From: an uncultured virus (IMG/VR IMGVR_UViG_3300046499_000512)
Lineage: Duplodnaviria; Heunggongvirae; Uroviricota; Caudoviricetes
Virus record (IMG/VR): IMGVR_UViG_3300046499_000512
Length of the DNA: 64,000 bases
Reading direction: 5' to 3' (one strand)
Notes under the pieces: generated by a model
Databases searched by the model: none
Told to the model about the DNA's origin: nothing
The model's input: the letters and a program-made list of their open reading frames with translations, nothing else
Shown: positions 1 through 64,000 of the stretch, in pieces
Numbering within the stretch: the first letter of the stretch is position 1
Layout: every line of letters starts with the position of its first letter
Made by a program: the position numbers and the translations under genes

Positions 1-633
1 CACCCAGATGTCCGGCCACACGGCGCCGCCGACGGACACCGGACGCTGCCGGAAGCCACGGAACGCCCCGTTCTGGGGGTCGCGGGCAATCGCGGTCGTC
101 TCGGCCGGGCGGAAGGCGAGCCGGTCGTAGACGATCCGGCCTTCCTTCTCGGTGAACACCTTCTCGAAGCACGCCTTGCGGTGCGTACGGGCGGAGAGAG
201 CCTGGGCGATGACCAGCCGCATCGGGGTCTTCATGCCGCCCTGGTTCGAGGGGGTCGTCAGGGCCTTCTTGACGAACTCGGCCTCGCCGGTGTCCCCGGG
301 ACCGGGGACGATCTTCCACGGGGCGGAGCGGATCGGCAGGGTCAGAACCTGCTGGATCGTGCGGGCCTTGCCGTCCCGGCCCAGCATGTCGTCATAGGAC
401 TGGGACTCGAACTGGTTCTCATCCAGGAGAATACGGCCCGGAACACCGGACCAGGATGCTGCGAAAGAGTCGGACCAGGCATAGATACTGCCCTCTTCGA
501 CGTCGAGCGCGACGCCGTCAGCGCCTTTTGCCGTCTTCGCCAGAGGGGCCTTTTCCGGGAGGTCGTCCCGGGCGAAGGCAGGGGTTATATCCCTGGCCGT
601 TGTCGGCAGGTTGCCTAATCCCTCATCCGCCAC
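1..633 (-). CDS. Phage portal protein (DUF935/gp29-like), 5' part; continues beyond the window
   Basis: Translated by hand (not in ORF track). GGGGAG RBS plus GTG at 633, open to position 1. YDDMLGRDGKARTIQQVLTLPIRSAPWKIVPG..EAEFV..FEKVF resembles portal N-termini. Directly downstream of terL. Confidence 0.75.
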   Translation of the reverse strand, partial: MADEGLGNLPTTARDITPAFARDDLPEKAPLAKTAKGADGVALDVEEGSIYAWSDSFAASWSGVPGRILLDENQFESQSYDDMLGRDGKARTIQQVLTLPIRSAPWKIVPGPGDTGEAEFVKKALTTPSNQGGMKTPMRLVIAQALSARTHRKACFEKVFTEKEGRIVYDRLAFRPAETTAIARDPQNGAFRGFRQRPVSVGGAVWPDIWV

Positions 634-690
634 GGTGCTCCCCTAGCTCGTATCTCTGTCCGGCTTATGCTAACATTCGGGCTTTTCGGC

Positions 691-2415
691 TTACCAGCCT
701 GCTGTTTCCATATCGGAGCCGACGTCCCACTTCTCCACGACCGGTATCTCCTGGTCGTTCTGATTGGCGACGTACCGGTCTTCCGGGGTCTTCCAGGCGC
801 TGTCTTTCAGCTCTTCCGCGCTCGTGACCACGGAGGGCAGCCAGAAGGCGTGAATCAGGGCGTCCGCGCGGTCGGTGGACCGGCCCAGACGCTTTTTGAT
901 GTCTTCCTTCTTTTCGATCTTGTACTTCGGGGTGCCCGGCTGCGTGTCGAACCGGGGGCACGACAGCTCCGCCAGGAGCTTCTCGTCCCTCGGGAACGCG
1001 ATCGTCGCCCCGCCCTTGCGCGCAGGATTCAGCAGTTCACGCAGGTTCCACCAGGCGGCGGCCCTGTCATTGATGAACGTCATCTTCTGCGTGGTGTCCT
1101 TGCGGCCCGAGTTCGCCGCCGCGATGAACGCGTACGTGTCCTGGGAGTCCCGGCGCAGCTTGGCCACCACACCCGAACCCACACCGATGCCGTCCACGAT
1201 GTACTTCGCGTTCGTCGGCGCCCCGTGCTTGACCGCGATGGCCTGGAGGTCGTCCGCCGTGGTCAGCGGATCCTTCGAGGGGAACGCCAGAATCTCGCGC
1301 ACCACATCGCCCTGACGGACGGCCGCGACGGTCTCGTCCTCGCCGCCGTCGGAGATGTCCGCACCGATGATGATCTCGCCCGGCTGCTGCTCCTTCGGCT
1401 CCACCAGGCAGATGGGCTCCTCGGTGTCCGGGTCGATGATGTACGTGCCGTCGCGCCAGCGTTCCCACCGGGCCATCGCGGCTTCGGCCCAGGCCAGCGG
1501 GATGACGCCCTCGGACGACGTCTCGGGGAAGATCGCCCGGACCTTCGACATGAACAGGCTGCTGTCGGAGCCCCAGCCGACCATCGACTCGTAGACCCAG
1601 GTCGGGCCGACCAGCGTCTTCTGGAGGGTCGGAGAGACCTCCTCGGTGGCGAAGGGGATGCCTTCGGCCTTCATGTATTCCACGAGGCGCGGGTACCGGG
1701 AGCAGGCCTCTTCGGTCATCAGGGGTGACCTGAGGGCGTCGATGCGGATCTTGTTCCACTTCTCGCCGAGCGGGGACTCCGGGGAGCACACGGAACGGAA
1801 GTGGGAACCCGGGTCGGTCGGGTTTCCGATGGCCAGCACCCGGGAGGACTCGTTGGTCACCAGGGAGTCGACGGCGTCCCAGATGGACCGGTCGACGCCG
1901 CAGGCCTCATCGATCACGACCAGGATCTTCTCGGCGTGGAAACCCTGGAACGCGGAGTCTTCCTTGTCCGGGGGCTTCTGGCCGATGCCGACCAGCTCAC
2001 CGTTGATCTTCCACGACGGGATCGGGGACGACAGGATCTGGCCGGGGATCGTGTACCCGCGCTCTTTGGCGAGGTTGTGCGCGCGCTGGATGTAGCGCCA
2101 GAGGATGGAGGCCACCTGCCGGGCTGTCGGCGCCGTGGTGACCAGGAAGACCTCTTCCAGGGGCGTGGTGGCGATCCACCAGGCGGAGAGGCGTGATGCG
2201 AGGTGTGACTTGCCTGCCGCGTGACAGGACTGGACGGCTGTGAATCGGTGGTCCCGGACGCTCTCGCAGATCTCCGACTGCATGGACCACATGTCCTCAC
2301 CGAGGACGTCTTTCACCCAGTTCGCGGGATTTCGGTGGGACTCCTTTTTCGCCTGTAACTCGTAGAGCGTGGCGAGACGGTCCGCCCATGCATTCCCTGC
2401 CACGCCCGCCCTCAT
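691..2415 (-). CDS. terL: Terminase large subunit
   Basis: Walker A (SCHAAGKS), Walker B (VVIDEA), coupling motif (IGNP), RNase H nuclease acids (GADISDGGEDET, STDRADAL). Start may be GTG at 2403. Confidence 0.92.
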   Translation of the reverse strand: MRAGVAGNAWADRLATLYELQAKKESHRNPANWVKDVLGEDMWSMQSEICESVRDHRFTAVQSCHAAGKSHLASRLSAWWIATTPLEEVFLVTTAPTARQVASILWRYIQRAHNLAKERGYTIPGQILSSPIPSWKINGELVGIGQKPPDKEDSAFQGFHAEKILVVIDEACGVDRSIWDAVDSLVTNESSRVLAIGNPTDPGSHFRSVCSPESPLGEKWNKIRIDALRSPLMTEEACSRYPRLVEYMKAEGIPFATEEVSPTLQKTLVGPTWVYESMVGWGSDSSLFMSKVRAIFPETSSEGVIPLAWAEAAMARWERWRDGTYIIDPDTEEPICLVEPKEQQPGEIIIGADISDGGEDETVAAVRQGDVVREILAFPSKDPLTTADDLQAIAVKHGAPTNAKYIVDGIGVGSGVVAKLRRDSQDTYAFIAAANSGRKDTTQKMTFINDRAAAWWNLRELLNPARKGGATIAFPRDEKLLAELSCPRFDTQPGTPKYKIEKKEDIKKRLGRSTDRADALIHAFWLPSVVTSAEELKDSAWKTPEDRYVANQNDQEIPVVEKWDVGSDMETAGW

Positions 2416-2527
2416 TTCTCCCGCTAGTAGCGCACTTGTGTGATCAGTGTACGGAAATATCCCGATGCCGGAAATGCCACTGCCCCGGCCGGGGAGTCGT
2501 CCGGCCGGGGCAGTGAAGTGAAAAGGC

Positions 2528-2848
2528 TTATCCGGAGATCTCGGGTAAGTTCTCCAGGTCTTCCTTCATGTGGCGCTGCATCTGGGCCCGCGCCTGTTCG
2601 TGCAGACGGTGCCGGATCCGCCGGTCCCGCAATTCCTCCTTGAGGGAGGCACGGGCGGCCAGGGAATTGGCCTGGGCCTGGAAGAACTTGGCGAACGCGC
2701 CGATGAACAGTGCGAGAGTTTCCAGGAGGTCGATCAGGAAGCACGTGGGCGTCCAGCGGAGCGAGATGGGCTCCTCCTCGATCTGCCCGGCGGACAGCAG
2801 GACCGCAGAGAGCGCTTCGCCCTCGTACTCGTTGGAGTCGTCAGACAT
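2528..2848 (-). CDS. Hypothetical protein (106 aa) upstream of terL
   Basis: AGGAG RBS plus ATG at 2848; co-oriented in the packaging operon. Confidence 0.6.
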   Translation of the reverse strand: MSDDSNEYEGEALSAVLLSAGQIEEEPISLRWTPTCFLIDLLETLALFIGAFAKFFQAQANSLAARASLKEELRDRRIRHRLHEQARAQMQRHMKEDLENLPEISG

Positions 2849-2859
2849 GGGTACTCCTG

Positions 2860-4107
2860 TCAGAGGATTTCGAGGTCGGACCAGCCGTCGGGCCCGACAG
2901 AGAAGACCAGCAGCCCGGCCCGGGAGTCCTCGCCCGTGCGGTTCGTGTACCAGGTGGACCCGTTGTCGAGCGCGGGGGCCTGGATCCAGACCTTCCCGGA
3001 CCCGACCTCCTCCGCCCGGAAGTGATGGAAGTGGCCGGTCAGCAGGATCCGGGCGGCGGCGACCGGCTGCTCTCCGAACGTCTGCCCGCGCCACCAGTCC
3101 ACGACCTTGCCGGGCCCGCGCACCTGGTGGCCGTGGGCAAGGCCGACGACCGTTCCGGCGATGTCGATGCTCACGGTCTCCTGCCACTCCTCGGGCAGGA
3201 TGAACTTGACGTGCCCGAACGCCTCCTCGTTGACGGAGAACGCATCGGCGACCTGCTGCATCGTCTCGATGCCCCAGTCATCGGACGGCGGACCGACCGT
3301 CTTCCCGTTCACCCGGTGCTGGGCGTGGTTGGAGGCGGCGACCGCTGCGGTGACGGAGTCGAACTCGCGGGCGAGCCGCTTGAGTCCGTCGAAGGTCAGG
3401 CGCCGGTGCAGCCGGACCATCTCGGTCATGGTCAGGTCGTTGGTGGAGAGCTGCGAGGCGACGTTCTGCTGGCCTTCGATGCAGTCCCCGGCATCCATCC
3501 AGTACGCGGAGTCGACGGGACGGCCGACGGCCTTGAGGTCGCGGACGTGGTCCTGGAGACGGTCGAACTTCTCGGCGATGCGGGCGATCAGCTCAGGGGT
3601 GCCGCCCCGGCGGTCGACCTTGCCGGTCTGGGGGTCGGAGTAGGCGATGACAAGGCCCCGGGAAGGGGCTGTGAGGCGGCGTGTGGTGCGTTTGACGCGC
3701 AGGGCGTCCCGGACCATCGTCGCGACGTCCTCGGCGCCGTACCCGGCCAGGGAGGACGGTGCCACGCGGAACTTGAGGCGCCACACGGGGCGGGTGACGG
3801 CGGCTTCGCCCTCGGCGTCCCGGTGCCAGGCGGCCGGGTCGTACTTGGCTTCGGCGAGCTGGACGGACCAGCCCTCGGGGACGGCGAGCCCCAGTTCCTC
3901 CACGGCTGCCTTCCAGGCTGTGGGGTCCTGGGGGCCGGTCGTGGTGGGGGCGGTGACGACGGTCATGGCGCCGTCGGGGTCGAAGGCGACTCCGGGCTGC
4001 CACTCGCGTCCGACGGGGCTGGTGGTGGTGTGGCCCGCGCGGGAGGGGGCTGCCTGGTTGGCGGAGAGCCGAAGGAGGTCGTCCAGGTCGCGGGAGAGGC
4101 CGCTCAC
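2860..4107 (-). CDS. Calcineurin-like metallophosphoesterase / Mre11-like nuclease
   Basis: Motifs SDPQ, GDCIEG, SNHA, AHGH, GHFHH. GTG start overlaps the upstream stop (GTGA). Confidence 0.8.
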   Translation of the reverse strand: MSGLSRDLDDLLRLSANQAAPSRAGHTTTSPVGREWQPGVAFDPDGAMTVVTAPTTTGPQDPTAWKAAVEELGLAVPEGWSVQLAEAKYDPAAWHRDAEGEAAVTRPVWRLKFRVAPSSLAGYGAEDVATMVRDALRVKRTTRRLTAPSRGLVIAYSDPQTGKVDRRGGTPELIARIAEKFDRLQDHVRDLKAVGRPVDSAYWMDAGDCIEGQQNVASQLSTNDLTMTEMVRLHRRLTFDGLKRLAREFDSVTAAVAASNHAQHRVNGKTVGPPSDDWGIETMQQVADAFSVNEEAFGHVKFILPEEWQETVSIDIAGTVVGLAHGHQVRGPGKVVDWWRGQTFGEQPVAAARILLTGHFHHFRAEEVGSGKVWIQAPALDNGSTWYTNRTGEDSRAGLLVFSVGPDGWSDLEIL

Positions 4108-4385
4108 GCGGCGCCCGCCGCGTCGAAGCTCTGGGGGCAGTGGCAGCCGGAGGACATGCCGCGCTTGCGGTGGCGCAGGACGGTCTTGTCGGCGACGGAG
4201 TAGCCGTTGCGGGTGAGGGCTCCGGCGATGATGGAGCCCGGGATCTCGGGGTTGTCGATGACGCGGGTCAGGTGGGCGCGGTCGGCCTCGGTGAGCTGGC
4301 CCAGGATCCGCGCGACGGTGCATTGAGGGCCCGGGTAGGTACCGCGACGGGATTCGATGCCCGCCAGGTCGTCCATGAGACTCAT
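4104..4385 (-). CDS. Small HTH-like protein with C..RHR..CxC motif
   Basis: 93 aa; coupled to the metallophosphoesterase, a pairing familiar from actinophages. Confidence 0.7.
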   Translation of the reverse strand: MSLMDDLAGIESRRGTYPGPQCTVARILGQLTEADRAHLTRVIDNPEIPGSIIAGALTRNGYSVADKTVLRHRKRGMSSGCHCPQSFDAAGAA

Positions 4386-4616
4386 GATCCCCCACAGGTG
4401 CTACAGGTCCCGTTTAGGTGGACCGATTGTTTCCGGTTACTTGCACGGTAGCTTACCGAACACGATATCGGGAGCCTGCAACAAAGGCTGCAAATGGCCT
4501 TTCTGCTGATCGGGGATCAGAGGGTAGATGGACCCTGAAATCGGTGTCCCGTATGCTTCTCCCGCCGTGTCGGGCCTGCCCCGTCCGGACCCAAATCCAC
4601 TCCAGGGGGAGCCCTC

Positions 4617-5108
4617 ATGTCCCAGCAGTACCCGCAGCAGCCCGAACCGGCGAAAAAGAAGCGCGGAAAGGGCTGCCTTTTCGCTTTCATCGGCGCGGCC
4701 GTACTCGTGGTGATCATCGTCGCGGCGTCGACCGACGGCAGCAAGGGCACGTCGGACAGCGGCAGTTCAACGAAGACCGGCACCCACAAGAGCGCGGCGA
4801 AGACGCCGGAGCAGAGCCCCCTGGACGCCTTCCGGTCGTACGTGGCCAAGCACGGGACGACTACGGAGAAGGCGGCGGTCAAGCACACCACCAAGATCCA
4901 GGGCGCCGACAGTGAGAACGACATCCTGGACTCGGCCGACGTCTACACCGACTACAGCGGCGGCATGATGGGCGGCCACGCCAACGACGGCAAGCTGATC
5001 GCCTCCGCGTTCGCCGACTGGCAGCAGAGCCGGGGCAAGGACAGCAAGAACGGACTTGTCACGATCTATGACAAGTCCGGTGATCTGCTCAGCAACGGGA
5101 AGTACTGA
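4617..5108 (+). CDS. Membrane-anchored extracytoplasmic protein
   Basis: Basic patch, then a hydrophobic TM helix (GCLFAFIGAAVLVVIIVAAS) and a S/T/K-rich linker; GGGAG RBS. Confidence 0.75.
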   Translation: MSQQYPQQPEPAKKKRGKGCLFAFIGAAVLVVIIVAASTDGSKGTSDSGSSTKTGTHKSAAKTPEQSPLDAFRSYVAKHGTTTEKAAVKHTTKIQGADSENDILDSADVYTDYSGGMMGGHANDGKLIASAFADWQQSRGKDSKNGLVTIYDKSGDLLSNGKY

Positions 5109-5118
5109 CCCAGAACAT

Positions 5119-5162
5119 GCCGAAGGCCCGGAAGAGTTGATCTCCCGGGCCTTCGGCGTTTT
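5119..5162. terminator. Terminator hairpin between convergent genes
   Basis: GCCGAAGGCCCGG...CCGGGCCTTCGGC followed by GTTTT. Confidence 0.75.
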
Positions 5163-6262
5163 CAGTGCACCTTGACGCCCTGCGTGCCCTGCGGCGAGCC
5201 GCCCGCGTTGATCGGGATCGGGGCCAGCCACTTCACCACGCGCTCCGTACGCCCCACACCCGTGCGGTAGGTGTGGAAGTGCGCCCGCCTCACGTGGGCC
5301 ACAGGCGACCTGTGAGAGCCCTGGGAGCCCCTGGGACCCACCGGCTGGACCTCTTCCCCTCCCCAGCGCGTCAGGGCCGCCAGAGAGGGCCCTGAGATGA
5401 ACCCGACCAACTGCCGCGCGGCCTTGCCCCCGCCCTGCTTGCGGTCCCACTTGTTCTTCCGGGCCACCGGAGGCACGGTGACCGGCTGAGGCTTGGACTC
5501 CAGGGTCTGTGAGACCAGGTACAGCATGTGCGGAACGATCACGTGCAGCAGTCCCGACATGAACTCGCCGCGCAGCCGGTCCTGCTGGTTGTCGATCGTC
5601 GGATCCCAGCGGAAGCCCTTCATCAGGGAGGCGATCAGCTCCCCGACCGTGGCGTCCTCCCCGGTGACCGGCAGGGTGAGACGGGTGTAGTCCCAGTCGA
5701 TGGTTGTCTGCATGTCCGGGGAGAGCACTTCGCACAGGGCGGTGATGTGGAAGCTCTGGGCGCTCGGGTCGTTGGTGTCGACGTAGCGGCCCCCGTGGTT
5801 CTTGCCGGTGACGTACCAGCCGACCAGGCGGATCGGCTTGTCGGCCGGGTCGCGCAGATCGACCGGCTGGCCCAGGAAGATGATCGGGTTGGGGTAGGGC
5901 AGGTGCGCGAGGACCATCGGCGGGAACTTGTCGCTGTCGGAGGCCCGCAGGTGGTCGGTGAGCCCGGGGTGGATCTCGAAGAGGACGCGGTGCCGGTTCC
6001 ACATGTCGTGCGCGGCGATCTCCTGCGCGGACATCTGGAGGTGGTGGTTGACGACCTCGCTGACCGACCAGGGGGTTTCAGGCATTCGGGCTGTGGGGTT
6101 CATCAGGGCCTCGGCGACGGGCCGCCACATGCAGTCGGTGAGCCACGGTTCCATCGTGTAGTAACGGCGGTCCAGTTCGGCGAGGAAGGACGCGGCGTTC
6201 CACGTGTGGGTCTTGTAGGGGTAGGGGAGTTCGGGGTTGGGCGGGAGGCGCAGGGAGGCCAT
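5162..6262 (-). CDS. AcrVA2/FinQ-like family protein, paralog 1
   Basis: VLFEIHPGLTDHL..LAHLPYPNPII; C-terminal PVAHVRRAHFHTYRTG..KWLAPIPIN. Start at 6262 after GGAG, motif promoter at 6283. Confidence 0.6.
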   Translation of the reverse strand: MASLRLPPNPELPYPYKTHTWNAASFLAELDRRYYTMEPWLTDCMWRPVAEALMNPTARMPETPWSVSEVVNHHLQMSAQEIAAHDMWNRHRVLFEIHPGLTDHLRASDSDKFPPMVLAHLPYPNPIIFLGQPVDLRDPADKPIRLVGWYVTGKNHGGRYVDTNDPSAQSFHITALCEVLSPDMQTTIDWDYTRLTLPVTGEDATVGELIASLMKGFRWDPTIDNQQDRLRGEFMSGLLHVIVPHMLYLVSQTLESKPQPVTVPPVARKNKWDRKQGGGKAARQLVGFISGPSLAALTRWGGEEVQPVGPRGSQGSHRSPVAHVRRAHFHTYRTGVGRTERVVKWLAPIPINAGGSPQGTQGVKVH

Positions 6263-6342
6263 GTCGTGCTCCTGGGTATCGGGTATATCTACCCTAGCAC
6301 GAAGGGCGGGAGGCTGCAAAAGCCATCCCGCCCTGCCACCTG

Positions 6343-6510
6343 CTATCGAACCGGCTTCACCAACACGATGGGATCCGGACACAGGAACTCCAGGTCCCCG
6401 TTGGCCAGTTCATGCATCCAGGCCAGCCCCGTCCGCTGCTTCTCATACACGATCGGACCCTTGCAGTGCGGGCAATGGGTCAAAGGAATCCTGGTTGCCT
6501 GTATCGCCAC
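6343..6510 (-). CDS. 55-aa Zn-ribbon-like protein
   Basis: Hand translation MAIQATRIPLTHCPHCKGP..WMHE..LCPD; GGGAG RBS; variant motif at 6536. Confidence 0.5.
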   Translation of the reverse strand: MAIQATRIPLTHCPHCKGPIVYEKQRTGLAWMHELANGDLEFLCPDPIVLVKPVR

Positions 6511-6603
6511 GACATCTCCCCGGCATATGGCGTGAGGATATCTACGCTAGCGCGGAAGACCGGCGGAGGGTAGCGGAACGTGGCGAACCGCTACCCTCCG
6601 AGA

Positions 6604-7320
6604 TCAAGAACGCTGCTTCCGCATCTTCGCTTCCACCCGCAGCACAGCCATCGCCAACCGCTCCGCAGACACCCCGCGTTCCCGGTCGGTCCACCCGAAA
6701 GCGATAGACGCCGCAGCCGCCTGCATGGCGCTCTCCGCCTGCTCCGGGGTACGCGTCGGCAGCATCGGGGAGAACTCCGGAACGTAGACGGCCGTACCGT
6801 CCTTGACCCGCCACTCCCCCGCCAACTCCCCATCCCCCTCCTCGGAGATGAGCTGAGACGTCAGATCCAGGAACGGGAACGCCTCCGCGATAGCCGTCCA
6901 CTCGGTGGTGACCTCCTCCGTGGAAGGCCACTTGCCGATGTTGTAGTTGTCGCAGTAGATCCGGCCGTCCCAGTCGCACCATCCGTGCGGGCCGCAGATG
7001 TAGCTGGACGCGATCCGGGACGTGTGCAGGTACTCCCCGCCGAAGATGCCCAGTTCATCCATGCGGGCATCCCGGGCGGCCCAGCGCTCCCGGTACCAGG
7101 CCATGCGCCGCTTAGGGTCCTTCTCGATCTCGGGGTCCTTCGGCCAGTCCTCGCCGAGGTTGAACCCCATGATCTTGCCGACCACTGCGGCCCACTCGGG
7201 GTCGTTGCCCCGCAGATAATCCGGGACGCAGGTACGGACCAGGATCTCGTCCGCCTGTGCCGGGGTGACGGTCTTGCCGGAGACCAGCAGGCGCGGCCAC
7301 TTCGTCAGATCGTGATACAT
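6604..7320 (-). CDS. Hypothetical protein
   Basis: 238-aa ORF with GAGG RBS and protein-like composition. Confidence 0.7.
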   Translation of the reverse strand: MYHDLTKWPRLLVSGKTVTPAQADEILVRTCVPDYLRGNDPEWAAVVGKIMGFNLGEDWPKDPEIEKDPKRRMAWYRERWAARDARMDELGIFGGEYLHTSRIASSYICGPHGWCDWDGRIYCDNYNIGKWPSTEEVTTEWTAIAEAFPFLDLTSQLISEEGDGELAGEWRVKDGTAVYVPEFSPMLPTRTPEQAESAMQAAAASIAFGWTDRERGVSAERLAMAVLRVEAKMRKQRS

Positions 7321-7371
7321 GATTACCTCTCGTAAACGGTGAAAGGGGGCCCGAAGGCCCCCAGTTGGGTC

Positions 7372-7872
7372 TTACCAGCCCATTTTCCCTGCGCAAATCG
7401 GCCCAATTCCGGCAGAAACGGACTCGGGGTTCGTCAGGAGCTTCGAGCAGACGCAGCAGTGACCTGTCTTCTTACCGAAGAACTGCGCCTGGTCCGCCGT
7501 GAGCTTGTCGGTCAGCGTCAGCTTGTAGATGCCGCCCGGGGCGAACTCCCACTTGGTGTAGCCGCCGACCCAGATCTTCGCGTAGCGCTTGCCGGACGTC
7601 TTCGAGGTCTGAACCTTGTAGTAGTCCGTGCCGACGCAGTAGAAGCCCTCGGGGACGATCTCCGTGACGACCTTCGCCGCGCCGACCTGGGGCTTTGCGG
7701 TCTTCCAGGGGCACTTGGTCAGCTTGTCGATCAGTCGGGAGGCCTCGAAGGAGGGCATGTCCTCGGCAAATCGCGTTGCCAGGCCCAGGGGCACCTGACG
7801 GTCGGCCAGCAGGGTCTTGATGTAGGCGGCCTGCTTGGGGCTGACGGTCTTGGGGGCGAAGGTGGTTGCCAT
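7372..7872 (-). CDS. DUF6011-like Zn-binding protein
   Basis: C-terminal GHCCVCSKLLTNPESVSAGIGPICA; AAGGAG RBS; motif promoter at 7904. Confidence 0.75.
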   Translation of the reverse strand: MATTFAPKTVSPKQAAYIKTLLADRQVPLGLATRFAEDMPSFEASRLIDKLTKCPWKTAKPQVGAAKVVTEIVPEGFYCVGTDYYKVQTSKTSGKRYAKIWVGGYTKWEFAPGGIYKLTLTDKLTADQAQFFGKKTGHCCVCSKLLTNPESVSAGIGPICAGKMGW

Positions 7873-8020
7873 GAGAGGGTCTCCTTGGTTGGTGTCCCTT
7901 GCTGATATATCTACACTAACACTCTCCTGAAAAGGCCGCAACTCTTTTCCGGAAAGATCTTGGAAATCTCTACCCTGTAAGATGGAGACCTCCCGACCCC
8001 ATCACCTGAACGAGGAACCC

Positions 8021-8860
8021 ATGCCCGCCGACAGCATCCGGACCCGGATAGAAGCCCTGCTTCGCCTCGCCGAAGACCCCGGGGCCACCCAGAGCGAACG
8101 CGACTCAGCCCTCGACCGCGTAGCCGCCCTCACCGAGAAGTACAAGATCGACGCCTCCCGCCTCGACCCGCACAGCGGCCGGTGGATCCGCGAAGAAATC
8201 GTCGTCCACACCTTCGACGTCCCCACCGCCTACGGACTCAGTGACACCCGCCACCGGGGCCTGTACCGCGTCGTGGAAGCCATGGGCGCCGACAGCTACA
8301 TCGTCAAGAACGGATACCTCCGCAGGAACGGCACCCAGCGGTACGTATCCAGCGGACTGACCGTCCACGCCCCCGAATCCACCATGCACGTCCTCAAGGT
8401 GCTCGTACCCTCCCTGTTCCTCCAGGAAGCCTCGGCCAGCGCCGCGTTCATCCAGAACCTCAAGGACACCGACCCGGGGCTGATCGCCATACAAGAGGTC
8501 ATCCGGAGGATGCGAGCAGCCAAGGCGGACCCGAGGGACTTCGAGAAGACCCTGTACAACACCGTCAGCCGCCACCGGAAGAGCTTTTCCCTGGCGTTCT
8601 TCACGGAGGCCGCCGAGCGGGTCAAGGAGAAGCGGTCGGATGCCGTCCAGGAGGCTGGGCAGGGATACGCGCTGGTCGTCGTGGACACAGCGGACCGCAT
8701 CCAGCAGAGCATGGCCGACCTCGGCCTCTCGGACCGCAAGGTACGCAGCGACGACCTGTACAGCGCGGCCGGATGGGGCAGCGGCACCGAAGCGGGCAGG
8801 CGGGCGCTGGTCGGGCAGACCGAGGTGTACGGCGGACGGATCGCAATCGAAGGGTGTTAG
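8021..8860 (+). CDS. DUF2786 domain protein
   Basis: N-terminal RIEALLRLAEDPGATQSE..A..L..KY.ID; C-terminal GWGSG..AG..A..G. Confidence 0.7.
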   Translation: MPADSIRTRIEALLRLAEDPGATQSERDSALDRVAALTEKYKIDASRLDPHSGRWIREEIVVHTFDVPTAYGLSDTRHRGLYRVVEAMGADSYIVKNGYLRRNGTQRYVSSGLTVHAPESTMHVLKVLVPSLFLQEASASAAFIQNLKDTDPGLIAIQEVIRRMRAAKADPRDFEKTLYNTVSRHRKSFSLAFFTEAAERVKEKRSDAVQEAGQGYALVVVDTADRIQQSMADLGLSDRKVRSDDLYSAAGWGSGTEAGRRALVGQTEVYGGRIAIEGC

Positions 8861-8966
8861 GATCACCGTGGGTTCGGATGCTAGAGGGGGATCGTTGACG
8901 GCGATCCCCCTCAGCCGTATCCTGACCAGCACCAACCTGACTTGCAGCGCATGTTGCAGGACACCA

Positions 8967-9048
8967 GCGCCCGTGGTGGAAATGGCTTACACAACTTCCT
9001 CAAAAGAAGTCGCCGAAAGGCATGCGGGTTCGAATCCCGCCGGGCGTA
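8967..9048 (+). tRNA. tRNA-Leu(CAA), CCA not encoded
   Basis: Acceptor GCGCCCG/CGGGCGT, anticodon arm ACTTC-CTCAAAA-GAAGT, long variable arm GCCGAAAGGC, T arm GCGGG-TTCGAAT-CCCGC, discriminator A. Confidence 0.93.
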
Positions 9049-9088
9049 CGTGACTACCAAACCCCTCCCCCGCTAAGCGGCGGCAGCC

Positions 9089-9277
9089 GTGACCGCCGAT
9101 CAGAAAGCCCTTGGGGATGCCGTCCTCACGGCCGCGCTCTGGTACCTGGGACCAGCGGCTGACGACGACTGGTACGCCGAATACGCCGCCACCTACCCCG
9201 CCGACATAGAGAAGGGCCTGATCGAACTCCGCAGCGGAGGCGAGCAGGCCCTATTCGCATATCTGGAGACAACGTGA
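9089..9277 (+). CDS. Hypothetical protein
   Basis: 62 aa; stop overlaps the next start (GTGA). Confidence 0.5.
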   Translation: MTADQKALGDAVLTAALWYLGPAADDDWYAEYAATYPADIEKGLIELRSGGEQALFAYLETT

Positions 9278-9813
9278 CAACAGATCTGGACATCAATTGC
9301 CAGTTCTACGAGAACGGCCGGACCATCGACCTGATCTCGATCGCGGTCGTGGCTCCGGACGGGGAGTTCTTCTACGGCATCAACCAGAACATGCCGTTCG
9401 GGCCGATCAGCAACCACGCGTGGCTGATGGAGCACGTGATGCCGTCGTTGCCGGTCCGGCTGGGTTTCGCCAACCCGTGGGATGCCGATCACCCGGACTT
9501 CCAGTACCTGCGCCCGCTGTCGACCATCGCGGAGAGCGTGCGCAGGTTCATCACCCGCTACGAGGACCCGTGTCTGTGGTCGGACTACAGCGCCTACAAC
9601 CACGTGGCGCTGGCTCAACTGTGGGGTCCGATGGTCGACCTCCCGGAGGGGATCCCCATGTGGACGGCTGACGTCCAGCAGGAGATCCGGCGTCTCGGGG
9701 CGTCGGGTGTTCCGGAGCTGGAGTTCGAGGACCGTCACGCGCTGACCAGTGCGTGGCACAACCAGAAGGTCCGCAAGTTCCTGCGGGCCTGGGAGAAGGG
9801 GATCCGGGGATGA
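9274..9813 (+). CDS. RNase AS (Rv2179c/DUF5051)-like DEDDh exonuclease, catalytic residues substituted
   Basis: GRTIDLISIAVVAPDG, AYNHVALAQLWGPMVDLP..IPM.T.D, HAL..A.HN; DxE appears as NxQ, YD as YN, LAD as LTS. Confidence 0.75.
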   Translation: MTTDLDINCQFYENGRTIDLISIAVVAPDGEFFYGINQNMPFGPISNHAWLMEHVMPSLPVRLGFANPWDADHPDFQYLRPLSTIAESVRRFITRYEDPCLWSDYSAYNHVALAQLWGPMVDLPEGIPMWTADVQQEIRRLGASGVPELEFEDRHALTSAWHNQKVRKFLRAWEKGIRG

Positions 9814-10052
9814 CACCCACGGTTGGCCGGTTAGTCCACTATGTGTCTTACGGCACTCCGGGGGGTGAGTACACCTCTCAGTGTCGGGCGGCGCTCATCA
9901 CGGGCGTGCATGCGGGTACGGAGGGGCGGGGTGTCTCGCTGGCCGTGTTCAACCCGGAGGGCCTGTTCTTCAATCAGAAGTGCTCGCACTACGAGCCGGA
10001 CGGTGCCGGAATGCCTCCGGGGGGTTCGTGGCATTGGCCCGAGAGGGTGTAG
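9810..10052 (+). CDS. Conserved small phage protein
   Basis: PTVGRLVHY..CRAALIT..V.L.VFNP.G..WHWP.R; ATGA coupling. Confidence 0.7.
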   Translation: MTPTVGRLVHYVSYGTPGGEYTSQCRAALITGVHAGTEGRGVSLAVFNPEGLFFNQKCSHYEPDGAGMPPGGSWHWPERV

Positions 10053-10072
10053 TCAGCCTGATTTGTCTGCCC

Positions 10073-10111
10073 TTGCACACTTCCCTCCGAGTGTGCTAGG
10101 GTAGATACATC
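10073..10111 (+). promoter_or_regulatory. Complete motif promoter: -35 TTGCAC, 18-bp spacer, TGn-TAGGGT
   Basis: TTGCAC 10073-10078, TAGGGT 10097-10102, then AGATACATC; GGAGG RBS before 10134. Confidence 0.8.
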
Positions 10112-10133
10112 GACCACCACCCAGGAGGCTCCA

Positions 10134-11177
10134 GTGAGTCAGCAGACTCTTTCTTCCCTCGTAGGCGGCGCCCTCGGAGACGCCCTCGGCTACAGCCGCG
10201 AGTTCTTCAGCCCCGAGGACATCCTCAGCTACCTCCCCCACGGCGACTGGCGCAAGGCCACCTTCGACAACGCGCCCCACGCCGTCCGTTTCCGGGACCG
10301 GGACGGCAAGGCGCTCATCTCCGACGACACCCAGATGACCATCGCGACCGGCCGGGCCCTCCTGGCTACGGAAGAGATCGGAAGAACGTCCTTCGAAAGC
10401 GAGTTCGCCCAGAACCTGTCCGAGGCGTACGTCTACTGGTCGCGACACCCCGACAACACCCGTGCCCCGGGCGGCGCGTGCATGGCCGCCTGCGGCAAAC
10501 TGGCAAAGGGACAGTCCTGGCAGCAGGCGACGGACATCAACACCATGGGATGCGGCGCCAACATGCGCGTCGCGCCGATCGCCCTGTACAAAAACCCGTA
10601 CACCCCGCCGCCGGTCGACCTGACCTACCTGTCGGCCGCGCAGACCCACGCGCACCCGGCGGCCCTCGCGGCGGCAGGCCTGACGACGGCCGCAATCTCA
10701 GGCGCCTACGACGGCATGACCCCCCAGGAAATCCTGAACATGCTGCTTCTGATGTGCCAGCCCGGCTACGCCACGTACCCCCTGATGACGCTGGGCAGCC
10801 TGTGGGCGCAGTCCGAATACGACTCGGCCCGTGGCTACATGCAGGCGGGCTACAACCTGTGCGGCTTCTACCTGCGCAAGGCGGACGCCGCGCTCAGGAA
10901 GGGATGGAAGGGCCAGACGGACCCGTGCACGATCACGGGTGACGGCTGGATTGCCCCTCAGGCCCTCGCGGGCGCCGTGCTGTGCGCGGTCGGTCTCTGG
11001 GACAAGCCCGTGCAGGTGCTCCAGCGCGCGGCCGTCTCGAACGGCGACAGCGACTCCCTCGCGGCCATCGCGGGCAACATCCGTGGCGCGGCCGGAGTCG
11101 AGTGGCCGGAGTACCTGGTGAGCCAGTTGGAGGCGGCTCCCCTGCTGGAGCTGCACAAGCTCGCCAAGGCCCTGTAA
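10134..11177 (+). CDS. ADP-ribosylglycohydrolase (DraG/ARH family)
   Basis: GDALG, SDDTQMT, GCGANMRVAPI, THAHP, GDSDSLAAIAG. Confidence 0.92.
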   Translation: MSQQTLSSLVGGALGDALGYSREFFSPEDILSYLPHGDWRKATFDNAPHAVRFRDRDGKALISDDTQMTIATGRALLATEEIGRTSFESEFAQNLSEAYVYWSRHPDNTRAPGGACMAACGKLAKGQSWQQATDINTMGCGANMRVAPIALYKNPYTPPPVDLTYLSAAQTHAHPAALAAAGLTTAAISGAYDGMTPQEILNMLLLMCQPGYATYPLMTLGSLWAQSEYDSARGYMQAGYNLCGFYLRKADAALRKGWKGQTDPCTITGDGWIAPQALAGAVLCAVGLWDKPVQVLQRAAVSNGDSDSLAAIAGNIRGAAGVEWPEYLVSQLEAAPLLELHKLAKAL

Positions 11178-11241
11178 GACAACCCCTCGGGGGCTGTACG
11201 GGATAATCCGTACAGCCCCCTTTTGCTGACTGGAGAAACCC

Positions 11242-11895
11242 ATGGAAACACCCCTGGACCGTGGACCTGAATACCGGGCATCCCGGCAAGAACTCCGGGA
11301 CCGCGTCAACCTGAACCACGCCTACGAGGAAGCCAAGCTGGCCGTCTGTGAACGCCGTCACGTGGGCGCGGTCGTCGCTATCGGCCCTTCGCTGGTGATC
11401 GTCGGCACCGGCTACAACGGGACCCCTTCCGGAAAGCCGCACTGCTCCTTCGAGGAAAAGGGCTGCGAACGCGGCCTGCGGTCCAAGGAGGACGTTCCGC
11501 CCGGTGGGGACTACAACGCCCCCGGATGGAAGTGTTCGGCTCTCCACGCGGAGCACAACGCCATCCTCACGGCCATTGAGGCGGTGGGGCGGGCTGCTCT
11601 GATGGGCGGCACGATCTATTGCACGGATGAGCCGTGCTCGCAGTGCGCGACGCTTATCGAATCCGTCGGCATTACCCGGATCATCACGCGGGAAAGGCTT
11701 ATGCGGGAATTCGGGGACCGTCGGGATCCGAAGTCCGTTCAGCACAACCTGGATCTCTATCCGGTAGAGGATGAGCCTGTGTGCGAGCGGAAGGGATGCG
11801 GGCATTTCATGTCCCGGCACTGGGACCCGGCGTTCTTGACGCACACGTCCTGCACCACCGGGTGCGGCTGCTGGAAACCGCTCCGGGCCGCGTAG
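11242..11895 (+). CDS. dCMP deaminase-like protein with extra C-terminal Cys/His domain
   Basis: C.RRHVGA, TGYNG.P, HAEHNAI, PCSQC; tail CGH...H...C..GCGC. Confidence 0.85.
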   Translation: METPLDRGPEYRASRQELRDRVNLNHAYEEAKLAVCERRHVGAVVAIGPSLVIVGTGYNGTPSGKPHCSFEEKGCERGLRSKEDVPPGGDYNAPGWKCSALHAEHNAILTAIEAVGRAALMGGTIYCTDEPCSQCATLIESVGITRIITRERLMREFGDRRDPKSVQHNLDLYPVEDEPVCERKGCGHFMSRHWDPAFLTHTSCTTGCGCWKPLRAA

Positions 11896-12065
11896 CACTT
11901 ACTCACCAGTAACGCCGATAGCCGTCCAGAGGGTTGGGCGGCTATCGGCGTTTTTGCCGGAATTGACAGTTCATCAAGACACGCCTCTCACCAGGCATTT
12001 CACGGTGTTTCAGATCACAGAGTGCTAGACTAGCACCCTCTTGATCACTGGAAAGGACCGGCGAA

Positions 12066-13292
12066 ATGACGACAGATCAGCCCCCGCCTCGGGGTGAAAT
12101 CCCCGCACTGGGGAGGCTCGAAAAGGGCATCCTCGGAACCGTGGTCCTCGGTGCATTGGGCGGTGCCGGGCTGGGTCTTTACTCCTCATTCGACTCCGTT
12201 TCCGCCGCTGCGACGCGCTGGGGATTCGACCCGTCGTGGATTCTCCCGATCGCTCTGGACGTCTCCATCCCGGTCTTTTCTCTGGCGAACCTGCTGCTGA
12301 CCCGCTTCGACATGGCGCTCGCCTGGGTCCGCCTCGTGCCCTGGGGTCTGACCGCCGTCACGGTCTACATGAACGTCGAAGCAGCGGGGTCCAGCTTCGC
12401 GGCCCAGATCGGTCACGGCGCCCTCCCGATGCTCTGGGTGGTGCTCTCCGAGATCGTCGCCCACGTGTACCGGACGAAGATCGGAGCGGTCACCGGTCGC
12501 CGGATGGAGGGGGTCCGCCGGTCCCGCTGGCTCCTGGCACCGACCTCGACCGCCGCCCTGTGGCGCCGGATGAAGCTGTGGGAGATCGTCTCCTACCGGA
12601 CCGCGCTGCGACTGGAACGGAACAGGATCCTGGCGAGGGTCGACCTCCGGGAAGAGTTCGGCTGGGGGTGGCGGTGGAACGGGAAGGCCCGGCGGGAGCG
12701 GGCTCTCCTCCGGCTCGGCGAACTGGAACCGCAGCTCGTTCCGGAACGCGTTCCGGTTCCGGTCGTCGCCGCTGCGGAACTGGAACCGGCTCAGGAGGCA
12801 GCCATAGCTGAACCGAGTTCGGAACTGGAACTGGAACAGCCCCGGGTCCCGCTCACCCGGGTTCCTGAACTGGAACCGGAACAGCCTGCGGAACTGGAAC
12901 AGACCCCCGTTCCGGAACTGGAACCGGGCCCGGAACTGGAACTGGAACAGGCTTCGGAACCGGAACTGGAACCGGAACCGGCGGAACGGAACAGCACGCC
13001 GGTGAACCTGAACAGCCGGGCCGCGAAGAGGAACGCGCAGGTCAGAGAGGTTCTGGAACTTCTGGAACAGTTCGGAACTGACGTCGTGGACCACAAGTAC
13101 GTCACGGACAACACGAGGATCCCCCGGACCACGGCCTACCACCGGCTGAACGAGGCACTGGAACTCTGGAACGAGCGGCAGGCGGCAGTTCGGAACAGCT
13201 CCCGGTTCCGGAACGAGGACCCGGTTCCGAACTTGGCGGGCCCGTTCGATCTGGAACTGGAACCCGGTTCGGAACAGCGGACTGGAACCTGA
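12066..13292 (+). CDS. DUF2637-type membrane protein with ELEP-repeat linker and C-terminal HTH
   Basis: About four N-terminal TM segments, RWLLAP..T..LWRRMKLWE..SY, repeat linker, HTH-like tail IPRTTAYHRL. Confidence 0.75.
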   Translation: MTTDQPPPRGEIPALGRLEKGILGTVVLGALGGAGLGLYSSFDSVSAAATRWGFDPSWILPIALDVSIPVFSLANLLLTRFDMALAWVRLVPWGLTAVTVYMNVEAAGSSFAAQIGHGALPMLWVVLSEIVAHVYRTKIGAVTGRRMEGVRRSRWLLAPTSTAALWRRMKLWEIVSYRTALRLERNRILARVDLREEFGWGWRWNGKARRERALLRLGELEPQLVPERVPVPVVAAAELEPAQEAAIAEPSSELELEQPRVPLTRVPELEPEQPAELEQTPVPELEPGPELELEQASEPELEPEPAERNSTPVNLNSRAAKRNAQVREVLELLEQFGTDVVDHKYVTDNTRIPRTTAYHRLNEALELWNERQAAVRNSSRFRNEDPVPNLAGPFDLELEPGSEQRTGT

Positions 13293-13430
13293 ACGGTCCG
13301 GGCGGCGTTCCGGAACAGTTCCGAACCGGTGGAACTGGAACCGGCCCGGGGCCCGGCAGACGGAACTGGAACAGGCGGACTGGAACTGGAACCGGGACCG
13401 GAACAGAAGTTCCGAACCGCAGTTCCGAAC
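12720..13430. repeat. Dense GGAAC(T/C)/GTTCC repeat array extending ~140 bp past the stop codon
   Basis: Many GAACTGGAAC units and GTTCCGGAAC palindromes inside and 3' of the 12066 CDS, ending at the hairpin at 13436-13470. Confidence 0.85.
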
Positions 13431-13477
13431 ACGACGAAGGCCCACCCCGAAGATAGCGGGGTGGGCCTTCGTGCATC

Positions 13478-13981
13478 CTACCGGCCGAGGCGCTGGTACA
13501 GGGATCCGGGCGTCACGTATCCGGCCCAGCGGTTGTCGGAGAACAGCTTGACCCCGGCGAGCCGGTACGCGTTGTCCACGAGCTGCGAGCAGATCTGGTG
13601 GTCGGTCGACTCCACGAAGGCCCGGAGTCCCGGGTACGGAAGGTGGAGCCGGTGAGCGGCGATGGCCGCGTAGTCCACGAACGAGTATTCGACTCCCTCG
13701 AAGGACCGGGCCGCGTCGCAGATCCGCTTGCGGTCGTCGTCGGTGAGTCCGGGGACGGTGACGTAGAGGACGTCGGTGTCGTCGTATTCGGACAGCGGGA
13801 CGATCTGGGCCCCGCCGGGCATGGCCTCGATGAGCATTTCGTCTTCGAGGACGATGAATGCGTGCTCGAAGGTGGAGAATCCGTCTCCGTTGAGCAACTG
13901 CCCTAATCGGATAAGGACGCCTACCCAGCCGTCTATGGTCGTTAAACCAATGTCTCCCGGCTTGGGAGTGGTGCTGATCAA
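13478..13981 (-). CDS. Permuted papain-like NlpC/P60 (YiiX-like) protein
   Basis: PGDIG, EHAFI..IEA.PGG, ICSQLV..AY..G, VTPG.L; GGAGG plus TTG start at 13981. Confidence 0.7.
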   Translation of the reverse strand: MISTTPKPGDIGLTTIDGWVGVLIRLGQLLNGDGFSTFEHAFIVLEDEMLIEAMPGGAQIVPLSEYDDTDVLYVTVPGLTDDDRKRICDAARSFEGVEYSFVDYAAIAAHRLHLPYPGLRAFVESTDHQICSQLVDNAYRLAGVKLFSDNRWAGYVTPGSLYQRLGR

Positions 13982-14359
13982 TGCGACCTCCCGGGCGCGT
14001 AGAAAGATCTTTTGCTCAGAGGCCGTCAACTCGTTCAGAAAGCCACCTGGAGTAACGCGGGGGCGGGCCGGTGTAATTCCACGCCCGTGTTCTGTAGGAC
14101 CCGTGAGATGCCGTCCAGGTGGTCTCTGGGGCCGCTCACGGTCACGGTGTGGTCCGGGCCGGGGGAAATCACGACGTCCGGGCGGATCTTTGAAAAGGCA
14201 GGGTGCATGATGACTCCGGTGACGTGCCGCATTGCTTGTTCCATCGTCACGGGGGCTCCTTTTGGGCAAAGAAAAACCCACCTCCGGTAAGAGGTGGGTT
14301 GGGTGGGGTCAGTCTACAGGTTAGGGAAATAGCCCCGCTATCGGATCCTCAGCCGCTTT

Positions 14360-14752
14360 TCAGGGGCGGACGGGGACGGCGTCGTGGTCGTCTGCCGGAT
14401 GCGTTTCGTGGGCCCACCAGGAGCCTGTGGGGCACTCCACGTATCCGATCGCGCCCTTGCATTCGGCGCAGGTGTGAAGGTACGTGGCCCTGATCCGGTC
14501 GACGGACGCGTCAACGCCGTCATTCCATCCACCGTGATACCGGGCGCTCCTTCCATCCCCGCGCTGGAGAGGCGGGAGCTTTTCCGCCCAGACGGCTTTC
14601 ACCACCCGGTCTGCGCCGTTGCGCGCGGAATCCGCAATGATCTTGTCGAGCAGGGATTCCACGTACTCGGTGTCTCCGGAAATGTGGCCGATGTAGTGGA
14701 GAAGCCTCTCGGTCGGGCCGATCGGGGCGCCCATGCTTTCGGTGTCAATCAC
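14360..14752 (-). CDS. Hypothetical protein with C-terminal Cys motif
   Basis: CAEC..YVECPTGSWWAH; GAGGAG RBS; GTGA coupling. Confidence 0.6.
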   Translation of the reverse strand: MIDTESMGAPIGPTERLLHYIGHISGDTEYVESLLDKIIADSARNGADRVVKAVWAEKLPPLQRGDGRSARYHGGWNDGVDASVDRIRATYLHTCAECKGAIGYVECPTGSWWAHETHPADDHDAVPVRP

Positions 14753-15396
14753 GGGGTCTCCTCAATGGTGTTGCCGGGGCACTGGGCCTGACGGCGATTC
14801 TTCAGCCACTTGTGGGCGGGGTGGGTGTTCTTCCGGTAGCAGGGCTCGCTGGCGGAGGTATCGGCCGGGGCAGGCGGGTTGAACAGGTGACCCTTGGCCC
14901 AGTCGGCGTGGTCTCCGGAGATGCCGCCGCACTTGGTGCACCGGAGGGCCTGGGAGGCGACCCGGAAGCGCTCCATAACCTGCTCAGGGATCGGATTGCT
15001 CTCGCCCCCCGCCCGGACGTGAGGGGCCCCGAAGCTGGCTTCCTCCAGGAGACCTTCGAACTTACGGTCGGAGGCCCCCGGTCGGAAGACGTTCGCCCGG
15101 GGCGGGTTGAACGCCCGGTCGTAGCTGGTCAGGTTCGGCAGGCGGGCCGGGAAATACCGGTCGTCCTGGATGTAGGCGAGGACGTCCGCGATACCCGACA
15201 GGTACACGTGCTTGCCCTGCGCCTGCTCCTTGAGGCGCCGGAACGTCTGGCCGCTGGCCTGGATCTCGTCCAGCACCTCATCCCCTACCGCCTGGTAAAA
15301 GTTGAGGAGGGCGTCCTCCGCGAAGTGCTCGCGGAGGAACGCGTCGATCTCGGCAGGGGAGGCGTGGAAACGGCTGGGGGTGGTGTCGTCGGTCAT
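14749..15396 (-). CDS. Hypothetical protein
   Basis: GAGGA RBS plus ATG at 15396; operon context. Confidence 0.6.
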   Translation of the reverse strand: MTDDTTPSRFHASPAEIDAFLREHFAEDALLNFYQAVGDEVLDEIQASGQTFRRLKEQAQGKHVYLSGIADVLAYIQDDRYFPARLPNLTSYDRAFNPPRANVFRPGASDRKFEGLLEEASFGAPHVRAGGESNPIPEQVMERFRVASQALRCTKCGGISGDHADWAKGHLFNPPAPADTSASEPCYRKNTHPAHKWLKNRRQAQCPGNTIEETP

Positions 15397-15403
15397 GACG
15401 TCC

Positions 15404-15634
15404 TCAGAAGAGTGAGTAGCTGATGGGGTCGTGGGGTCCGCGTTCGATCCGGCGGATCGTCTTGTCATCGAGGAGGATCGTGATGGCGATGTTGACCATG
15501 GCCTCTCCGATCAGAGCCAGCTCGATCACCTTCCCGGCGACCCACTCGCCGTCGTCCTGCACCTGGATGATGTCGGTCAGATGCGTGTCTTCCGCGTTCT
15601 GGGTGTCCTGGAAAGGCATGTCCTTGAAGCCCAT
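15404..15634 (-). CDS. Hypothetical protein
   Basis: AAGGAG RBS; operon context. Confidence 0.6.
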   Translation of the reverse strand: MGFKDMPFQDTQNAEDTHLTDIIQVQDDGEWVAGKVIELALIGEAMVNIAITILLDDKTIRRIERGPHDPISYSLF

Positions 15635-15645
15635 GAGGGTGCTCC

Positions 15646-15885
15646 TTAGTCGGGGATCTCGATTCCGTGCTCGCGAAGCGTCTGCTCCAGGATGCTGATG
15701 CGGATCCGGGCGCGCTCGGCCCGGCGGGCTTCGTTGGTGACGGCGTACCCCTCCATGACCAGCGTGATGATTTCGCGCTGCTCCGGGTCCCAGGGGTCGT
15801 CCTCATCGGTGGGGATGTAGACCTCATCGGGGAGGTAGCCGTTCTCCTCACGGAACTGGAAGGCTCGCATCTCGCTTAGGTCCAT
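15646..15885 (-). CDS. Hypothetical acidic protein
   Basis: AAGGAG RBS; motif promoter at 15913. Confidence 0.65.
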   Translation of the reverse strand: MDLSEMRAFQFREENGYLPDEVYIPTDEDDPWDPEQREIITLVMEGYAVTNEARRAERARIRISILEQTLREHGIEIPD

Positions 15886-15977
15886 CTCGGTCTCCTTGCT
15901 GGTGTCCGTCGTGATGTATCTACCCTAGCACAGTTGGGGCCAAAGAAGAAACCCCCGGCCGCAGCCGAGGGCTTCTC

Positions 15978-16283
15978 TCACTTCGCCAGACCCGCGCGAT
16001 ACGGGTCCGGGTGCCACTCCCTGTCGTAGGTGATGTACCCGTGATCCTTGCTCACGATCACCGTGATCTCATCCACGACCAGCTTGAGACGGGAGTTACT
16101 GTCCCTCTCCGTCCGGTAAGTCACCGTGACGTCCAGGGTGCCTTCGTACGTGTTGTCCCGCAGGCGCCCCGCGAGCAGATCCGCGATGTCGTCGTCATCC
16201 GCGTTCGCCAGGGGCTTGTACTCCCCGGTGAGGCACTCGGTGCACCAGCAGTCCCAGGGGTCGATTGCAAGCAGTCGGGGCAT
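15978..16283 (-). CDS. Hypothetical protein (CxCxxC)
   Basis: GAGGAG RBS; start ATG at 16283. Confidence 0.6.
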   Translation of the reverse strand: MPRLLAIDPWDCWCTECLTGEYKPLANADDDDIADLLAGRLRDNTYEGTLDVTVTYRTERDSNSRLKLVVDEITVIVSKDHGYITYDREWHPDPYRAGLAK

Positions 16284-16284
16284 G

Positions 16285-16398
16285 TCACAGCTCCTCAGGG
16301 GTGATGCCGCACTCGGTGCAGCCGATGCCTTCTTCGCCGTCGTCCTCGTAGGGCTGCATGTCATGCACACCCAGGGCACAGAGGTCAGCCTGCTCCAT
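16285..16398 (-). CDS. 37-aa acidic Cys/His microprotein
   Basis: Hand translation MEQADLCALGVHDMQPYEDDGEEGIGCTECGITPEEL; AAGGAG RBS; motif at 16426. Confidence 0.55.
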   Translation of the reverse strand: MEQADLCALGVHDMQPYEDDGEEGIGCTECGITPEEL

Positions 16399-16510
16399 CA
16401 CGGTCTCCTTGTCGGTGTCCGGCTTGATATATCTACCCTAGCATGCACGGGGAAGCCCTGGCAATACGAAACCCCCGGCGAGTTCACCGGGGGTCCCAGG
16501 GTCGGGCAGA

Positions 16511-16921
16511 TCAGGCGTTGCGTCGCCGAGCCTGCTCCGCGAGCAGTTCCGCATGCAGTTCCACGGCCGGGGGGTTCGGGTCCTGCTGTATACGCCGCGC
16601 TACCCGGTCGATCGTCACCTGGAGGAAGTCGTCGGTCCAGTCCTCGTACAGCTCCTGCGGACTCAGCCGGTTGGCCAGCAGGCTGATTACCGCCCGGCCG
16701 ACCGCCCCGAGCTGGAGCGGCCCGGAGAAGTCCCCTCCGCGACGGCGGTACTCCTCGTTCGCGACTGTCATGAACGAGGTGCCCAGGCCACCGTCAGGCT
16801 TCGTCAGATCTATGTCGGCCAGCGGGTCGTTCCGCAGGGAGTGGGCCATCCCGATGACGATGGGGTCCTTGCGGAGAGTGGCCACGTTCTCGTCGTAGCT
16901 GCCGGGCTCGATGATGTTCAC
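16511..16921 (-). CDS. Hypothetical protein
   Basis: AGGAG RBS; motif at 16948. Confidence 0.65.
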   Translation of the reverse strand: MNIIEPGSYDENVATLRKDPIVIGMAHSLRNDPLADIDLTKPDGGLGTSFMTVANEEYRRRGGDFSGPLQLGAVGRAVISLLANRLSPQELYEDWTDDFLQVTIDRVARRIQQDPNPPAVELHAELLAEQARRRNA

Positions 16922-16979
16922 GGGTGCTCCTGATGACAGGGTCTGAAGTATCTACCCTAGCCTACTGGCGGCCCGGCTC

Positions 16980-17516
16980 TCAAGCGGCCTCGCGGGTCTC
17001 GCCGGTCCGGTTCTGCTGGTACTCCCGCCACCACTCCTGATACGCCTCACGGCAACCGCACGTCACTTCCTTGATCTTGTCACCGACCCGGATGTGCCGC
17101 CGGGCCGCCTGGATAGTCCCGCACTTCACAGGGGCGCTCCGGGCCAGCCGGGTAGCGGAGAGACGGCGGTACGCCCGGGACGACGTGCGGGCACCCTGGG
17201 GCCGGGGTGAGCGGTCCTGGAAAGCGCTGCACGCATCGCACAAGGGGATCTCGTTGTCCTCGTGCCAGTCGACGGCCTTGTTGTTGCCGTGCCGGACGAC
17301 GCAACCGGCCAGCACCTGCGGATACTTCCGGTACGCGATGAGGACCGCTTGTTCGTTGGTGAGCACGCTCATGGTCCGGCGGATGTCGATCAGGTCTTGC
17401 GCCACGGTACGGATGGACGCCCCTACCCGGGCCGCTATCTGCTCTGTGGTGAAGCCTTCCACGAAGAATCTGAGAACTTGCTCTTCCCGAGGGCTGAAGG
17501 GGGATGTGTTCGCCAT
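16980..17516 (-). CDS. LuxR-type HTH regulator with two Cys/His modules, leaderless
   Basis: FSPREEQVL..G.TTEQIA..G.SIRTV; HG..H..CDAC and CGT..H..CGCR.AY; ATG at the motif +1. Confidence 0.75.
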   Translation of the reverse strand: MANTSPFSPREEQVLRFFVEGFTTEQIAARVGASIRTVAQDLIDIRRTMSVLTNEQAVLIAYRKYPQVLAGCVVRHGNNKAVDWHEDNEIPLCDACSAFQDRSPRPQGARTSSRAYRRLSATRLARSAPVKCGTIQAARRHIRVGDKIKEVTCGCREAYQEWWREYQQNRTGETREAA

Positions 17517-17667
17517 GTATCTACCCTAACTCCTAGAGACCGCTGATCCTAGCAAAAGGGCAGGGCACATTGGAGTGCCCTGCCCTGTGATTTTTGCTGT
17601 TCAGACGCAGCGTGAGAGGACTCCGGCGGCGCTCTAGGGTCGCGGGTCTACTGCCTCACGGAAGGCG

Positions 17668-18132
17668 TCAGGGACGTGCGTAGCGCGACCAGTTGGCGGC
17701 GCCGTCGGTGTACCAATGAATCTGGTGGTAGCCCACCCGGCTGCCGGTGCGGGGGGCGTCCAGCATCCAGCCGTGCCCGTCCCAGAACCCTGCGTAGAAG
17801 CCTGTGTGGTAGACGCCGTACCGGTTCAGAATGAAGATGCTGTCGCCGACCTGCCGGTTTGCGGCGCTCACGTGGTGCATGTAGTTGTACTGCGCGGCAG
17901 CCGTGCGGGGAATCGTTTTTCCGACCTGGCGGTACGCGTACTGGGTGAGTCCGGAGCAGTCGAACTTGTGGGGACCCGTAGCGCCCCAGGCGTACGGGTC
18001 GCCTATATGGCTTTTGGCCACGTTCTCTGCTCTGACCTTCAACGCGGTCACGGCCTGCGCGTCCTGGGTTGTGGCGAGAAGGATCCCGCCTGCGAGGGCG
18101 GTGCACACGATGGTTCCTGCGAGCTTGTTCAC
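17668..18132 (-). CDS. Secreted NlpC/P60 cell-wall peptidase
   Basis: Signal peptide ending AQA; PYAWGATGP..FDCSGL..Y..G..IPRTA; HTG.Y..ML.AP. Confidence 0.88.
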   Translation of the reverse strand: MNKLAGTIVCTALAGGILLATTQDAQAVTALKVRAENVAKSHIGDPYAWGATGPHKFDCSGLTQYAYRQVGKTIPRTAAAQYNYMHHVSAANRQVGDSIFILNRYGVYHTGFYAGFWDGHGWMLDAPRTGSRVGYHQIHWYTDGAANWSRYARP

Positions 18133-18300
18133 GGCGATCTTCTTCCTGTTCCGGGCATGACTTGACCCCGGCATTACACCGGGGTCAGACATGCTTATAG
18201 GCGATTTTGATCGAATCTGTGAGCTATACCTCGTTTGTTCGATAGGCTCTTGCGCTTTCCCGGCGCACCTGCCTTACGGGGCGGGTTCTACCCTAGCACA

Positions 18301-18531
18301 TTACTCGTCTGTGTCCTGCCACGCCCCCGGAAGAAACCCGCCCCGGGACAGCCAGTCGTCCAACTGCAAAAGGTCTGTCGCAAGGCCTGCCTCGTTCGCC
18401 GTCACCTCCTCGGCCGTCTCCGGGTCGTCCAGGTCGGCCATCGTCTGGTGAGCCTGCTCCCGCAGCCGCCGCAGCAGAATGTTCGGGTCCAGAGAGGTCA
18501 CCTGATCGGTGTCGAGCTGGGTCAGGTCCAT
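18301..18531 (-). CDS. Hypothetical protein
   Basis: LDDWLSRGGFLPGAW; GAGGAG RBS; motif at 18555. Confidence 0.7.
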   Translation of the reverse strand: MDLTQLDTDQVTSLDPNILLRRLREQAHQTMADLDDPETAEEVTANEAGLATDLLQLDDWLSRGGFLPGAWQDTDE

Positions 18532-18645
18532 GGGGTGCTCCTCGTTGAATGGAATTATCTACCCTAATGAAAAGTGAATATTGAACGCAAGAGAGCCTGT
18601 CAGTCAACACTGACAGGCTCTCTACAACAGGACACGCCCTGCACG

Positions 18646-19161
18646 TCACGTCTTGACCGCGTCCAGCCACTGCCAGATGTTGGCCATGTCGTCCACCGTG
18701 ATCCCGTATCGGGGGTCCACGCGATACAGCAGAGCAGGCGCAGGGTACTCCAGGGAGACACGGACCGTGTCCGCACCCGAGATACCGTCGTCCACCCATA
18801 CGAACGGACGTCCGTCCGCGTTCAGCATCAGGTCATCCAGCTTCCAGTGCGACCCGTCGGGGTTGCGCAGGTAGGACCGGTTGCTCCAGGTGATGTGGTC
18901 CAGGGGGTCCAGGCCGATACGCGGCCCGATCTCCCAGTTCGCGGCACCCTCCCAGGCCGTCGCCCAGCGCATGTCGACCTTCAGCGCCTTCAGCCAGGGG
19001 CCGTGTTTCCGGTTCAGCCACATACGCGTCGGCTTCTGCCCCGTGATACCCAGCTCGGTGCGCCAGATGTTGTAAGCGTTGTAGCCCTTCGGCTTGGCGT
19101 AGGCGTGCGTGGGGGACAGGGGACCGTCTACGTCGAGCATGAGCAGGGGGGATGCAGTCAC
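18646..19161 (-). CDS. HAD-superfamily domain protein (HAD_SAK-like)
   Basis: LDVDGPL, WATAW, HWK, FVWVDD, VDP.YG.T; motif at 19194. Confidence 0.8.
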   Translation of the reverse strand: MTASPLLMLDVDGPLSPTHAYAKPKGYNAYNIWRTELGITGQKPTRMWLNRKHGPWLKALKVDMRWATAWEGAANWEIGPRIGLDPLDHITWSNRSYLRNPDGSHWKLDDLMLNADGRPFVWVDDGISGADTVRVSLEYPAPALLYRVDPRYGITVDDMANIWQWLDAVKT

Positions 19162-19238
19162 AGTGATCTCCTTGGGTAGGTGTTCCTCGTTGTGATGTAT
19201 CTACCCTAGCATATCTACTGCGCAGTAGCAAGAGAGGC

Positions 19239-19526
19239 CTAGTCCTCGGAAAGGATGCCGTCCAGCTCATGCAGGTCCAGCGGCTTGTACCCCAAGTCCT
19301 TCTCCAGCGCGGCTGTCCTGCGCCGGGACGCCTCCAGACGCCGCTCCCGCTTCGACTTACCCCCCGTCACCGCCCAACGGAGCTGCCAGCCCATACCGGC
19401 CAGCCCGAGGAGGATAAACGGCGCCTTCCACACAAGGGAGTCCGGAGTGGCATAAACCCCCAACATCCAGAGCAACAGCCACACGGCCATCCACTGCGTG
19501 GGGTCGATCTTCTTACGCTTCGTCAT
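19239..19526 (-). CDS. Small two-TM membrane protein
   Basis: Two hydrophobic segments. Confidence 0.6.
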   Translation of the reverse strand: MTKRKKIDPTQWMAVWLLLWMLGVYATPDSLVWKAPFILLGLAGMGWQLRWAVTGGKSKRERRLEASRRRTAALEKDLGYKPLDLHELDGILSED

Positions 19527-19545
19527 AGTCCGTCAGCCTCTCGAA

Positions 19546-20517
19546 TCAGGGGGCGGGGCGGCCACGGCCAGCGGTACGGCGCTGCGCCTGCCCCATCGGG
19601 TCCGTGGGGTCGAAGTCGCTGCCGTCGGTGACCCGGGGGAGCGCCGCGCGCATCATCCGCTCGGCCTCGCGCACGGACAACAGGTTCCAGGGGGAGTTAG
19701 CGATCTCGTAGACCGTGCAGCATGCCTTGAAGATCCCCATCGTCCAGCCGGTCTTGGAGTTCTGGAGCGCTTTCAGCTCTTCCAGGGCGTCCCGGACGAC
19801 ACAGTCGGCGTAGTAGTCCCAGCGCTGGGCCGTCGCAGCGTCCGGAGGAGCCGTGTACGCCGCGTTGGGGGCCTTCACGGTCCCTTCACGCCCCTCCGGG
19901 TCACTCTGGCGCTCACAGAGCTTCAGGAGCCAACTGGGGGCCTTCTGGATGGGGTCGTCGGACAGCACCTCATACAGGCCCTTGCCGCTCACCGACGGGG
20001 GAAGCACGATGAACGCCCCGCCGTCCCCGGCCTTGAAGTCGAGATCCGGGTAAGGCACCGGGTCCCCGAGCTTCCAGTTACCCGGCTTGCCGAGGGTGGA
20101 CAGGGCCGTCTTGAGTGCCGGGCCCTTGTAGCTGAAGAGGTACTGGGTGCCGCCGCCTCCGGTCTTGTGCTGCCGGGTGGCGGTCAGATCGTCCCATCCG
20201 TGGGCGGCTGCAAGGTGTTCGAGGGACCATTGCCCCTGTTTGCCCTCATCCGTGTCCACATCCAGGACGACCAGGCTATTTGGTGTTCCGGTGACCAGCC
20301 CGAGGTTGAAAAGGCCGCTTCCGAACTCGGCCTCGGCCTGCTCGGGGGTACGGATGGCGTGTTCTCCATGGGGATCCTTGTACACAGGGTGTTTACCGGC
20401 ACGCTTCCCGCAGCTTCCGCCACAGGTGCAGTTGCCCTTACGTGTGATCCCATGGAGCTTCGTCAAGACGAAGCCGTCCGCGAGCCATTCAAGAGCTGCT
20501 TCCAGCTTTTCTGACAT
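19546..20517 (-). CDS. Bifunctional DNA primase/polymerase (prim-pol) domain protein
   Basis: CTCG..C...GKHP, NLGLVTG, VVLDVD, TGGGG.QY.F, DFK..GG..V.PPS. Confidence 0.88.
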   Translation of the reverse strand: MSEKLEAALEWLADGFVLTKLHGITRKGNCTCGGSCGKRAGKHPVYKDPHGEHAIRTPEQAEAEFGSGLFNLGLVTGTPNSLVVLDVDTDEGKQGQWSLEHLAAAHGWDDLTATRQHKTGGGGTQYLFSYKGPALKTALSTLGKPGNWKLGDPVPYPDLDFKAGDGGAFIVLPPSVSGKGLYEVLSDDPIQKAPSWLLKLCERQSDPEGREGTVKAPNAAYTAPPDAATAQRWDYYADCVVRDALEELKALQNSKTGWTMGIFKACCTVYEIANSPWNLLSVREAERMMRAALPRVTDGSDFDPTDPMGQAQRRTAGRGRPAP

Positions 20518-20619
20518 GTGATCGAGCCTATCTCTTGCAGGGTAGATCGTACTAGGCGCCGTTCCTCGGTTGAGAGGGACGGCGCCTAGTGAGTTACGCG
20601 ACAGGCTGCGCGCAGCAGG

Positions 20620-21219
20620 TTACTTGTTGAGCGCGAACCGCAGGAGGGCGTACTCGTCGCCCTGCTTGATCTTGCCGGGCTCGTTGACGACTGCCAGCTT
20701 CCAGCCGGAGCCGACGCGGATGGCCTTGGCCACGGCGTTGCCGTTGTCCGAGCTGAGCAGGGACGGCCAGATGTCGGCAACCTGCGTGCTGCTGCCCCCG
20801 GTCGCGTCGTAGACCTTGAAGCTGATGTTGCGGGCCTTCTGGAAGGAACTGCCCTTCTTGTAGGCAGCGGCGACGAAGACGATCGCGGTGATGTTCGCCG
20901 GGACGCGGGCGAGGTCGACGGTAACGGTCTCGTCGTCGCCTTCGCCCTTACCGGTCTGGTTGTCGCCGCTGTGGACCAGGGAGCCGTTGCCCAGGGGGTC
21001 CAGGGAGTCGAGGCCCGCGAGGCGCACCGGGTCCGGGCCCTGCATGGCGATGGCGATCAGGTCGAGGTCGGTACCGGCCTTGCGGCGCAGGGCCCCGATG
21101 ACGCCGCCGCTGCTTCCGGCGGTGGTGTCCCAGGAGACTCCGATGGCCAGGTGGGTAACGCCGTCGAGGTCGGCGGCGCCGTCTTCCTTCGAGAGGGTGA
21201 TCGGTGCGGAGGCGGTCAC
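20620..21219 (-). CDS. TerD-family protein
   Basis: IGVSWD, DLDLIA, HSGDNQTG.GEGDDE.V.VDL..VP; motif at 21249. Confidence 0.88.
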   Translation of the reverse strand: MTASAPITLSKEDGAADLDGVTHLAIGVSWDTTAGSSGGVIGALRRKAGTDLDLIAIAMQGPDPVRLAGLDSLDPLGNGSLVHSGDNQTGKGEGDDETVTVDLARVPANITAIVFVAAAYKKGSSFQKARNISFKVYDATGGSSTQVADIWPSLLSSDNGNAVAKAIRVGSGWKLAVVNEPGKIKQGDEYALLRFALNK

Positions 21220-21334
21220 AGGGGTGCTCCTTGGTGGATCGGGGAGTTGATGTATCTACCCTAACAGAGGGCGTGGGAGAGTACAACGCACAACCGCCCC
21301 CGGGATCCGGAGATTCCAGGGGCGGTACGAGTGA

Positions 21335-21523
21335 TCAGGCGGATTGCTTCTTGTGGATGAACCCCCAGTGCCCGCAGACACTGCTGGAGAAGACCCAGGA
21401 CCGCCCCGGAGAGCACACCTGGACCAGCAGATCCGCCCTGTTCTCGCAGCCGGTGGCGGGACACTGCTCGAAAGCCGGAGCAACCCCGTCGTAATCCAGC
21501 TCCAGGTCAACGTCCTCAGCCAT
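21335..21523 (-). CDS. Small Cys-rich protein
   Basis: CP..GC..C..CGH; follows the 21525 gene. Confidence 0.5.
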   Translation of the reverse strand: MAEDVDLELDYDGVAPAFEQCPATGCENRADLLVQVCSPGRSWVFSSSVCGHWGFIHKKQSA

Positions 21524-21524
21524 C

Positions 21525-22025
21525 TCAGTTGCCCCGCTTGAGGCTGTAGCGGCCGGGACCCCGCTTGATCGGATCGTTCGGGTTCTGCCGCACGATCACG
21601 TCCCAGACGTCCAGGCTGTTAAGGCTCTCGAAGTAGCCGACCCATGCCCGGTGGTAGGTCACCCCGTTGTGCTCGAAGGAGTACTTTTCCTGGTAGTCGG
21701 CGGTCTTCGGGTTGGCCTGCGCGGCTTCCAGGAGTGCGGCGGCTTCCGCCTCGGTGGTGAAGACGTCCAGCACCTGGGCGTGTCCGCCGGAGCGGCCGAA
21801 GGTGCTGCCGCTCTCGTAGTCCGCGACGACCGCGTACACGGTGTCCCCGTAGGTGACGTTCAAGTCCCGGGAGACCGAGTCCCCGTAGTAGTGGCCGGTG
21901 CTCTTGTCCAGGAACGCGAACACGTTGCTGACGTGCCCGGCGGTGTCTCCCTGGTCCCAACTGTCCGTCGGGTCAGGGTTCCGGGTGGTGTGCACCTCGG
22001 TTTCGGCGCTGACAACGATCTTCAT
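21525..22025 (-). CDS. Hypothetical protein
   Basis: AAGGAG RBS; motif at 22055. Confidence 0.7.
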   Translation of the reverse strand: MKIVVSAETEVHTTRNPDPTDSWDQGDTAGHVSNVFAFLDKSTGHYYGDSVSRDLNVTYGDTVYAVVADYESGSTFGRSGGHAQVLDVFTTEAEAAALLEAAQANPKTADYQEKYSFEHNGVTYHRAWVGYFESLNSLDVWDVIVRQNPNDPIKRGPGRYSLKRGN

Positions 22026-22130
22026 CGGGATCTCCTTTGGTGGTGCCCCTCTATGATGTATCTACCCTAGCAGGAAACGGAAACGGGGCCAACCCGTATA
22101 TCGGATCGACCCCGTCGAAAGCCTTCCAGG

Positions 22131-22334
22131 TCAGTGAACCGCCGGAACGCGTGCACATCCCATCGGATAGTGCGACCGTCGCGGCTCCCTGTGCTCCTTG
22201 CAGTCCTCTGCATACCGCCCCTCGTACTGGCCCCCGCACGGGGCCCAACTGTCCGGCGGACACGTACACGTATTCGAACGCGCCACGTGCACGTGCCGGA
22301 GATACGGCAGTACCGCCCGCTCCAGATCTGTCAT
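22131..22334 (-). CDS. Small Cys/His-rich protein
   Basis: AAGGAG plus ATG overlapping the upstream stop. Confidence 0.55.
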   Translation of the reverse strand: MTDLERAVLPYLRHVHVARSNTCTCPPDSWAPCGGQYEGRYAEDCKEHREPRRSHYPMGCARVPAVH

Positions 22335-22627
22335 GTCCGCTCCTTCTGCTCGTCCAGATACGTCAGCGAGGCCTGGACAGCATCCTCGTGCGTCGCGCAC
22401 GCCGGAACCGGCAGCACCTTGCCGTTCACCCGGGGGAGGAACTGGTCCTCCTGCTTCTTGGGCTCCAGGCCCGTCACCCGGGCCAGACTGCCCGAGGAGC
22501 CCGTGTCCTCATCCGCCAGGTACTCCCGGCGTGCCCGGCGCTCCGCCTGACGGATGTCGTTGGCCTTGACCAGGTACGGGAACTGGGCGTCGCCCTCGAC
22601 AAAAACTACCTCGTACGGGTACTGCAT
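22331..22627 (-). CDS. Hypothetical protein
   Basis: AAGGAG RBS; motif at 22660. Confidence 0.65.
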   Translation of the reverse strand: MQYPYEVVFVEGDAQFPYLVKANDIRQAERRARREYLADEDTGSSGSLARVTGLEPKKQEDQFLPRVNGKVLPVPACATHEDAVQASLTYLDEQKERT

Positions 22628-22722
22628 GGCTGATCTCCTTGGTGGTGTTCAGGGCAGTCTTATCTACCCTAACGAAAAGGGGCGGAAAGTATCAACTTTC
22701 CGCCCCCGTAGGCACGTTAGAG

Positions 22723-23064
22723 CTAGTTCTTGTCCTCGATCGGCAGGTCATAGAACTCGTCCATCTGGGTCTTCAGCAGGCCCTTGACGTGCTCCATCAG
22801 GGCGACCGACAGCGCGTCCGTGGGCTCCGAGGTGAACAGCTCGGAGTGAACGTGCACGGGGTTGCTGGCCTTGACGACGTTGGTGAACAGGGCGCCGGTC
22901 TTGGCGTGCATGATCACGATCTCGGCGCGGTTCCGGCCGATCCGGCGCATGGAGAAGACCTCGCCCCGGCTGATGATCTCCTTGCCGCCGACGCTGACGG
23001 GGAAGGCGACGTTGTATCCGGCGCGGATGGCGGCGAAGGGCATGACGGCGGCGGCAGTAGGCAT
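22723..23064 (-). CDS. Hypothetical protein
   Basis: AAGGAG RBS; motif at 23092. Confidence 0.7.
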   Translation of the reverse strand: MPTAAAVMPFAAIRAGYNVAFPVSVGGKEIISRGEVFSMRRIGRNRAEIVIMHAKTGALFTNVVKASNPVHVHSELFTSEPTDALSVALMEHVKGLLKTQMDEFYDLPIEDKN

Positions 23065-23127
23065 TTCGGTCTCCTTGTTGGTGTCCGTGTTGATGTATCT
23101 ACCCTAGCACGCTCTAGAGGGAAGTGT

Positions 23128-23331
23128 CTACTCGGAGGCGGAACGATTTTCCAACGGCTCCTCATCGGGAACCGTGACAACCTCGAAGACCGCGTAACCC
23201 GCGCTGTACTTGCGCTTCTGGTACATCGCCTTCGAGCCGGTCGCGTTCCGGTAGGCGACGATATCCATCAAGAGGCGCTGGGCGTCCTTGTTCGGCAGGC
23301 AGCCGCTCTTGCGGATGTACTTCTTGGCCAT
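23128..23331 (-). CDS. Hypothetical basic protein
   Basis: AAGGAG RBS; motif at 23366. Confidence 0.65.
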   Translation of the reverse strand: MAKKYIRKSGCLPNKDAQRLLMDIVAYRNATGSKAMYQKRKYSAGYAVFEVVTVPDEEPLENRSASE

Positions 23332-23401
23332 GGGGGAGGTCTCCTTGCTGGTGTCCTCGACAGGTGGTGTATCTACCCTAACACATCTTGATCATCTTCA
23401 C

Positions 23402-23660
23402 GGTTACCCCGTTTGGAAATATGGACAGCCCCCGCCCCGTGCGTGCGCGCACACGCGTATGCGCCCAAATACAGGGGTAACCAGGGTAACCGGGTAACCA
23501 TGCAGGTCAGAGGTGGTGTTTTCAAGGTAACTCCCAGAGTAACTTCGAGGTAACCAGGCTACTTTCTCTCTTCAAGAGGGCTAGAGCTGTCCGTATGTCC
23601 TGACAAAGTCTCTTGATCGTTCCGGCGGTTACCCCGTCGGTTACCTGTTCCGGGGTAACC
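23402..23660. repeat. GGTAACC/GGTTACC repeat cluster, candidate replication origin
   Basis: Copies at 23402, 23476, 23485, 23493, 23526v, 23538v, 23549, 23627, 23639, 23654; alternating purine-pyrimidine tract at 23439-23464; non-coding, at the transcription divergence point. Confidence 0.65.
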
Positions 23661-23767
23661 CGGACCACTGCGTGGAAGGCTTCAAAGCCGGGCCGTCCGG
23701 GCGTACTTGTTGTCTCCCGGGACGAGTTGAAATAGGGTAGATACAATCGCCCCTAGGAGCCCCTGCC

Positions 23768-24208
23768 ATGCCGAACAGTCGAGCCGTCATGCTCGTCCTC
23801 CTTCAAGACGTCCTCGGGAACCAGCTCCGCGACGGCCGCACCGACACCTACCTGAACATGCCCAACGACATGCACGACGCCGTCGAAGAGGCCGCCTACG
23901 CCATCCTGGAACGCATCGCCCGCGCCGTCGACTGGGAACGCCTCCTCGAAGAGGCCTACTGGCGCCACGACCTGGTCCACCCGGACAAGCAGCCCGACGC
24001 CCACCGGGTCACCACCTCCGAGGTATGCGGCGAGTGCCTGATGGAAGCCCTCATCAACGACCAGAACTACAGCCCCAACTGGACCCGGCGGGCATCCACC
24101 CCGCTCACCCGGAACGACCTGGACTGGCCCGCCGTCGTCGCCGACGCCCTCCGGTACCGCCCCGCATCCGACTGGCACCCGTACAAGGATCAGGAGACCC
24201 CCAAGTGA
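23768..24208 (+). CDS. Hypothetical protein
   Basis: AGGAG RBS; motif at 23731. Confidence 0.7.
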   Translation: MPNSRAVMLVLLQDVLGNQLRDGRTDTYLNMPNDMHDAVEEAAYAILERIARAVDWERLLEEAYWRHDLVHPDKQPDAHRVTTSEVCGECLMEALINDQNYSPNWTRRASTPLTRNDLDWPAVVADALRYRPASDWHPYKDQETPK

Positions 24209-24750
24209 CCCTCCCGACCATCACCGCCGCCGACCTCCCCCGGCAGGCCTACGCCCACGGCAGCAGCCACGACCCGGTCCTGACGCAGCCGGAGAAGTTC
24301 CGTACGGTGATCAACTGCACCTACGACCCCAAGCCGCTCGCCGGGGGACTGTGGACCGCCCCGGTCACCTCTGCGGTCGTCGGCGGAATGATCCTGTCCA
24401 CGGCCTGGTCGGACTACCGCCGACAGAACGGGCTCCCGCTGGAAGACTCCGCCCACTTCCTGGAGATCGCGCCGCTTCCCGAGTTCAAGGGGCTGGTCAT
24501 CGACGGGCTCAAGGACGCGGAAGCCATCCTGGAGACCTACCGGGTGAAGGCGGAGCCCGCTTTCCTCTCGGACTTCTGGGCGGTGTTCGACTGGGAGCGG
24601 ATGGCCGTAGACGGCTACGACGGGCTGTACCTGACCGGATACGGGCAGGGAGCTACCCACATGCCGCCCGACAGGTCCCTCTGCATGTACGGGTGGGACG
24701 TCGCGTCCGTCCTCTGGATCCGCCCGAGCTACCGGGTGGTGCCGTCGTGA
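24205..24750 (+). CDS. Conserved phage protein, possible ADP-ribosyltransferase fold
   Basis: YAHGS, KP..GGLWTA, GYDGLYL, YGWDV.S; AGGAG plus GTG overlapping the upstream stop. Confidence 0.5.
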   Translation: MTLPTITAADLPRQAYAHGSSHDPVLTQPEKFRTVINCTYDPKPLAGGLWTAPVTSAVVGGMILSTAWSDYRRQNGLPLEDSAHFLEIAPLPEFKGLVIDGLKDAEAILETYRVKAEPAFLSDFWAVFDWERMAVDGYDGLYLTGYGQGATHMPPDRSLCMYGWDVASVLWIRPSYRVVPS

Positions 24751-24895
24751 AGGACAAACGAATCGAGTGCGGGTGTCACCCGGACTGTCAGGCGCTGGAC
24801 GGGCACACATGCGAGAAGCCGTGCCGCTTCCCCGCCTGCTTGAACGAGGAAGAGAAGACCGAGCTGCGGAAACGGCTGGAAGAGATGGGGTGGTG

Positions 24896-25051
24896 ATGGG
24901 GGCTCACAAACTGACCGCGCGGGACGTGTGGAAGATCCGGCAGCGGTACAGCGCAGGCGGGGTGACGTACTTCGATCTGGCGGCGGAGTACGGGGTCACC
25001 TTCCAGACCATTGGCCACATCATTACCCGCCGTAACTGGAAGCATATCTAG
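24896..25051 (+). CDS. Stand-alone HTH resembling the C-terminal domain of HNH homing endonucleases
   Basis: KLT..DV..IR..Y..GG....LA.EYGV....I..I..R.NWKHI. Confidence 0.65.
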   Translation: MGAHKLTARDVWKIRQRYSAGGVTYFDLAAEYGVTFQTIGHIITRRNWKHI

Positions 25052-25059
25052 GAGTGATC

Positions 25060-25581
25060 ATGGAAGAGAAGAACGTCCCTCTGAAGTGGGTGGACGCCGC
25101 GATGACCGGGGCAAGCCCGGGTTGCCGGGATGACGCCCGGTTCTACCTGGCCAACGCGTTCCCGACGATCCGGGAAGACCTGCTGTGGGACATCCTGGAC
25201 AAGGACCCGTGGGTGACGTGCGCATGCGGGATGGACTGGGAGGTGCTGGTGTCCCAGGGCCCGGACCACGGGCACGGGCGCACCGAATGCCCGGCGGCGG
25301 CGGACGCCTCGGTCACGATCGGCGGGATGACGGCGTGGATCTACGGGTGGAGGCTCCAGCGGTACGCCGATCATGCGAGGCAGACCGGGCGGCGGGGGAT
25401 TACCGGGCGTCTGCGGGACTGGAGCTGGACCCGCTACTTCCCGGGGGACCGCTTGGAGGTGACGTTTCTGCCGTCGTATTCGTACGAACCGGCGCGGGGG
25501 CAGAAGGTGCACGTGGACATCTCGTACGACGGGACCCACAAGGACCCGTTCATCAGCATCCAGTGGCACGACGGGAGTTGA
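25060..25581 (+). CDS. Hypothetical protein
   Basis: AGGAG RBS; followed by a hairpin. Confidence 0.65.
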   Translation: MEEKNVPLKWVDAAMTGASPGCRDDARFYLANAFPTIREDLLWDILDKDPWVTCACGMDWEVLVSQGPDHGHGRTECPAAADASVTIGGMTAWIYGWRLQRYADHARQTGRRGITGRLRDWSWTRYFPGDRLEVTFLPSYSYEPARGQKVHVDISYDGTHKDPFISIQWHDGS

Positions 25582-25706
25582 CGGAGGGGCAGGGGTGAGG
25601 GGTCCGGCCGAGGCTGGGCCCCTTTTCTCGTGTCCAGTTGTATCTACTCTAGTAGCGTGCTAGAGTAGATACATCAGTAAGGGACACCAACCAGGGAGAC
25701 CCCGAA

Positions 25707-26060
25707 ATGAACGCTCGCACCCGTCAGGCCCGTCGCATCGTCCGCCAGCGCTCGCAGGCCACGCGGCTCACCTCCTCCCTCAAGCGAGGGCGTGCCATGG
25801 CCACGCACATGATCGCGGCCGGGTTCGATGAGGACACCGTCAAGGGCATGGCGACGGCCCTCAAGGGCGTCGCACGGCGCATCGGGATGGAGCCCGCGAA
25901 GAGGGTCCTCACCCGGAACACGGTTGACGGCAAGGGAGGCCGCAAGGCCAAGCTGCGCCGCGTCGGCCACTGGACCGCCGCGCAGGTCCAGACGCTCCTG
26001 AGCGCCTACAAGCCGCGCAAGGCCGAGTATAAGGCCGCGAAGCTCACGCTGGCCGCGTAG
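25707..26060 (+). CDS. Highly basic hypothetical protein
   Basis: GGGAG RBS; double motif at 25639-25675. Confidence 0.7.
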   Translation: MNARTRQARRIVRQRSQATRLTSSLKRGRAMATHMIAAGFDEDTVKGMATALKGVARRIGMEPAKRVLTRNTVDGKGGRKAKLRRVGHWTAAQVQTLLSAYKPRKAEYKAAKLTLAA

Positions 26061-26222
26061 GTCCGCGTGTAGAGGGAGGGAGGCGCCTGATCGCCTCCCT
26101 CCCAGCCCAAACCGATCCCCGCCCCGACGCGCTACGGTAGACACATCGGGTCGGGGATCGTCCCGTTGTCAGACCACCCCGCTAGCGTGATTCCACCCAA
26201 CCCAGAAGGAGAACCACCCGCC

Positions 26223-26681
26223 ATGACCGCCGAATTGAGCACAGACCGCCTCTCCACCTACTGGCCCTACACGATGGCGCCCAAGCAGGTCCACACCGAA
26301 GGCCCCTGGAAGATGGGCATGTCCGCCGGGGGCTCCATGGTCATCTGGCCGACGAAGGAGCCGTTCCCGGACAGCCTGCACCTGATCGAAGCCTTCCAGG
26401 GCACCAAGGAGCAGTTGGAGCGGTTCCACGGCACCTTCTGCCGCCTCGGCTACGAGAAGGACCCGCAGCACAAGCACCAGAACGAGAACACCTGGCTGTT
26501 CAACTGGAACAGCGGGTCCCTCGCGCAGATCTACATCGCCGGGCAGGTCGCCAAGAAGCTGTTCGACGGCGAGTACGACGAAGCGTGGGCGGTCGGTCGC
26601 GCCTTCCGGGACGCGATCCAGGAGGCGGAGGACGGCGCGGCGGTGGACGGGCAGGCTCGTGCGGCCGGTGCCTCCAAGTGA
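26223..26681 (+). CDS. Hypothetical protein
   Basis: AAGGAG plus ATG at 26223; variant motif at 26129. Confidence 0.65.
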   Translation: MTAELSTDRLSTYWPYTMAPKQVHTEGPWKMGMSAGGSMVIWPTKEPFPDSLHLIEAFQGTKEQLERFHGTFCRLGYEKDPQHKHQNENTWLFNWNSGSLAQIYIAGQVAKKLFDGEYDEAWAVGRAFRDAIQEAEDGAAVDGQARAAGASK

Positions 26682-26963
26682 CCGAGGCGGCCGAGGAGTT
26701 CGACGGCTGCACCTGGCAGGTGGGCGGGAACTACCCGGACACTCCGCCGGAGCTGTGTGAGCTGGACCGGGCGCCGGACAGTGAGTACTGCCCCCGCCAC
26801 ACGGCGGCGGATGTGGCTTTCGAGGAGACGGCTCGCCTGATCGAGGACGAACTGAAGACCATGTGAAGGTTGTTGCCCTGCGCCCCGATGATCTTGCTGA
26901 TCATCGGGGCGTTTGGTTAGGATAGATATAAACACCACCAGTTTTAGCCAGGGGAGACTGCCC

Positions 26964-27200
26964 ATGCCCACCATCGGCCGCAACCGCCGCCAGTACGTGG
27001 CCAACGTCAAGGCCCTGTTCACCGACTGCCACCGGTACAACACCCAGACCGGAGAGATGGACGCCTGCCCCGCGTCCGAGGCCTGGGACCTCCTGCTCTC
27101 GGAGGACAACAAGAAGGCCCGGCTGATCGAGAACGAGGACGGGACGATCTACACCATCAGCAATCAGTACACCTGGTACGAGCTTCGGCGCCCGGCGTGA
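26964..27200 (+). CDS. Hypothetical protein
   Basis: GGGGAG plus ATG at 26964; variant motif at 26915. Confidence 0.65.
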   Translation: MPTIGRNRRQYVANVKALFTDCHRYNTQTGEMDACPASEAWDLLLSEDNKKARLIENEDGTIYTISNQYTWYELRRPA

Positions 27201-27472
27201 ACTGGTACAGGATCACGTGCGCGGAGTGCGGGGGCGTCTGGAGCGGCTGGCTGGACGGGCTGTACCGGGTCAAGCACCGCCACATGTCCAACGGGGTCCG
27301 CATGGTCTCCGAGGGCTGGTGGCTGGAGGATTAGCCGATTGTCAGTGACTTATCTCCGCGCCGCGCTCCGGTTTCCCTGCCTGGTAAGGGGCCGGGGCGC
27401 GGCCGTGTGTGCGGCCTACCGCTTTAGCTGCTAGGGTAGATACATCACCCGAATTGATCATGGAGGAGACCT

Positions 27473-27727
27473 GTGTCCGACCCCCTCAACAACCCCGCCG
27501 GACCCACCGGAGCCTACGGCGAACGCGGCATGGACATCGCCGTCTGGGCCGAGGAATTCGAAGAGCAGGAGGGCGAATGGCAGCTCTCCGGGCACCTGCT
27601 CGATGACCTCGCCGAAGGCCGCCGACGTCTCGCCGCCAAGCGACGGGCCCACCCGAACAAGCCCGCCAACCACTTCCGGCTGGTCCACGTCACCCTCACC
27701 ACCGCCATCACCGACTTGGGGGAATGA
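27473..27727 (+). CDS. Hypothetical protein
   Basis: GGAGGAG RBS; motif at 27429. Confidence 0.65.
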   Translation: MSDPLNNPAGPTGAYGERGMDIAVWAEEFEEQEGEWQLSGHLLDDLAEGRRRLAAKRRAHPNKPANHFRLVHVTLTTAITDLGE

Positions 27728-27763
27728 TCGAGGACGACAAGGACTCGGGATGGACGTGACCCC

Positions 27764-28159
27764 GTGACCAAGGCTCAAGAGCTGGCCGACCAGATCAGCA
27801 GGGACATCCGGAGCGGGGACCTGATCTCTCCGGATCGTCTCCCCCCGGGAAGCCTGCCCTCTCAGGATGCGCTGGCCGTCCGGTACAAATGCGGCAAGAG
27901 TGCAGTGGCCAGGGCCTTTGTCATCTTGAAGGAAGCCCGCATCATCTACGCCACCCACGCGGGGACATTCCCAGGGCCCCGGGCAACCGGCGGGAAATGG
28001 GTATATACCTGCCACTACTGCCCGGCGGTTCTCGAAGCACCGGGGACCCTGACGTTTGTGGCCGTCCGGAAGATCCTGCGGGAACTTGGATGGGGGTTCC
28101 GGGGATCCGCGCGCGGGTTCACCTACTTCTGCCCGGTCCACTCCCCCTGGGGCGACTGA
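27764..28159 (+). CDS. GntR-like winged-HTH protein with C-terminal Cys motifs
   Basis: LA..I..DI.SG..LPS...LA.RY.....V.RA...L.....I....G.F; CHYC..CP.H. Confidence 0.7.
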   Translation: MTKAQELADQISRDIRSGDLISPDRLPPGSLPSQDALAVRYKCGKSAVARAFVILKEARIIYATHAGTFPGPRATGGKWVYTCHYCPAVLEAPGTLTFVAVRKILRELGWGFRGSARGFTYFCPVHSPWGD

Positions 28160-28610
28160 TAGGGTGCGTGCACGGTGTAGGGCGCTTGCCCTCTGAGACC
28201 CGCCCTTCTTGATCCGAGCCTTCTGCAGAGGCGTTGACGGTCAGGGAGGGCGGGTTTTTACGTGTCCGGGGGCTTTGTCAGTGGGTCTCCCTATCGTGAG
28301 CAGCCTGTCGACCAGGAGGTTCTGAGATGACCCAGGAAATCCCCGCCATGACGGCCGGAGACGCCCCGCTGGACACGCTGCTGGCCATCACCGAGGAGGA
28401 GGTCCGGCAGGCCGCTGAACGGCTCTCAGACGGCGGTGTGCTGGATCCGGTGAGCGCGCACCTGCTGGCCACGGTCCGGATGCGTCTGCTGGTTGCGCTG
28501 GACCGCGTTCGCAGGGTTTGATGCAGGGCATAACTGAGGGGGCGGGGGTGTGATCCTCCGCCCCTTCCTGCTAGGGTAGATACATCCATCCCTGCATTCG
28601 AGGAGGCCCC

Positions 28611-29375
28611 ATGCTGCCCATCACCCTCGCCAGCTTCGACCGCTGGAAGCTCGAAACCGGACGCTTCCGCAACGACGGCACCGCCCACTTCACCGGCCCC
28701 CGCGAGGGCAAGCACATGGCGCACCTCGTGGAAATCGGCTACCTCACCCCCGTCGAGGGCTACCAGGCCCGCTACCAGGGCACCATCACCGACAAAGGCC
28801 GCGAAGCCCTCGCATACCTGGACGGCAAGAAGGCGGAGGAAAAGCTGCTCTGGGACGCCATCCTCGCCACGGTGGAGGAGATCAAGGCCTCCCACCCGGC
28901 CTTCGGCGGGACCTCCCAGGGACCGGGCGAGTACACCCACTACGAAGACGGCAGCATCGACGCTTCGACCCTCTTCAGCACCGGCAATCAGGACGGCAGC
29001 AACTCCGAGTTCCTGATCACCGCCACGCTGAACCCGGCCGTACAGCACAAGGGCGAACCGGCCGTCACGGTGAAGATCGATGAGTCCCTGTCCCACAACG
29101 ATCACTTCTGGGGACCGGGCGGGCCGCGTGACCAGGACTTGCCGGGCCGCCGGGTGGTCGTCGGGCACCGGCACTACGTGATCTCCCCGGACGACCCGAA
29201 CGGCTTCCAGGGCCACGGCGGGCACCGGTTCGAGATCGAGTTCTTCGACGGCCGCCGGGTCGTCACCCACAACCTCTGGTCTCAGGGCGTGGTTCCGCCG
29301 AAGTGGCGTGAACGGTTCCCGGACAACGCGGAGTTCGTCCAGCGCAGGCCGGATGCGTTTTTGCCGGAGGTCTGA
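28611..29375 (+). CDS. Hypothetical protein
   Basis: GAGGAGG RBS; motif at 28569; C-terminal GF.G.GG..F.IEFFDG....T.NLW.QG..P..FPDNA. Confidence 0.75.
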   Translation: MLPITLASFDRWKLETGRFRNDGTAHFTGPREGKHMAHLVEIGYLTPVEGYQARYQGTITDKGREALAYLDGKKAEEKLLWDAILATVEEIKASHPAFGGTSQGPGEYTHYEDGSIDASTLFSTGNQDGSNSEFLITATLNPAVQHKGEPAVTVKIDESLSHNDHFWGPGGPRDQDLPGRRVVVGHRHYVISPDDPNGFQGHGGHRFEIEFFDGRRVVTHNLWSQGVVPPKWRERFPDNAEFVQRRPDAFLPEV

Positions 29376-29715
29376 GACTGCTAGCCTTTTGCTCACCCCC
29401 GGGTACTCGGGTTCCCGGGTCGAACGGCCCCTCTCGCGTATCCGTCGAGAGGGGTCGTTCCCGTTTCTCCCGGATCCGGGAAAGCCCGTGGTGGGATGGG
29501 GTTATGACGGACAAGGGCATGACGCACGGGCTGACGATCATTTACAGCGGGAGCAACCCGGATGTTCTGCTCTGGTTGCAGCGGATCCGGGCCCAGGCCT
29601 CTCATCCGCAGTACCAGGGTGACATTGTGGTCGGGACGCCGTTCCTGCTGAGTGACCCGGCGGAGGACTAAGTGTGCTAGGGTAGATACATCGCCCAACA
29701 GCAAGGGAGCCTTCC

Positions 29716-29985
29716 ATGCGTCGAATCAACACCAAGGCCGACCTGATCGACCTCGCCCGCGAGCTGGGAGTCAGCGGCGACTGGCACGAGAACGACGAGC
29801 AGGACGTCACCGCCACCATCCACGGCGTCAAGTTCGACAACGCCGGGCACTGGGGCCGCGAGTACGTCGCCGACGACGGCTACGACTACACGGAGCAGTA
29901 CGTCACCCTGTACAAGGAGCACGAGCCGGTCGCGGCGGTCAACCTGGCCACGCTGTTCGCCTGGGCCACCGGCCTGAAGGGCTAG
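29716..29985 (+). CDS. Hypothetical acidic protein
   Basis: AGGGAG RBS; motif at 29672. Confidence 0.7.
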   Translation: MRRINTKADLIDLARELGVSGDWHENDEQDVTATIHGVKFDNAGHWGREYVADDGYDYTEQYVTLYKEHEPVAAVNLATLFAWATGLKG

Positions 29986-29994
29986 GAGGTAGCC

Positions 29995-30138
29995 GTGCAA
30001 CCGTGTCCCCGTTGCGGGTCCGCCAACGTCAAGCCGTACACCGCCAAGCCTCCCCGGAAGCATGACGGGCCCTGTACGGAGGAATGCCAGGTTCACGGGC
30101 GGCTGTGCCTTAACTGCCGCCTCTTCTCCCCCGGCTGA
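29995..30138 (+). CDS. 47-aa Zn-finger microprotein
   Basis: Hand translation MQPCPRCGS..HDGPCTEECQVHGRLCLNCR; AGGAGG RBS. Confidence 0.55.
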   Translation: MQPCPRCGSANVKPYTAKPPRKHDGPCTEECQVHGRLCLNCRLFSPG

Positions 30139-30264
30139 TAGGCTCCCCCTCACGTTCCCGGGGGGATTTGGGGCCCGGGAGCGTACTGACGGCACCTTTC
30201 CTGATTGGATCTCAGGAGAGGTGCCGTCTTGTTGTATCCCCTGACAATCTGTTAGGGTAGATAC

Positions 30265-30801
30265 ATGAAGCCTAAGAAGCCGTACCACCCCACAAAACAG
30301 CGCCCCCACCCGTGGTGCGGAACACTCCACCTGCTCGGGGCCCTCAATGGCCTCATCGTCATCGCCGACACCATGTACTACGCCCCCTGGAGCGGCCTGA
30401 TCTTCTTCGTTCTCATGATGATCATCGGCTGGCACACCGTCCGGGCCGCCTGGAAGGGCAAATCCCTCACCGACCTCGCCATCGAAGACGCCGCCTCCCA
30501 GGGCTCCGGCTCCGCCGGAAACATGAGCAGCCGTCACCTGATCGTCCGCCCCGTCTGGGCCAACCTCGCCATCGGAATGGACCTCCTGCAAGTCCTCGCA
30601 GGCAGCACCATCGCCTGGCACGTCATCACCAAGCCCGGCAGCGGCGACTACAGCGTCCCCGCAGCCGACATCACCGGAATCCTCGTGATCGGGCTCTCCT
30701 GCACCTTCATTTGGTTCTGGCAGTACGCCCACCGCAAGGCCACCGAGCCCGCCAAGCCCCTGCGCCTGTTCGTCCGCGTCCCGGTCAAGGGCGGGGCCTG
30801 A
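30265..30801 (+). CDS. Multi-TM membrane protein, leaderless
   Basis: About four hydrophobic segments; ATG at the motif +1. Confidence 0.7.
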   Translation: MKPKKPYHPTKQRPHPWCGTLHLLGALNGLIVIADTMYYAPWSGLIFFVLMMIIGWHTVRAAWKGKSLTDLAIEDAASQGSGSAGNMSSRHLIVRPVWANLAIGMDLLQVLAGSTIAWHVITKPGSGDYSVPAADITGILVIGLSCTFIWFWQYAHRKATEPAKPLRLFVRVPVKGGA

Positions 30802-31333
30802 TGGACCCGAACACCCTCATCCTGATCAGCAGCCTGGCCGGGATGATCGGTGCCCTCGCCTGGGCCATCGTCCCGAAGATGTACCGGAGGTACCGGGAGG
30901 ACCGCGAATTCTCCCGGATCTACCAGGCCTTCACCCTGCGCCTGGAGAGCGGCGAGACCGTCACCGAGGAGGACTGGGCAGCTTTCCGGGCACAATTGCA
31001 GCAGTACCTGTCGTGATGGCAACCTGGCTGTGGGAGAACGTTTTCCCGTACACCTTCTGGGCCAGCCTTCTCCGGCCCGGCAACTGGACCGACACGAAGG
31101 GGAGTTGAGTCGTGTTTCTCAGTGAAGACGCGGTATGGGTACTCGTCTGGGTCGCGTTCGGGATCGCCGTGGTCAGCGTCGGACTCGCCGTCAGCGCGGT
31201 CCGCCGGAAGCGGTAGACTCTGCCTACGAACCGCCCCTCTCGGTGCTCATCCGCCGGGAGGGGCGGTTTTCGTTTGCCCTCGGATGTGCTAGGGTAGATA
31301 CATCGCAAGCCGCTACCTGCCCAGGAGTGCACC

Positions 31334-31651
31334 ATGAGCCCGACCTTCGTACGCGTCGTCGTCAAGATCGCCAACGCCGACAAAGAAGCCGAACGCGTCA
31401 CCTTCGACTACAACTCCCACGGCCTCGACCTCCGGATCACCGACATCATCTGCTTCGGAGACATCCACCTCCAGGTCAAGGAACGCCGCGTACACGTACC
31501 CCCCACCGACGACGCACCCCTGATCGTCCTGCACACAGGAGTAACCGACCGGCGCCCCCAGGACCGGCTGTACGCCCCCGAACTCGTCGCCGCCCTCAAG
31601 ACGTTCCCTGCCGTCAAGGCGATCGTCCGAGGCACGTACGCCCAGCACTGA
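31334..31651 (+). CDS. Hypothetical protein
   Basis: AGGAG RBS; motif at 31285. Confidence 0.65.
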   Translation: MSPTFVRVVVKIANADKEAERVTFDYNSHGLDLRITDIICFGDIHLQVKERRVHVPPTDDAPLIVLHTGVTDRRPQDRLYAPELVAALKTFPAVKAIVRGTYAQH

Positions 31652-31684
31652 CCAGTCAACCCGAAGCAACCCGAGGAGCCCGAC

Positions 31685-32035
31685 ATGCCGATCATTGCCG
31701 TCCAGGTCAACACCCTCAAGGACCCGAAGCGCCAGCAGGCCAACTTCCGCGCCACCCTCCTCAAGGCGGGCATCCCGGAGTACTCCTACAAGGAGAAGCG
31801 CGCCGGATTCGAGGTCTGGCACGCCGAGGACAACGAGGGCGAAACCAAGATCATCTGGCACACCTTCACCGAGGACAGTGAGCTGAGTACAGCCCAGGAA
31901 CGCGCCGGACTGAAGGCATGCGCGAACATCCTCATGGATAACTACTGGGTCCAGATGTACCGTCCGGACAGTCAATCCCTCCGTTACGGCCGGATGCACC
32001 TCCGCGTCCTTCTCAGCCTGTCCTGGCTGAAGTAG
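31685..32035 (+). CDS. Hypothetical protein, distant member of the GF.V paralog family
   Basis: GAGGAG RBS; L.KAG..AGFEV. Confidence 0.6.
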   Translation: MPIIAVQVNTLKDPKRQQANFRATLLKAGIPEYSYKEKRAGFEVWHAEDNEGETKIIWHTFTEDSELSTAQERAGLKACANILMDNYWVQMYRPDSQSLRYGRMHLRVLLSLSWLK

Positions 32036-32050
32036 TGCTAGGGTGAGGCC

Positions 32051-32157
32051 CTCTCTGGCTGACCCTAGAGAGCGGCCCCCCTGAACAGGGGCCACCCGGA
32101 CGGCGTGAAAACTGTCCCAGAACCCTCCCCTCAAGCCGGACGAGAGGGGAGGGTTTT
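32051..32157 (+). ncRNA. Candidate structured sRNA
   Basis: TGCTAGGGT at 32036-32044, three short hairpins, then terminator AACCCTCCCCTC..GAGGGGAGGGTTTT; no ORF. Confidence 0.45.
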
Positions 32158-32173
32158 CTGTTAGGGTAGATCC

Positions 32174-32320
32174 CGGTCGCCCCCGCAACGGGACGTGCTC
32201 TCTTCTCCTGAAGGCTCCAACCGCAGGGTAGAGGTTGTCGGATTACGCAGTAGTGGCCCAACCGTTGGCGCGGCGGTCACAGAAACGCCCCTCCCGCTCA
32301 TCACCCGGGAGGGGCGTTTT
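32174..32320 (+). ncRNA. Candidate sRNA under the motif promoter
   Basis: TGTTAGGGTAGAT at 32159; terminator AAACGCCCCTCCCG..CGGGAGGGGCGTTTT at 32283-32320; no contained ORF with RBS. Confidence 0.5.
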
Positions 32321-32372
32321 TGCGTGTTCCCTCTCGGAAGCAGGAGAGAAGACGCAACCCCCTGGCGCAGTG

Positions 32373-32570
32373 TCAGCCCTTGTCGTCCGCCGGGTGCTTC
32401 CCCAGACACGACAGGATCAACGGCTTCCGGTCCTCACCCGTGACCATGACAACCGCCCCCACACCAAAGCACCCCCGACAGGACGTTTCCTGTCGGGGGT
32501 GCTTTTTCAACCGGTCCCACGCATCCACCAATGCGGCGTAGCGCGGGTCTGTCCACGTCGTACCGTCCAC
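32373..32570 (-). CDS. Small Cys-containing protein
   Basis: GGGAGG plus GTG at 32570; CRGC.G. Confidence 0.5.
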   Translation of the reverse strand: MDGTTWTDPRYAALVDAWDRLKKHPRQETSCRGCFGVGAVVMVTGEDRKPLILSCLGKHPADDKG

Positions 32571-32635
32571 GGAGCCTCCCTTGCCGGACACCCAGTGTAG
32601 GGAACCCGCAGCAGAGAGCAACGCGAAACCGCAGA

Positions 32636-33127
32636 TCACACAGCCAAGAGATCCCCACCAGAGATCACGCCCGGGTTGACGCAACTGTTGCACTCCACGT
32701 TGCACTCCGTGTGGCAGCTCAGCCCCTCCGGCGTCAGCCACTTGTCATCGACCGGCTGGTAACCCGCCTCCCGGATGAACTGCATGCTCTCCAGGATGGT
32801 GACCTCCTCACGGCGCGGAGTCGACGGACCCTCCGGGACGTGGTGGACGAACCGACCCAGTTTCCGGCCCAGCTTGAGGTAGGTCACCGTCGTCAGGATC
32901 AGCGCGTGCCAGCCCGCATCCGCCCAACGCGACGGCCGCAGCTTCGGGTTCGCCGGATGCTTCGCCGCCGTCGCCACGAACTTCAGCGCCTCATCCACAC
33001 ATCCCAGGGCGAACTCCGGATCGGTGATCTCCGGGTTGTCCCGCATCACCAGCGCGGTCAGACCTTCCGCCTCCTCAGCAGTGATCAGATCGAGCGCCGT
33101 CGTCTTCAGGCCAGGGGTTTCGGACAT
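32636..33127 (-). CDS. Glycine-rich-domain (GRDP/DUF1399-like) protein
   Basis: PS..AD.GWHALIL.T..Y..L....G.FVHHVP; AGGAGG plus ATG at 33127. Confidence 0.65.
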   Translation of the reverse strand: MSETPGLKTTALDLITAEEAEGLTALVMRDNPEITDPEFALGCVDEALKFVATAAKHPANPKLRPSRWADAGWHALILTTVTYLKLGRKLGRFVHHVPEGPSTPRREEVTILESMQFIREAGYQPVDDKWLTPEGLSCHTECNVECNSCVNPGVISGGDLLAV

Positions 33128-33268
33128 GACAGAGTCCTCCTGTAGTACTGGGCGATTGAGTGCGGAGCGAAATGCCCCGGGTATGACCCTAAGACATATG
33201 ACAGTCATCCGGGGCGAGTTGAGGAAAAAGTGGACAGTCCTCCGCTTATCCGATCTGACAGGGCGTCA

Positions 33269-33306
33269 ACTACTAGTTTGGTAACTACTAGTAGGTAACT
33301 AGTAGT
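33269..33306. promoter_or_regulatory. AT-rich palindromic site upstream of the recombinase (lox/res-like or operator)
   Basis: ACTACTAGTT (33269-78) / AACTAGTAGT (33297-306) perfect inverted repeat with inner palindrome CTACTAGTAG (33285-94). Confidence 0.55.
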
Positions 33307-33401
33307 CCGGGATTCAAGTAGTGGGCCACTCCCCCAAATCCGGTTACCCGTGAGTCAGTTGACATACTATTCGAGTACGCCACCTAACCCCGGAGACCCG
33401 A

Positions 33402-34442
33402 GTGGAACACCTGCCCGACGTACGTTCGTTCGATTCTTCGCCTGAAACGATCCTCCGCTCCGAGCAGGTTCGCCACCCGGCGCAGGACTTGTACGACCAA
33501 CTGTCCCCGGATGCCATCGCCTACCTCTTCGGCGCGGTCCCCGAGGAGACCCGGAACGCCTACGCGCGGGAGTGGTGCCACTTCGTCGCCTGGTGTGCGG
33601 CGCTGCAACGAGACCCGCTTCCAGCCTCTGAAGCAGACCTTGTTAACTGGGTGATGCAGCGCGTAAAAGACGGCGGCGGAGTCACCGCCATCGCCCAGGG
33701 GATCTCCGCTGTGCGCTGGGTCCACAAGCAGTACGGGTACGAGGAACAGCCCCCCTCCAAGAAGGCGTGGATCATCCAGCGCCGGTACCGACAGGAACGC
33801 ATCGACGCCGGATGGCGGCCTACCAAGTCCGCAACGGTCACCGTGGAGGAGTTCCGGCGCATGGTCGCGACCCTGCCCGACAACACCCCCTCCGGCATCC
33901 GGGACCGGGCCATCCTCGCCGTCGGTCTCTCCGGGTTCTTCCGGCGGATCAACATCCTCCGACTGGACGTCGGGGACGCCGTACTCACCGAGCGCGGGGA
34001 TTACCACCTGTATGTGACCCGCTCCAAGACGGACCAGACAGCCACAGGGCGCACGCGCGTTATTCCGCCGGGCAGTGACCCGCTGTCCGACCCCGTAGGC
34101 CTGCTAACGGCCTGGCTAGACGTTCTGGAGGAGCAGGACATCCACAGCGGCCCGTTGTTCCGAGCAGTGTCCAAGTCCGGGCGCGTACTGGATCGTCGTC
34201 TCAACCGGGACTGGGTCCGGGTCACGGTCAAGAGATCCGCCGCAAAGGCAGGGCTCAAGTCGCTGAAGAACCGCCCTTACCGCGCGCACTCGCTGCGATC
34301 CTCCGGGGTCACCGTTGCCCGGCGCGCGGGCAGGCCCTGGGACCTGATCAAAGAGCAAGGCGACTGGTCGGAGAACTCCACCGCTGTCTTCGGCTACGAG
34401 CAGCCCGAGGAGCAGGACAACGCCATGCGAGGAGTGCTGTGA
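33402..34442 (+). CDS. Cre-like tyrosine recombinase
   Basis: T..AY...W..F..WC SAM-like domain; RDRAIL..G....RR; SKTDQ; GPLFR; HSLR; GDW; FGY. Confidence 0.9.
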   Translation: MEHLPDVRSFDSSPETILRSEQVRHPAQDLYDQLSPDAIAYLFGAVPEETRNAYAREWCHFVAWCAALQRDPLPASEADLVNWVMQRVKDGGGVTAIAQGISAVRWVHKQYGYEEQPPSKKAWIIQRRYRQERIDAGWRPTKSATVTVEEFRRMVATLPDNTPSGIRDRAILAVGLSGFFRRINILRLDVGDAVLTERGDYHLYVTRSKTDQTATGRTRVIPPGSDPLSDPVGLLTAWLDVLEEQDIHSGPLFRAVSKSGRVLDRRLNRDWVRVTVKRSAAKAGLKSLKNRPYRAHSLRSSGVTVARRAGRPWDLIKEQGDWSENSTAVFGYEQPEEQDNAMRGVL

Positions 34443-35200
34443 GCAAGCGCGTGTACACCGAGGAAGCCCGCAGGCAGGCCCTCGCCTACCTCCGGGGAGA
34501 CCGGTGGGGCGAATCCGTCGACACCCAGCGGAAACTGATCACCCGCCACGCCGACCTGTGCGGCCTCACGATCATGAACTGGTACCTGGACAACGCCGAA
34601 CCCGGTTACGACCGGCTGGAGTGGGACGACGCCACCGACGTCCTCCGCAAGGGGCCCGTGTACCGGCTCCTGTACACCTCATTGGACCGCCTCGGGGACC
34701 GCGCGCTGGACTTGATCACGCTGGCCGAGACGGCGGAGTCCGAGGGATGGTTCATGGAAGGCCTGGACGGCACCTCCTCCGGCCCTACTCCGCATGAGCG
34801 GGCCACCTTCTCTTTGTATGCCGTCCAGGTGGAGTTGGCGGTGAATCTGCGGGCGGAAGGGCGGCATTCCCTGCGGTTCTCCGATGAGGAGATGAAGGCG
34901 CTCTGTCTCGTGCTCCGGGCGGCTCGTGGTCGTGCGGATGCTCCGACGGTGGATGCGTTTTTGGGTCGGTTCGATACCGGTCATACGGGGGTGATCCCCG
35001 GCTACTTCGACCGGCGGAAGCTGATTCCGGTGGGTGAGGTGGTGGAGCGGTACAAGGCCGGGGAGTCCGTGGTCGCGATCACACAGGACTTGCGGGCGCG
35101 CGGGATCACCGTTTCCCAGAGTCTGGTGAGCACGACTTTGAAGGACGCGGGGGTGGTGATGCGTCGGGGTAGGGCGGCTCAGAAGGGTGAGGGTTCGTGA
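34439..35200 (+). CDS. Serine resolvase-like domain lacking the catalytic Ser, plus C-terminal HTH
   Basis: ALAYLRGD (cf. Y.RVS), TQR..I..A..G....D..R, SLDRLG..D; coupled to the recombinase by GTGA. Confidence 0.7.
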   Translation: MSKRVYTEEARRQALAYLRGDRWGESVDTQRKLITRHADLCGLTIMNWYLDNAEPGYDRLEWDDATDVLRKGPVYRLLYTSLDRLGDRALDLITLAETAESEGWFMEGLDGTSSGPTPHERATFSLYAVQVELAVNLRAEGRHSLRFSDEEMKALCLVLRAARGRADAPTVDAFLGRFDTGHTGVIPGYFDRRKLIPVGEVVERYKAGESVVAITQDLRARGITVSQSLVSTTLKDAGVVMRRGRAAQKGEGS

Positions 35201-35233
35201 CTACAAGTCGACATCATGTGCTAGGGTAGATAC

Positions 35234-35620
35234 ATGACTGAAGACGAGTACACCGAGCTGATCAAGGACCGCAACCAGGAACCCCGCGTCTACGTCAGCG
35301 ACTTCGACGGCCACGACCGCACCCTCCTGTACGGCTACACCCGCGACCGGACCTCCTTTCACGTCTACCTGTGGGAAGGCCAGATCTGGCGGGTGGAGTA
35401 CCACGCGACGTCTCTGCAACTGCTGTTCCACGCAGTGGCCGACAGCTTCCGGGCCGTGGACCTGATCCCGGACAGGCGGGTTTACCCGGAGGCGACGGAC
35501 TTTCAGATGGCCCAGCGTCTCCAGGCCCTCGGCGTTCAGGTCCCCTACAAGCCGTTCGACGTGGAGCGGTGGGAGTACTACCAGAAGGCGCTGCCCTTCG
35601 TGGGGAAGCGCGTCGGCTAG
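35234..35620 (+). CDS. Hypothetical protein, leaderless
   Basis: DRTLLYGYT..R..FHVY, P.RRVYPEA.DF; ATG at the motif +1. Confidence 0.75.
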   Translation: MTEDEYTELIKDRNQEPRVYVSDFDGHDRTLLYGYTRDRTSFHVYLWEGQIWRVEYHATSLQLLFHAVADSFRAVDLIPDRRVYPEATDFQMAQRLQALGVQVPYKPFDVERWEYYQKALPFVGKRVG

Positions 35621-35697
35621 CGGGCTGACGGGAGGCCCGCCGTATCTCCGGATGCGGCGGGCCTTTCTCATTCCCCCGAGTGTGCTAGGGTAGATAC

Positions 35698-35931
35698 ATG
35701 ACTGCTGATGAGAACCCCGCCTCCCTGCTCCTTGACGACCCCATCCTGCGCTTCGAACTCAAGCGCAGCGAACTCGCCGCCCTGATCGGCCGCCTCGTGC
35801 CTCGGGAAACCTGGATGGGCAGCCAGGCCCAGCGCGTCATGGTGGAAACCTTCGGAGACGCCGCCATCGCCTCCCAGGTCGCCGACCAGATCACCGAGTC
35901 CCTGATCCGCATCCACGACGGGAACCTGTAA
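35698..35931 (+). CDS. Hypothetical protein, leaderless
   Basis: ATG at the motif +1; TAATG coupling to the next gene. Confidence 0.65.
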   Translation: MTADENPASLLLDDPILRFELKRSELAALIGRLVPRETWMGSQAQRVMVETFGDAAIASQVADQITESLIRIHDGNL

Positions 35932-37058
35932 TGGCGAACAAGACCGCCCGCGCCTCCGAAGCCCACCGGGCCGCCATGGCGCACGTCGAACACCTCACCG
36001 AACTCACCAAGGAGATGCGGGCCTTCCCGCCGCTCGCCCGGAAGGTCGATTCCGCGATGCGGGGCATCCTCCCCGGCTGGACCCAGGCCGAACGTGAACA
36101 GCTCAACCCGAACGAGATGGTGCGCCTGGGAGACCTGATCGGGGACTGCGCCGTCTCCGAGCTGTGGAAGCGGAACGGACGGGTCGTCTACGACCTGCAC
36201 CCGGAACTCGCGGATGCCCTGTACCGGTCCAAGATGACCGCCGTCCCCGGGTCCCTGTTCGAGCGGATTCCCCACATCAACCCCATGGTCGTTCTGCCTG
36301 ACCCGTGGCCCGCCGGGAAAGGCCGGGGCGGGTTCGCCGAGGGCTACGTGAGAGCCATCTACATCACCGGCTACTCCGGGGCCTCGGTCTGCAACAGCAA
36401 CGACCCGACCCGCGACGGCATCGCCCTGATGTTCTGCTACGACACCGTGGACGAAGAGACCGGCGAGATGGTCCCCGGGCAACACAGGGACCTGATCCCC
36501 CTGCCGACCGGGAAGGCCAAGTTCACCGCGAGGGACGTCATCGAGTTCGCCGAGAGCTGGCAGGGCGGCACCATGGCCGACCCCGGTTTCGAGTCGGCGG
36601 TGAAGACGTTCCGGCCGATCCTCCAGAAGGCCTTCGCGGTCCTCACCTACCTGTGCACGGACAACCGGGACGTCCCGCCGGACCCTGCCTGGGAGCAGCA
36701 GAGCCGTAAGAAGTCCGGCCGGGGCCGCAAGGAGCCGGATCCGTTCTGGGTGCAGGTCGGTTGGTTCGTCGGTCCGCAGCTCCACACGGCCCGTCAGAGG
36801 GCCCAGAATCTGCGTCCCGGTATCTCCGTCCCGTCGGGTGCGGAGTACGGCCCACAGCACCGCGCAGGCCACTTCAAGACGGTGTGGATCGGTCCGGGCA
36901 AGTCGGGCCAGCGGACGCAGTCCACGACGACCTGGGTTGAGCCGTACTGGACGAAGCTGGAAGACCTGCCGGAGGGGCAGGACCCGGCGACGCAGATCGT
37001 GCCGGTGGATCCGCAGCGCGGGGACCCGTTCCGGCGCCGGAACACGGTCGGGAAGTAA
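35931..37058 (+). CDS. AcrVA2/FinQ-like family protein, paralog 2
   Basis: VVYDLHPELADAL..LFERIPHINPMV; LTYLCT; PQHRAGHFKTVWIGPG..WVEPYW. Confidence 0.6.
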   Translation: MANKTARASEAHRAAMAHVEHLTELTKEMRAFPPLARKVDSAMRGILPGWTQAEREQLNPNEMVRLGDLIGDCAVSELWKRNGRVVYDLHPELADALYRSKMTAVPGSLFERIPHINPMVVLPDPWPAGKGRGGFAEGYVRAIYITGYSGASVCNSNDPTRDGIALMFCYDTVDEETGEMVPGQHRDLIPLPTGKAKFTARDVIEFAESWQGGTMADPGFESAVKTFRPILQKAFAVLTYLCTDNRDVPPDPAWEQQSRKKSGRGRKEPDPFWVQVGWFVGPQLHTARQRAQNLRPGISVPSGAEYGPQHRAGHFKTVWIGPGKSGQRTQSTTTWVEPYWTKLEDLPEGQDPATQIVPVDPQRGDPFRRRNTVGK

Positions 37059-37162
37059 TACAGGACTGGATGGCCCGTCTCCCTTATGGGGGCGGGCCAT
37101 TGGTGTATCCGGGCGCAATTGGCTAGGGTAGATACTCCACCCCTGTCGACACGGAGATTTGC

Positions 37163-38146
37163 ATGAAGATCACCCTCTCGGGCCGCCGGGCTCACATCCT
37201 CTCGAAACTCACCTTCCTCTCCATCGTGATCTGTACGTTCATCGGGGATATCGAAGACCGGCACTGGGCCCTCAAGACCGCGTACTGGGTCCTGAACGCC
37301 GCGACGGCGATCCTGGTGCTCATCGCATGGGAACACGCCTTCCGCTCGGCACCGTGCAGTGCATGCAGCACCAAACCCCGCCCCCGCTGGATCACCGCCC
37401 CCGTGACCCTGTTCAGCCGGTACGCGGGTTTCCCGCTCGTAGCAGCGGGGGTGCTGGTCTGCCTGATCGGCCCGTTCTTCACCGACATGGCGGCCAGTCG
37501 CAACGACACAGAGTTCAACTGGGGTTACCAGGCGAGCATGGACACCGGGGCGGCGGTTCTCCTCCTGTTCCTGGCCGCTGTCCGTTTCGACCGTGCCCGG
37601 AACCCGGGCGCGCCGCGAACGGCCTCGTTCACCCACGTGATCCGGGAGCGGGGGCAGAAGCTGATGCACAAGGCGCACTGGCTGTATCTCGGGGCCAGCG
37701 GCCCGGTGCTTGTCGCGTTCTTCCTCCCGAAGCACGGCATCTGGTCCTCCATCGGCTTCGGCTGTCTGGTCCTGCTGTTCACGGCGGGCTACATCGACCA
37801 GCAGCACGGCCGGGGGCTGTGCGAGGAGTGCGTCACCGAGTTCCGTACGGACGCTGCGGAGTACGCCGAGGCGCGGCGCTGGAGGTTCACGGTGCTGCAC
37901 AAGAGCAACTGGATCTTCCTGTTGGTGATGGGGGCCATCGCGGTGTCGTACGTGGTACCGCAGCCGTGGCGTTCGGTGGCACTGGGAGTCAGCGTGGTCA
38001 CGGGCGGGGTGATGACGCTCTTCAGCCGTTTCCATGCCTCGTATCAGCCGTGGTGCCCGTACTGCCGGGGCGGAGGCAAGGGCTCGGATGAGAAGGCCCC
38101 GGAGCCGGTCCCGGATCCGTCGTCCAACCAGCCTGTTCCTGCCTGA
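37163..38146 (+). CDS. Multi-TM membrane protein with H..CxxC motifs
   Basis: About eight hydrophobic segments; EH..PCSAC, QH..LCEEC, FH..QPWCPYC; motif at 37121. Confidence 0.7.
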   Translation: MKITLSGRRAHILSKLTFLSIVICTFIGDIEDRHWALKTAYWVLNAATAILVLIAWEHAFRSAPCSACSTKPRPRWITAPVTLFSRYAGFPLVAAGVLVCLIGPFFTDMAASRNDTEFNWGYQASMDTGAAVLLLFLAAVRFDRARNPGAPRTASFTHVIRERGQKLMHKAHWLYLGASGPVLVAFFLPKHGIWSSIGFGCLVLLFTAGYIDQQHGRGLCEECVTEFRTDAAEYAEARRWRFTVLHKSNWIFLLVMGAIAVSYVVPQPWRSVALGVSVVTGGVMTLFSRFHASYQPWCPYCRGGGKGSDEKAPEPVPDPSSNQPVPA

Positions 38147-38208
38147 TCCTGACGTCTCGTTGCCCCGGTCGCTTCCCTGCGGCCGGGGCAACGTGCTAGG
38201 GTAGATAC

Positions 38209-38913
38209 ATGACGATTAAGGAACTCCCCCTCCACGCCAACGGCCACAAGGTCACCGGCGGCCAGCCCGAAATCGTGAAGACCATCGAGAGCAGCGTCGG
38301 TATCCCCTTCTCGGTCACCCACCTGTTCACCTGTGCAGGCTGCGGCGAGTACTTCAGCCCGCGCCTGGCCGACGATGGCGCCTACATCGACAGTCCGTGC
38401 GCGGTCACCAACGGCATTACGACCGTGACCCGTCTGAACGTCCCTTCCGGAAAGCTGATCGTCTCCACCGACCTGCGACCCGTCTACGACGGCTACAACC
38501 ACGAGAAGTTCGCCGACTACACCAGCACCCTCGGCGTCTCCCAGGTCGTCCAGGAATCCGCCGAACAGGGCTGCGCGTTCGGCTTCGTCGGGGACGCCTG
38601 GCCGGACCTGTTCCAGACCGGCGAGAACAGCTACGTCCTGGCCAACTGCGGCTGGGATGAGGAGCTGGACGGCCCCCGGGCGCCGGAGGGCTGGACCAAG
38701 CTCGCGGACATCGGCGGCACCGTCTGGTCCTACTCCCTCGCCGACTACGAGGACTGGAAGGCTCGCGGCGGCAAGGACAGCGACCTGGAGGAGTTCACGG
38801 TCGTGGAGATTCCGGCCGGGGTCTACGAGTTCACCTACCACGGCGGCGAGACCGGTTTCGACCGTCACGCCGCCGGGACCGTCCTGTTCACTCACATCGA
38901 GAAGGTGGCCTGA
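38209..38913 (+). CDS. Hypothetical protein, leaderless
   Basis: ATG at the motif +1; VPSGKL...DLR..IP.G.Y. Confidence 0.75.
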   Translation: MTIKELPLHANGHKVTGGQPEIVKTIESSVGIPFSVTHLFTCAGCGEYFSPRLADDGAYIDSPCAVTNGITTVTRLNVPSGKLIVSTDLRPVYDGYNHEKFADYTSTLGVSQVVQESAEQGCAFGFVGDAWPDLFQTGENSYVLANCGWDEELDGPRAPEGWTKLADIGGTVWSYSLADYEDWKARGGKDSDLEEFTVVEIPAGVYEFTYHGGETGFDRHAAGTVLFTHIEKVA

Positions 38914-38915
38914 TC

Positions 38916-39164
38916 ATGAAAAAGCTGACTGACTACATGGAGTTCCGGGAGGTGGACGCCTCCCGGGGCGACTACGAGGACGCGCACGAGGAGGTCTATT
39001 TCCTCGGCGTGCACGTCCAGACGATCCGGAACACGGGGACCCGGCCCGGCGGGCACGTCTACTGCGAGCGGGAGCAGGCCGTGAAGCGCGCTGAGAAGGC
39101 GCTGAAGCACCTGTGGAACCTGGTCGGGGAAGCCACGCCGGAGACGGCGGACCGGGCATGGTAG
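38916..39164 (+). CDS. Hypothetical protein
   Basis: Operon context. Confidence 0.55.
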   Translation: MKKLTDYMEFREVDASRGDYEDAHEEVYFLGVHVQTIRNTGTRPGGHVYCEREQAVKRAEKALKHLWNLVGEATPETADRAW

Positions 39165-39457
39165 AGGGCATCCTGGAGGCTCTGCGGAACATCGCAGAGC
39201 TGGACGAGAAGATCGATGAACTCCAGGACAAGCGGGACGATTTCACGTACCCCCTGGAGCAGGCGGCCATGGCGTATCACCGGGGGAACCCGAAGAGCAC
39301 CTTCCCGTCCCGGCTGTCGTGCGCACGCTGCTACTTCGTCTTCGGACGACAGGAGGGCGACGTCATCCACTTCGGGACCGACTGCTCCTGGTGCGGCCCG
39401 AACTCCGGCGGCGGTCTGAACGTGCATGTCGAACGGCTGGAACCGTTCATGAAGTAA
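39158..39457 (+). CDS. Hypothetical protein (coiled coil plus two CxxC)
   Basis: ATG at 39158 overlapping the upstream gene end. Confidence 0.55.
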   Translation: MVEGILEALRNIAELDEKIDELQDKRDDFTYPLEQAAMAYHRGNPKSTFPSRLSCARCYFVFGRQEGDVIHFGTDCSWCGPNSGGGLNVHVERLEPFMK

Positions 39458-39542
39458 AACCGGAATCTGCTAGGGTAGATAGCGACCACCTCGGAAGCTA
39501 TCTACCCTAGTCTTGTATCCAGACCGCCCCAGAAAGGCCCCC

Positions 39543-40172
39543 ATGCCCCGCCACGACGGCCGCTACGAAGCCACCCCCGAGGACGTCATTTACGCCCTCC
39601 GCCACCGCGACCCCGACCACTTCGGACACAACGACACCCCCCACACCGACTTTTTCATCGCCTCCTGGATCGCGGACGACAAGCACCTCCAAGGACACCC
39701 GCTCGGACGCGTCCTCCAGCGGAACAAACTGGTAACCCTCCTGGCAGAAATGGCCCGGGACGGCCGGATCGTCGGAAAGACCAACGCCGAATGGGCCGAC
39801 CTCGGCCGCACTCCCCCGTCCCGCAGCCGTGAGCCCCTTTACACCTCCCTGGAAAGGGCCGAAGCCTGGGGAATCCGCACAGGCCCTCGTGTAGAGCGCT
39901 GGACCCTCACCGTTGAATTCGATGACCAGGAAACCCAGAGCACCGCCGACCCGGAACTGACCTTCCCCCGCGACGAATGCAGCCAGGTCATCGCGTTCAT
40001 CGGCGAACACTGGGGCCTGATGCCGGAAGACATCCAGGAAATGGCCACCTGGACCCCCGAGCGCCTTGTCATCCAGTTCGAACAGTTGGACTTCGCCACC
40101 ACCGTAGTCAACTGGCTCGGATTGGAAACCATCCCCAAGTCCATCACCATCACCCGGAACGAAACCCGCTAA
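39543..40172 (+). CDS. Hypothetical protein
   Basis: AAAGG plus ATG at 39543, downstream of the inverted motif pair. Confidence 0.6.
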   Translation: MPRHDGRYEATPEDVIYALRHRDPDHFGHNDTPHTDFFIASWIADDKHLQGHPLGRVLQRNKLVTLLAEMARDGRIVGKTNAEWADLGRTPPSRSREPLYTSLERAEAWGIRTGPRVERWTLTVEFDDQETQSTADPELTFPRDECSQVIAFIGEHWGLMPEDIQEMATWTPERLVIQFEQLDFATTVVNWLGLETIPKSITITRNETR

Positions 40173-40181
40173 GGAGCCCCC

Positions 40182-40568
40182 ATGGGCAACCTCACCACCG
40201 TCACCGGCGAAATCCACATCACCCCGCCCCTGACCTGGAAGGAGATCAGGGCCAAGGACTACATCGACGGCTACTACGAAGGCACTTGGGGAGCCGTCAT
40301 CCTCTGCGTCTCCTCGGAGGAGACCGAGACCGACGAAGGAACCGTGATCAAGCGGGAAGGGGTCGCCATCCTCCCCGCCGTAGATGACCAGCCGTACAAG
40401 GCCTACAACCTGGAAGCCCGGGTGCAGGCCATCATCCAGCACTTCCCCGGCCACGACTTCAACGGCTACCTGGAATGCCTCGGAGAAGAGGGCGAGCTGT
40501 GGCGGGTATACGCAAAGGGCCGGAAGACCCGGAAGGTGAAGCCGGAGATCGTGTGGCCGGAAGACTGA
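40182..40568 (+). CDS. Conserved actinophage hypothetical protein
   Basis: MG..T.V.GEI.ITPPL.W, KAY, F.GY.EC.GEEG.LWR..P.IVWP; AAGGAG RBS. Confidence 0.7.
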   Translation: MGNLTTVTGEIHITPPLTWKEIRAKDYIDGYYEGTWGAVILCVSSEETETDEGTVIKREGVAILPAVDDQPYKAYNLEARVQAIIQHFPGHDFNGYLECLGEEGELWRVYAKGRKTRKVKPEIVWPED

Positions 40569-40698
40569 ACGGGAGGTAAAGCCTTCCAAGGGGGTTGACC
40601 TACGGGTCGGCCCCCTTTTTCGTAGGGAATAGTAATACTGCAATCGCCCGTACCGTGAAATACTAGGGCTGTCCACTTCTGCGCAGAAAGGACTCACA

Positions 40699-41604
40699 AT
40701 GACCGGAACCATCTGGATCCCCGAAGCCGAGCGATTAGGCGATGGCTCTATCGGTGGGGCAATGGACACGCCCGACCGGAAGCCCCGCGTCACCTGGCAC
40801 ACCACGGAGAGCGGAGACGGCAACGCCGCCTTCGACGCCGTCGCCCGGTACCTGATCGCCGAGACGTACGAGCCGCACATCCTCTACGACCCCCGGACCG
40901 ACCGGCTCGGACAGTTCGGGCCGCTGAACCAGTCCGCCCGCGCGCTCCAGAACTGGGGCGACGTCCGGACCAACCGGACCGGCCTGGTCAACATCCAGAT
41001 CGAAGTCCTCGCGCACGCCGCGACCGCGTTCACCGGGTACTGGAAGCCGGGCCCCAACTTCCGGGCGCTCATGAAGGCCATCCGCTCCTGGGGCGTCCCG
41101 GACGTCTTCCCGCTGCCGCTGGCCACCAGCGCCTCCTTCTGCGTCCGTACGGCCTCCGTGTGGCTGGCCGAAGCGGGCCACTACGGGCACTGCAACACGC
41201 CGGGCAACTCCCACTGGGACCCGGGGCACCTCGACACCGTGAAGCTGTTCGCGGCGGCCCCGGTCGCCGTACCGAAGCCGCCCGCTCCGAAGCCGACCCC
41301 GGCGCCGAAGCCGGTTGTCTACCTGTCCCGCATCGTCGCGGCCCGCAAGGCGGATCTCCCCGCCGCGACCGGGCACAAGACGCACCCGGCGGACGTGAAG
41401 ATCGTGGAGGCGGCGCTGCACGCGGAGGGCCTGCTCGACTCGAAGTACGTCGACGGTTCGTGGGGATCCATGACGGACGCCGCGTACCACAACTTCCGGA
41501 TCAAGATGAAGTACACCGGGGCTGCGGCCGACGGTGACCCGGGCATGGAGTCGCTGTCGATGCTGGCCAAGCGGCACGGCTTCACGGTGAAGGCCAAGCC
41601 GTAG
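40699..41604 (+). CDS. Endolysin: amidase-like domain, Pro-rich linker and peptidoglycan-binding domain
   Basis: WHTTE, IQIEV, GH...PGN.HWDPG; PKPPAPKPTPAPKP; V..AL...G...DG.WG..T..AY..ADG.PG..SL..L. Confidence 0.85.
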   Translation: MTGTIWIPEAERLGDGSIGGAMDTPDRKPRVTWHTTESGDGNAAFDAVARYLIAETYEPHILYDPRTDRLGQFGPLNQSARALQNWGDVRTNRTGLVNIQIEVLAHAATAFTGYWKPGPNFRALMKAIRSWGVPDVFPLPLATSASFCVRTASVWLAEAGHYGHCNTPGNSHWDPGHLDTVKLFAAAPVAVPKPPAPKPTPAPKPVVYLSRIVAARKADLPAATGHKTHPADVKIVEAALHAEGLLDSKYVDGSWGSMTDAAYHNFRIKMKYTGAAADGDPGMESLSMLAKRHGFTVKAKP

Positions 41605-41735
41605 CGGTGTAGGCGGGATGAGGCCGGTCGGGAGAGATCCTGACCGGCTTTTTCTTGAGGGCTTGCGTATCTACCCTAGTAGTGTGCTAAGGTAGATACA
41701 TCAAGCACGGAACACCACCCAAGGAGATCCCCGAC

Positions 41736-42692
41736 ATGCCTGCAAAGCGCTTCACCAAGAGGTCCCCCGCCGCCGCCCGAAAGCTCGCCAACGAGCTGGA
41801 CGCCCAGCTCACCGCCGCGATCACCGAGCTGGTCACCTCCGACGCCTGGCCCAAGCTCCTGGCCACCCTCGCGGCCAAGGACAAGACGGACATCAGCCGC
41901 TACAGCTTCCAGAACATGCTGCTCCTTCTCACGCAGTGCCCGGAAGCCTCCGCCGTCTGCTCCTTCAAGGCCTGGATCGAGCGCGGCAGGTCCCCGCGCA
42001 AGGGCACCACGTCCCTGCGCATCAACGCCCCCGTGGTGTTCAAGGACACCGACAGCCGGGGCAACGTCCGTACGACGACCGACGGCAAGGAGAAGGAGCG
42101 CGTCGGCTTCCGTCTCATCCCCGTCTTCGACGTCTCGCAGACCGACCCGCTCTGGCAGGACCCGTGCAAGGCGCCGATGTTCATCACCCCGGCCGTCGGC
42201 AAGCCGAAGATCGCCAAGCAGCTCCAGGGCGACGCCCCGGCGGAGATGCGCGAGGACGTCACGGCGCGCATCGAAGCCCTCGGCTACACCGTCCAGTACG
42301 GAGCCACGGGCACCGCGATGGGCGCGACGATCCCCTCGAAGAAGACCGTCATGATCAACGAAACAGTCTCTCCGGCGCAGGCCGCAAAGACCCTGGCGCA
42401 CGAGCTGGGGCACATCCTCGCGAATCACGTCGCGGACCTGGACGCGTACAAGGAGCACCAGGGGAAGGCGGAGACGGTCGCTGAGTCCTTCGCCTACATG
42501 GTGAGCCAGTACTACGGGCTGGAGACGGCCCAGTACAGCGCGCCGTACATCGCGACGTGGGCGGGCAAGGACCCCGAGGAGGTCTCCAAGGTTCTCCAGG
42601 CGGTCGGCAAGCAGGCGCTGGACATGTTCCGGGCGTTCGTGGCCGATGTGGAGTCGCCGGAGCTGGAGATGGCGGTCCTGCTCACGGCGTAG
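41736..42692 (+). CDS. ArdC-like ssDNA-binding (DUF1738) plus zincin metalloprotease protein
   Basis: RYSFQN.LL, F.AW...GR..RKG, VFDVSQT; LAHELGH; E..AES.AY.V..YG; YI..W. Confidence 0.85.
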   Translation: MPAKRFTKRSPAAARKLANELDAQLTAAITELVTSDAWPKLLATLAAKDKTDISRYSFQNMLLLLTQCPEASAVCSFKAWIERGRSPRKGTTSLRINAPVVFKDTDSRGNVRTTTDGKEKERVGFRLIPVFDVSQTDPLWQDPCKAPMFITPAVGKPKIAKQLQGDAPAEMREDVTARIEALGYTVQYGATGTAMGATIPSKKTVMINETVSPAQAAKTLAHELGHILANHVADLDAYKEHQGKAETVAESFAYMVSQYYGLETAQYSAPYIATWAGKDPEEVSKVLQAVGKQALDMFRAFVADVESPELEMAVLLTA

Positions 42693-42775
42693 GGACTGGC
42701 AGGCGAAAGGGCGGGGAGTCTTCGGGCTTCCCGCCCTTTTGTGATAGGGTAGATATACCTAGTGAAGGAGATCGC

Positions 42776-43993
42776 ATGTCCACCCACCCCACCCCCCAGA
42801 CCATCGCCGGGGTCCGGCACGAGATGGTCGACTGGTTTCGCACCTACGCCCCCCGGATCTGGCCCCTTCAGCACCTGGGCGGGTCGAAATTCGTTGCCCC
42901 TCCGAGCCTCCCTCCGATCCGCGCGAAGGTGGCGGGCTACGAGTTCGTCCCCGAAGCCGGATCCGCCTTCCACATCCCCGACGCGTCCACCGAGCGGCAG
43001 TTCGTCCGACTCGCGGAGTACTACGCGGAGACCTTCGAGCGGGCCAAGACGTACTACATCGGCCCCGACCTGAGTCACCTGGCGCTGCGTACCGAGATGG
43101 ACCACTACCGGCTCACGCTGGACATGCTCCCCTCCCCCACTGGGTTCCTTATCTGGGCGCTGCCCGTCGGTGCCGCTGAGCACTTCATCCCCCGGCACTC
43201 CTGGGTGGACATGCGGGGCAACGTCACCGAGATCACGGACCCCGACGAGATCCCCGACGAGACCCCCCTGAGCCCGTTCGGGGACGTCGACTCCCCCGTC
43301 ATCGGGTGCTCTTGGCGCTACGATCCCGACGACCACTCGGTCTGGGTCGTCTTCTTCACCCGAAATGACGGCATCCTGGACAAGCTCTCCCAGGGCATGA
43401 GCGCGGAGGACGTCGCACAGGCCCGGGTGATGGGTGGGCCGATCTCCTTCGAGCGGGAGCAGGGCCTTCCACTGGATGTGACGCTCAAGTGGTTCGAGTC
43501 CGAGGAAGAGGACCGGATCATGCCCACCGCGTTCTCCGACCCCGCCAAACTGCCGCCCCACCTGCGGACCACGGCGATGGAGGCGAATGCGGCGGTACTG
43601 CCGTCCCTGACGCAGATGACGCGGGCGCTGGTGGCCACGTTCATGCTGATGAAGTGGAAGATCGCCACCCGGGAGGAGGTCGCCCCGCCGCCGTACATGG
43701 CCCGGGAGATCGCCAAGAGGACCGGACAGACGAAGGGCGAAGTGAAGGCCGCGAACAAGACGGTCTTCGTGCGGCTGGGCCAGCCCTTGAAGCACCGGAA
43801 GCCCACCGAGCGCAGCGGGGCCCGGCGCTGGACACGACGCGCGATCGTCGGCCCGTACATCCGTACCCGGCAGTACATCCCGGCGCACGACACGTTCGAC
43901 TACACGCCGCGCTTGATCGAGCCGTACGTGGCCGGACCGGAGGGAGCGCCGTTCTCGGACGCGGCGGCCAACAAGGTGTTTCTGCTGGACTGA
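42776..43993 (+). CDS. Conserved actinophage protein, distant AcrVA2/FinQ-like paralog 3
   Basis: YYIGPDL..L..DMLPSP.GF..W; V.VRL; R.IVG...R..Q..IEPYVAGPEGAPF; AAGGAG plus ATG at 42776; motif at 42741. Confidence 0.55.
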   Translation: MSTHPTPQTIAGVRHEMVDWFRTYAPRIWPLQHLGGSKFVAPPSLPPIRAKVAGYEFVPEAGSAFHIPDASTERQFVRLAEYYAETFERAKTYYIGPDLSHLALRTEMDHYRLTLDMLPSPTGFLIWALPVGAAEHFIPRHSWVDMRGNVTEITDPDEIPDETPLSPFGDVDSPVIGCSWRYDPDDHSVWVVFFTRNDGILDKLSQGMSAEDVAQARVMGGPISFEREQGLPLDVTLKWFESEEEDRIMPTAFSDPAKLPPHLRTTAMEANAAVLPSLTQMTRALVATFMLMKWKIATREEVAPPPYMAREIAKRTGQTKGEVKAANKTVFVRLGQPLKHRKPTERSGARRWTRRAIVGPYIRTRQYIPAHDTFDYTPRLIEPYVAGPEGAPFSDAAANKVFLLD

Positions 43994-44069
43994 TGGGAAC
44001 ACGGGGGCGGACAGCGTGCGACTGTCCGCCCTTTCTGCTAGGGTAGATACACCCAACCAAGGAGGACGG

Positions 44070-44264
44070 ATGAGCCTGCACGACAAGATGCGTTGCAAGG
44101 GCTGCAACCACCCGAGGTACACGCACAACGGCAGCCACAAGAAGGGCCGCCGGACGATGTGTCAGCAGCAGGTGGGCGAGAGTCACCTGGACAAGTGCAC
44201 GTGCCAGGAGTTCCAGGAGCCGGAGATGGCCAACACCGGGTTACTCCAGGGCAAGCAGGCGTAG
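44070..44264 (+). CDS. Small Cys/His Zn-binding protein
   Basis: C.GC.H...H..C..C.C..F; AAGGAGG RBS; motif at 44036. Confidence 0.65.
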   Translation: MSLHDKMRCKGCNHPRYTHNGSHKKGRRTMCQQQVGESHLDKCTCQEFQEPEMANTGLLQGKQA

Positions 44265-44344
44265 CGGGCAAAGGGCGGAGGGCTTCCACAGCCTCCGCCC
44301 TTTGTGCTAGGGTAGATACATCACCTTCCGACGTTAGGAACCCC

Positions 44345-44662
44345 ATGAGCCTGGACACGCTCGACATCTCCGGCCTGGACAAGGCCACCCTGCTCGCCGC
44401 CCTCTGGAACAACGCCACCGCCCCGCCTGCCTGGTTCAAGCACTCCGGCCCCACGCCGTCCTTCCTGAGCAAGACCGAAGCCGCCCAGATCCTGGCCACG
44501 ATGGGCTACGACTTCGACTACCTGAAGGGCCGGATCCTCAAGCTGAACCTGTCCGCCGACGAATTCCACTTCTGGTTGTACGACCGGGACAACGGCTCCG
44601 GCATGGCCAAGCGCGTCGTGGACAACCTGCGAGCAGGGGGCCGGGAGACCGACCGCGTCTGA
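44345..44662 (+). CDS. Conserved phage hypothetical protein
   Basis: DISGLDKA.LLAAL.N..FDYL.GR..K..L..YDRDNG.G.A; motif at 44303. Confidence 0.75.
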   Translation: MSLDTLDISGLDKATLLAALWNNATAPPAWFKHSGPTPSFLSKTEAAQILATMGYDFDYLKGRILKLNLSADEFHFWLYDRDNGSGMAKRVVDNLRAGGRETDRV

Positions 44663-44743
44663 GACGGGCAGAAAAAGGGCGGAAAGTCTTCGGACTCTCC
44701 GCCCTTTGTGCTAGGGTAGATATATCAACTTACGGAGGACGCG

Positions 44744-45247
44744 ATGAAGCGCAACAAGCCCCTGGTCAAGACGCGCCGCGCGGGAACCCAGTGGGACCGA
44801 CGCCGCCGCTACTGGTCCGACCCGCGCCAGGCGGAGACCTGGACCGTGATCGTCCCCCAAGCTCTCGTAGGGGCGCACGCGCGCATCCTGAACCTGTCCG
44901 GCGCGGTCACCGACGGGGCGGAGAACGTCGTGGGGGACCCCACGGTGGGCCCGAACCTGTACCGGTGGCGCCTGGACATCTTCGGCCACGCAACGCCCGT
45001 CTACGCGGCCTGGGGCCCCTGGTACACCTGGACGGGGCACGCGGGCCGCTTCGACGCGGTCCCCCGGACCGGGGACGTCTGGTACGCGTTCACCTCCGAC
45101 GGCAAGTGCGAGCGCACCAACTGCCCGCGCACGCACTACATCTACGAGGGCGTCGACGGCCGAATCGCGCGGCACGTCCCGGGCCGGTGCCCCCTGGCGC
45201 TACCTCTCGATGCAGGCTGGCAATACGCGGGTCGTATAACGCTCTGA
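44744..45247 (+). CDS. Hypothetical protein
   Basis: GGAGG RBS; motif at 44707. Confidence 0.65.
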   Translation: MKRNKPLVKTRRAGTQWDRRRRYWSDPRQAETWTVIVPQALVGAHARILNLSGAVTDGAENVVGDPTVGPNLYRWRLDIFGHATPVYAAWGPWYTWTGHAGRFDAVPRTGDVWYAFTSDGKCERTNCPRTHYIYEGVDGRIARHVPGRCPLALPLDAGWQYAGRITL

Positions 45248-45640
45248 ACTCCTGACTTCTCCCGACGCCCCGTCTCCGGACGGGGCGTTTGTCGTTGATG
45301 CAGGTTGTATCTACCCCCCTAGCACGCTAGGGTAGATACACACCGAGCTAGGAGTACCCTGATGCCCAGGAAATCGTCCCCCCGAAACAAGCCGGTTGTC
45401 GTCTACCCGGCCCTCTCCCCCGCAGCCCGCAACGCCGTGGGCCGGGCCATCGACGCCATTACCGCAGCACCGCAGACCCCGAAGGACAGAACGTGATTCG
45501 AGGAACCCTCCGCGTCATCGGCTACACCCTGGTAGCCGCCCTAGCCGCCGTCTTCCTCATCGCCTGCGCAGGCGGCGGCTTCATCCTCGGCCTCGGCCTC
45601 GCCGTCCTCAACAACGGCTGACCCGGAAAGGAGCCCTCCA

Positions 45641-45928
45641 GTGGTTGACGAAACCCCCGCCGACCGGATGCCCCTCCGTGAACTCCTGCTGCACCTCCTG
45701 GAGTACACCGACAGCGAAGTGGTCACCGAACTGTGGCCCGATACCGACATCACGCTGGACGACATCGCCGGGCGCATCCTCGCCCGGAACGCCCGCGAAC
45801 TGGCGGACCGGCAGATCAAGTACGCACGGGAGATGAACGACCCCCACGGCCCCTACCGGACCCCCGTCCGCATGGCCGCCCTGCTCACGAACGTGATCCT
45901 TACGGAGGCACCCGATGGCCTGGACTAA
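45641..45928 (+). CDS. Hypothetical protein
   Basis: AAGGAG RBS. Confidence 0.6.
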   Translation: MVDETPADRMPLRELLLHLLEYTDSEVVTELWPDTDITLDDIAGRILARNARELADRQIKYAREMNDPHGPYRTPVRMAALLTNVILTEAPDGLD

Positions 45929-46424
45929 CCCCGACGACGTCCCCACTCACATCACCAAGCGCGCCTATGCGCTGCCGGACGCCCAGGTCAGCCAGAACGA
46001 CTACGCGGCCGTTACCGCCGACGTCTACGGCGCCGTCCGTGACGACGTTTTCCGGGAGACCGTCGAGCGGGCCCGGGAGATTCTCCCGGAGAGCTACTAC
46101 AACACAGACCGGGAGACGGCGGCGATCACGGCCGCCGCCGACCTGCTGGGCCTGCCCCGCGACTACGTCATGGACATCGTGGACGTCTTCGCCCGGGAGG
46201 CCGGACGGCTCGCCCGGGAGCGCCGCACGGGACGGGAGGAGCGCGTTCTGACCCGGGAGAACACGTATGAACTCGCCGCGTGGATCGGCGGCCGGGTCGC
46301 GGGCGGGGCGAACGAACTCGTGGCCTGGGGGACGCGGGACAACACCATCTACGCGTCCCCCGGGGACACGATCGTCAAGCACCCCGAGGGGCCGACGTTC
46401 ATCAAGCAGGGAGGGCGGGCGTGA
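45915..46424 (+). CDS. Hypothetical protein
   Basis: GGAGG RBS; operon context. Confidence 0.6.
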   Translation: MAWTNPDDVPTHITKRAYALPDAQVSQNDYAAVTADVYGAVRDDVFRETVERAREILPESYYNTDRETAAITAAADLLGLPRDYVMDIVDVFAREAGRLARERRTGREERVLTRENTYELAAWIGGRVAGGANELVAWGTRDNTIYASPGDTIVKHPEGPTFIKQGGRA

Positions 46425-46569
46425 AGCGCAAGCACCCGGACGACGACCCGTCCATCCCCGACTGGGACGAGCGCGAAGGCTGGCGGGAACTGTGGGCACT
46501 GGACGCGCACCTGAGGGAGCGTCCGGAGTCCACGTCACGGAGCATGCGGAACACGGAGGGCTGGGACTG

Positions 46570-46926
46570 ATGGACGAGATCCGCGCACCGTGGACGCCCC
46601 GGCAGGTGTTAGCACTGAACCGCTTCCAGCAGGACGGGAGGTACCACCCGTTCACCTGCGGCAACCCGCACCCCGTGGCGCAGGTTCTGTGGGCCCTCGC
46701 GGACGGCTGGTACTGCCCGGACATCCGCTGCGGGTACCGGCAGAACTGGGCTCACGCGTTCATGGCCGAGCTGGACGAGCCGGTGCAGCCCCTCACCGAG
46801 GGCGTGCTGGCCGCTCGGATTGCGGGGGAGCTGCTCCGGACCCCCACCGACGGGACGGTGCAGGCCCTCGCGGCGGTGGCGGCCCGGGTGGTCCGGGAGG
46901 CGGGTCTCCTGGGGCCCGGGGAGTGA
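46570..46926 (+). CDS. Hypothetical protein with Cys/His motif
   Basis: APWT..QV..LN..Q....HPFTC..L.A..DGW.C..C.Y.Q.WAH. Confidence 0.65.
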   Translation: MDEIRAPWTPRQVLALNRFQQDGRYHPFTCGNPHPVAQVLWALADGWYCPDIRCGYRQNWAHAFMAELDEPVQPLTEGVLAARIAGELLRTPTDGTVQALAAVAARVVREAGLLGPGE

Positions 46927-47035
46927 GTTCCGGCGTTGGGGGTACCCGCACAAAGGTTTCGTGATGTGCTAGTAGTCACACCTTCTGAGTGCTAGTGTAG
47001 ATACATCACTGGACACCGATACCAGGAGACCTCCC

Positions 47036-47374
47036 ATGCGTGCACTCGCCCACTCCGAAGCCGCCGTTCGTGAACTCCTCGAAGCCAAGGTCAGGCAGGG
47101 CCAGATGACCGAGCGCGACGCCGTACGCCTCTTCAACTGGGGCTTCCGGACCGCCATCACCGTCATCGGCAACCTCCGCACCCGCAAGGCCGACGACGAC
47201 CAGATCAACGCCTTCATCCAGCGCAAGATCCGCGACGCCAAGACCACCATGCGTACGGCACGTACGTTGCAGGCCCAGAACATGGGCGCCCGTGAATTCC
47301 TCCTCGCCCAGATGTACGCCGCCGTCTGGCGCGGCATGCAAGAGGACGTCGCCGCCTACCAGACGGCCCGCTGA
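47036..47374 (+). CDS. Hypothetical protein
   Basis: AGGAG RBS; variant motif at 46989. Confidence 0.7.
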   Translation: MRALAHSEAAVRELLEAKVRQGQMTERDAVRLFNWGFRTAITVIGNLRTRKADDDQINAFIQRKIRDAKTTMRTARTLQAQNMGAREFLLAQMYAAVWRGMQEDVAAYQTAR

Positions 47375-47465
47375 CCAGCCCGAACCCCCGAAAACCGGAA
47401 ACCCGTCACACACCGTGGCGGGTTTCCGTTTATGTAGACCCGACCATTCCGACAGAAGGACGCGC

Positions 47466-47891
47466 ATGGACCAGCACAACCACGGCGAAGGATTTGCCGG
47501 AGAAGCCGAGGACTTCGCCGGACACCCGGTGAACATCCAGCTCATGGGCGATCTGGTGGGAGCATCCCTGGACGGCTGCCCTCCCTGCCAGGAGGCAGGA
47601 CTGAACCTGCTGGAAGCCGACCCCGTGACCACCGCCCGCCTGGTACACACGGCCTGTCTCAGCGTGGCCAGCCTGATGGGTGGCATCCCGTCGTCCCTGC
47701 ACAACCCGGACGTCTCCGGCATCGCCTCCACCGCCTTCCGGAACATCGCCCGCGCAGGTGTGGACATCGAGGACGAGCATGCCCTGATGCAGGGCATGCT
47801 GACGGTGAGCGAGGCCCTGACCCACGAACAGCGGCGTACGGCGGCGAACTCCGCCCTGGAGCTGCTGGCCGGATCGCTGGGGCAGGGCTGA
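47466..47891 (+). CDS. Hypothetical protein (GCPPCQ)
   Basis: AAGGA plus ATG at 47466. Confidence 0.6.
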   Translation: MDQHNHGEGFAGEAEDFAGHPVNIQLMGDLVGASLDGCPPCQEAGLNLLEADPVTTARLVHTACLSVASLMGGIPSSLHNPDVSGIASTAFRNIARAGVDIEDEHALMQGMLTVSEALTHEQRRTAANSALELLAGSLGQG

Positions 47892-48649
47892 TGGCCAGAC
47901 CGGAGGACGAGAAGACCTTTGAGATCTGTCCGTTCTGTCGGCATGCCGCCCACGGTGGTGGGGACGAGTGCGCGGCCGGAGTCAGCCACAACGACGGCAA
48001 GCGATGGCACCGCTGCCTGTGCCTGGCCAGGGAAGGGGCGGGGAACGCCTGCCCGCCCCTGATGGACTGCCGGGGCGGAGACCTCGGCTACGCCGACCTG
48101 TACTACCTCCAGCAGGGGCACTCTCTCGTCCGGGCCAACCAGGTCATCACCCCGGCGGATCTGCTGGCTGCGGACAACGGCCGGATCGTCGGCTACCGCT
48201 CCCGGTTCGCCGATACGATGCTCCGCTGCCTGGAGCACGGCCCCCATCAGCCCGCTTCTCCGGACTGGGTCCCGGTCACCGCCTCGAACGTGGAAACGGG
48301 TCCCCGGCGCACCTGCTCCTACAGGGGCTGCGGTGTCGATGTGCTGACCGTGAAGCCCGCCCCGGCGACTCCGTGCGATGAGGACATGCCGTGCGACTGG
48401 GAGGGCAGCGGGGAGCCTTGCGGGCGGCACGAGAGGGAGCAGGCGCACGCGGAGGGGGATCACACGTTCTGCGAGATGGAGCCGACCTGCGAGGTCACGT
48501 ATCCGTCGGACATGCTGCGGAACACGGTTCTGTACCGCGCGATACCCGGCTCGAAGAACATGCTGAGGGAGCTGGAGCGGCGGGCGGAGGCCCGAGGAAG
48601 AGCACAGCGGTCCCCGAGCGAGAGCCTGGGATGTGCCGGAGAAGAGTGA
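47891..48649 (+). CDS. Cys/His-rich hypothetical protein
   Basis: TGATG coupling; multiple Cys/His clusters. Confidence 0.6.
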   Translation: MARPEDEKTFEICPFCRHAAHGGGDECAAGVSHNDGKRWHRCLCLAREGAGNACPPLMDCRGGDLGYADLYYLQQGHSLVRANQVITPADLLAADNGRIVGYRSRFADTMLRCLEHGPHQPASPDWVPVTASNVETGPRRTCSYRGCGVDVLTVKPAPATPCDEDMPCDWEGSGEPCGRHEREQAHAEGDHTFCEMEPTCEVTYPSDMLRNTVLYRAIPGSKNMLRELERRAEARGRAQRSPSESLGCAGEE

Positions 48650-48907
48650 CGGCGTTCCCGGCGCCTGCACCTCAGGGACCGCAGTTCCACCCTAACGGGC
48701 TCAGAGGGCCCTGTCAGGCCGCACGGAAGCCTTCCGGACATCCTGGGGCCACCGGGGGATTCTCGGCCGTTCTGGGCATGGTTGTGGGCCGTCTGGGGTA
48801 GGTTCCGTCTCACGCCTCCGGGGGCACGCCCCCGAACGCACCCCCGGACGCACGAAACGCCCCGATCTCCTGGTTGCAGAGATCGGGGCGTTTTTGGTTT
48901 CAGGAGG

Positions 48908-49138
48908 TCAGATGCGGTTGACCAGATCGGCGAAGCGGGCCATCTCCCGGAGCATCGCGTCATGCGTCGCCTTGTCCGGCGTCTCGATGATGAACAGGGA
49001 GTCCAGCAGGCCCTTCTCCTCCGTGAAGGGCAGCCGGGAGACCAGGAGCTGTCGGCGGACCTCGCGGCGGAAGAACGCCGTAACTCGCCACGTGATGCGG
49101 CCGGTTCCGGCGGGAGGCGGAAGCTGAGGGAGGGGCAT
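48908..49138 (-). CDS. Hypothetical protein
   Basis: AGGAG plus ATG at 49138. Confidence 0.5.
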   Translation of the reverse strand: MPLPQLPPPAGTGRITWRVTAFFRREVRRQLLVSRLPFTEEKGLLDSLFIIETPDKATHDAMLREMARFADLVNRI

Positions 49139-49231
49139 GAAATCTCCTGTGCTGGTGTTTTCCTTGTAGCCCCACCGTAGCAGACCTGTTAGGGTAGATA
49201 CAACATTCCCTGTTCCTCCCGGAGGCACCCC

Positions 49232-49456
49232 ATGTCTTCACACAAAGACACCGCCGCCCTCATCCGCGAACTGCGCCGCAACAAGATCGCCAAGAAACAA
49301 GGCTGGGACATATGGCAGGCCAAGAACGGCTGCCACTACTACGTAGAGCACCGAGGCCACCGAGTCGCCACCCTCAGCCACACCCCCAGCGACTACCACT
49401 CCCTCAAGAACACCCGTGCTGACCTGCGCCGGGCCGGATTCCCCTTCGACCGATGA
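49232..49456 (+). CDS. HicA-like (dsRBD fold) protein
   Basis: LI..L..QGW......GCHY......T...TPSD....KN..ADLRRAG; motif at 49187. Confidence 0.6.
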   Translation: MSSHKDTAALIRELRRNKIAKKQGWDIWQAKNGCHYYVEHRGHRVATLSHTPSDYHSLKNTRADLRRAGFPFDR

Positions 49457-50005
49457 GATCCAGCAGCCTCCTCGGCAGGCTCATTAACACTTGCCGGTAA
49501 CCCGGGCGGGGTTACCCTATTTGCAGAGGTCTCATTCCTCACCCGCCCCCACAGTGAAGCCGTCCAGCTCCATGGGCGGCTTCATTGCGTGCCACGAAAG
49601 GCCAGAAGCGTGATCGGTACCCGGCAAGCCATGCGGCTGCGCATCATCAGGGGGAAGAGGGCCATGGATGATCTCATCCGGTTCGTCGGCAACCAGCTCA
49701 CCCGGGACCGGGTACGCGCCGGAGCGGGACCCGGCCTGCTCGAAGTCGAATTCAAACAGACCGTATTCGATCTTCACCGGCCCCGCTACGACGGCAACGT
49801 CTGGGTGTGCGACGGCTGCACCCGCTACGACACGATCCGCATGCGCCCGATCGTCGTCTACGCACCGTGCTCCCAGATGGAAGCCCTGGCCCGGGTCTTC
49901 ACCTACCGCCCGGGATTCGACCCGGGGTGGATAGGCGCCGAAGAATCCGCGTGAACAGCAAAGAGCCCGTCCTCTCCAGGAGAGGACGGGCTCTTTGCTG
50001 TGTGC

Positions 50006-50452
50006 CTAGTTGTAGTAGGGGGCGTAGTCCTCGTGACGGAAGAGACCGTAGAGGCCCGGGATGGTGGCCAGGCCGCGCTCGTTGGCGACCTTGTAGCAGG
50101 GGTCGCAGAAGTCGCCGCGCCAGGTCCCCCAGCGCCGCACGCCGTCCTGGCCGCATCCGTCGCAGCGCTGGAGCTGCTTGCACTGCTCCGAGCCACAGGT
50201 TCCCGTGCCTGCCCAGCCGTCACAGTCGCGCTCGAACAGCTCGGGGCGCGCGCCGCACCATGCACACGCCTTGACCTCACGGGTGAAGACGCGCTTTTCC
50301 ACGGCCCAGCCGTAGGGGAACTCGGGGTCCTTGCGGTAGCGCGCGGCGTCGGCGATGGAGATCGTCCACTCGTGCCCCTTACGGGGGACGACGACGTAGC
50401 TCACGGTCGTTTCGAGGACGGTCGCGTTGCGCCAGAAGGTCTTGACGGTCAT
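50006..50452 (-). CDS. Cys-rich hypothetical protein
   Basis: AAGGAG RBS; motif at 50481; four CxxC-type pairs. Confidence 0.65.
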   Translation of the reverse strand: MTVKTFWRNATVLETTVSYVVVPRKGHEWTISIADAARYRKDPEFPYGWAVEKRVFTREVKACAWCGARPELFERDCDGWAGTGTCGSEQCKQLQRCDGCGQDGVRRWGTWRGDFCDPCYKVANERGLATIPGLYGLFRHEDYAPYYN

Positions 50453-50583
50453 GGGGATCTCCTTGGTGGTGTTCCGTGCTGATATATCTACCCTAGCATA
50501 CGGATTAGACGGAACACAACCTTCCGTTTAAGCTGCGTGACCTCGGTTACCCGAACCAACTCACACAAAGGAGGGCGATCGTT

Positions 50584-50760
50584 GTGACCTGCCCCATTCA
50601 CGTATCCCGATTCATGTCGGACAACACGCCCACCGGGGGCGCCTGGGTCTTCGGCTACCCGTGCGGGGAACCGACCCGCGACCCGGTGACCGGCGCCTGC
50701 AAGGACCACCAGGCACCCTGGAGCCGCTACGACGAGATCACCCGCCTCCTGCGGGCATGA
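50584..50760 (+). CDS. 58-aa hypothetical protein
   Basis: Hand translation from AAAGGAGG plus GTG; followed by a hairpin at 50762-50790. Confidence 0.45.
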   Translation: MTCPIHVSRFMSDNTPTGGAWVFGYPCGEPTRDPVTGACKDHQAPWSRYDEITRLLRA

Positions 50761-50791
50761 GAAAGCCCCTGCCACTGCGGCAGGGGCTTTC

Positions 50792-51079
50792 TCAGTTCTC
50801 CGTAAGGGCCAGCAGCTCCAGGGCCGTCGGCAGGGGCACCGCGCCCCCTACGTGAGCTTCCAGGAGGGCTCTGGCACCCATCCGGGCGTCCGGCTGATCC
50901 AGGGACGGTACGACGTTCCCCACGAGGATCAGCTCCTCTCCCTCCAGAGCCCTCCAGCCGTGTGGCCGGGATGCACCGGCGAGGCCGTGCCGGTCCTGGT
51001 CGTAGATGCAGCCGAGGAACTTGCCGTCAAGCCACAGGGTGTCGCCTGTGCCGTCCGTCTCCCAGCGGAGCCCGCTCAT
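50792..51079 (-). CDS. Hypothetical protein
   Basis: AAGGAG plus ATG at 51079, coupled to an upstream 53-aa membrane peptide (51076-51237) under the motif at 51259. Confidence 0.55.
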   Translation of the reverse strand: MSGLRWETDGTGDTLWLDGKFLGCIYDQDRHGLAGASRPHGWRALEGEELILVGNVVPSLDQPDARMGARALLEAHVGGAVPLPTALELLALTEN

Positions 51080-51327
51080 GCCTGGCGCTCCTTGGTCTTG
51101 CCCTGGAAGTACCAGCCCCATCCGGCGAATCCGGCGGCGAACAGTGCGGCGAACAGCTCCCCGTGAAAGACCGCAGAGACGGCGCTCAGGGCGAGGACGT
51201 AGCAGAGGCCTGCCGGTATCCAGAACAGCTTGCGCATGGTGATGCAACTCCTTCATTGGATGTATCTACCCTAGCAAAAAAGGTGGGGGGCTGCAAGAAA
51301 CCCTGCAACCCCCCACCCCGCCCGAAC

Positions 51328-51837
51328 TCAGCCGGAACCCGGACCCAACTCCTCCAGCAGATCCGGATTCACGATCGTCAGGATCGTCCGCACATCCCCC
51401 GGACTCGCCCCCGCCCACAACGTCTGACGCGCCTTCTGGTACTTCCTGCCCAACCGCTCCCGCTGCTTCGCCTCCAGGGATGCCGCCCGGTCCGCCCGCG
51501 AGTTGTGCGCGTTGTCCGAGATCTTCACCCGGCACGCCCGCCAATGCCAGGAGATTCGCTCCAGCCTCCCCTGGTAGTCCTCCCCCGGCCGGTTCGTCAC
51601 CGCATCCACGACCTCCAGCACCGACTCCGGGATACCCGCCGTCCGCAGCTCATCCAGCGTCCACGGCGTGTCCTCCACAATGTCGTGAAGCAGACCGGCC
51701 ATCTCCATCTCCGGCCCGAACGGCGCCAGACCATCAGCCACCGCCCGCACGTGCTGGAAGTACGGCACACCGATTTTGTCCACCTGCCCCTCGTGCGCCT
51801 CGCGGGCCAGCCACTCCACTTCCTCCACGCTGATCAT
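51328..51837 (-). CDS. HD-domain RelA/SpoT-like small alarmone hydrolase (Mesh1/SAH-like)
   Basis: AH.GQ.DK.G.PY..H...VA, LLHDIVEDT, V.AVT, VK.SD..HN. Confidence 0.82.
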   Translation of the reverse strand: MISVEEVEWLAREAHEGQVDKIGVPYFQHVRAVADGLAPFGPEMEMAGLLHDIVEDTPWTLDELRTAGIPESVLEVVDAVTNRPGEDYQGRLERISWHWRACRVKISDNAHNSRADRAASLEAKQRERLGRKYQKARQTLWAGASPGDVRTILTIVNPDLLEELGPGSG

Positions 51838-52289
51838 TCCGACCTCTCCACTCTCTCCACGTGCGTCACGGCCACCTTCGCCAACTCAGCCAAAGCGGGA
51901 TGCTCCTCGGCCAACTCCTCCAAAGCGGCCATGAGTCTGAACCGGAACTGAACCACCAGATCGAACGGGGCGGGCGGCAGTTCCACGACCACCCTGTACT
52001 CCTCCAGGCTCACGCCGGGCCCTCCTTCGGCGCGACCGGCGGCCACTCGTCCACGATCACCAGATCCGCCGACGGGCCTCGCCACCCCGGCGGCGGCCCG
52101 GATCCCTCGCCGAACCCATGGAAGGCTTCCAGGAGATGTCTCCGGGCCGACTCCGTCACCACGGGCCCCAGGTTGCCCCTGAGGGACGTCTCGCCCCCCT
52201 CAGGGGCGCCGGGAAGCCCTCCGGGGGCGTACGGGGTGTCGTCGGGATTCTCGGTCATCTCTGTTACTCCGATGTTAGTTACTCGCGGG

Positions 52290-52691
52290 TTAGTTCATTC
52301 CGGGGCAGCCGCAGTCCGGGCAGGTTCTGCACGGCTCGGGGTACAGGGCGAAATTGGCCGCTTCGTCGGCAATCTCCACTGCTCGCCGCACTTCCCGCTC
52401 GTCCAGACCGAAGATCCGCCAGTTCGCGATCAGGTGCAGAGCCGCCTTCACGCCGAACGTTTCCATGGGCCGGTCGGACAACTGATAGTCACCCTCCCAG
52501 ACCTGCCAATGCACTTGGCGACGGTTCGCCGGGTCCAGGACCACGCGGGTGGTGTACTTGCCGGACTCGCTCTCCCAGTCCCAGACGGGAAGGCCGTCCA
52601 CGATGTCGGGTTCCAGGATCCAGCCGCCGTCCGTCACGAGGATGGACGTGGGCCAGTCGGTCTGTTCGATGAACTCGTTCAAGCTGCTCAC
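52290..52691 (-). CDS. Hypothetical protein
   Basis: GTGA-coupled operon member; C-terminal CPDCGC. Confidence 0.6.
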   Translation of the reverse strand: MSSLNEFIEQTDWPTSILVTDGGWILEPDIVDGLPVWDWESESGKYTTRVVLDPANRRQVHWQVWEGDYQLSDRPMETFGVKAALHLIANWRIFGLDEREVRRAVEIADEAANFALYPEPCRTCPDCGCPGMN

Positions 52692-52890
52692 TGGGTCTTC
52701 TCCACTTCTACGCCATGGGCGTGTACGACCTGGTAATCAACGTGCACCCAGGCGCCGTCGACCTTGACTCGGATCTCGCGGAGCTGACCGCTGATCTGGG
52801 CGTCGATGTCGGTGATGGCGGCATCAACCCCTTCCGGGCTCGGGTCGGAGGTCTCGATCTCCATGGAGAACGTCAGGCGGACCGCCTGCT

Positions 52891-53247
52891 TCACGGGGTC
52901 TCCTTGATGCTCACGGGGGCGGGGGTGGCGACGTGCGGGGCTTCAACGCTCTCGATCTGGGCGACGAGTGCAAGGACCCACGTCGGGGTGTTCTCCTCCG
53001 ACAGCCAGAAGTGCTCCTTGCCATGGACCACCCCGGGGGTCTCGTCGGCCTTCAGCTTGGGGCCGGTGACGGTGAGGTGGCGGTCAACCTTCAGGCGGGG
53101 TACGCCGCCGAGGCCTCGCCCCGGGAAGACGCGGGCGGAGAAGTCGGCGGCGATCATGACGGCGCCGTTGCGCAGAAGGATCCTCGGTCCGTCTTTGATC
53201 TTGCCGGTCACGGTGTACGAGACGGCGATTTCGAAGGTGGCTTCCAT
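52891..53247 (-). CDS. Hypothetical protein
   Basis: GAGG RBS; operon context. Confidence 0.6.
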   Translation of the reverse strand: MEATFEIAVSYTVTGKIKDGPRILLRNGAVMIAADFSARVFPGRGLGGVPRLKVDRHLTVTGPKLKADETPGVVHGKEHFWLSEENTPTWVLALVAQIESVEAPHVATPAPVSIKETP

Positions 53248-53256
53248 GGGGGCCTC

Positions 53257-53592
53257 TCAGTCCTTGTTGCAGTCGTAGCAGGAGCACCAGGCAGCATCGA
53301 CGTGCTGATCAGGCACCAGGCCCGCCGTGGCCATCGCGATGTTCGCCATGTTCAGGTCGAGGCCCGCGTTCCTGAAGTGCTTGATGTTCTCCTGCACTTC
53401 GCCGCGCGCCGTCACGAGGAACCACGGCTCTTGTTCGCGCAGGAGGTGTTCGCCGTGAAAGACCCGCCAGAACGTCTGTCCGTTTTTCAGCCAGTCGATC
53501 TGATGACGCACGCCGTGCTGGCCGTTCCACTCCCAGCGATAGCCACCGCCGTCGAGCTTCTCGGCCGTTTTCAGGGTCTGCTTGTGCGCCAT
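53257..53592 (-). CDS. Hypothetical protein (C-terminal CSCYDC)
   Basis: TAATG coupling; operon under the motif at 53746. Confidence 0.6.
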   Translation of the reverse strand: MAHKQTLKTAEKLDGGGYRWEWNGQHGVRHQIDWLKNGQTFWRVFHGEHLLREQEPWFLVTARGEVQENIKHFRNAGLDLNMANIAMATAGLVPDQHVDAAWCSCYDCNKD

Positions 53593-53834
53593 TAGAAGAC
53601 CACCCGAACGACCAGGTACGTGACAAGGGCCGCGAAGAGGCCGAAGCCGACCGCGAGTGCCACGTACTTCCAGTTGGTCAGAATGTCCTTGATCAGATAG
53701 CGAGTCACGTCGTCCACGGCGAGTCTCCTTGAGTAGGTGTCTCTTGATTTATCTACCCTAGCACACTGCGCGCAGGGGAACAACCAGCACAGCAAAAAGC
53801 CCCCGCCGGGAAGACGGGGGCCCCTGCCGGAACG

Positions 53835-54035
53835 TCAGCCCTGCATCAGGTTCCGCTTGACGTGATCACCAGCTCGGGCCACCAGCTCTTCGTAGGAGAA
53901 GCCCAGGTCGGACCAGCCAGCCGCCGCCGCGAACTGTGCCGCAACGCGCCGCTTGCCCTGGGGCATCATGTCGGTCATGGTCTCCACGAAAACCAGGTGG
54001 ACGGCAATCTTGTTGATCTTCGGCATGTCGTACAT
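53835..54035 (-). CDS. Hypothetical protein
   Basis: GGGAG RBS; motif at 54063. Confidence 0.65.
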   Translation of the reverse strand: MYDMPKINKIAVHLVFVETMTDMMPQGKRRVAAQFAAAAGWSDLGFSYEELVARAGDHVKRNLMQG

Positions 54036-54126
54036 GAGGACTCCCCTGGGTTGGTGTGTCTTGATGTATCTACCCTAGCATATATGAAAGAAGGGATGCA
54101 ACCCGACAGGGCTACATCCCTTCTCG

Positions 54127-54477
54127 CTAGCGACGGCCGAAGAACCACACCCGGCGGCCCTGTTCCCGAAGATCAGGCGCCTTCGGAGGCTGCGGCAGCG
54201 CGTGGCACTCCCGGCCGTAGTACCGCAGCCCTGTCCCCGGGAGAACCCAGGGTCGCGGGTGGGTACCTACCGGCCCGGGGTCATACGCCATCTCCCGGCC
54301 CTCGTACGGGGCCATGGAGCAGACGACGACCAGACCGGCGTCCCGGGCCCAGCGCAGCATCTTGGTGTGCTGAGGACCCCGGTTGTAGCAGAACTGGAAA
54401 CCTCCGGAGCAGTACTCCCCGCCGGACGTGTAGACGGGGACCTTGCAGGAGGGGCAGCGATAGGGTGTGTCGCTCAT
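54127..54477 (-). CDS. Hypothetical Cys-containing protein
   Basis: GAGGAG RBS; motif at 54500. Confidence 0.65.
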   Translation of the reverse strand: MSDTPYRCPSCKVPVYTSGGEYCSGGFQFCYNRGPQHTKMLRWARDAGLVVVCSMAPYEGREMAYDPGPVGTHPRPWVLPGTGLRYYGRECHALPQPPKAPDLREQGRRVWFFGRR

Positions 54478-55263
54478 GAGTCGTTCTCCTCGGTGTCTCG
54501 ATATATCTACCCTAGCATATGGACCCTGGAAACAGAAGAGAGCCCCACCCTCGGCCGTGAGTTCCTAGGCCCAACCGAGAGGGGACTCTCTCCTGCGGTA
54601 CACCGTGGAGCCACCAGACTAGCCCGTCATCGGCTCCACCAGATCCGGCCTGAACTGGACGAACTCCTCCACCAGTTCATCCCCCTCACCGTTGATCTCC
54701 GAGATCCGCCCCGACCCGAACGGGACCAGGATCTCGAACGGCTTCGACTCATCCAGCCGAACCAACAGGCCCACCGTCGTGATCATCACCGACGGGTAGA
54801 GGACAAGCTCCGCCCGATCGGCAGACCAGACCATCGCAGACAGCATCAATTCCCCTTCTGTGCGTCCAGGATGTCCCGGACCTCGCGGATCGGCGTACGG
54901 AACCGCATCGCCACCATCATCAACGGCGAGTGATACCAGCCCTTGGCATACCCACGGCGGTACTCCCGGTTCTGGCGAACAGCCTTCCAGTACAGGTACA
55001 TCCGGCGTTCCCGGGTCTGGCTCACACCGCGCTCCCGTCCGGGTACAGGCCCTCGTTGAACCGGTCCCCACCCAGCTCCCAGGCAGCCGCGAAGGCCTCC
55101 CGGACAGCCACCGGAGCCTTCTCCACCCAGCCGGGGTATGCCGGGGCGGTGCGGGCGTGCTCCGGGCCGTACGCGGCCACGAAGTTGGCGTGGTCCCAGC
55201 CACGGTCCAGGCCTATGGCCGTCGCGCGGTCCAGCTCCGAAACGTCGGCGGTGAAGTCGATCA

Positions 55264-55596
55264 TCAGTTCTCCTCGGTGCGGTTGGTGACGGTGATCTTG
55301 TAGGCGGAGGTGCCCTCGGTGGGCTCGAACATCGTGGCGGTGTAGCGCTGCGACAGGCGGCGCTCCATCAGGTGCATCTCCTTGTCGACCAGCTCGCGGC
55401 GTCTCTCCGGCGGCATGTGGGAGGCGTGGGATCCGAGCGTGTAGCGGACCTCGGTCCACCCGTCCTGGTCGTGGACCTCGAAGCCGCTGGTGGTGATGGG
55501 GAAGCCCTTGATGCGGGTGGCCCGGTTCTGGCTCCGGTGGAAACCGCCTCGGGAGAGGAAGGCACTGACGGCGTTCGGCCTGGTGCTGTACGGCAT
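55264..55596 (-). CDS. GF.V..FEP.EG paralog family member
   Basis: GAGGAG plus ATG at 55596; motif at 55625. Confidence 0.7.
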   Translation of the reverse strand: MPYSTRPNAVSAFLSRGGFHRSQNRATRIKGFPITTSGFEVHDQDGWTEVRYTLGSHASHMPPERRRELVDKEMHLMERRLSQRYTATMFEPTEGTSAYKITVTNRTEEN

Positions 55597-55885
55597 GGGG
55601 ACTCTCCTCGGGTTGGTGTGTCGGGATATATCTACCCTAGCACGAGGTGAGGAAGGGGGCAACAGGTCCGGACACGACAAACCCCCTGTGGGGTCAAACC
55701 CGCGCCGGGGCTCGTCCACAAGGGGTTTGTCTCCCTTTGACCGTCGCAAGACGGGCATTCCGCACCTTACACACGAAAGTCCCAAAGACGTCTGTGGGAC
55801 ACGGCAAACCCCCCGGAGGTCGCAGCCACTAGCCTGGCTCGCTCACGGGGGGTTTGCCCTCACTGGAAGGTGAAGCAACACGCTA

Positions 55886-56209
55886 TCAGGGTCCGGCAAG
55901 CCAGCCCGGCGTATAGGCGTGGACCTGAACAGCCGTCTCCAGCCCCGGGAACGACACCCGGCATACCCAGCCCGCCTCCTCGAACGCGTTGTCGAGGTAG
56001 CCGAACAGGGACCGGCTGGCCTCCCTCATGGCCGGGGCGATGGACCGGGCCACCACACACGTGCCGGTGAACGAGAACTGCATGAGTTCCTGATGGGGTG
56101 CCCCGGCAAGGGCCAGAGCGATCAGGGGCGCGGCCTCCCGGATGATCCGGGCGGACTGCTCCGCGCGGAGGGCGGCGAGCTGCTCCTCGGTGAAGGGTTC
56201 GTACGTCAC
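55886..56209 (-). CDS. Hypothetical protein, paralog of 62871-63149
   Basis: LF.YLD..F..AGW..R.S..HAY.PGWL; AGGAG plus GTG. Confidence 0.65.
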   Translation of the reverse strand: MTYEPFTEEQLAALRAEQSARIIREAAPLIALALAGAPHQELMQFSFTGTCVVARSIAPAMREASRSLFGYLDNAFEEAGWVCRVSFPGLETAVQVHAYTPGWLAGP

Positions 56210-56267
56210 GGTGTCTCCTGGGGGTATGAGGAAGCCCCCGGGGCATTCCCGGGGGCCGTGTGAGGGG

Positions 56268-56552
56268 TCAGGCGAGACCGTGGATCTGGTCCAGGGTGAC
56301 GAAGTGCAGGAAGCCCTTGGAGGCGATTCGAGCGCGCGTGATGCCGTCCACGTCGTCGCGGATGTCATCGAGACGGCCCGTGAGGTACTGGCCGTCATAG
56401 GTGAAGGCGACCTTCTTGCCGATGCGCCCCAGGTGGGCCAGCTTGTCGGCGAGGGCGTCCACGGCCGCGCCCTGGTCGATGTCGAAGTCAGAGGCGCCCC
56501 GGTAGAGGCCGATGGCGCGCGTGATGATGTCGATGTCCTGGGGCGTGAACAT
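56268..56552 (-). CDS. Hypothetical protein
   Basis: AAGGAG plus ATG at 56552; motif at 56584. Confidence 0.65.
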   Translation of the reverse strand: MFTPQDIDIITRAIGLYRGASDFDIDQGAAVDALADKLAHLGRIGKKVAFTYDGQYLTGRLDDIRDDVDGITRARIASKGFLHFVTLDQIHGLA

Positions 56553-56748
56553 GGAAGTCTCCTTGAGTCGGTGTCTCCTTGGTGATGTATCTACCCTAAC
56601 ACATAGGGTGTGACTTAGGCAACAGGAAAGCCCCCCGGGCATATCCCAGAGGGCTAAACGCACAAAAAAGCAGAGGCCCACCAGGAAACCCGGTAGGCCT
56701 CGCACCCATCCGCCGCGACGGACAGGGGAATGAGCTACACCCTAGCAA

Positions 56749-57486
56749 TCACCAAGAACACTCCGGGCAGTCCCGGTCACTCTCGCCCCCGGCAACCGCC
56801 AGACACGCGACCGAATGCCCGGTAGGGCTCTCGCCCCCGCCCACCTCCGGTGCATCCCCTTGCAGGCGGCGCAGCGAATCCAGGGCAGCCTGGTCCTCCT
56901 CCGTGAACCCGCCCTCCGACCAGATTTTCTCCTGGGCCGTGTCCAGCGCGAACTTCAGCATCCCGCGCTCCGAGGCCGACAGGACGGACGGCGTATCCGC
57001 CGCCTGCTGGGCATCCGCCACAGGGCAACCCGCCCAGTGCGAATACGACCCGTCGTCCTCCTGGTGAGGCGCCGGATCACACGTGCACGCAGCAGCCTCC
57101 GCCTGATCCTTCGCCCGGCGCTCCACCTGCCCCCGGATGCTCCGGAACGCCGCCAGGGTGATCACGTCGCACTGCTGCGGCGAAAGCGGCAGATCCGCCT
57201 TCCGGCAAGCCCTCCAAGCCGCCAGCACGGCCATCGTCTGCGCATGTTCCCAGGCCGCACCGTGGAGTTCCACGGTGTACCGAGCCAGCCGCTTGAACGG
57301 AGGGGACGTGTCCGTCGTCAGGAACTCCCACGGAATGATCCCGGTGTAGTGCCCCCCATCCGTGGCCTGTTCGACGGACTGTACGAACGCCCCGCGTTCC
57401 CTGGGTTCGATCACGGTGTGCAGTTCCCCGGGGACGCGGGTGTCCTGGACCAAGGTTCCGGCGGGCGGGCAGTCTTCACGCTTCAT
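56749..57486 (-). CDS. Hypothetical protein
   Basis: AGGAG RBS; Cys/His clusters. Confidence 0.6.
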   Translation of the reverse strand: MKREDCPPAGTLVQDTRVPGELHTVIEPRERGAFVQSVEQATDGGHYTGIIPWEFLTTDTSPPFKRLARYTVELHGAAWEHAQTMAVLAAWRACRKADLPLSPQQCDVITLAAFRSIRGQVERRAKDQAEAAACTCDPAPHQEDDGSYSHWAGCPVADAQQAADTPSVLSASERGMLKFALDTAQEKIWSEGGFTEEDQAALDSLRRLQGDAPEVGGGESPTGHSVACLAVAGGESDRDCPECSW

Positions 57487-57506
57487 CAGATAGCTCCTAA
57501 AAGGGA

Positions 57507-58046
57507 TTAGAGGGTGATAACGCGGCCGGTCTCGGGAGTGAGGGAAACCAGCTTCACCAGGCCCTTGCGCTCCAGAGCCATCACCGTGTTCGCGTGCAGA
57601 CCCCCCGAGAACATCGGCGTCATCTCCGCCGACGTCAAAGGGCGCGGCGTGTTCAGAGAGGCCGTGATCCGCCGGTAGCGGTAGTTCTCCCCGCCCTCCG
57701 CGATCTGCCGGTACGCCCGCTGCTGGGAGTCCGGGAGCGCCTTGATCGGGTCGTCCTGGACCGTCAGGTACCAGCCGTAGCCGATACCCTCAGGCATCGG
57801 GCACAGCGTCACGTCGAACCGGGTCTCCAGGGTGCGCAGCAAGAACCCGAGCTGCATCTTCACCTCATCCCGGATGCGGTCCTTCGGCCAGTCCACCACG
57901 GTGTAGTCAGGGACCCATCGCACGGATACCTGGCCGTCCACGGTTGCTTGCGTGACCCGGAAACCCTCATGGATGCCCTGGCCCCGAGGGTGCCCCTTGC
58001 GGGACAGGTAGGCGGACACGGTGTGTGCGGTCAAGGGCTTGGTCAT
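57507..58046 (-). CDS. GF.V paralog family member with C-terminal wHTH-like segment
   Basis: VSAYLSRKG..GFRV; TVMALERKGLV. Confidence 0.65.
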   Translation of the reverse strand: MTKPLTAHTVSAYLSRKGHPRGQGIHEGFRVTQATVDGQVSVRWVPDYTVVDWPKDRIRDEVKMQLGFLLRTLETRFDVTLCPMPEGIGYGWYLTVQDDPIKALPDSQQRAYRQIAEGGENYRYRRITASLNTPRPLTSAEMTPMFSGGLHANTVMALERKGLVKLVSLTPETGRVITL

Positions 58047-58109
58047 CGCAGTCTCCTAGGGAGTCGGGGTGTGAGGGGCGCAGCCGGTGTGGCTGCGCCC
58101 CTGGGGCGG

Positions 58110-58505
58110 CTAGTTGTCCTGACGGCTCCAGGCAGCCCGGTCGGATCGCGTCTCCATGCGCTCGAAGTAGTCGTCTTCGGTCTCGCCGGGAAGCTGGTAC
58201 TCGGCGTCCTCGGAGGTGACCTTGAGCCAGAAGTCGGCGCCCTCGGTCGGCTCGAACAGGGTGACTTTCCAGCCCTTGCGGGAGAGGGCTTTCTCCATGA
58301 GGCGCATCTGCTCGCAGACGGTCTTCCTGTTTTCGCGCTCGGGGGCCCCGACATAGCCCCCGAGGACGTAGACGATCTTGGAGTCGCCGTTGTCCTCCCG
58401 GGTGACCTTGAAGCCGCCGTAGACAAGGGCAGGGCGCTCGGGGTTCTTGTAGTGAGGGGCAAATCCGGCGTTCATCAGGGCCTGCTCGGTGTGCTTCGGG
58501 TCCAT
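58110..58505 (-). CDS. GF.V..FEP.EG paralog family member
   Basis: YGGFKV..LSRKGWKVTLFEPTEG..FWLKV; motif at 58533. Confidence 0.7.
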   Translation of the reverse strand: MDPKHTEQALMNAGFAPHYKNPERPALVYGGFKVTREDNGDSKIVYVLGGYVGAPERENRKTVCEQMRLMEKALSRKGWKVTLFEPTEGADFWLKVTSEDAEYQLPGETEDDYFERMETRSDRAAWSRQDN

Positions 58506-58604
58506 GGTGACTCTCCTTGGTCGGTGTGTCTTGATGTATCTACCCTAGCACATACAAAGAGGGGGCACAACCAGACGGCTGCACCCCCTCGATAAACCCC
58601 GGAC

Positions 58605-58937
58605 CTAGAACTCGGTGCCCTTGTCGGCCGCGAGGAACGCCTCCCGGTCCAGCTCCGCCGCACCCAGCTTGATCCCGCGCTCCCGCATGAACCCCTTGTG
58701 CAGATACACCGCGTGCCGGTGATCCACCCCGCGTACCCGGAGACGGCCGCTGTACCGGTCGGTGAGGAAGATCCGCAGGCGGGTGGGACTGGTCTTGACG
58801 ACCTTGGTGACTATGCCGTCCACATCGCCGCTGTCCTTCCAGGTCTTCCGGAAAGTCGGAGCATGGAAGAAGGCAGGCATTCCGGGGCGCAGCACGTAGG
58901 CGGCGGTTCGGACGTGGGTGTATTCGGAGTCGGGCAC
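58605..58937 (-). CDS. Hypothetical protein
   Basis: AGGAG RBS; motif at 58966. Confidence 0.65.
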   Translation of the reverse strand: MPDSEYTHVRTAAYVLRPGMPAFFHAPTFRKTWKDSGDVDGIVTKVVKTSPTRLRIFLTDRYSGRLRVRGVDHRHAVYLHKGFMRERGIKLGAAELDREAFLAADKGTEF

Positions 58938-59000
58938 GGGAGTCTCCTGGGGTGGTGTCTCACTGGATGTATCTACCCTAGCAGACTCCCGTATGGGGTG

Positions 59001-59804
59001 CTACTCCCCCAGAGCCTTAGCCCGCTCCAGGATGGCGTCCCACGGCGCACCCGTGCCCAGACCCAGAGCCCGCGACAGAGCAAGACGGCGGGCCTCCGCA
59101 TCCGCCTCCACCCGCTGCTTCTCACGATTGAGACGGCTGTTCGTCTCCCGAGCCGCGTCATAACCGTCATCCGGCGTAACCCGGACCGTAGCCCCGTCCT
59201 CGCAGCGCTCCATGCCGTGCCACATCTCGCCGTCACAGTCCGGCACCCACTCCGCCGTGACCGGAACCGGCTCCATGTACACCAGGTCCGCCCAGTCGCC
59301 CCAGGAATCCCCCGGAGGCAGCCCGCACGCGGCGTGCACCAGGCTGGGGCCGCCCTCCTCGATCCCCAGGGTGTACCGGTTGTCCCCGGGCGGACAGAGG
59401 CAGCCCGACGGGCCGTAACCCTCAAGGTCCGGGCTCTCCCCCTCGTTGACGGCGCAGAACGTGATCGTGATGGGGTCGGTGCCGGTGAGAAGCCACTCCA
59501 CGGTGACCCCGGTAGCCTCCGCGATCTGGGCAAGGTCGGTGCTGCTGGGCCGCTCGTAGCCCAGGATGATGCGGCGCAGGTGGTCGGAGTCCATGCCGGT
59601 GGCGGCGAACCGGGGAGCCCCGACCTCGACGTTGGCCCAGACGTGGCGGATGCGTTCGAGGATGGCGGCCCGGACGTCCACAGGGGGCTTCTCAGGGGTT
59701 GCGGGGGTGAGGGGTTCGTCGCAGGCGCAGGGTTCGCCGAAGAGGCGGGCCGGGCACCGGTTGGTGCGGTGTACGGGGTGACCGCAGGCTTCGCAGACGT
59801 CCAT
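59001..59804 (-). CDS. Protein containing an XRE-type HTH and Cys clusters
   Basis: FAATGMDSDHLRRIILG..RPS..DL..IA.A.GV.VEWLLTG; motif at 59832. Confidence 0.65.
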   Translation of the reverse strand: MDVCEACGHPVHRTNRCPARLFGEPCACDEPLTPATPEKPPVDVRAAILERIRHVWANVEVGAPRFAATGMDSDHLRRIILGYERPSSTDLAQIAEATGVTVEWLLTGTDPITITFCAVNEGESPDLEGYGPSGCLCPPGDNRYTLGIEEGGPSLVHAACGLPPGDSWGDWADLVYMEPVPVTAEWVPDCDGEMWHGMERCEDGATVRVTPDDGYDAARETNSRLNREKQRVEADAEARRLALSRALGLGTGAPWDAILERAKALGE

Positions 59805-59905
59805 AGGGGCGCTCCAGGGGTATCGGGGTGTGGTGTATCTACCCTATCGCAGAAAGGCCCCTGAGGGAGTCCCCAGGGGCCTTGCAGGAGGCTACGTGGA
59901 AGGCT

Positions 59906-60208
59906 TTACACCCGTTCGATCTTCACTCCGCCACGGGGGCCGTTCTTGACCAGGGCGGAGGGGTAGTCGAAGGGGCATCCGGAGGTCTTGAACTCCAGGG
60001 CCTCCTCCCAGTCGATCTCCGTGTAGGGGTAGAGGCTCCCGGTGCAGCCGTACTCTCCGTTGGTCTGGAGGTCCTGGTAGAAGCCCGTGGCGTGGCCGTA
60101 GAGGATGAGGGCGGCCTTGCAGGATTCGAGGTTGGTGTGGCGCTCCAGGGTGAAGCCGCCGAGGGGGTTGTGCAGGTACATGATCCAACGGAAGTTGCTG
60201 GGGGCCAT
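59906..60208 (-). CDS. Hypothetical protein
   Basis: C-terminal YP......GPRGGV..E; motif at 60236. Confidence 0.7.
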   Translation of the reverse strand: MAPSNFRWIMYLHNPLGGFTLERHTNLESCKAALILYGHATGFYQDLQTNGEYGCTGSLYPYTEIDWEEALEFKTSGCPFDYPSALVKNGPRGGVKIERV

Positions 60209-60306
60209 GGTGAGTCTCCTTGTTCGGTGTCTCTTGATATATCTACCCTAGCATGTATGGAAAAGGGCCGCAACCCTGTAGGTGCGGCCCTTCCGGTGCA
60301 GTCAGG

Positions 60307-60804
60307 TCAGACGATCTTCAGCCAGAACCCGGTACCCGTCTCCGGCTCGAACACGGTCACCTTGTGGCCCTTCCGGGAGAGCAGCCACTCCATCCGGTGG
60401 ATCCGTACCCCCACGATGTCCCGGTGGGTGTCCTCGGGGGGCTGAGGCACGACGTTGCCGATGGTGTATTCGACCAGGGTGTCTCCGTTGACCTGGGGGA
60501 TGATCCGGAAGCCCCCGTAGGTTCGGCCGCTGATGGTGACGGCGGGGAGGTATCCGGCGTTCCGGAGGTCGTTGTCGATCTTCTCGGAGGTCTCGGTGAC
60601 CAGGGAGACGTCCTTGTAGGAGACCTTGGTGTAGTCGCCGGTGTACTGGCCGTCCGCGTCGATGAAGCCGACCTTGATCGTTCCGTAGGCGTTGTTGTAG
60701 CCCATGGCGATTCCGATGGTTCCGGCGGCCCAGCCGTTGGTGGGGCTGATCTGGACACGGGCCCGGGTGGTGACGGCGTAGTCGATTTGGGCGGAGGTGA
60801 GCAT
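60307..60804 (-). CDS. GF.V..FEP paralog family member with extra N-terminal domain
   Basis: YGGFRI..LSRKGHKVTVFEPETGTGFWLKI; motif at 60832. Confidence 0.7.
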   Translation of the reverse strand: MLTSAQIDYAVTTRARVQISPTNGWAAGTIGIAMGYNNAYGTIKVGFIDADGQYTGDYTKVSYKDVSLVTETSEKIDNDLRNAGYLPAVTISGRTYGGFRIIPQVNGDTLVEYTIGNVVPQPPEDTHRDIVGVRIHRMEWLLSRKGHKVTVFEPETGTGFWLKIV

Positions 60805-60907
60805 CTGGAGTCTCCTTGTTCGGTGTCTCTTGATGTATCTACCCTAGCATGCACAGAGAAGGGGCGCAACCCCTAAGGATCACGCCCCCTGCCCTGCTGC
60901 GCCCTGA

Positions 60908-61276
60908 TCAGAAGCCCGGGGCCTCCAGGACGATCTCCGCCGTCTTGAACGCCTCCCATCGGGCCAGGGCGGCGAACTTGACGGTCTGGCGCTGCTCCGG
61001 GGTGGGCCACAGGGTGAGGGTTCCGACAAGGCCCTGGTTCACGAGGGCGACCATGTGGACGTGGATCACGGCGTTGCCCGGGAGGGTGTTGGTGTGGATC
61101 TCGCCGGTTTGGTAGTGCTTGATCGTCAGGGTGATCTTGTTCTCGCCCGTCTTGACGGCGTCCTGGACGGTGCCGCCCGTGAGGATCCACTTCCCGTCGA
61201 CCTTGACGCTGTAGCTGACGGGGAGGCCCTTGATGGCTCCTGCGGCCGGGATCTCCATGAACTTCTTGAGCGCCAT
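60908..61276 (-). CDS. Hypothetical protein
   Basis: AGGAG plus ATG at 61276; motif at 61311. Confidence 0.65.
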   Translation of the reverse strand: MALKKFMEIPAAGAIKGLPVSYSVKVDGKWILTGGTVQDAVKTGENKITLTIKHYQTGEIHTNTLPGNAVIHVHMVALVNQGLVGTLTLWPTPEQRQTVKFAALARWEAFKTAEIVLEAPGF

Positions 61277-61386
61277 CGGAATCTCCTGGGTGTTGGTGTC
61301 TCCGTGAGGTGATGTATCTACCCTAGCACATAGGAAAAGGGGGCTGCAAGCCGAAGCCCACAACCCCCCTCAGAAACCCCGCCCTA

Positions 61387-61725
61387 TCAGCCCGTCCGCA
61401 TCACCCAGAACGGCATCCGGTCCCGCAGCACCTTTACCCCCGGGAGCGCACACACCCCGTCCTGAGGGGCCAGGTGATCCATCACCACCTCCAGGGGGAT
61501 GAACGGCCGTGGCCCCTTGCAGGCGTGCAAGAGCAGGTCCGGGGGGCAGCCGCAGTCCGGGGAGCAGTTCAGCATCTTGTCCACGGTGACAGCCGTACCC
61601 ACCGGTACAGACTCCCGCCAGGCTTCGATATGGGCGAGAAGCCGGGCATCCAGGTCGGGGTAGAGGGCGTAGAGGGCTTCCCGGGTGACGGTGATACCGC
61701 CGGGCATCGGGGCAGTCATGATCAT
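61387..61725 (-). CDS. Hypothetical protein
   Basis: AAGGAG RBS; ATGA coupling to the upstream gene. Confidence 0.55.
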   Translation of the reverse strand: MIMTAPMPGGITVTREALYALYPDLDARLLAHIEAWRESVPVGTAVTVDKMLNCSPDCGCPPDLLLHACKGPRPFIPLEVVMDHLAPQDGVCALPGVKVLRDRMPFWVMRTG

Positions 61726-62810
61726 TCTCCTTCGGGTGTAACAGGGGTGAGGTCCGACTCCCAGCACCAGCCCTTGTCGCCGTTCTCGAACTCCACGTAG
61801 GCGTCCCAGGCGTCCCGGCCGCCGTTGTAGCGGCTCTTCTTGATCACGCCGTAGGAGTCGTCGTAACGAACCCGGGCGGTGAGGGGATAGATCGGCTGGT
61901 TGCCTCCCACGGTGAGGGGCGAAAGGGTCTGGGGGATGACGGGTGCCACGGTGTCCCGGGGGAGGCCGCAGATGCCGCAGTGCGTCCAGGGCTTGCCGTC
62001 CTTGCCTACGGCGGGCTGGTCTTCTCCGTCCAGGGCGGTTACCCAGGTGTGGGTGTGAGGGGCGGTCTGGGGGCGGCTGGGGTCGCGGAGGGGTTCGGGG
62101 AAGCCCGGGATGATGTCGGCCCGGGTGAGGGCGTCGGGGATGTCCAGGTCGCGGTGCCACAGGACGATCACGTCAACATCCCCGTCCTTGAGGGCCCGGC
62201 GGATGAGCTGGTAGGCCACGGGCGGGTGTTCGGCGTCCTCGGGGTCGTGGGCGGTGATGACGGCGTCCACGGTGTAGCCGCATTCGAGGGCGTAGAGGCG
62301 TAGGCGGGTGCGGTGGTAGAGGTCGGATCCGTCCAGGTCGATCTGGGGGTGTCCGACGTAGATGACGGCGTGCAGCGGGGTGTCTGTCACGGGGAGGGTC
62401 TCCTTGAGGGCGGTCTGGGTGAGGGCCTTGGCCTGGGCGGGGGTGTATCCGGCCTGGAGTGCTCCGGAGGCGAGCTGTTCGGCGCGGTCTTCTCGGAGGA
62501 TCTGGGCGATGTGGTCGGCCTGGGGGCTCGGGATGGAGGCGGTGGGGCGGCTGGAGACGGCCTCGGTTACCGGCTGGTAGTACTTGCAGAAACGGTCGGC
62601 ACGCAGGGCCCGGGGTGTTCCGGGGCGGCCCTTGGTGATGTCCGCCTGGGTGCGTTCGAGGTAGCGCACGATCTGGTGTGAGGGGCGGTTGTCGTAGGCG
62701 GCCTCGGGGGTGATCTGTTCGATCCGGGCGGTGGCGGCGGTGCCGTCGAGGGCTTCGTACAGGGCGCCTTCGCGGAGGTCTTCGGGGCGCAGCGGGGGTG
62801 TGTCGGGCAT
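61722..62810 (-). CDS. Multidomain protein with a degenerate serine-resolvase-like domain
   Basis: AVIYVG..LRLYA..GY.V..D..P..L..G.VDVIV...RD; AGGAG RBS. Confidence 0.55.
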   Translation of the reverse strand: MPDTPPLRPEDLREGALYEALDGTAATARIEQITPEAAYDNRPSHQIVRYLERTQADITKGRPGTPRALRADRFCKYYQPVTEAVSSRPTASIPSPQADHIAQILREDRAEQLASGALQAGYTPAQAKALTQTALKETLPVTDTPLHAVIYVGHPQIDLDGSDLYHRTRLRLYALECGYTVDAVITAHDPEDAEHPPVAYQLIRRALKDGDVDVIVLWHRDLDIPDALTRADIIPGFPEPLRDPSRPQTAPHTHTWVTALDGEDQPAVGKDGKPWTHCGICGLPRDTVAPVIPQTLSPLTVGGNQPIYPLTARVRYDDSYGVIKKSRYNGGRDAWDAYVEFENGDKGWCWESDLTPVTPEGE

Positions 62811-62870
62811 GGTGGTGTCTCCTGGTGTGGGCGGGCCCTCCAGGGTGTTCTGGAGGGCCCGGGGCGGGGT

Positions 62871-63149
62871 CTAGAGGCGGGGCAGCCAGCCCGGCACGTA
62901 CGCGTGAAGGCAGTTCGGGGTGCTGATCCGGCGCTCCCACCCGGCGGCCCGGAACACGGTGTCCAGGCGTTCGAACAGGTACTGGCGGGTGACTCGGAGG
63001 TGGCCGGGGGTGGCTTCGATGATCAGGGCCTGGTGGCTGTATCGGGTGGTGTAGGCGTCTCGCATGTAGGGGGCGGTCCCGAAGGCCTCGGCCAGGAGGG
63101 CGGCTGCCTCGGTGTGCAGGCGGGTTTCGTCGGCTCCGTCGTGGCTCAT
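62871..63149 (-). CDS. Hypothetical protein, paralog of 55886-56209
   Basis: LFERLDTVFRAAGWERRIS..HAYVPGWL; motif at 63179. Confidence 0.7.
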   Translation of the reverse strand: MSHDGADETRLHTEAAALLAEAFGTAPYMRDAYTTRYSHQALIIEATPGHLRVTRQYLFERLDTVFRAAGWERRISTPNCLHAYVPGWLPRL

Positions 63150-63269
63150 GGGGACTCTCCTGGGTTCGGTGTGTCTGTTGTATCTACCCTAGCACGTGGA
63201 GTAGCGGGCGTGCAAGGCGCAGCATGAAGCCCCCTCCAGGGCGGGCTGGAGGGGGCTCGGGGCTGGGTG

Positions 63270-63515
63270 TTACTTGCAGGCGGGGTACTGCGCGCCCATG
63301 GAGCAGGACTCGTAGGTTCCGGCGGGGATGACCACGGCGTGGGTGTGTCCGGCCTTGTCGGTGACGGTGAGGGTGGCTCCCTTGGCCTGCATGACCGCTC
63401 CGCCGGTACGGCTGGTGACGGTGCCCTTGACGTTGCTGGAGTCCTCCAGGTTGCAGGCGGTGGCTCCGAGGGCGACGGTGGCGGCGATGATGGCGGCGGC
63501 TGCGGTCTTGTTCAT
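63270..63515 (-). CDS. Small lipoprotein
   Basis: Signal peptide with lipobox ATAC; motif at 63547. Confidence 0.7.
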   Translation of the reverse strand: MNKTAAAAIIAATVALGATACNLEDSSNVKGTVTSRTGGAVMQAKGATLTVTDKAGHTHAVVIPAGTYESCSMGAQYPACK

Positions 63516-63590
63516 CGGGATTCTCCTTGGTGGTGTTCCCTGAGCTGATGTATCTACCCTAGCACATGGCGTAGCACGGGAACAACCCCC

Positions 63591-63839
63591 TCAGAACAGG
63601 GGCAGGCGCTCTATCTGCTGCTCCGGGATCTCCGGTGCCTCGGTGTCCTCGGGAAGCTGTTCCTGGCGGTACAGGGCGTCTGTCAGGGGGACGTGGGATT
63701 CGCTCCAGCCGCAGAGCACCAGGGCGCGGCGTTCGATCTTGTGGTCGGCCAGGGAGGCGTATCCGATGCGTTTGGTGGGCAGACCGGCAACGTCTCGGGC
63801 GCAGCCGGGGCAGGTGAACCGGGGCCTCCTGAGGGCCAT
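63591..63839 (-). CDS. Small Zn-binding protein
   Basis: CPGC.R..DH..C; GGAG RBS. Confidence 0.55.
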   Translation of the reverse strand: MALRRPRFTCPGCARDVAGLPTKRIGYASLADHKIERRALVLCGWSESHVPLTDALYRQEQLPEDTEAPEIPEQQIERLPLF

Positions 63840-64000
63840 GGGGTACTCCGCTTCTGGGGGTAGCAGGAAGCCCCTGGATTTCTCCAGGGGCCTGGTGTGC
63901 TCGGTGTGTCAGTAGTGGCAGTTCATGCACTCCCCGTCCTCCTCCAGGTGCGTCTCGCAGGTGGGGCAGTAGTGGTTGTCGTCGGTGCAGTCGGTCGCGG

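Follow-up and report, generated by a model that had tools for sequence, protein, structure and literature searches.

An 18-bp box repeated across the window

The window, the whole 64,000-nt stretch of uncultured viral DNA analyzed here, holds 123 genes by home-made, motif-blind gene calling, and an 18-bp box, TGCTAGGGTAGATACATC, recurs between them. A search of the whole window gave 47 matches with at most three mismatches, 17 of them exact, whereas 100 shuffles averaged 0.01 and never exceeded 1. Allowing up to four mismatches gave 51 matches, and a weight matrix at a threshold of ≥12 bits gave 53 copies spanning 6282-63564. The repeat described in the first-pass annotation was thus confirmed, with slightly fewer copies by weight matrix than the 55-58 reported there and with a length of 18 rather than about 17 bp.

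The placement of the copies followed strict rules. As had been noted, the boxes were intergenic or abutted a start codon, none of the 53 lying inside a called gene of the window, and most (50/53) pointed at the next gene. The predicted transcription start site (TSS) lay 0-37 nt 5' of a same-strand start codon for 49 boxes and 78 nt for one; the minus-strand copies at 10060, 25637, and 41664 were inverted partners without a gene behind them. Across four genomes, none of 222 boxes fell within called genes, and 181 lay 0 or 15-45 nt 5' of a same-strand start codon. The strand blocks also stood as earlier described (minus up to 23.4 kb, plus from 23.7 to 49.2 kb, and minus from 50.5 to 63.6 kb), with one plus copy at 10094 amid the first block. 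The units had been portrayed as mostly 1-3 small genes closed by a hairpin; the size held for 44 of the 50 gene-holding units, but a strong upstream hairpin (below the 5th percentile of coding controls; Mann-Whitney p = 3e-9) was found at 28/53 boxes, which is half and not most. Terminator-like sites numbered 15 versus 7.2 ± 2.7 in shuffles. No box stood immediately 5' of portal/TerL, endolysin, prim-pol, or the recombinase pair, in keeping with the absence claimed earlier, but two of these genes lie further inside box-headed units: prim-pol (19546-20517) comes second in the unit headed by the box at 21249, and the endolysin gene (40699-41604) is one of six in the unit that the 38194 box heads.

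Positions of the box copies

Up to 23.4 kb, the minus-strand copies began with TGCTAGGGTAGATATACC at 6282..6299 (two mismatches), with its predicted TSS 22 nt 5' of gene 5162-6262, and TGTTAGTGTAGATATATC at 7904..7921 (three mismatches), 34 nt 5' of gene 7372-7872. The exact plus-strand copy at 10094..10111 has its predicted TSS 25 nt 5' of an ADP-ribosylglycohydrolase gene (10134-11177), and its inverted partner is the degenerate minus-strand copy at 10060..10077 (four mismatches). Exact minus-strand copies followed at 15913..15930, 19194..19211, 22055..22072, and 23092..23109, with predicted TSSs 30, 35, 32, and 30 nt 5' of genes 15646-15885, 18646-19161, 21525-22025, and 22723-23064, respectively. 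Copies with one mismatch at 16426..16443 and 21249..21266 would start transcripts 30 nt 5' of gene 16285-16398 and 32 nt 5' of the TerD gene 20620-21219, and those with two mismatches at 16945..16962 and 23366..23383 would do so 26 and 37 nt 5' of genes 16511-16921 and 23128-23331. Weak copies with five mismatches lay at 18552..18569 (core TAGGGTAGATA kept) and 22657..22674, with predicted TSSs 23 and 32 nt 5' of genes 18301-18531 and 22331-22627. The copy at 17514..17531, AGTTAGGGTAGATACATG (three mismatches, no TG), supplies with its last three bases the start codon of the leaderless gene 16980-17516.

The plus block opened with a weak copy at 23730..23747 (five mismatches; predicted TSS 23 nt 5' of gene 23768-24208). 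Exact copies at 27429..27446, 28569..28586 (right after a 13-bp GC hairpin), 29675..29692, and 31287..31304 have predicted TSSs 29, 27, 26, and 32 nt 5' of genes 27473-27727, 28611-29375, 29716-29985, and 31334-31651, and another at 44305..44322 follows a hairpin and heads a single-gene cassette (44345-44662) that is missing from genome G001 in an indel bounded by the boxes at 44305 and 44709. One mismatch was found in the copies at 25658..25675, 41685..41702, 44036..44053 (right after a hairpin), 44709..44726 (after a hairpin), and 46990..47007 (TAGTGT), with predicted TSSs 34, 36, 19, 20, and 31 nt 5' of genes 25707-26060, 41736-42692 (ArdC/M78-like), 44070-44264, 44744-45247, and 47036-47374; the last copy of the block, at 49187..49204, has two (predicted TSS 30 nt 5' of 49232-49456). 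Three mismatches were seen at 37121..37138 (predicted TSS 27 nt 5' of 37163-38146), at 42742..42759 (right after a hairpin, 19 nt 5' of 42776-43993), which forms the left edge of a 1.9-kb stretch missing from G003, at 45325..45342 (TTGTATCTACCCC at -35; 22 nt 5' of 45362-45496), and in the weak, doubtful copy CGCTACGGTAGACACATC at 26130..26147, the one 78 nt from its gene (26223-26681). A further weak copy at 26915..26932 (six mismatches) has its predicted TSS 34 nt 5' of gene 26964-27200. The boxes at 30250..30267, 35219..35236, 35683..35700, and 38194..38211 end in ATG, which starts the leaderless genes 30265-30801, 35234-35620, 35698-35931, and 38209-38913, respectively. Among the inverted partners, TACTAGAGTAGATACAAC at 25637..25654(-) reads TTGTAT on the plus strand, 17 bp 5' of the -10 of the box at 25658, and TACTAGGGTAGATACGCA at 41664..41681(-) adjoins the 41685 copy back to back. 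At 39468..39512(+), a box with four mismatches and an inverted partial copy form a face-to-face pair, a 14-bp inverted repeat of CTAGGGTAGATAGC, and G001, G002, and G003 conserve this pair at the orthologous position.

In the right-hand minus block, exact copies lay at 51259..51276 (predicted TSS 24 nt 5' of gene 51076-51237), 54063..54080 (30 nt, 53835-54035), 58533..58550 (30 nt, 58110-58505), 58966..58983 (31 nt, 58605-58937), 60832..60849 (30 nt, 60307-60804), 61311..61328 (37 nt, 60908-61276), and 63547..63564 (34 nt, 63270-63515). An 18-bp hairpin with a T run (51319-51280) directly precedes the first of these, and the -35 TTGTGC of the box at 58533..58550 lies in the 3' arm of a 14-bp hairpin (58590-58559). 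Copies with one mismatch were located at 50481..50498 (31 nt, 50006-50452), 53746..53763 (31 nt, 53592-53717), 54500..54517 (25 nt, 54127-54477), 55625..55642 (31 nt, 55264-55596), 56584..56601 (34 nt, 56268-56552), 60236..60253 (30 nt, 59906-60208), and 63177..63194 (30 nt, 62871-63149), and a copy with three at 59832..59849 has its predicted TSS 30 nt 5' of the HTH repressor-like gene 59001-59804. The leaders of the boxes at 60236 and 60832 were 90% identical.

Promoter anatomy and start site

The box carries TG at -15/-14 and TAGGGT at -12 to -7. In the logo of the gene-facing copies, T-12, A-11, T-7, A-6, G-5, A-4, and A-2 each occurred in 50/50, followed by T-3 (49/50), G-14 (48/50), A+1 (46/50), and T-15 (40/50). 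The -35 was weak, with a T in 40/50 of these copies, 17 or 18 as the best spacer in 45/50, and a clear TTG in only about half of the boxes. In four genomes, box positions 16-18 read ATG or GTG in 24 copies, all of which (24/24) open an ORF of 66-323 aa, and 21 of the 24 had already been called as starts without a Shine-Dalgarno by the motif-blind caller. These leaderless fusions place +1 seven nt after TAGGGT. Geometry, weak -35, and predicted start thus agree with the extended -10 reading proposed in the first-pass annotation, and the box, judged by its sequence, is a promoter of the extended -10 type. Its -15 to +3 block matches the open-complex zone; in the mycobacterial RPo structure (PMC5511352), the bubble extends from -11 to +2. 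Streptomyces promoters are described in PMC4895711 as TANNNT, with 21% leaderless transcripts and 5'UTRs of typically 30-39 nt. A scan of 42.0-61.5 kb with an E. coli-type consensus found 0 promoters versus 1.7 in shuffles, because TAGGGT agrees with TATAAT at only 3/6 positions.

Conservation in relatives

Five diverged IMG/VR relatives contained 51, 53, 40, 20, and 19 box copies, and the reversed control gave 0. Box-headed genes had 85 reciprocal-best orthologues (mean protein identity 61%), of which 75 kept the box; ungapped identity was 0.30-0.45 in the flanks versus 0.81-0.95 in the four blocks of -15 to +3. Orthologous boxes differed at 1.46 positions versus 2.33 in shuffled pairings (136 pairs; 0/2000 shuffles as low). 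The box is absent from cellular genomes but for one occurrence of the exact 18-mer in 185,579 bacterial and archaeal genomes (596 Gb); the equal motif density in host DNA that had been raised earlier was therefore not found.

The retention of the box amid randomized flanks, together with copy-specific variants common to orthologues, fits purifying selection on each copy at its own site rather than homogenization. Spread by duplication and homogenization, put forward in the first-pass annotation, was mostly not supported: beyond the 18-mer the copies were unrelated to each other (identity 0.30-0.31), orthologous boxes retained their own variants, synteny breaks were not enriched at boxes, and only 2/24 clean indels had box copies at both ends.

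Structural blocks were nearly box-free, with one copy in G002 at 52-88 kb and none in G001 at 1-32.8 kb. Extended -10 sites of another class, without AGATA, were found at 12023..12031(+) (TGCTAGACT, 43 nt 5' of gene 12066-13292) and 667..675(-) (TGTTAGCAT, 42 nt 5' of the portal gene, 1-633); both are conserved in G001, G002, and G003, the former at the orthologous gene.

Reader of the box and proposed mechanism

Principal-sigma promoters can do without a fixed discriminator. In the box, AGATA (-6 to -2) is as invariant as the key bases of the -10, and the logo upholds the earlier remark on GGG and AGATA, both of which are fixed to a degree that a principal-sigma promoter does not need. Part of this invariance is ascertainment, as the box itself served to find the copies; under motif-independent ascertainment, which reduces but does not remove this bias, AGATA still followed 153 of 185 TGNTANNNT sites before genes. 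The invariance would mean that either the host polymerase reads AGATA directly or a phage factor does. The 32/185 extended -10 sites without AGATA, conserved in these phages (TGCTAGACT and TGTTAGCAT among them), mean that AGATA marks a promoter class and is not required by the polymerase. A candidate box-binding factor may be the 178-aa product of 16980..17516(-), which combines an N-terminal NarL/DosR/GerE-type helix-turn-helix (residues 5-63) with a Cys/His-rich C-terminal part; all four genomes encode it, at 45-47% identity, and in each its gene is leaderless and follows a box that lacks TG. Sigma region 2 gave nothing above the cut-off in G001-G005, and no polymerase families appeared among the proteins scanned; the control of the PF00940 search matched nowhere, so that search does not exclude a phage polymerase.

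The endolysin shares 62% identity with that of Streptomyces phage phiSASD1, with 75 of its 107 matches from Streptomyces phages, and TerL is 41% identical to Streptomyces phages, suggesting a Streptomyces-type host. We consider it probable (about 0.7) that the whole explanation is a standard, host-polymerase-read promoter of non-structural genes kept by purifying selection. In this proposal, the box would serve the non-structural (presumably early/accessory) genes of an uncultured Streptomyces-type phage lineage with genomes of ~125 kb, and would be read as an extended -10 promoter by host RNA polymerase with a principal sigma factor (HrdB/SigA type), optionally helped by a weak TTG at -35 with a spacer of 17-18. 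Transcripts would start with the A of the closing ATC/ATG and carry a 19-37-nt A/C-rich leader containing AAGGAG, or be leaderless where the box ends in ATG. The weakest step is that the polymerase itself may read AGATA and GGG, through sigma region 1.2/beta contacts and the ease with which a stretch of 22% G+C melts. At about half of the boxes, a GC-rich hairpin, in many cases with a short run of Ts, adjoins or overlaps the -35 region and probably terminates transcription, so that hairpin, box, and 1-3 small genes would form a self-contained terminator-promoter cassette. Structural genes would use other signals, and what maintains each copy would be purifying selection acting where it stands rather than copying from one site to another. 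Conserved inverted pairs of the box core, seen at three orthologous places, are not explained by a simple promoter and count against a promoter-only reading.

A layout of repeated early promoters with stop hairpins is already known from T4-type phages in the form of PeSLs, and the box units described here would be similar terminator-promoter cassettes.

Results

Distribution of the Box in the Window

The 18-bp promoter-like repeat (the box), with the consensus TGCTAGGGTAGATACATC, has 47 matches in the window at up to three mismatches, 17 of which are exact, compared with a mean of 0.01 in dinucleotide-preserving shuffles; at up to four mismatches, there are 51 matches. A weight matrix trained on the 47 matches located the box at 53 places between 6282 and 63564 at a threshold of at least 12 bits. 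Because the window has a G+C content of 65%, a gene caller based on codon usage and blind to the motif was written. It called 123 genes, and none of the 53 copies fell within a called gene. In 49 copies, box position 16 stands 0–37 nt 5′ of a start codon on the same strand, and one weak copy is 78 nt from its start codon. The copies 10060-, 25637-, and 41664- (window start coordinate and strand) are inverted partners of adjacent copies and face no gene. The first-pass annotation had described 55–58 copies of a ~17-bp element whose strand follows blocks of genes. The copies are slightly fewer and the length is 18 bp, whereas their orientation does track the gene blocks across the window and the rest of that description held, which confirms the repeat array.

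By a simple rule, 106 of the 123 genes fall in box-headed units, with a median of ~111 aa. Twenty-five units contain one gene, 11 contain two genes, and 8 contain three genes, and larger units are rare. The majority of the genes in these units have no Pfam or PHROGs family, and 22 of the 123 window genes have no homologue in G001, G002, or G003, the three diverged IMG/VR relatives that were compared with the window gene by gene. PHROG 6160, a family of unknown function, is represented by two distant paralogues (5162-6262, −, and 35931-37058, +), the second of which sits in a leaderless unit.

Promoter Anatomy and Inferred Start Site

A sequence logo was built from the 50 gene-facing window copies aligned on the box. 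In the TANNNT hexamer, T-12, A-11, and T-7 were present in 50/50 copies, and in the TGn element 5′ of it, T-15 was present in 40 copies and G-14 in 48. The GGG in the middle of the hexamer was found in 47–49 of the 50 copies, each base of the AGATA directly 3′ of the hexamer in 49–50, and the following A (+1) in 46. In the -35 region, the first T was present in 40 copies and TTG in approximately half, with the remainder of the hexamer unconserved, and the best -35/-10 spacer was 17 or 18 in 45 of the 50 copies. A scan for E. coli-type promoters returned 0 sites in 42.0–61.5 kb; its consensus is that of E. coli, and the blank result is explained by TAGGGT, which departs from TATAAT and has just three bases in common with it.

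For leaderless translation, the mRNA must begin with its start codon, and roughly one copy in ten is fused to such a codon. Five copies in the window have ATG replacing ATC at their end, and each of these ATG codons is the start chosen by the caller and has no Shine-Dalgarno sequence. In the four genomes (the window, G001, G002, and G003), ATG or GTG occupies positions 16–18 in 24 copies, every one of which opens an ORF of 66–323 aa, and 21 of these starts had already been called by the motif-blind caller. The 24 fusions indicate that transcription would start at the A of box position 16 (+1). With this start site, TAGGGT would occupy -12 to -7 and TG would fall at -15/-14, as is canonical for an extended -10 element. 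The segment from -7 to +2 has 22% G+C in a genome of 65%. In Streptomyces, the -10 element is TANNNT, 21% of the mRNAs are leaderless, and the commonest 5′ UTR is 30–39 nt long (PMC4895711); in Mycobacterium tuberculosis, TGn is present in 15% of -10 elements (PMC5511352). The anatomy of the box and the lengths of its leaders appear to fit these Streptomyces promoter features, and no TAGGGT-bearing promoter sequences were found in the published transcription start site supplements of S. coelicolor. Judged by its sequence, the box is well supported as a promoter.

Leaders and Upstream Hairpins

The leaders of the leadered copies are 19–37 nt long and A/C-rich (T 9%), and they contain AAGGAG. 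ACACC occurs a few bases 5′ of AAGGAG in 26 of 44 leaders (for example, 15880-15912, 23065-23091, and 60209-60235) and is possibly a translation enhancer. Small groups of leaders share 80–90% identity.

From -75 to -16, the 60 nt that precede the box had a mean folding energy of -25.5 kcal/mol, compared with -19.1 kcal/mol in coding controls, and a hairpin under the 5th percentile of the controls was found for 28 of the 53 copies (p 3e-9). In many copies, such as those at 42742, 44036, 44305, 44709, and 51259, a GC stem of 10–18 bp leads into a short T run that stands against the TG, and the 3′ arm of the stem contains the -35 TTG in some copies (58533 and 60832). A simple terminator scan of 42.0–61.5 kb gave 15 sites, compared with 7.2 ± 2.7 in shuffles. 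These results suggest that the hairpins before the box are often putative terminators.

Probable Host and Lineage of the Box-Bearing Phages

The window carries tailed-phage genes for a Mu-like portal, TerL, an exonuclease, an endolysin, a prim-pol, and a dCMP deaminase, and its sole Rfam match is a tRNA-Leu with the anticodon CAA (8967-9049, +). TerL is 41% identical to that of Crosby-group Streptomyces phages, and an alignment along the entire endolysin gives 62% identity to the enzyme of Streptomyces phage phiSASD1; on this likeness, the host is probably Streptomyces or a close relative. Among the sequencing runs listed, four carry window DNA, all of them rhizosphere metagenomes, and no RNA run does.

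No DNA-level match was found in 50,697 phage records, whether 24 kb of the window was searched by megablast or one cassette head by blastn. Streptomyces phage Crosby is without the box, with one match at up to three mismatches in 50 kb and no match to the core. The exact 18-mer was found in 39 stretches on 8 IMG/VR contigs, none of which is the window, with flanks that are 67–88% identical. When up to three mismatches were allowed, five whole IMG/VR contigs had 51, 53, 40, 20, and 19 copies, compared with 0 for the reversed control. G001, G002, and G003 (89, 125, and 76 kb) are syntenic with the window yet mosaic; 35–52% of the window is alignable to them, at 67–88% identity, and the weight matrix found 59, 63, and 47 copies, respectively, none within genes. 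A TerL search for relatives at intermediate distance found none, returning 18 loci at 85–100% and 3 at 25–29% identity.

In G002 (97% complete), the interval of 52–88 kb encodes TerL, the portal, MuF, capsid, tail, and holin and has a single box copy, and the first 32.8 kb of G001 has zero copies. The structural blocks are thus nearly free of the box, indicating that it belongs to the non-structural genes, and no common late promoter was evident by eye in these blocks. Among 185,579 bacterial and archaeal genomes, one per species, the exact box occurred once, in a spirochaete MAG, which indicates that the box is not a host signal and that known prophages do not carry it. In the literature, the 12-mer TAGGGTAGATAC appeared only in unrelated papers among the matches listed, and searches found no description of the box and no TAGGGT in connection with a Streptomyces phage promoter.

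Conservation of Individual Copies

The box was kept in the relative in 75 of the 85 reciprocal-best orthologue pairs with a boxed window gene, the mean protein identity of the pairs being 61%. In start-anchored comparisons, the ungapped identity was 0.81–0.95 over the four blocks of -15 to +3 and 0.76 at the -35 T, and the flanks on both sides were near random (0.30–0.45). Orthologous copies differed at 1.46 positions, compared with 2.33 ± 0.06 for shuffled pairings, and 0 of 2000 shuffles were as low; the 136 pairs in this test are phylogenetically non-independent. Retention of the box, random flanks, and shared variants together point to purifying selection on every copy and are evidence against genome-wide homogenisation. 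Within the window, the mean identity of the copies outside the box was 0.30 in the leaders and 0.31 in the upstream sequence, and of the 1378 leader pairs only 13 were at least 70% identical.

Synteny breaks were not in excess at the box in comparison with other gene junctions (five genome pairs, Fisher p 0.39–1.0). Of 24 clean indels, 2 were bounded by box copies at both ends and had an alignment overlap of 18–31 nt that included the box, ~4 had one end on a box, and the remaining ~18 lay elsewhere; the genomes in the indel and synteny comparison are ~70–85% identical in nucleotides, too diverged for a fair test. One of the two box-to-box indels (window 44322/44696) is a one-gene cassette, 44345-44662, missing from G001, and the other (window 42757/44707) comprises three cassettes, 42776-44662, missing from G003. 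They indicate that exchange between boxes occurs, without establishing it as the chief source of the mosaicism, and the case for recombination at the box appears weak. The order of one-gene cassettes is permuted between window 58110-63515 and G001 77.9–84.6 kb. Neighbouring genes in window 58–64 kb are partly paralogous, as 58110 and 60307 both match G001 80943.

The Fixed GGG and AGATA and Their Candidate Readers

To our knowledge, a principal-sigma promoter needs neither GGG within the hexamer nor a fixed discriminator. When the 80 nt 5′ of every called gene in the four genomes were taken independently of the box, 185 TGNTANNNT sites were found, and AGATA came next in 153 of them; it was borne by 132 of the 138 TGNTAGGGT sites, and AGATAY without an in-register TANNNT occurred only five times. 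Some of the 32 sites without AGATA are conserved, including TGCTAGACT (12023-12031, +) before a DUF2637 gene and TGTTAGCAT (667-675, −) before the portal gene, each kept in the four genomes. AGATA is thus the mark of one promoter class, and the polymerase does not generally require it.

Inverted pairs of the core AGGGTAGATA occur at three orthologous places that are conserved in the four genomes. At two places, the copies stand back to back with a 9–10 bp gap (25637-25675 and 41664-41702 in the window), and the partner gives TTGTAT at the -35 of the forward copy. At one place, they stand face to face with a 17–19 bp gap (39468-39512), and two stem-extending pairs change on both sides. The pairs lie at 49515-49553, 63246-63285, and 61453-61499 in G001, at 25105-25143 and 16319-16365 in G002, and at 31696-31734, 16789-16827, and 20782-20828 in G003. 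Behind the face-to-face pair lies a conserved gene without a recognisable DNA-binding family.

A 178-aa protein (window 16980-17516, −) that has a NarL/DosR/GerE-type HTH at its N terminus and, in its C-terminal part, two HGT..A..H...C..C modules is present in 4/4 genomes and is 45–47% identical between them. Its gene is invariably leaderless, with a box that is without TG, and a second extended -10 element, TGCTAGGAT, lies just 5′ of it (17546-17554). A profile search against PDB chains matched only NarL/GerE-type HTH domains, with DosR as the best (E 1e-8). The ESM Atlas gave sub-threshold matches only, and in IMG/VR, the protein was found in the same lineage only, with no more distant relatives. 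If a phage protein reads the box, this would be the best candidate.

An ADP-ribosylglycohydrolase gene (window 10134-11177, +) that all relatives conserve is headed by an exact box, and the head module of G002 encodes a 1931-aa protein (59587-65382, locus L079) with a C-terminal ADP-ribosyltransferase domain. These genes suggest a host takeover based on ADP-ribosylation.

Discussion

The array appears to be a phage early-promoter/terminator cassette of a type already known in kind. Its fixed GGG and AGATA may be read by the polymerase itself; sigma region 1.2 and beta contact the discriminator. The conserved block stops at -15 and +3, the zone of holoenzyme and non-template-strand contacts in the open complex, and the bubble of the mycobacterial open complex spans -11 to +2 (PMC5511352). 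The box is identical while the phage proteins have diverged to ~60%, so that a host protein would most simply be its reader.

A composite promoter-operator is a possible, if doubtful, alternative. A promoter of the host polymerase would then be fused to a putative site, GGGTAGATA (-10 to -2), for one phage protein that reads it in the melting region, flips ~50 promoters, and thereby switches the whole early set. GGG and AGATA are as invariant as the key -10 bases, stand always together and in register, and are missing from other conserved promoters of these phages. The conserved inverted repeats of the core alone have the shape of dimer sites and would be predicted high-affinity dimer sites under a promoter-operator, the NarL/DosR-type HTH protein is itself expressed from a leaderless box copy in 4/4 genomes, and NarL and DosR half-sites include GGG(G)TA and GGGAC. 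The candidate reader would be either this protein or, as a speculation by analogy with T4 Alt, the host polymerase after modification by the ADP-ribosylation system of the phage. However, divergence of the candidate protein to 45–47% identity is odd for an identical box, the block is bounded at the polymerase's own contact zone, and the majority of sites are single and asymmetric, whereas GerE-type proteins usually bind as dimers. If true, a genome-wide one-factor switch would be built into the discriminator, and we know of no description of such control in actinophages. It is improbable that the identity of the box is mainly historical, the box being part of a mobile PeSL-like regulatory cassette that was duplicated and then homogenised by recombination between copies, which would have shuffled the gene cassettes as well. 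PeSLs in T4-type phages act in this way (PMC2839356), and the two clean indels bounded by box copies, the approximately four with one end on a box, the permuted cassette order between window 58–64 kb and G001, and the few neighbouring copies with near-identical leaders agree with such a history. The absence of any likeness beyond the 18-mer speaks against a longer repeat unit, however, and site-specific variants are retained in orthologous copies, synteny breaks are unenriched at boxes and most indels lie off them, and boxes kept before orthologues at 61% protein identity require selection.

It is very unlikely that an RNA polymerase or sigma factor of the phage itself recognises the box, in the manner of T7, N4, or phiKZ. 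A near-invariant block of 18 bp, extending over the start site and missing from cellular genomes, would suit such a reader, since a single-subunit polymerase such as that of T7 has a promoter of -17 to +6, but the box has the complete principal-sigma grammar of TG, TANNNT, TTG at -35, and a 17–18 bp spacer. Sigma70_r2 was below the cut-off in five relatives, including one that is 97% complete, and its sole match, of 14 bits, falls within the NarL-type gene. Pfam scans of 121 window and 87 G002 proteins found no polymerase family, and the 1931-aa head-module protein matches the ADP-ribosyltransferase domain only. A T7-type polymerase (PF00940) gave no match in the five relatives, a weak result because the positive control was also silent. 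Least likely of all are stoperator-type asymmetric repressor sites that would block elongating polymerase throughout a prophage. The boxes are many, asymmetric, and oriented with transcription, like the L5 13-mers (PMC9283540), and such sites exist in R4-like Streptomyces phages (PMC10276819). The window also has tyrosine integrase-like and serine recombinase-like genes (33402-35200, +), which are in some relatives only (the integrase in G002), and an HTH repressor-like gene (59001-59804, −) with an orthologue in G001 only. Against this, every copy has promoter geometry, all 24 ATG/GTG-ending copies start a gene, the integrase and repressor-like genes are missing from at least two relatives with the same box, and the PDB-chain profile search gave no match of the stoperator-repressor type. 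No prophage copy was found among the 185,579 genomes, which makes a temperate life style doubtful.

Read as an early-promoter/terminator cassette, the array provides a sequence-level picture of the accessory-genome layout of a large uncultured soil actinophage, with one compact promoter, often fronted by a terminator, per one to three small genes. The box-headed early genes are likely host-takeover and anti-defence genes. What the actinobacterial polymerase, or a phage factor, reads between -10 and +1 is poorly known in high-G+C bacteria, and more than 200 sites with an invariant discriminator in four genomes form a natural data set on this question. The box, its natural hairpins, and the short leaders, leadered and leaderless, could serve as ready-made compact expression parts in Streptomyces, and the box is a specific metagenome marker for this phage lineage and its early genes.

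T4 and Streptomyces phage phiC31 each have a phage-specific and unusually uniform early-promoter consensus, and the early promoters of phiC31 are combined with conserved inverted repeats that are repressor sites near the promoters. The box resembles them, in a comparison by description only, in its uniform phage-specific early consensus. The SAS/ESAS elements of cluster K mycobacteriophages are 13-bp asymmetric repeats in the non-structural half of the genome that stand 3–7 bp from the start codon, in the position of the ribosome-binding site, and are thought to be translational (Pope et al. 2011, PMC3203893). Like them, the box fronts unrelated gene families, is kept across related phages as SAS is across subclusters, is absent from hosts, and sometimes comes with an inverted repeat. 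Unlike SAS, it spans a promoter from -15 to +3 and stands 19–37 nt from the start codon or is fused to it; with its end 17–35 nt from the start codon or overlapping it, as opposed to 3–7 bp, the box was not assigned to this class. The stoperators of cluster A phages (L5 and Bxb1) and R4-like phages are repressor sites of temperate phages that stop initiation at one promoter and elongation elsewhere (PMC9283540 and PMC10276819). Like the box, they number more than 20 in a genome and are short, asymmetric, intergenic, oriented with transcription, and conserved in a phage cluster. However, each site here appears to be the promoter itself, the relatives do not all share a repressor, and the search for prophage copies found none, so that stoperators, which are defined as non-promoter sites and by a shared repressor with a temperate life style, were rejected as its class.

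Among known systems, the nearest is the PeSL of T4-type phages, with 52 and 51 copies in phi1 and RB49, each a strong sigma-70 promoter with a stem-loop terminator, standing before ORFans in plastic regions (Arbiol et al. 2010, PMC2839356). The box is likewise present in approximately 50 copies per genome (53, 59, 63, and 47 here), before small ORFan genes in plastic regions, and is rare in the virion module. In both systems, a stem-loop may overlap the -35 or stand upstream, and a Shine-Dalgarno sequence and a start codon end the cassette. In contrast to the PeSL, which has -35 and -10 elements and an AT tract, the box has an extended -10 and a weak -35 and lacks an AT-rich upstream part, its conserved block crosses an invariant discriminator to +3, about one in ten copies is leaderless, the inferred host is a high-G+C actinobacterium, and only 2 of 24 indels point to exchange between copies, with no statistical enrichment. 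The principle known from T4-type phages is thus extended to a new phage group.

What the first reader, a model, noticed from the sequence alone, without database searches (positions are those of the whole stretch)
53716..61370. A whole terminator/-35/-10/leader/RBS joint is duplicated as a unit, resembling a mobile regulatory cassette
Seen (minus strand): the 60236 and 60832 copies share ATGCTAGGGTAGATA(T/C)ATCAAGAGACACCGAACAAGGAGACTC almost exactly in front of unrelated genes. A leader box ACACC-n3-6-(A/G)GGAG recurs at 53746, 54063, 58533, 25658, 41683, 46989, 15913, 16426 and 23092. The -35 lies in the 3' arm of the upstream terminator hairpin: TTGCGG-17-TAGGGT at 60236 and TTGCAT-18-TAGGGT at 54063, and similarly at 51259, 58533, 60832 and 61311. 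Established: T4-type phages have PeSL (promoter-early-stem-loop) elements proposed to shuffle gene modules. Inference: these ~80-bp joints are recombination handles that excise, insert or swap single-gene cassettes, an integron-like logic without attC sites. I do not know of this being described in actinophages.
Basis: partly seen in the sequence, partly recalled or inferred. Interest (0 to 1): 0.78.

Follow-up and report, generated by a model that had tools for sequence, protein, structure and literature searches.

The report
Repeated promoter-terminator joints in an actinophage
An uncultured soil phage of high-GC bacteria places one and the same host-type promoter, often fused to a terminator hairpin and a stereotyped leader, in front of about half of its small non-structural genes, and these repeats now and then recombine with each other to drop or add a gene, much as already known from T4-type phages.

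Summary
GCTAGGGTAGATA (up to 2 mismatches) occurs 57 times in the 64-kb window against 0.44 expected, always pointing along the genes. It is a sigma-70/HrdB-type promoter: TTG -35 in 29 of 57 sites, an extended -10 TGCTAGGGT, an invariant AGATA, and a start at the A of cATC. Five sites carry ATG exactly at that A.

Four metagenomic relatives, one of them 125 kb and 97% complete, carry 17-49 copies each. Copies are nearly absent from the virion genes.

The "recombination handle" reading is partly supported. Two further "two joints versus one joint" differences exist against relatives.

Such events are a minority: 1 of 10 structural differences between near-identical strains and 2 of 21 clean indels. 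Synteny breaks are as frequent at gene boundaries without a joint. Nothing points to integron-like site-specific recombination.

This is a PeSL-like design in a new phage lineage, with an unexplained leader box tied to the ribosome site.

The parts
60805..60907 (-). Joint A. It has a terminator-like hairpin whose 3' arm carries TTGCGC (-35), a 17-nt spacer, TGCTAGGGT, AGATAC, a predicted start A at 60834, and a 27-nt leader with ACACC-N6-AAGGAG. It precedes gene 60307-60804.
60209..60306 (-). Joint B, a near-identical copy of joint A (TTGCGG-17-TAGGGT; predicted start A at 60238). It precedes the unrelated gene 59906-60208.
60212..60807 (-). The 596-bp cassette (gene 60307-60804 plus one joint) that is absent from the ~97.6% identical strain in run X3. 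The junction lies inside the 27-nt repeat 60212-60238 / 60808-60834.
   Evidence: table 5: joint 60211>60808, side 255, both 27, depth 22; table 2: X3 bin 60009-60675 = 7.0 against about 20-22 beside it
61277..61386 (-). Joint with motif 61315-61327 (TTGCAG-18-TAGGGT in the hairpin 3' arm) and a leader box. It precedes gene 60908-61276.
59805..59905 (-). Joint with the weaker motif GATAGGGTAGATA (59836-59848) behind a hairpin. In G001 the same hairpin and ribosome site are present, but the 26 nt holding the motif are missing.
58938..59000 (-). Joint with motif 58970-58982 and a leader box but no strong hairpin. It precedes gene 58605-58937.
58506..58604 (-). Joint with motif 58537-58549 (TTGTGC-17-TAGGGT in the hairpin 3' arm, then a T-run). 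It shares a 28-nt exact run with the joint at 54067.
56553..56748 (-). Long joint with motif 56588-56600 behind two terminator-like hairpins. It precedes gene 56268-56552.
55597..55885 (-). Long non-coding stretch with two similar long hairpins (fold z = -4.6), followed by motif 55629-55641 and a leader box. It precedes gene 55264-55596.
54478..54618 (-). Joint with motif 54504-54516. It precedes gene 54127-54477.
54036..54126 (-). Joint with motif 54067-54079 (TTGCAT-18-TAGGGT in the hairpin 3' arm) and a leader box. It precedes gene 53835-54035.
53718..53834 (-). Joint with motif 53750-53762 and a leader box. It precedes gene 53592-53717.
42693..44743 (+). A second array of three cassettes bounded by four similar joints (motifs at 42743, 44037, 44306 and 44710; hairpins of the form AAAGGGCGG...CCGCCCTTTGT). 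G001 lacks gene 44345-44662 and G003 lacks all three genes. Each has a single chimeric joint instead.
35220..35236 (+). Example of a leaderless unit: the ATG of gene 35234-35620 begins exactly at the predicted start A, 7 nt after TAGGGT. The same holds at 17518(-), 30251(+), 35684(+) and 38195(+).

Best explanation
The joint is the standard transcription-unit punctuation of a family of roughly 125-kb metagenomic actinophages. The host is probably Streptomyces or a relative; that is inferred.

A full joint has four parts. First, a GC-rich terminator-like hairpin that ends the previous unit. Second, a host sigma-70 (HrdB)-type promoter: its TTG -35 often sits in the hairpin's 3' arm, its 17-18-nt spacer holds the short T-run, and its extended -10 is TGCTAGGGT. 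Third, an invariant AT-rich AGATA(C) stretch and a start at the A of cATC. Fourth, either no leader at all or an A/C-rich leader of about 30 nt that carries ACACC about 6 nt before AAGGAG.

Host RNA polymerase is inferred to fire all these promoters on the non-structural arms, so that one to three small genes are expressed and insulated per unit.

Because the joints are dispersed direct repeats with 13-28 nt of exact identity, they occasionally recombine with each other. The route could be RecA, a phage single-strand annealing protein or replication slippage. The result removes or adds a whole cassette and leaves one chimeric, working joint. This is a side route. Most gene gain, loss and replacement in this phage group happens at gene boundaries regardless of joints.

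Shown: the sequence anatomy, copy number, conservation, distribution, and three joint-to-joint differences between natural genomes. Inferred: promoter and terminator activity, the sigma factor, timing, and the recombination enzyme.
For: Copy number and anatomy:
- 57 sites against 0.44 expected.
- The position profile shows T at -21 in 72% of sites, TG-C-TAGGGT, an invariant AGATA and then cATC.
- TTG sits at spacer 17 or 18 in 28 of 57 sites and at 19 in one more.
- Five genes start with ATG exactly 7 nt after TAGGGT, which fixes the start point and the -10 register.
- These features match Streptomyces transcription-start data in passages read from PMC6742748: -10 TANNNT, -35 TGAC, A at +1 and T at +2, ribosome site RRGGAG, about 20% leaderless mRNAs with AUG.

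Selection on the motif:
- Orthologues keep the promoter in 32 of 36, 26 of 28, 23 of 29 and 30 of 33 cases.
- The 13-mer stays 94-96% identical while the 30 nt upstream are 43-66% identical.

Distribution:
- Relatives carry 49, 49, 43 and 17 sites.
- In G002 only 3 of 49 sites lie in 50-100 kb, which holds terminase, portal, major head, tape-measure and tail genes plus helicase, exonuclease and a Sak4-like annealing protein.

Recombination:
- The X3 strain joins 60211 to 60808 across the 27-nt repeat.
- Chimeric single joints stand in G001 and G003 where the window has two.
- Breaks are not enriched at joints.
Against: - No transcript data exist; no run holding this DNA is on record as RNA.
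- An E. coli-consensus promoter scan finds 0 sites in 50-64 kb, because TAGGGT matches TATAAT at only 3 of 6 positions. The sigma-70 assignment therefore rests on the actinobacterial consensus.
- The strict terminator scan finds only 13 sites against 6.1 +/- 3.0 in shuffles, so many hairpins lack a classical T-run.
- Invariance of AGATA goes beyond what sigma-70 contacts are known to need (my own knowledge). A phage factor may take part.
- The X3 evidence comes from k-mer-assembled contigs, not reads.
- Gene calls are from my own simple caller.
- Genome pairs share ancestry, so counts across pairs are not independent.
Confidence: 0.72

Rival explanations
1. The joints are the main, selected recombination handles of a cassette-exchange system of the PeSL type. 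Cassettes excise as circles and re-enter other joints or other phages, and this drives the shuffling of the small-gene arms.
For: - Three joint-to-joint differences, one of them between ~97.6% identical strains.
- Shuffled order of single-gene units between the window and G001 in 54-64 kb.
- Sub-families of near-identical joints flank cassettes. Exact runs of 26-28 nt occur in only three pairs, and two of these pairs bound an observed indel.
- A relative encodes an exonuclease and a Sak4-like annealing protein.
Against: - Break rates at joint and non-joint boundaries do not differ.
- Homology ends per boundary are 0.34-0.74 for joints and 0.27-0.55 for non-joints.
- 22 of 36 G002/G003 gaps have no motif.
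- 19 of 21 clean indels are not joint-to-joint.
- 9 of 10 differences between near-identical strains are not joint-to-joint.
- Where the upstream neighbour has changed, the terminator part stays with the downstream gene in 22 of 98 cases. It stays with the upstream gene in only 5 of 40 cases where the downstream neighbour changed. Crossovers inside the motif would give the opposite pattern.
- Circles could not be tested.
Confidence: 0.15
2. The motif is a phage-specific promoter class. A phage-encoded factor reads the invariant GGTAGATA part, alone or with host polymerase. One candidate is the small protein 16980-17516, which has a sigma region-4/LuxR-type helix-turn-helix. On this view the motif marks a middle class of genes rather than plain host-recognised early genes.
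For: - AGATA is invariant in 57 of 57 sites at three positions and in 55 of 57 at the other two.
- 28 of 57 sites lack a TTG -35.
- Protein 16980-17516 matches GerE (E 2.5e-07), matches Sigma70_r4_2 weakly, and matches a PHROG named sigma factor (E 2.6e-05). It is itself expressed from a leaderless copy of the motif.
Against: - The geometry (-35, spacer, extended -10, start 7 nt after the -10) is fully that of a housekeeping promoter.
- No Sigma70_r2 match above cut-off exists in four relatives.
- The search for a phage-type RNA polymerase found nothing, but its control also rang nowhere, so it is uninformative.
- If the factor gene itself depends on the motif, something else must read the motif first.
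Confidence: 0.1
3. Integron-like site-specific exchange. The tyrosine recombinase at 33402-34442 (or the resolvase-like gene beside it) acts on the joints as attachment sites.
For: Both genes exist (Phage_integrase E 1.3e-10; Resolvase E 2.6e-07).
Against: - The three junctions lie anywhere within 18-31 nt of plain sequence identity. In one case this is the transcribed leader, in the others the motif region. There is no fixed crossover point and no inverted-repeat core.
- Most indels have no joint at all.
- The gene pair looks like an ordinary integration module.
Confidence: 0.03

Closest known systems
PeSLs (promoter-early stem-loops) in the hyperplastic regions of T4-type phages RB49/phi1 (Arbiol et al. 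2010, PMC2839356: abstract and sections 13 and 16 read; Comeau et al. 2014, PMC4122927: search listing only)
   Same: - About 50 copies per genome of a composite sigma-70-like promoter plus stem-loop.
- The stem-loop overlaps the -35 or lies in the spacer.
- The element ends in a Shine-Dalgarno site and the start codon.
- It is concentrated among small orphan genes and rare in virion genes.
- There are natural cases of two elements around a gene against one element.
   Different: - No sequence relation, and a different phage lineage and host phylum.
- A GC-rich context without the AT-rich upstream part.
- A much tighter core: 13 nt nearly invariant, plus an extended -10.
- Leaderless variants and a leader box anchored to the ribosome site.
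- Differential genes are not enriched next to joints here (14 of 36 gaps against about 36-39% of boundaries). In RB49/phi1, 10 of 14 differential ORFans touch a PeSL.
- Promoter and terminator activity and mini-circles are untested.
Start-associated sequences (SAS/ESAS) of Cluster K mycobacteriophages and Cluster EF Microbacterium phages, and the intergenic repeats of Clusters EC, EG and EI (PMC7302621: passages read; PMC3203893: listing only)
   Same: Unusually conserved motifs repeated 5-19 times in front of start codons in actinophages. They include the ribosome-site position, and their function is unknown.
   Different: Different sequences. SAS sits at the ribosome site itself. Here the conserved core is a promoter 20-37 nt upstream, and the ACACC box is 4-7 nt before the ribosome site. 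Copy number here is several-fold higher.
Predicted SigA-like promoters, some leaderless, in Cluster O mycobacteriophages (PMC4351075: passages read)
   Same: Host-type promoters with the start at the first base of the start codon, and several operons in the non-structural arm.
   Different: 8-9 promoters per genome there, not a single near-invariant sequence family. Their 17-bp palindromic repeat is unrelated.
Intergenic repeats of halovirus HF2 that carry promoters (PMC8707807: abstract start in a search listing only)
   Same: A virus-wide intergenic repeat family that turned out to be promoters.
   Different: An archaeal virus with AT-rich motifs. No terminator or leader module is described in what I saw.

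Membership tests
PeSL-type promoter-terminator cassette (by function, not by descent) | A strong host sigma-70-like early promoter | tested here: inconclusive
   The sequence fits the Streptomyces consensus, and leaderless ATGs fix the start point. The E. coli-type scan finds 0 sites. Activity was not assayed.
PeSL-type promoter-terminator cassette (by function, not by descent) | A stem-loop beside or overlapping the promoter that can stop upstream transcription | tested here: met
   In 24 of 57 sites the TTG -35 overlaps the 3' arm of a predicted upstream hairpin. A strict hairpin-plus-T-run scan gives 13 sites against 6.1 +/- 3.0 in 50-64 kb. Termination itself is untested.
PeSL-type promoter-terminator cassette (by function, not by descent) | Many copies, concentrated in variable small-gene regions and rare in core virion genes | tested here: met
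   57 sites in the window. In G002, 3 of 49 sites lie in 50-100 kb, which holds the virion and replication genes.
PeSL-type promoter-terminator cassette (by function, not by descent) | Differential genes preferentially adjoin the element | tested here: not met
   Odds ratios are 0.43-1.79 and none is significant. 14 of 36 G002/G003 gaps touch a motif, while about 36% of boundaries carry one.
PeSL-type promoter-terminator cassette (by function, not by descent) | Recombination between two elements deletes or inserts the gene between them | tested here: met
   Three cases: 60212-60807 against run X3, 44323-44695 against G001, and 42758-44706 against G003.
PeSL-type promoter-terminator cassette (by function, not by descent) | Excised mini-circles | not testable with these tools
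   The runs are kept only as contigs, and no raw reads of a lysate are available.
Integron / attC cassette system | A dedicated site-specific recombinase acting at structured attachment sites with a fixed crossover point | tested here: not met
   Junctions fall within 18-31 nt of plain direct identity at different places in the joint. No inverted-repeat core is seen in the position profile.
Single-subunit (T7-type) phage RNA polymerase promoters | A phage-encoded RNA polymerase and a promoter without -35/-10 geometry | tested here: inconclusive
   No PF00940 match in four relatives, but the control genomes also gave none. The -35/-10/start geometry argues against membership.
Start-associated sequences (Cluster K type) | A 13-bp conserved motif at the ribosome-site position directly before start codons | tested here: not met
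   The conserved core lies 20-37 nt before the start codon, or directly on it in leaderless units. The ribosome site itself is an ordinary AAGGAG.

The most novel reading that the evidence does not exclude
Two things may be true together. First, sub-families of near-identical joints work as portable expression sockets, through which orphan-gene cassettes leave and enter phage genomes. Examples are the 42743-44710 array and the 60240/60836 pair. That would make a real cassette-exchange route in actinophages. Second, the ACACC box is a separate phage-specific signal on the 5' ends of primary transcripts, for example a target of a translational or RNA-stability regulator. The box sits a fixed ~6 nt before the ribosome site. 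It is almost confined to promoter-proximal genes: 25 of 51 against 3 of 74 in the window, with the same pattern in four relatives.
Probability: 0.2. Interest if true: 0.7.

Novelty: new variant of a known kind. Interest (0 to 1): 0.5.

Why it matters
PeSL-type cassettes are described in print only for T4-type phages of Gram-negative hosts. That is as far as my searches reach: searches returned only the two T4 papers, and the motif string itself returned one unrelated plant paper.

This case shows the same design arising independently in a high-GC siphovirus-like lineage. It also gives a measured estimate of how much the repeats contribute to gene flux: about one indel in ten. That tempers the idea that such joints drive mosaicism.

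On the practical side, the 13-18-nt core with an exactly placed start is a compact candidate strong promoter for Streptomyces work. The ACACC leader box is a testable new translation or stability signal.

Tried and rejected
- BLASTN of 53600-61500 against 50,697 phage records found no match, near or distant.
- No whole genome is held for the window.
- The search for related loci with protein 61722-62810 confirmed no relative.
- The metagenome scan with the 17-mer only re-found G001 as two contigs, plus single chance hits.
- The genome scan gave 7 single hits, 3 of them in Streptomyces records and none with more than one copy. No prophage relative was found.
- Rfam at gathering thresholds found only one tRNA.
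- The sigma-factor domain search gave one sub-threshold hit.
- The phage RNA polymerase search is uninformative because its control failed.
- No RNA holder is listed among the sequencing runs.
- Most joints in table 5 have sides of 20-32 letters and depths near 300. I discarded them as contigs of other, more abundant relatives that match only at the repeats. I kept only the joint with side 255.
- Leader similarity could not be used to trace crossovers, because unrelated leaders already score high (null 99th percentile 19-23).
- Leaders are weakly structured (-0.13 kcal/mol per nt against -0.21 at internal starts), but equally so with and without the ACACC box. Low structure therefore does not explain the box.
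- I considered a SigB-type reading of GGGTA and dropped it. The upstream T-rich signal lies 22 nt away, not the 14-16 nt I recall for that class (recalled, not tested).
- I looked up earlier notes of this scan. There were none for this genome or sequence. Several notes on other actinophages describe similar cassette arrays. I used them only as leads.

Full report
**What the window is.** The window is 64 kb with 65% G+C and no N. My own codon-bias gene caller finds 125 mostly small genes.

Pfam and PHROG matches are few. They include a Mu-type portal fragment (1-633), Prim-Pol, TerD, DUF2637, an ArdC/IrrE-like protein, an ADP-ribosylglycohydrolase, a dCMP deaminase, and a tyrosine integrase (33402-34442) next to a resolvase-like gene. 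The 570-aa protein 691-2403 is about 40% identical to terminases of Streptomyces phages.

There is no nucleotide match in 50,697 deposited phage records, and no genome is held for the window. The 26 genes I scanned in 53-64 kb are almost all without family. The exceptions are a helix-turn-helix repressor-like domain in 59001-59804 and two PHROGs of unknown function.

**The observation.** On the minus strand, the sequences at 60240 and 60836 are identical over 15 nt, differ at one position (T/C), and are identical again over 27 nt (ATCAAG...GACTC). The copies lie 596 bp apart. The genes behind them are unrelated (no BLASTP alignment).

They are two members of a very large family. GCTAGGGTAGATA with up to two mismatches occurs 57 times: 34 exact, 15 with one mismatch and 8 with two. 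Shuffles give 0.44 +/- 0.66. Orientation follows the genes: minus in 6-23 kb and 50-64 kb, plus in 23.7-49 kb.

**Anatomy.** I aligned all 57 sites on the motif. The profile shows:
- a weak -35 (T at -21 in 72% of sites);
- T-G-C before TAGGGT (79%, 91% and 75%);
- TAGGGT itself;
- AGATA, with three positions invariant and two at 96%;
- then C-A-T-C (72%, 82%, 68% and 77%).

TTG stands 17 or 18 nt before TAGGGT in 28 sites and 19 nt before it in one. Chance would give a few percent.

In five units (17518, 30251, 35220, 35684 and 38195) the ATG of the gene begins exactly at the A of cATC, 7 nt after TAGGGT. In actinobacteria leaderless mRNAs start at the A of AUG. These five units therefore fix both the start point and the -10 register.

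The features match Streptomyces start-site data in passages I read from PMC6742748: -10 TANNNT, -35 TGAC, enrichment of A at +1 and T at +2, ribosome site RRGGAG, and about 20% leaderless mRNAs that prefer AUG.

Upstream, many sites have a GC-rich hairpin whose loop or 3' arm supplies the TTG and whose T-run fills the spacer. Examples are 51263, 54067, 58537, 60240, 60836 and 61315. In 24 of 57 sites the TTG overlaps the 3' arm of the predicted fold.

A strict hairpin-plus-T-run scan finds 13 terminator-like sites in 50-64 kb against 6.1 +/- 3.0. The same tool's E. coli-type promoter scan finds none, because TAGGGT matches TATAAT at only three positions.

**The leader.** The predicted start lies a median 30 nt before the start codon. 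The leader is A/C-rich (A 31%, C 36%, G 22%, T 11%).

ACACC-N(1-9)-RGGAG precedes 25 of 51 promoter-proximal starts but only 3 of 74 other starts in the window. In the relatives the counts are 22/51 against 4/82, 15/37 against 0/70, 9/12 against 3/30, 17/39 against 1/79, and 9/16 against 3/51.

Over 96 boxes in five genomes, the distance to RGGAG is 4-7 nt in 89 cases (mode 6). The distance to the start point ranges from +6 to +15 in all but two. The box is therefore anchored to the ribosome site, not to the promoter, yet it is nearly confined to first genes.

Leaders are weakly structured, but equally so with and without the box. I cannot tell whether the box is a signal for de-novo initiation or RNA stability at 5' ends, or simply travels with the promoter module.

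**Relatives.** The exact 17-mer is present many times in several IMG/VR contigs. With up to one mismatch:
- G001 (89.5 kb) has 49 sites;
- G002 (124.9 kb, 97% complete by CheckV) has 49;
- G003 (76 kb) has 43;
- G004 (35 kb) has 17.

The window is syntenic with G001 at about 67-88% nucleotide identity.

In G002 only 3 of 49 sites lie between 50 and 100 kb. That stretch holds terminase, portal, major head, tape-measure and tail genes, then a helicase, an exonuclease and a Sak4-like annealing protein.

No sigma-factor domain passes its cut-off in the four relatives. The search for a phage RNA polymerase is uninformative because its control also found nothing.

Orthologous genes keep their promoter in 32 of 36, 26 of 28, 23 of 29 and 30 of 33 cases. 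The 13-mer stays 94-96% identical while the 30 nt upstream are 43-66% identical. The motif is therefore under strong purifying selection and is tied to the downstream gene.

**Test of the recombination-handle idea among diverged relatives.**

- *Adjacency.* I took neighbouring same-strand genes with at least one reciprocal-best orthologue. The adjacency is broken as often without a motif between the genes as with one. For the window against G001 the counts are 27 broken / 17 kept with a joint and 28 / 20 without (OR 1.13, p 0.83). For G002 against G003 they are 16 / 19 against 34 / 24 (OR 0.59). All 14 ordered pairs give ORs of 0.43-1.79 and none is significant.
- *Homology ends.* About 60-88% of BLASTN homology ends fall in the roughly 25% of DNA near gene boundaries. 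Per boundary the rates are 0.34-0.74 for joints and 0.27-0.55 for non-joints.
- *G002 against G003 (80-88% identical).* 22 of 36 gaps in the collinear chain have no motif within 40 bp in either genome, and 14 have one. The one case that looked like two joints against one turned out to have its left end outside a joint.
- *Where the terminator part goes.* Where the upstream neighbour has changed, the terminator-containing segment is still recognisably conserved with the downstream gene in 22 of 98 cases. It is conserved with the upstream gene in 5 of 40 cases where the downstream neighbour changed. In fully syntenic joints the figure is 26 of 49. Crossovers confined to the motif would keep the terminator with the upstream gene.
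- *Close reading of ten junctions in 50-64 kb.* Breaks sit at stop codons, at start codons, upstream of hairpins and, once, as a 26-nt indel that holds just the motif at 59836.

These counts use my own gene calls, and genome pairs share history, so they are not independent samples.

**Evidence that joints do recombine.** Five sequencing runs hold part of 53716-61370. All but one are rhizosphere metagenomes. X1 holds 99% of the sampled words and may be the source.

I laid the contigs of X1-X4 on 44001-64000. Run X3, under another study code, carries a strain about 97-98% identical. Its record 16 shows 39 other letters in 1,687 and 42 in 1,857.

That record is 7,869 nt long at depth 22. It runs from 58525 to 60211 and continues without any extra letter at 60808. 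It skips 596 bp, with 27 letters fitting either side and at least 255 letters on the shorter side.

X3 depth in the bin 60009-60675 is 7.0, against about 20-22 in neighbouring bins. That is what cover of only 60009-60211 would give.

The 27 letters are the shared leader, from the predicted start A to the base before the copy-specific trinucleotides.

A systematic search for clean indels looked for an insertion of 150-6000 bp in one genome against -70 to +15 nt in the other. Across all genome pairs it gave 21 rows: 2 joint-to-joint, 8 with one end near a motif and 11 with none. One insertion is counted twice.

The two joint-to-joint cases lie in a second array of four similar joints at 42743, 44037, 44306 and 44710. 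G001 lacks gene 44345-44662, and G003 lacks all three genes 42776-44662. In both relatives the single joint has the hairpin of the left window joint and the leader and gene of the right one. The two homology blocks overlap by 31 and 18 nt.

Only three joint pairs in the window share exact runs of 26 nt or more: 54067/58537 (28 nt), 60240/60836 (27 nt) and 44306/44710 (26 nt). Two of these three bound an observed indel.

**How often.** Six differences between the window and X3 can be read from the listed tables. The tables are truncated: 23 more joints and 390 more pieces are not shown. The differences are:
- the joint-to-joint deletion;
- gene 62871-63149 with its promoter replaced by 39 nt that form a hairpin like the one downstream;
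- about 260 extra nt at an operon-internal gene boundary (54849);
- about 227 extra nt in the hairpin/ribosome-site spacer at 58048-58070;
- a 535-for-477-nt replacement around joint 56588;
- a 114-for-124-nt replacement inside gene 45641-45928.

G010 and G004 are 95-98% identical and differ by four replacements or insertions. None is joint-to-joint. One is an HNH-endonuclease-like gene in place of a small leaderless gene. G012 and G003 are 99.7% identical over 9 kb with no indel.

Joint-to-joint events are therefore about one in ten structural differences, at both short and long distances.

**Reading.** The joints are first of all expression signals: one host-type promoter, often fused to the preceding terminator, with a stereotyped leader. 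They are used across the non-structural arms of a phage family and kept by selection.

As dispersed direct repeats they are also occasional substrates for recombination that removes or adds whole, still-expressible cassettes. The longest-identity pairs are the ones seen to react. This is the PeSL logic of T4-type phages (PMC2839356, sections 13 and 16 read), met here as a minor route.

The bulk of mosaicism follows gene boundaries with or without a joint. From my own knowledge this is the usual actinophage pattern, attributed to illegitimate recombination followed by selection; I did not look that up.

Nothing supports an integron-like site-specific mechanism or a role for the 33402 integrase.

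**Limits.**
- There is no transcript or activity data.
- The host is inferred.
- The X3 evidence is from k-mer contigs, not reads.
- The inserted X3 sequences could not be seen.
- The direction of each event (loss or gain) is unknown.
- Supplementary figures of the papers cited were not consulted.

Noticed in passing
window 39469-39511: Two copies of the motif face each other 17 nt apart and form a 43-bp near-palindrome between genes 39158-39457 and 39543-40172. The minus-strand copy would fire antisense into the upstream gene. This could be an operator or some other protein-binding site rather than two promoters.
   Followed up: no
window 25641-25671, 41668-41698 and about 45300-45338: Back-to-back divergent motif pairs sit at the points where the direction of transcription switches. 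The two cores are separated by 5 nt.
   Followed up: no
window 55597-55885 (minus strand): A 290-nt non-coding stretch holds two similar long hairpins (CAAACCCC...GGGGTTTG, each followed by CGTGTCC). The fold gives -135.9 kcal/mol, z = -4.6 against shuffles. It may be a small RNA or a double terminator. It has no Rfam match.
   Followed up: partly
window 55264-55596, 58110-58505, 60307-60804 (and, via a shared G001 homologue, 57507-58046): A family of paralogous small proteins, 36-43% identical to one another. From reading, they share a C-terminal ...FEP.EG..FWLK... stretch. No Pfam or PHROG family matches. The cassette missing from the X3 strain is one member.
   Followed up: partly
window 59805-59905 against G001 (offset 53470-53530): The hairpin and ribosome site are conserved, but 26 nt holding just the promoter core are present in the window and absent in G001. 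A promoter can evidently be gained or lost as a small indel.
   Followed up: partly
window 8967-9049 (+): A single tRNA-Leu (anticodon CAA).
   Followed up: no
window 16980-17516 (-): A leaderless gene for a 178-aa protein with an N-terminal LuxR/GerE-type, sigma region-4-like helix-turn-helix. Its G002 counterpart gives a sub-threshold Sigma70_r2 hit. It is a candidate phage transcription factor.
   Followed up: partly
L091 (Streptomyces sp. contig), L094 (Streptomyces plasmid, position 120-136), L092: The exact 17-mer occurs once each in three Streptomyces records. In two of them it is followed by a similar short hairpin. Each of these genomes has a single copy. This hints that the sequence works as a promoter in Streptomyces mobile elements.
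   Followed up: partly
relative G002, 59554-65382 (L097:7554-13382): A 1942-aa protein in the head-gene region has a C-terminal match to an ADP-ribosyltransferase family.
   Followed up: no
relative G010 7234-7722 against G004 19387-19650: Between two 97-98% identical contigs, a gene with an HNH-nuclease-like motif replaces a small gene that sits behind a degenerate leaderless copy of the promoter.
   Followed up: partly
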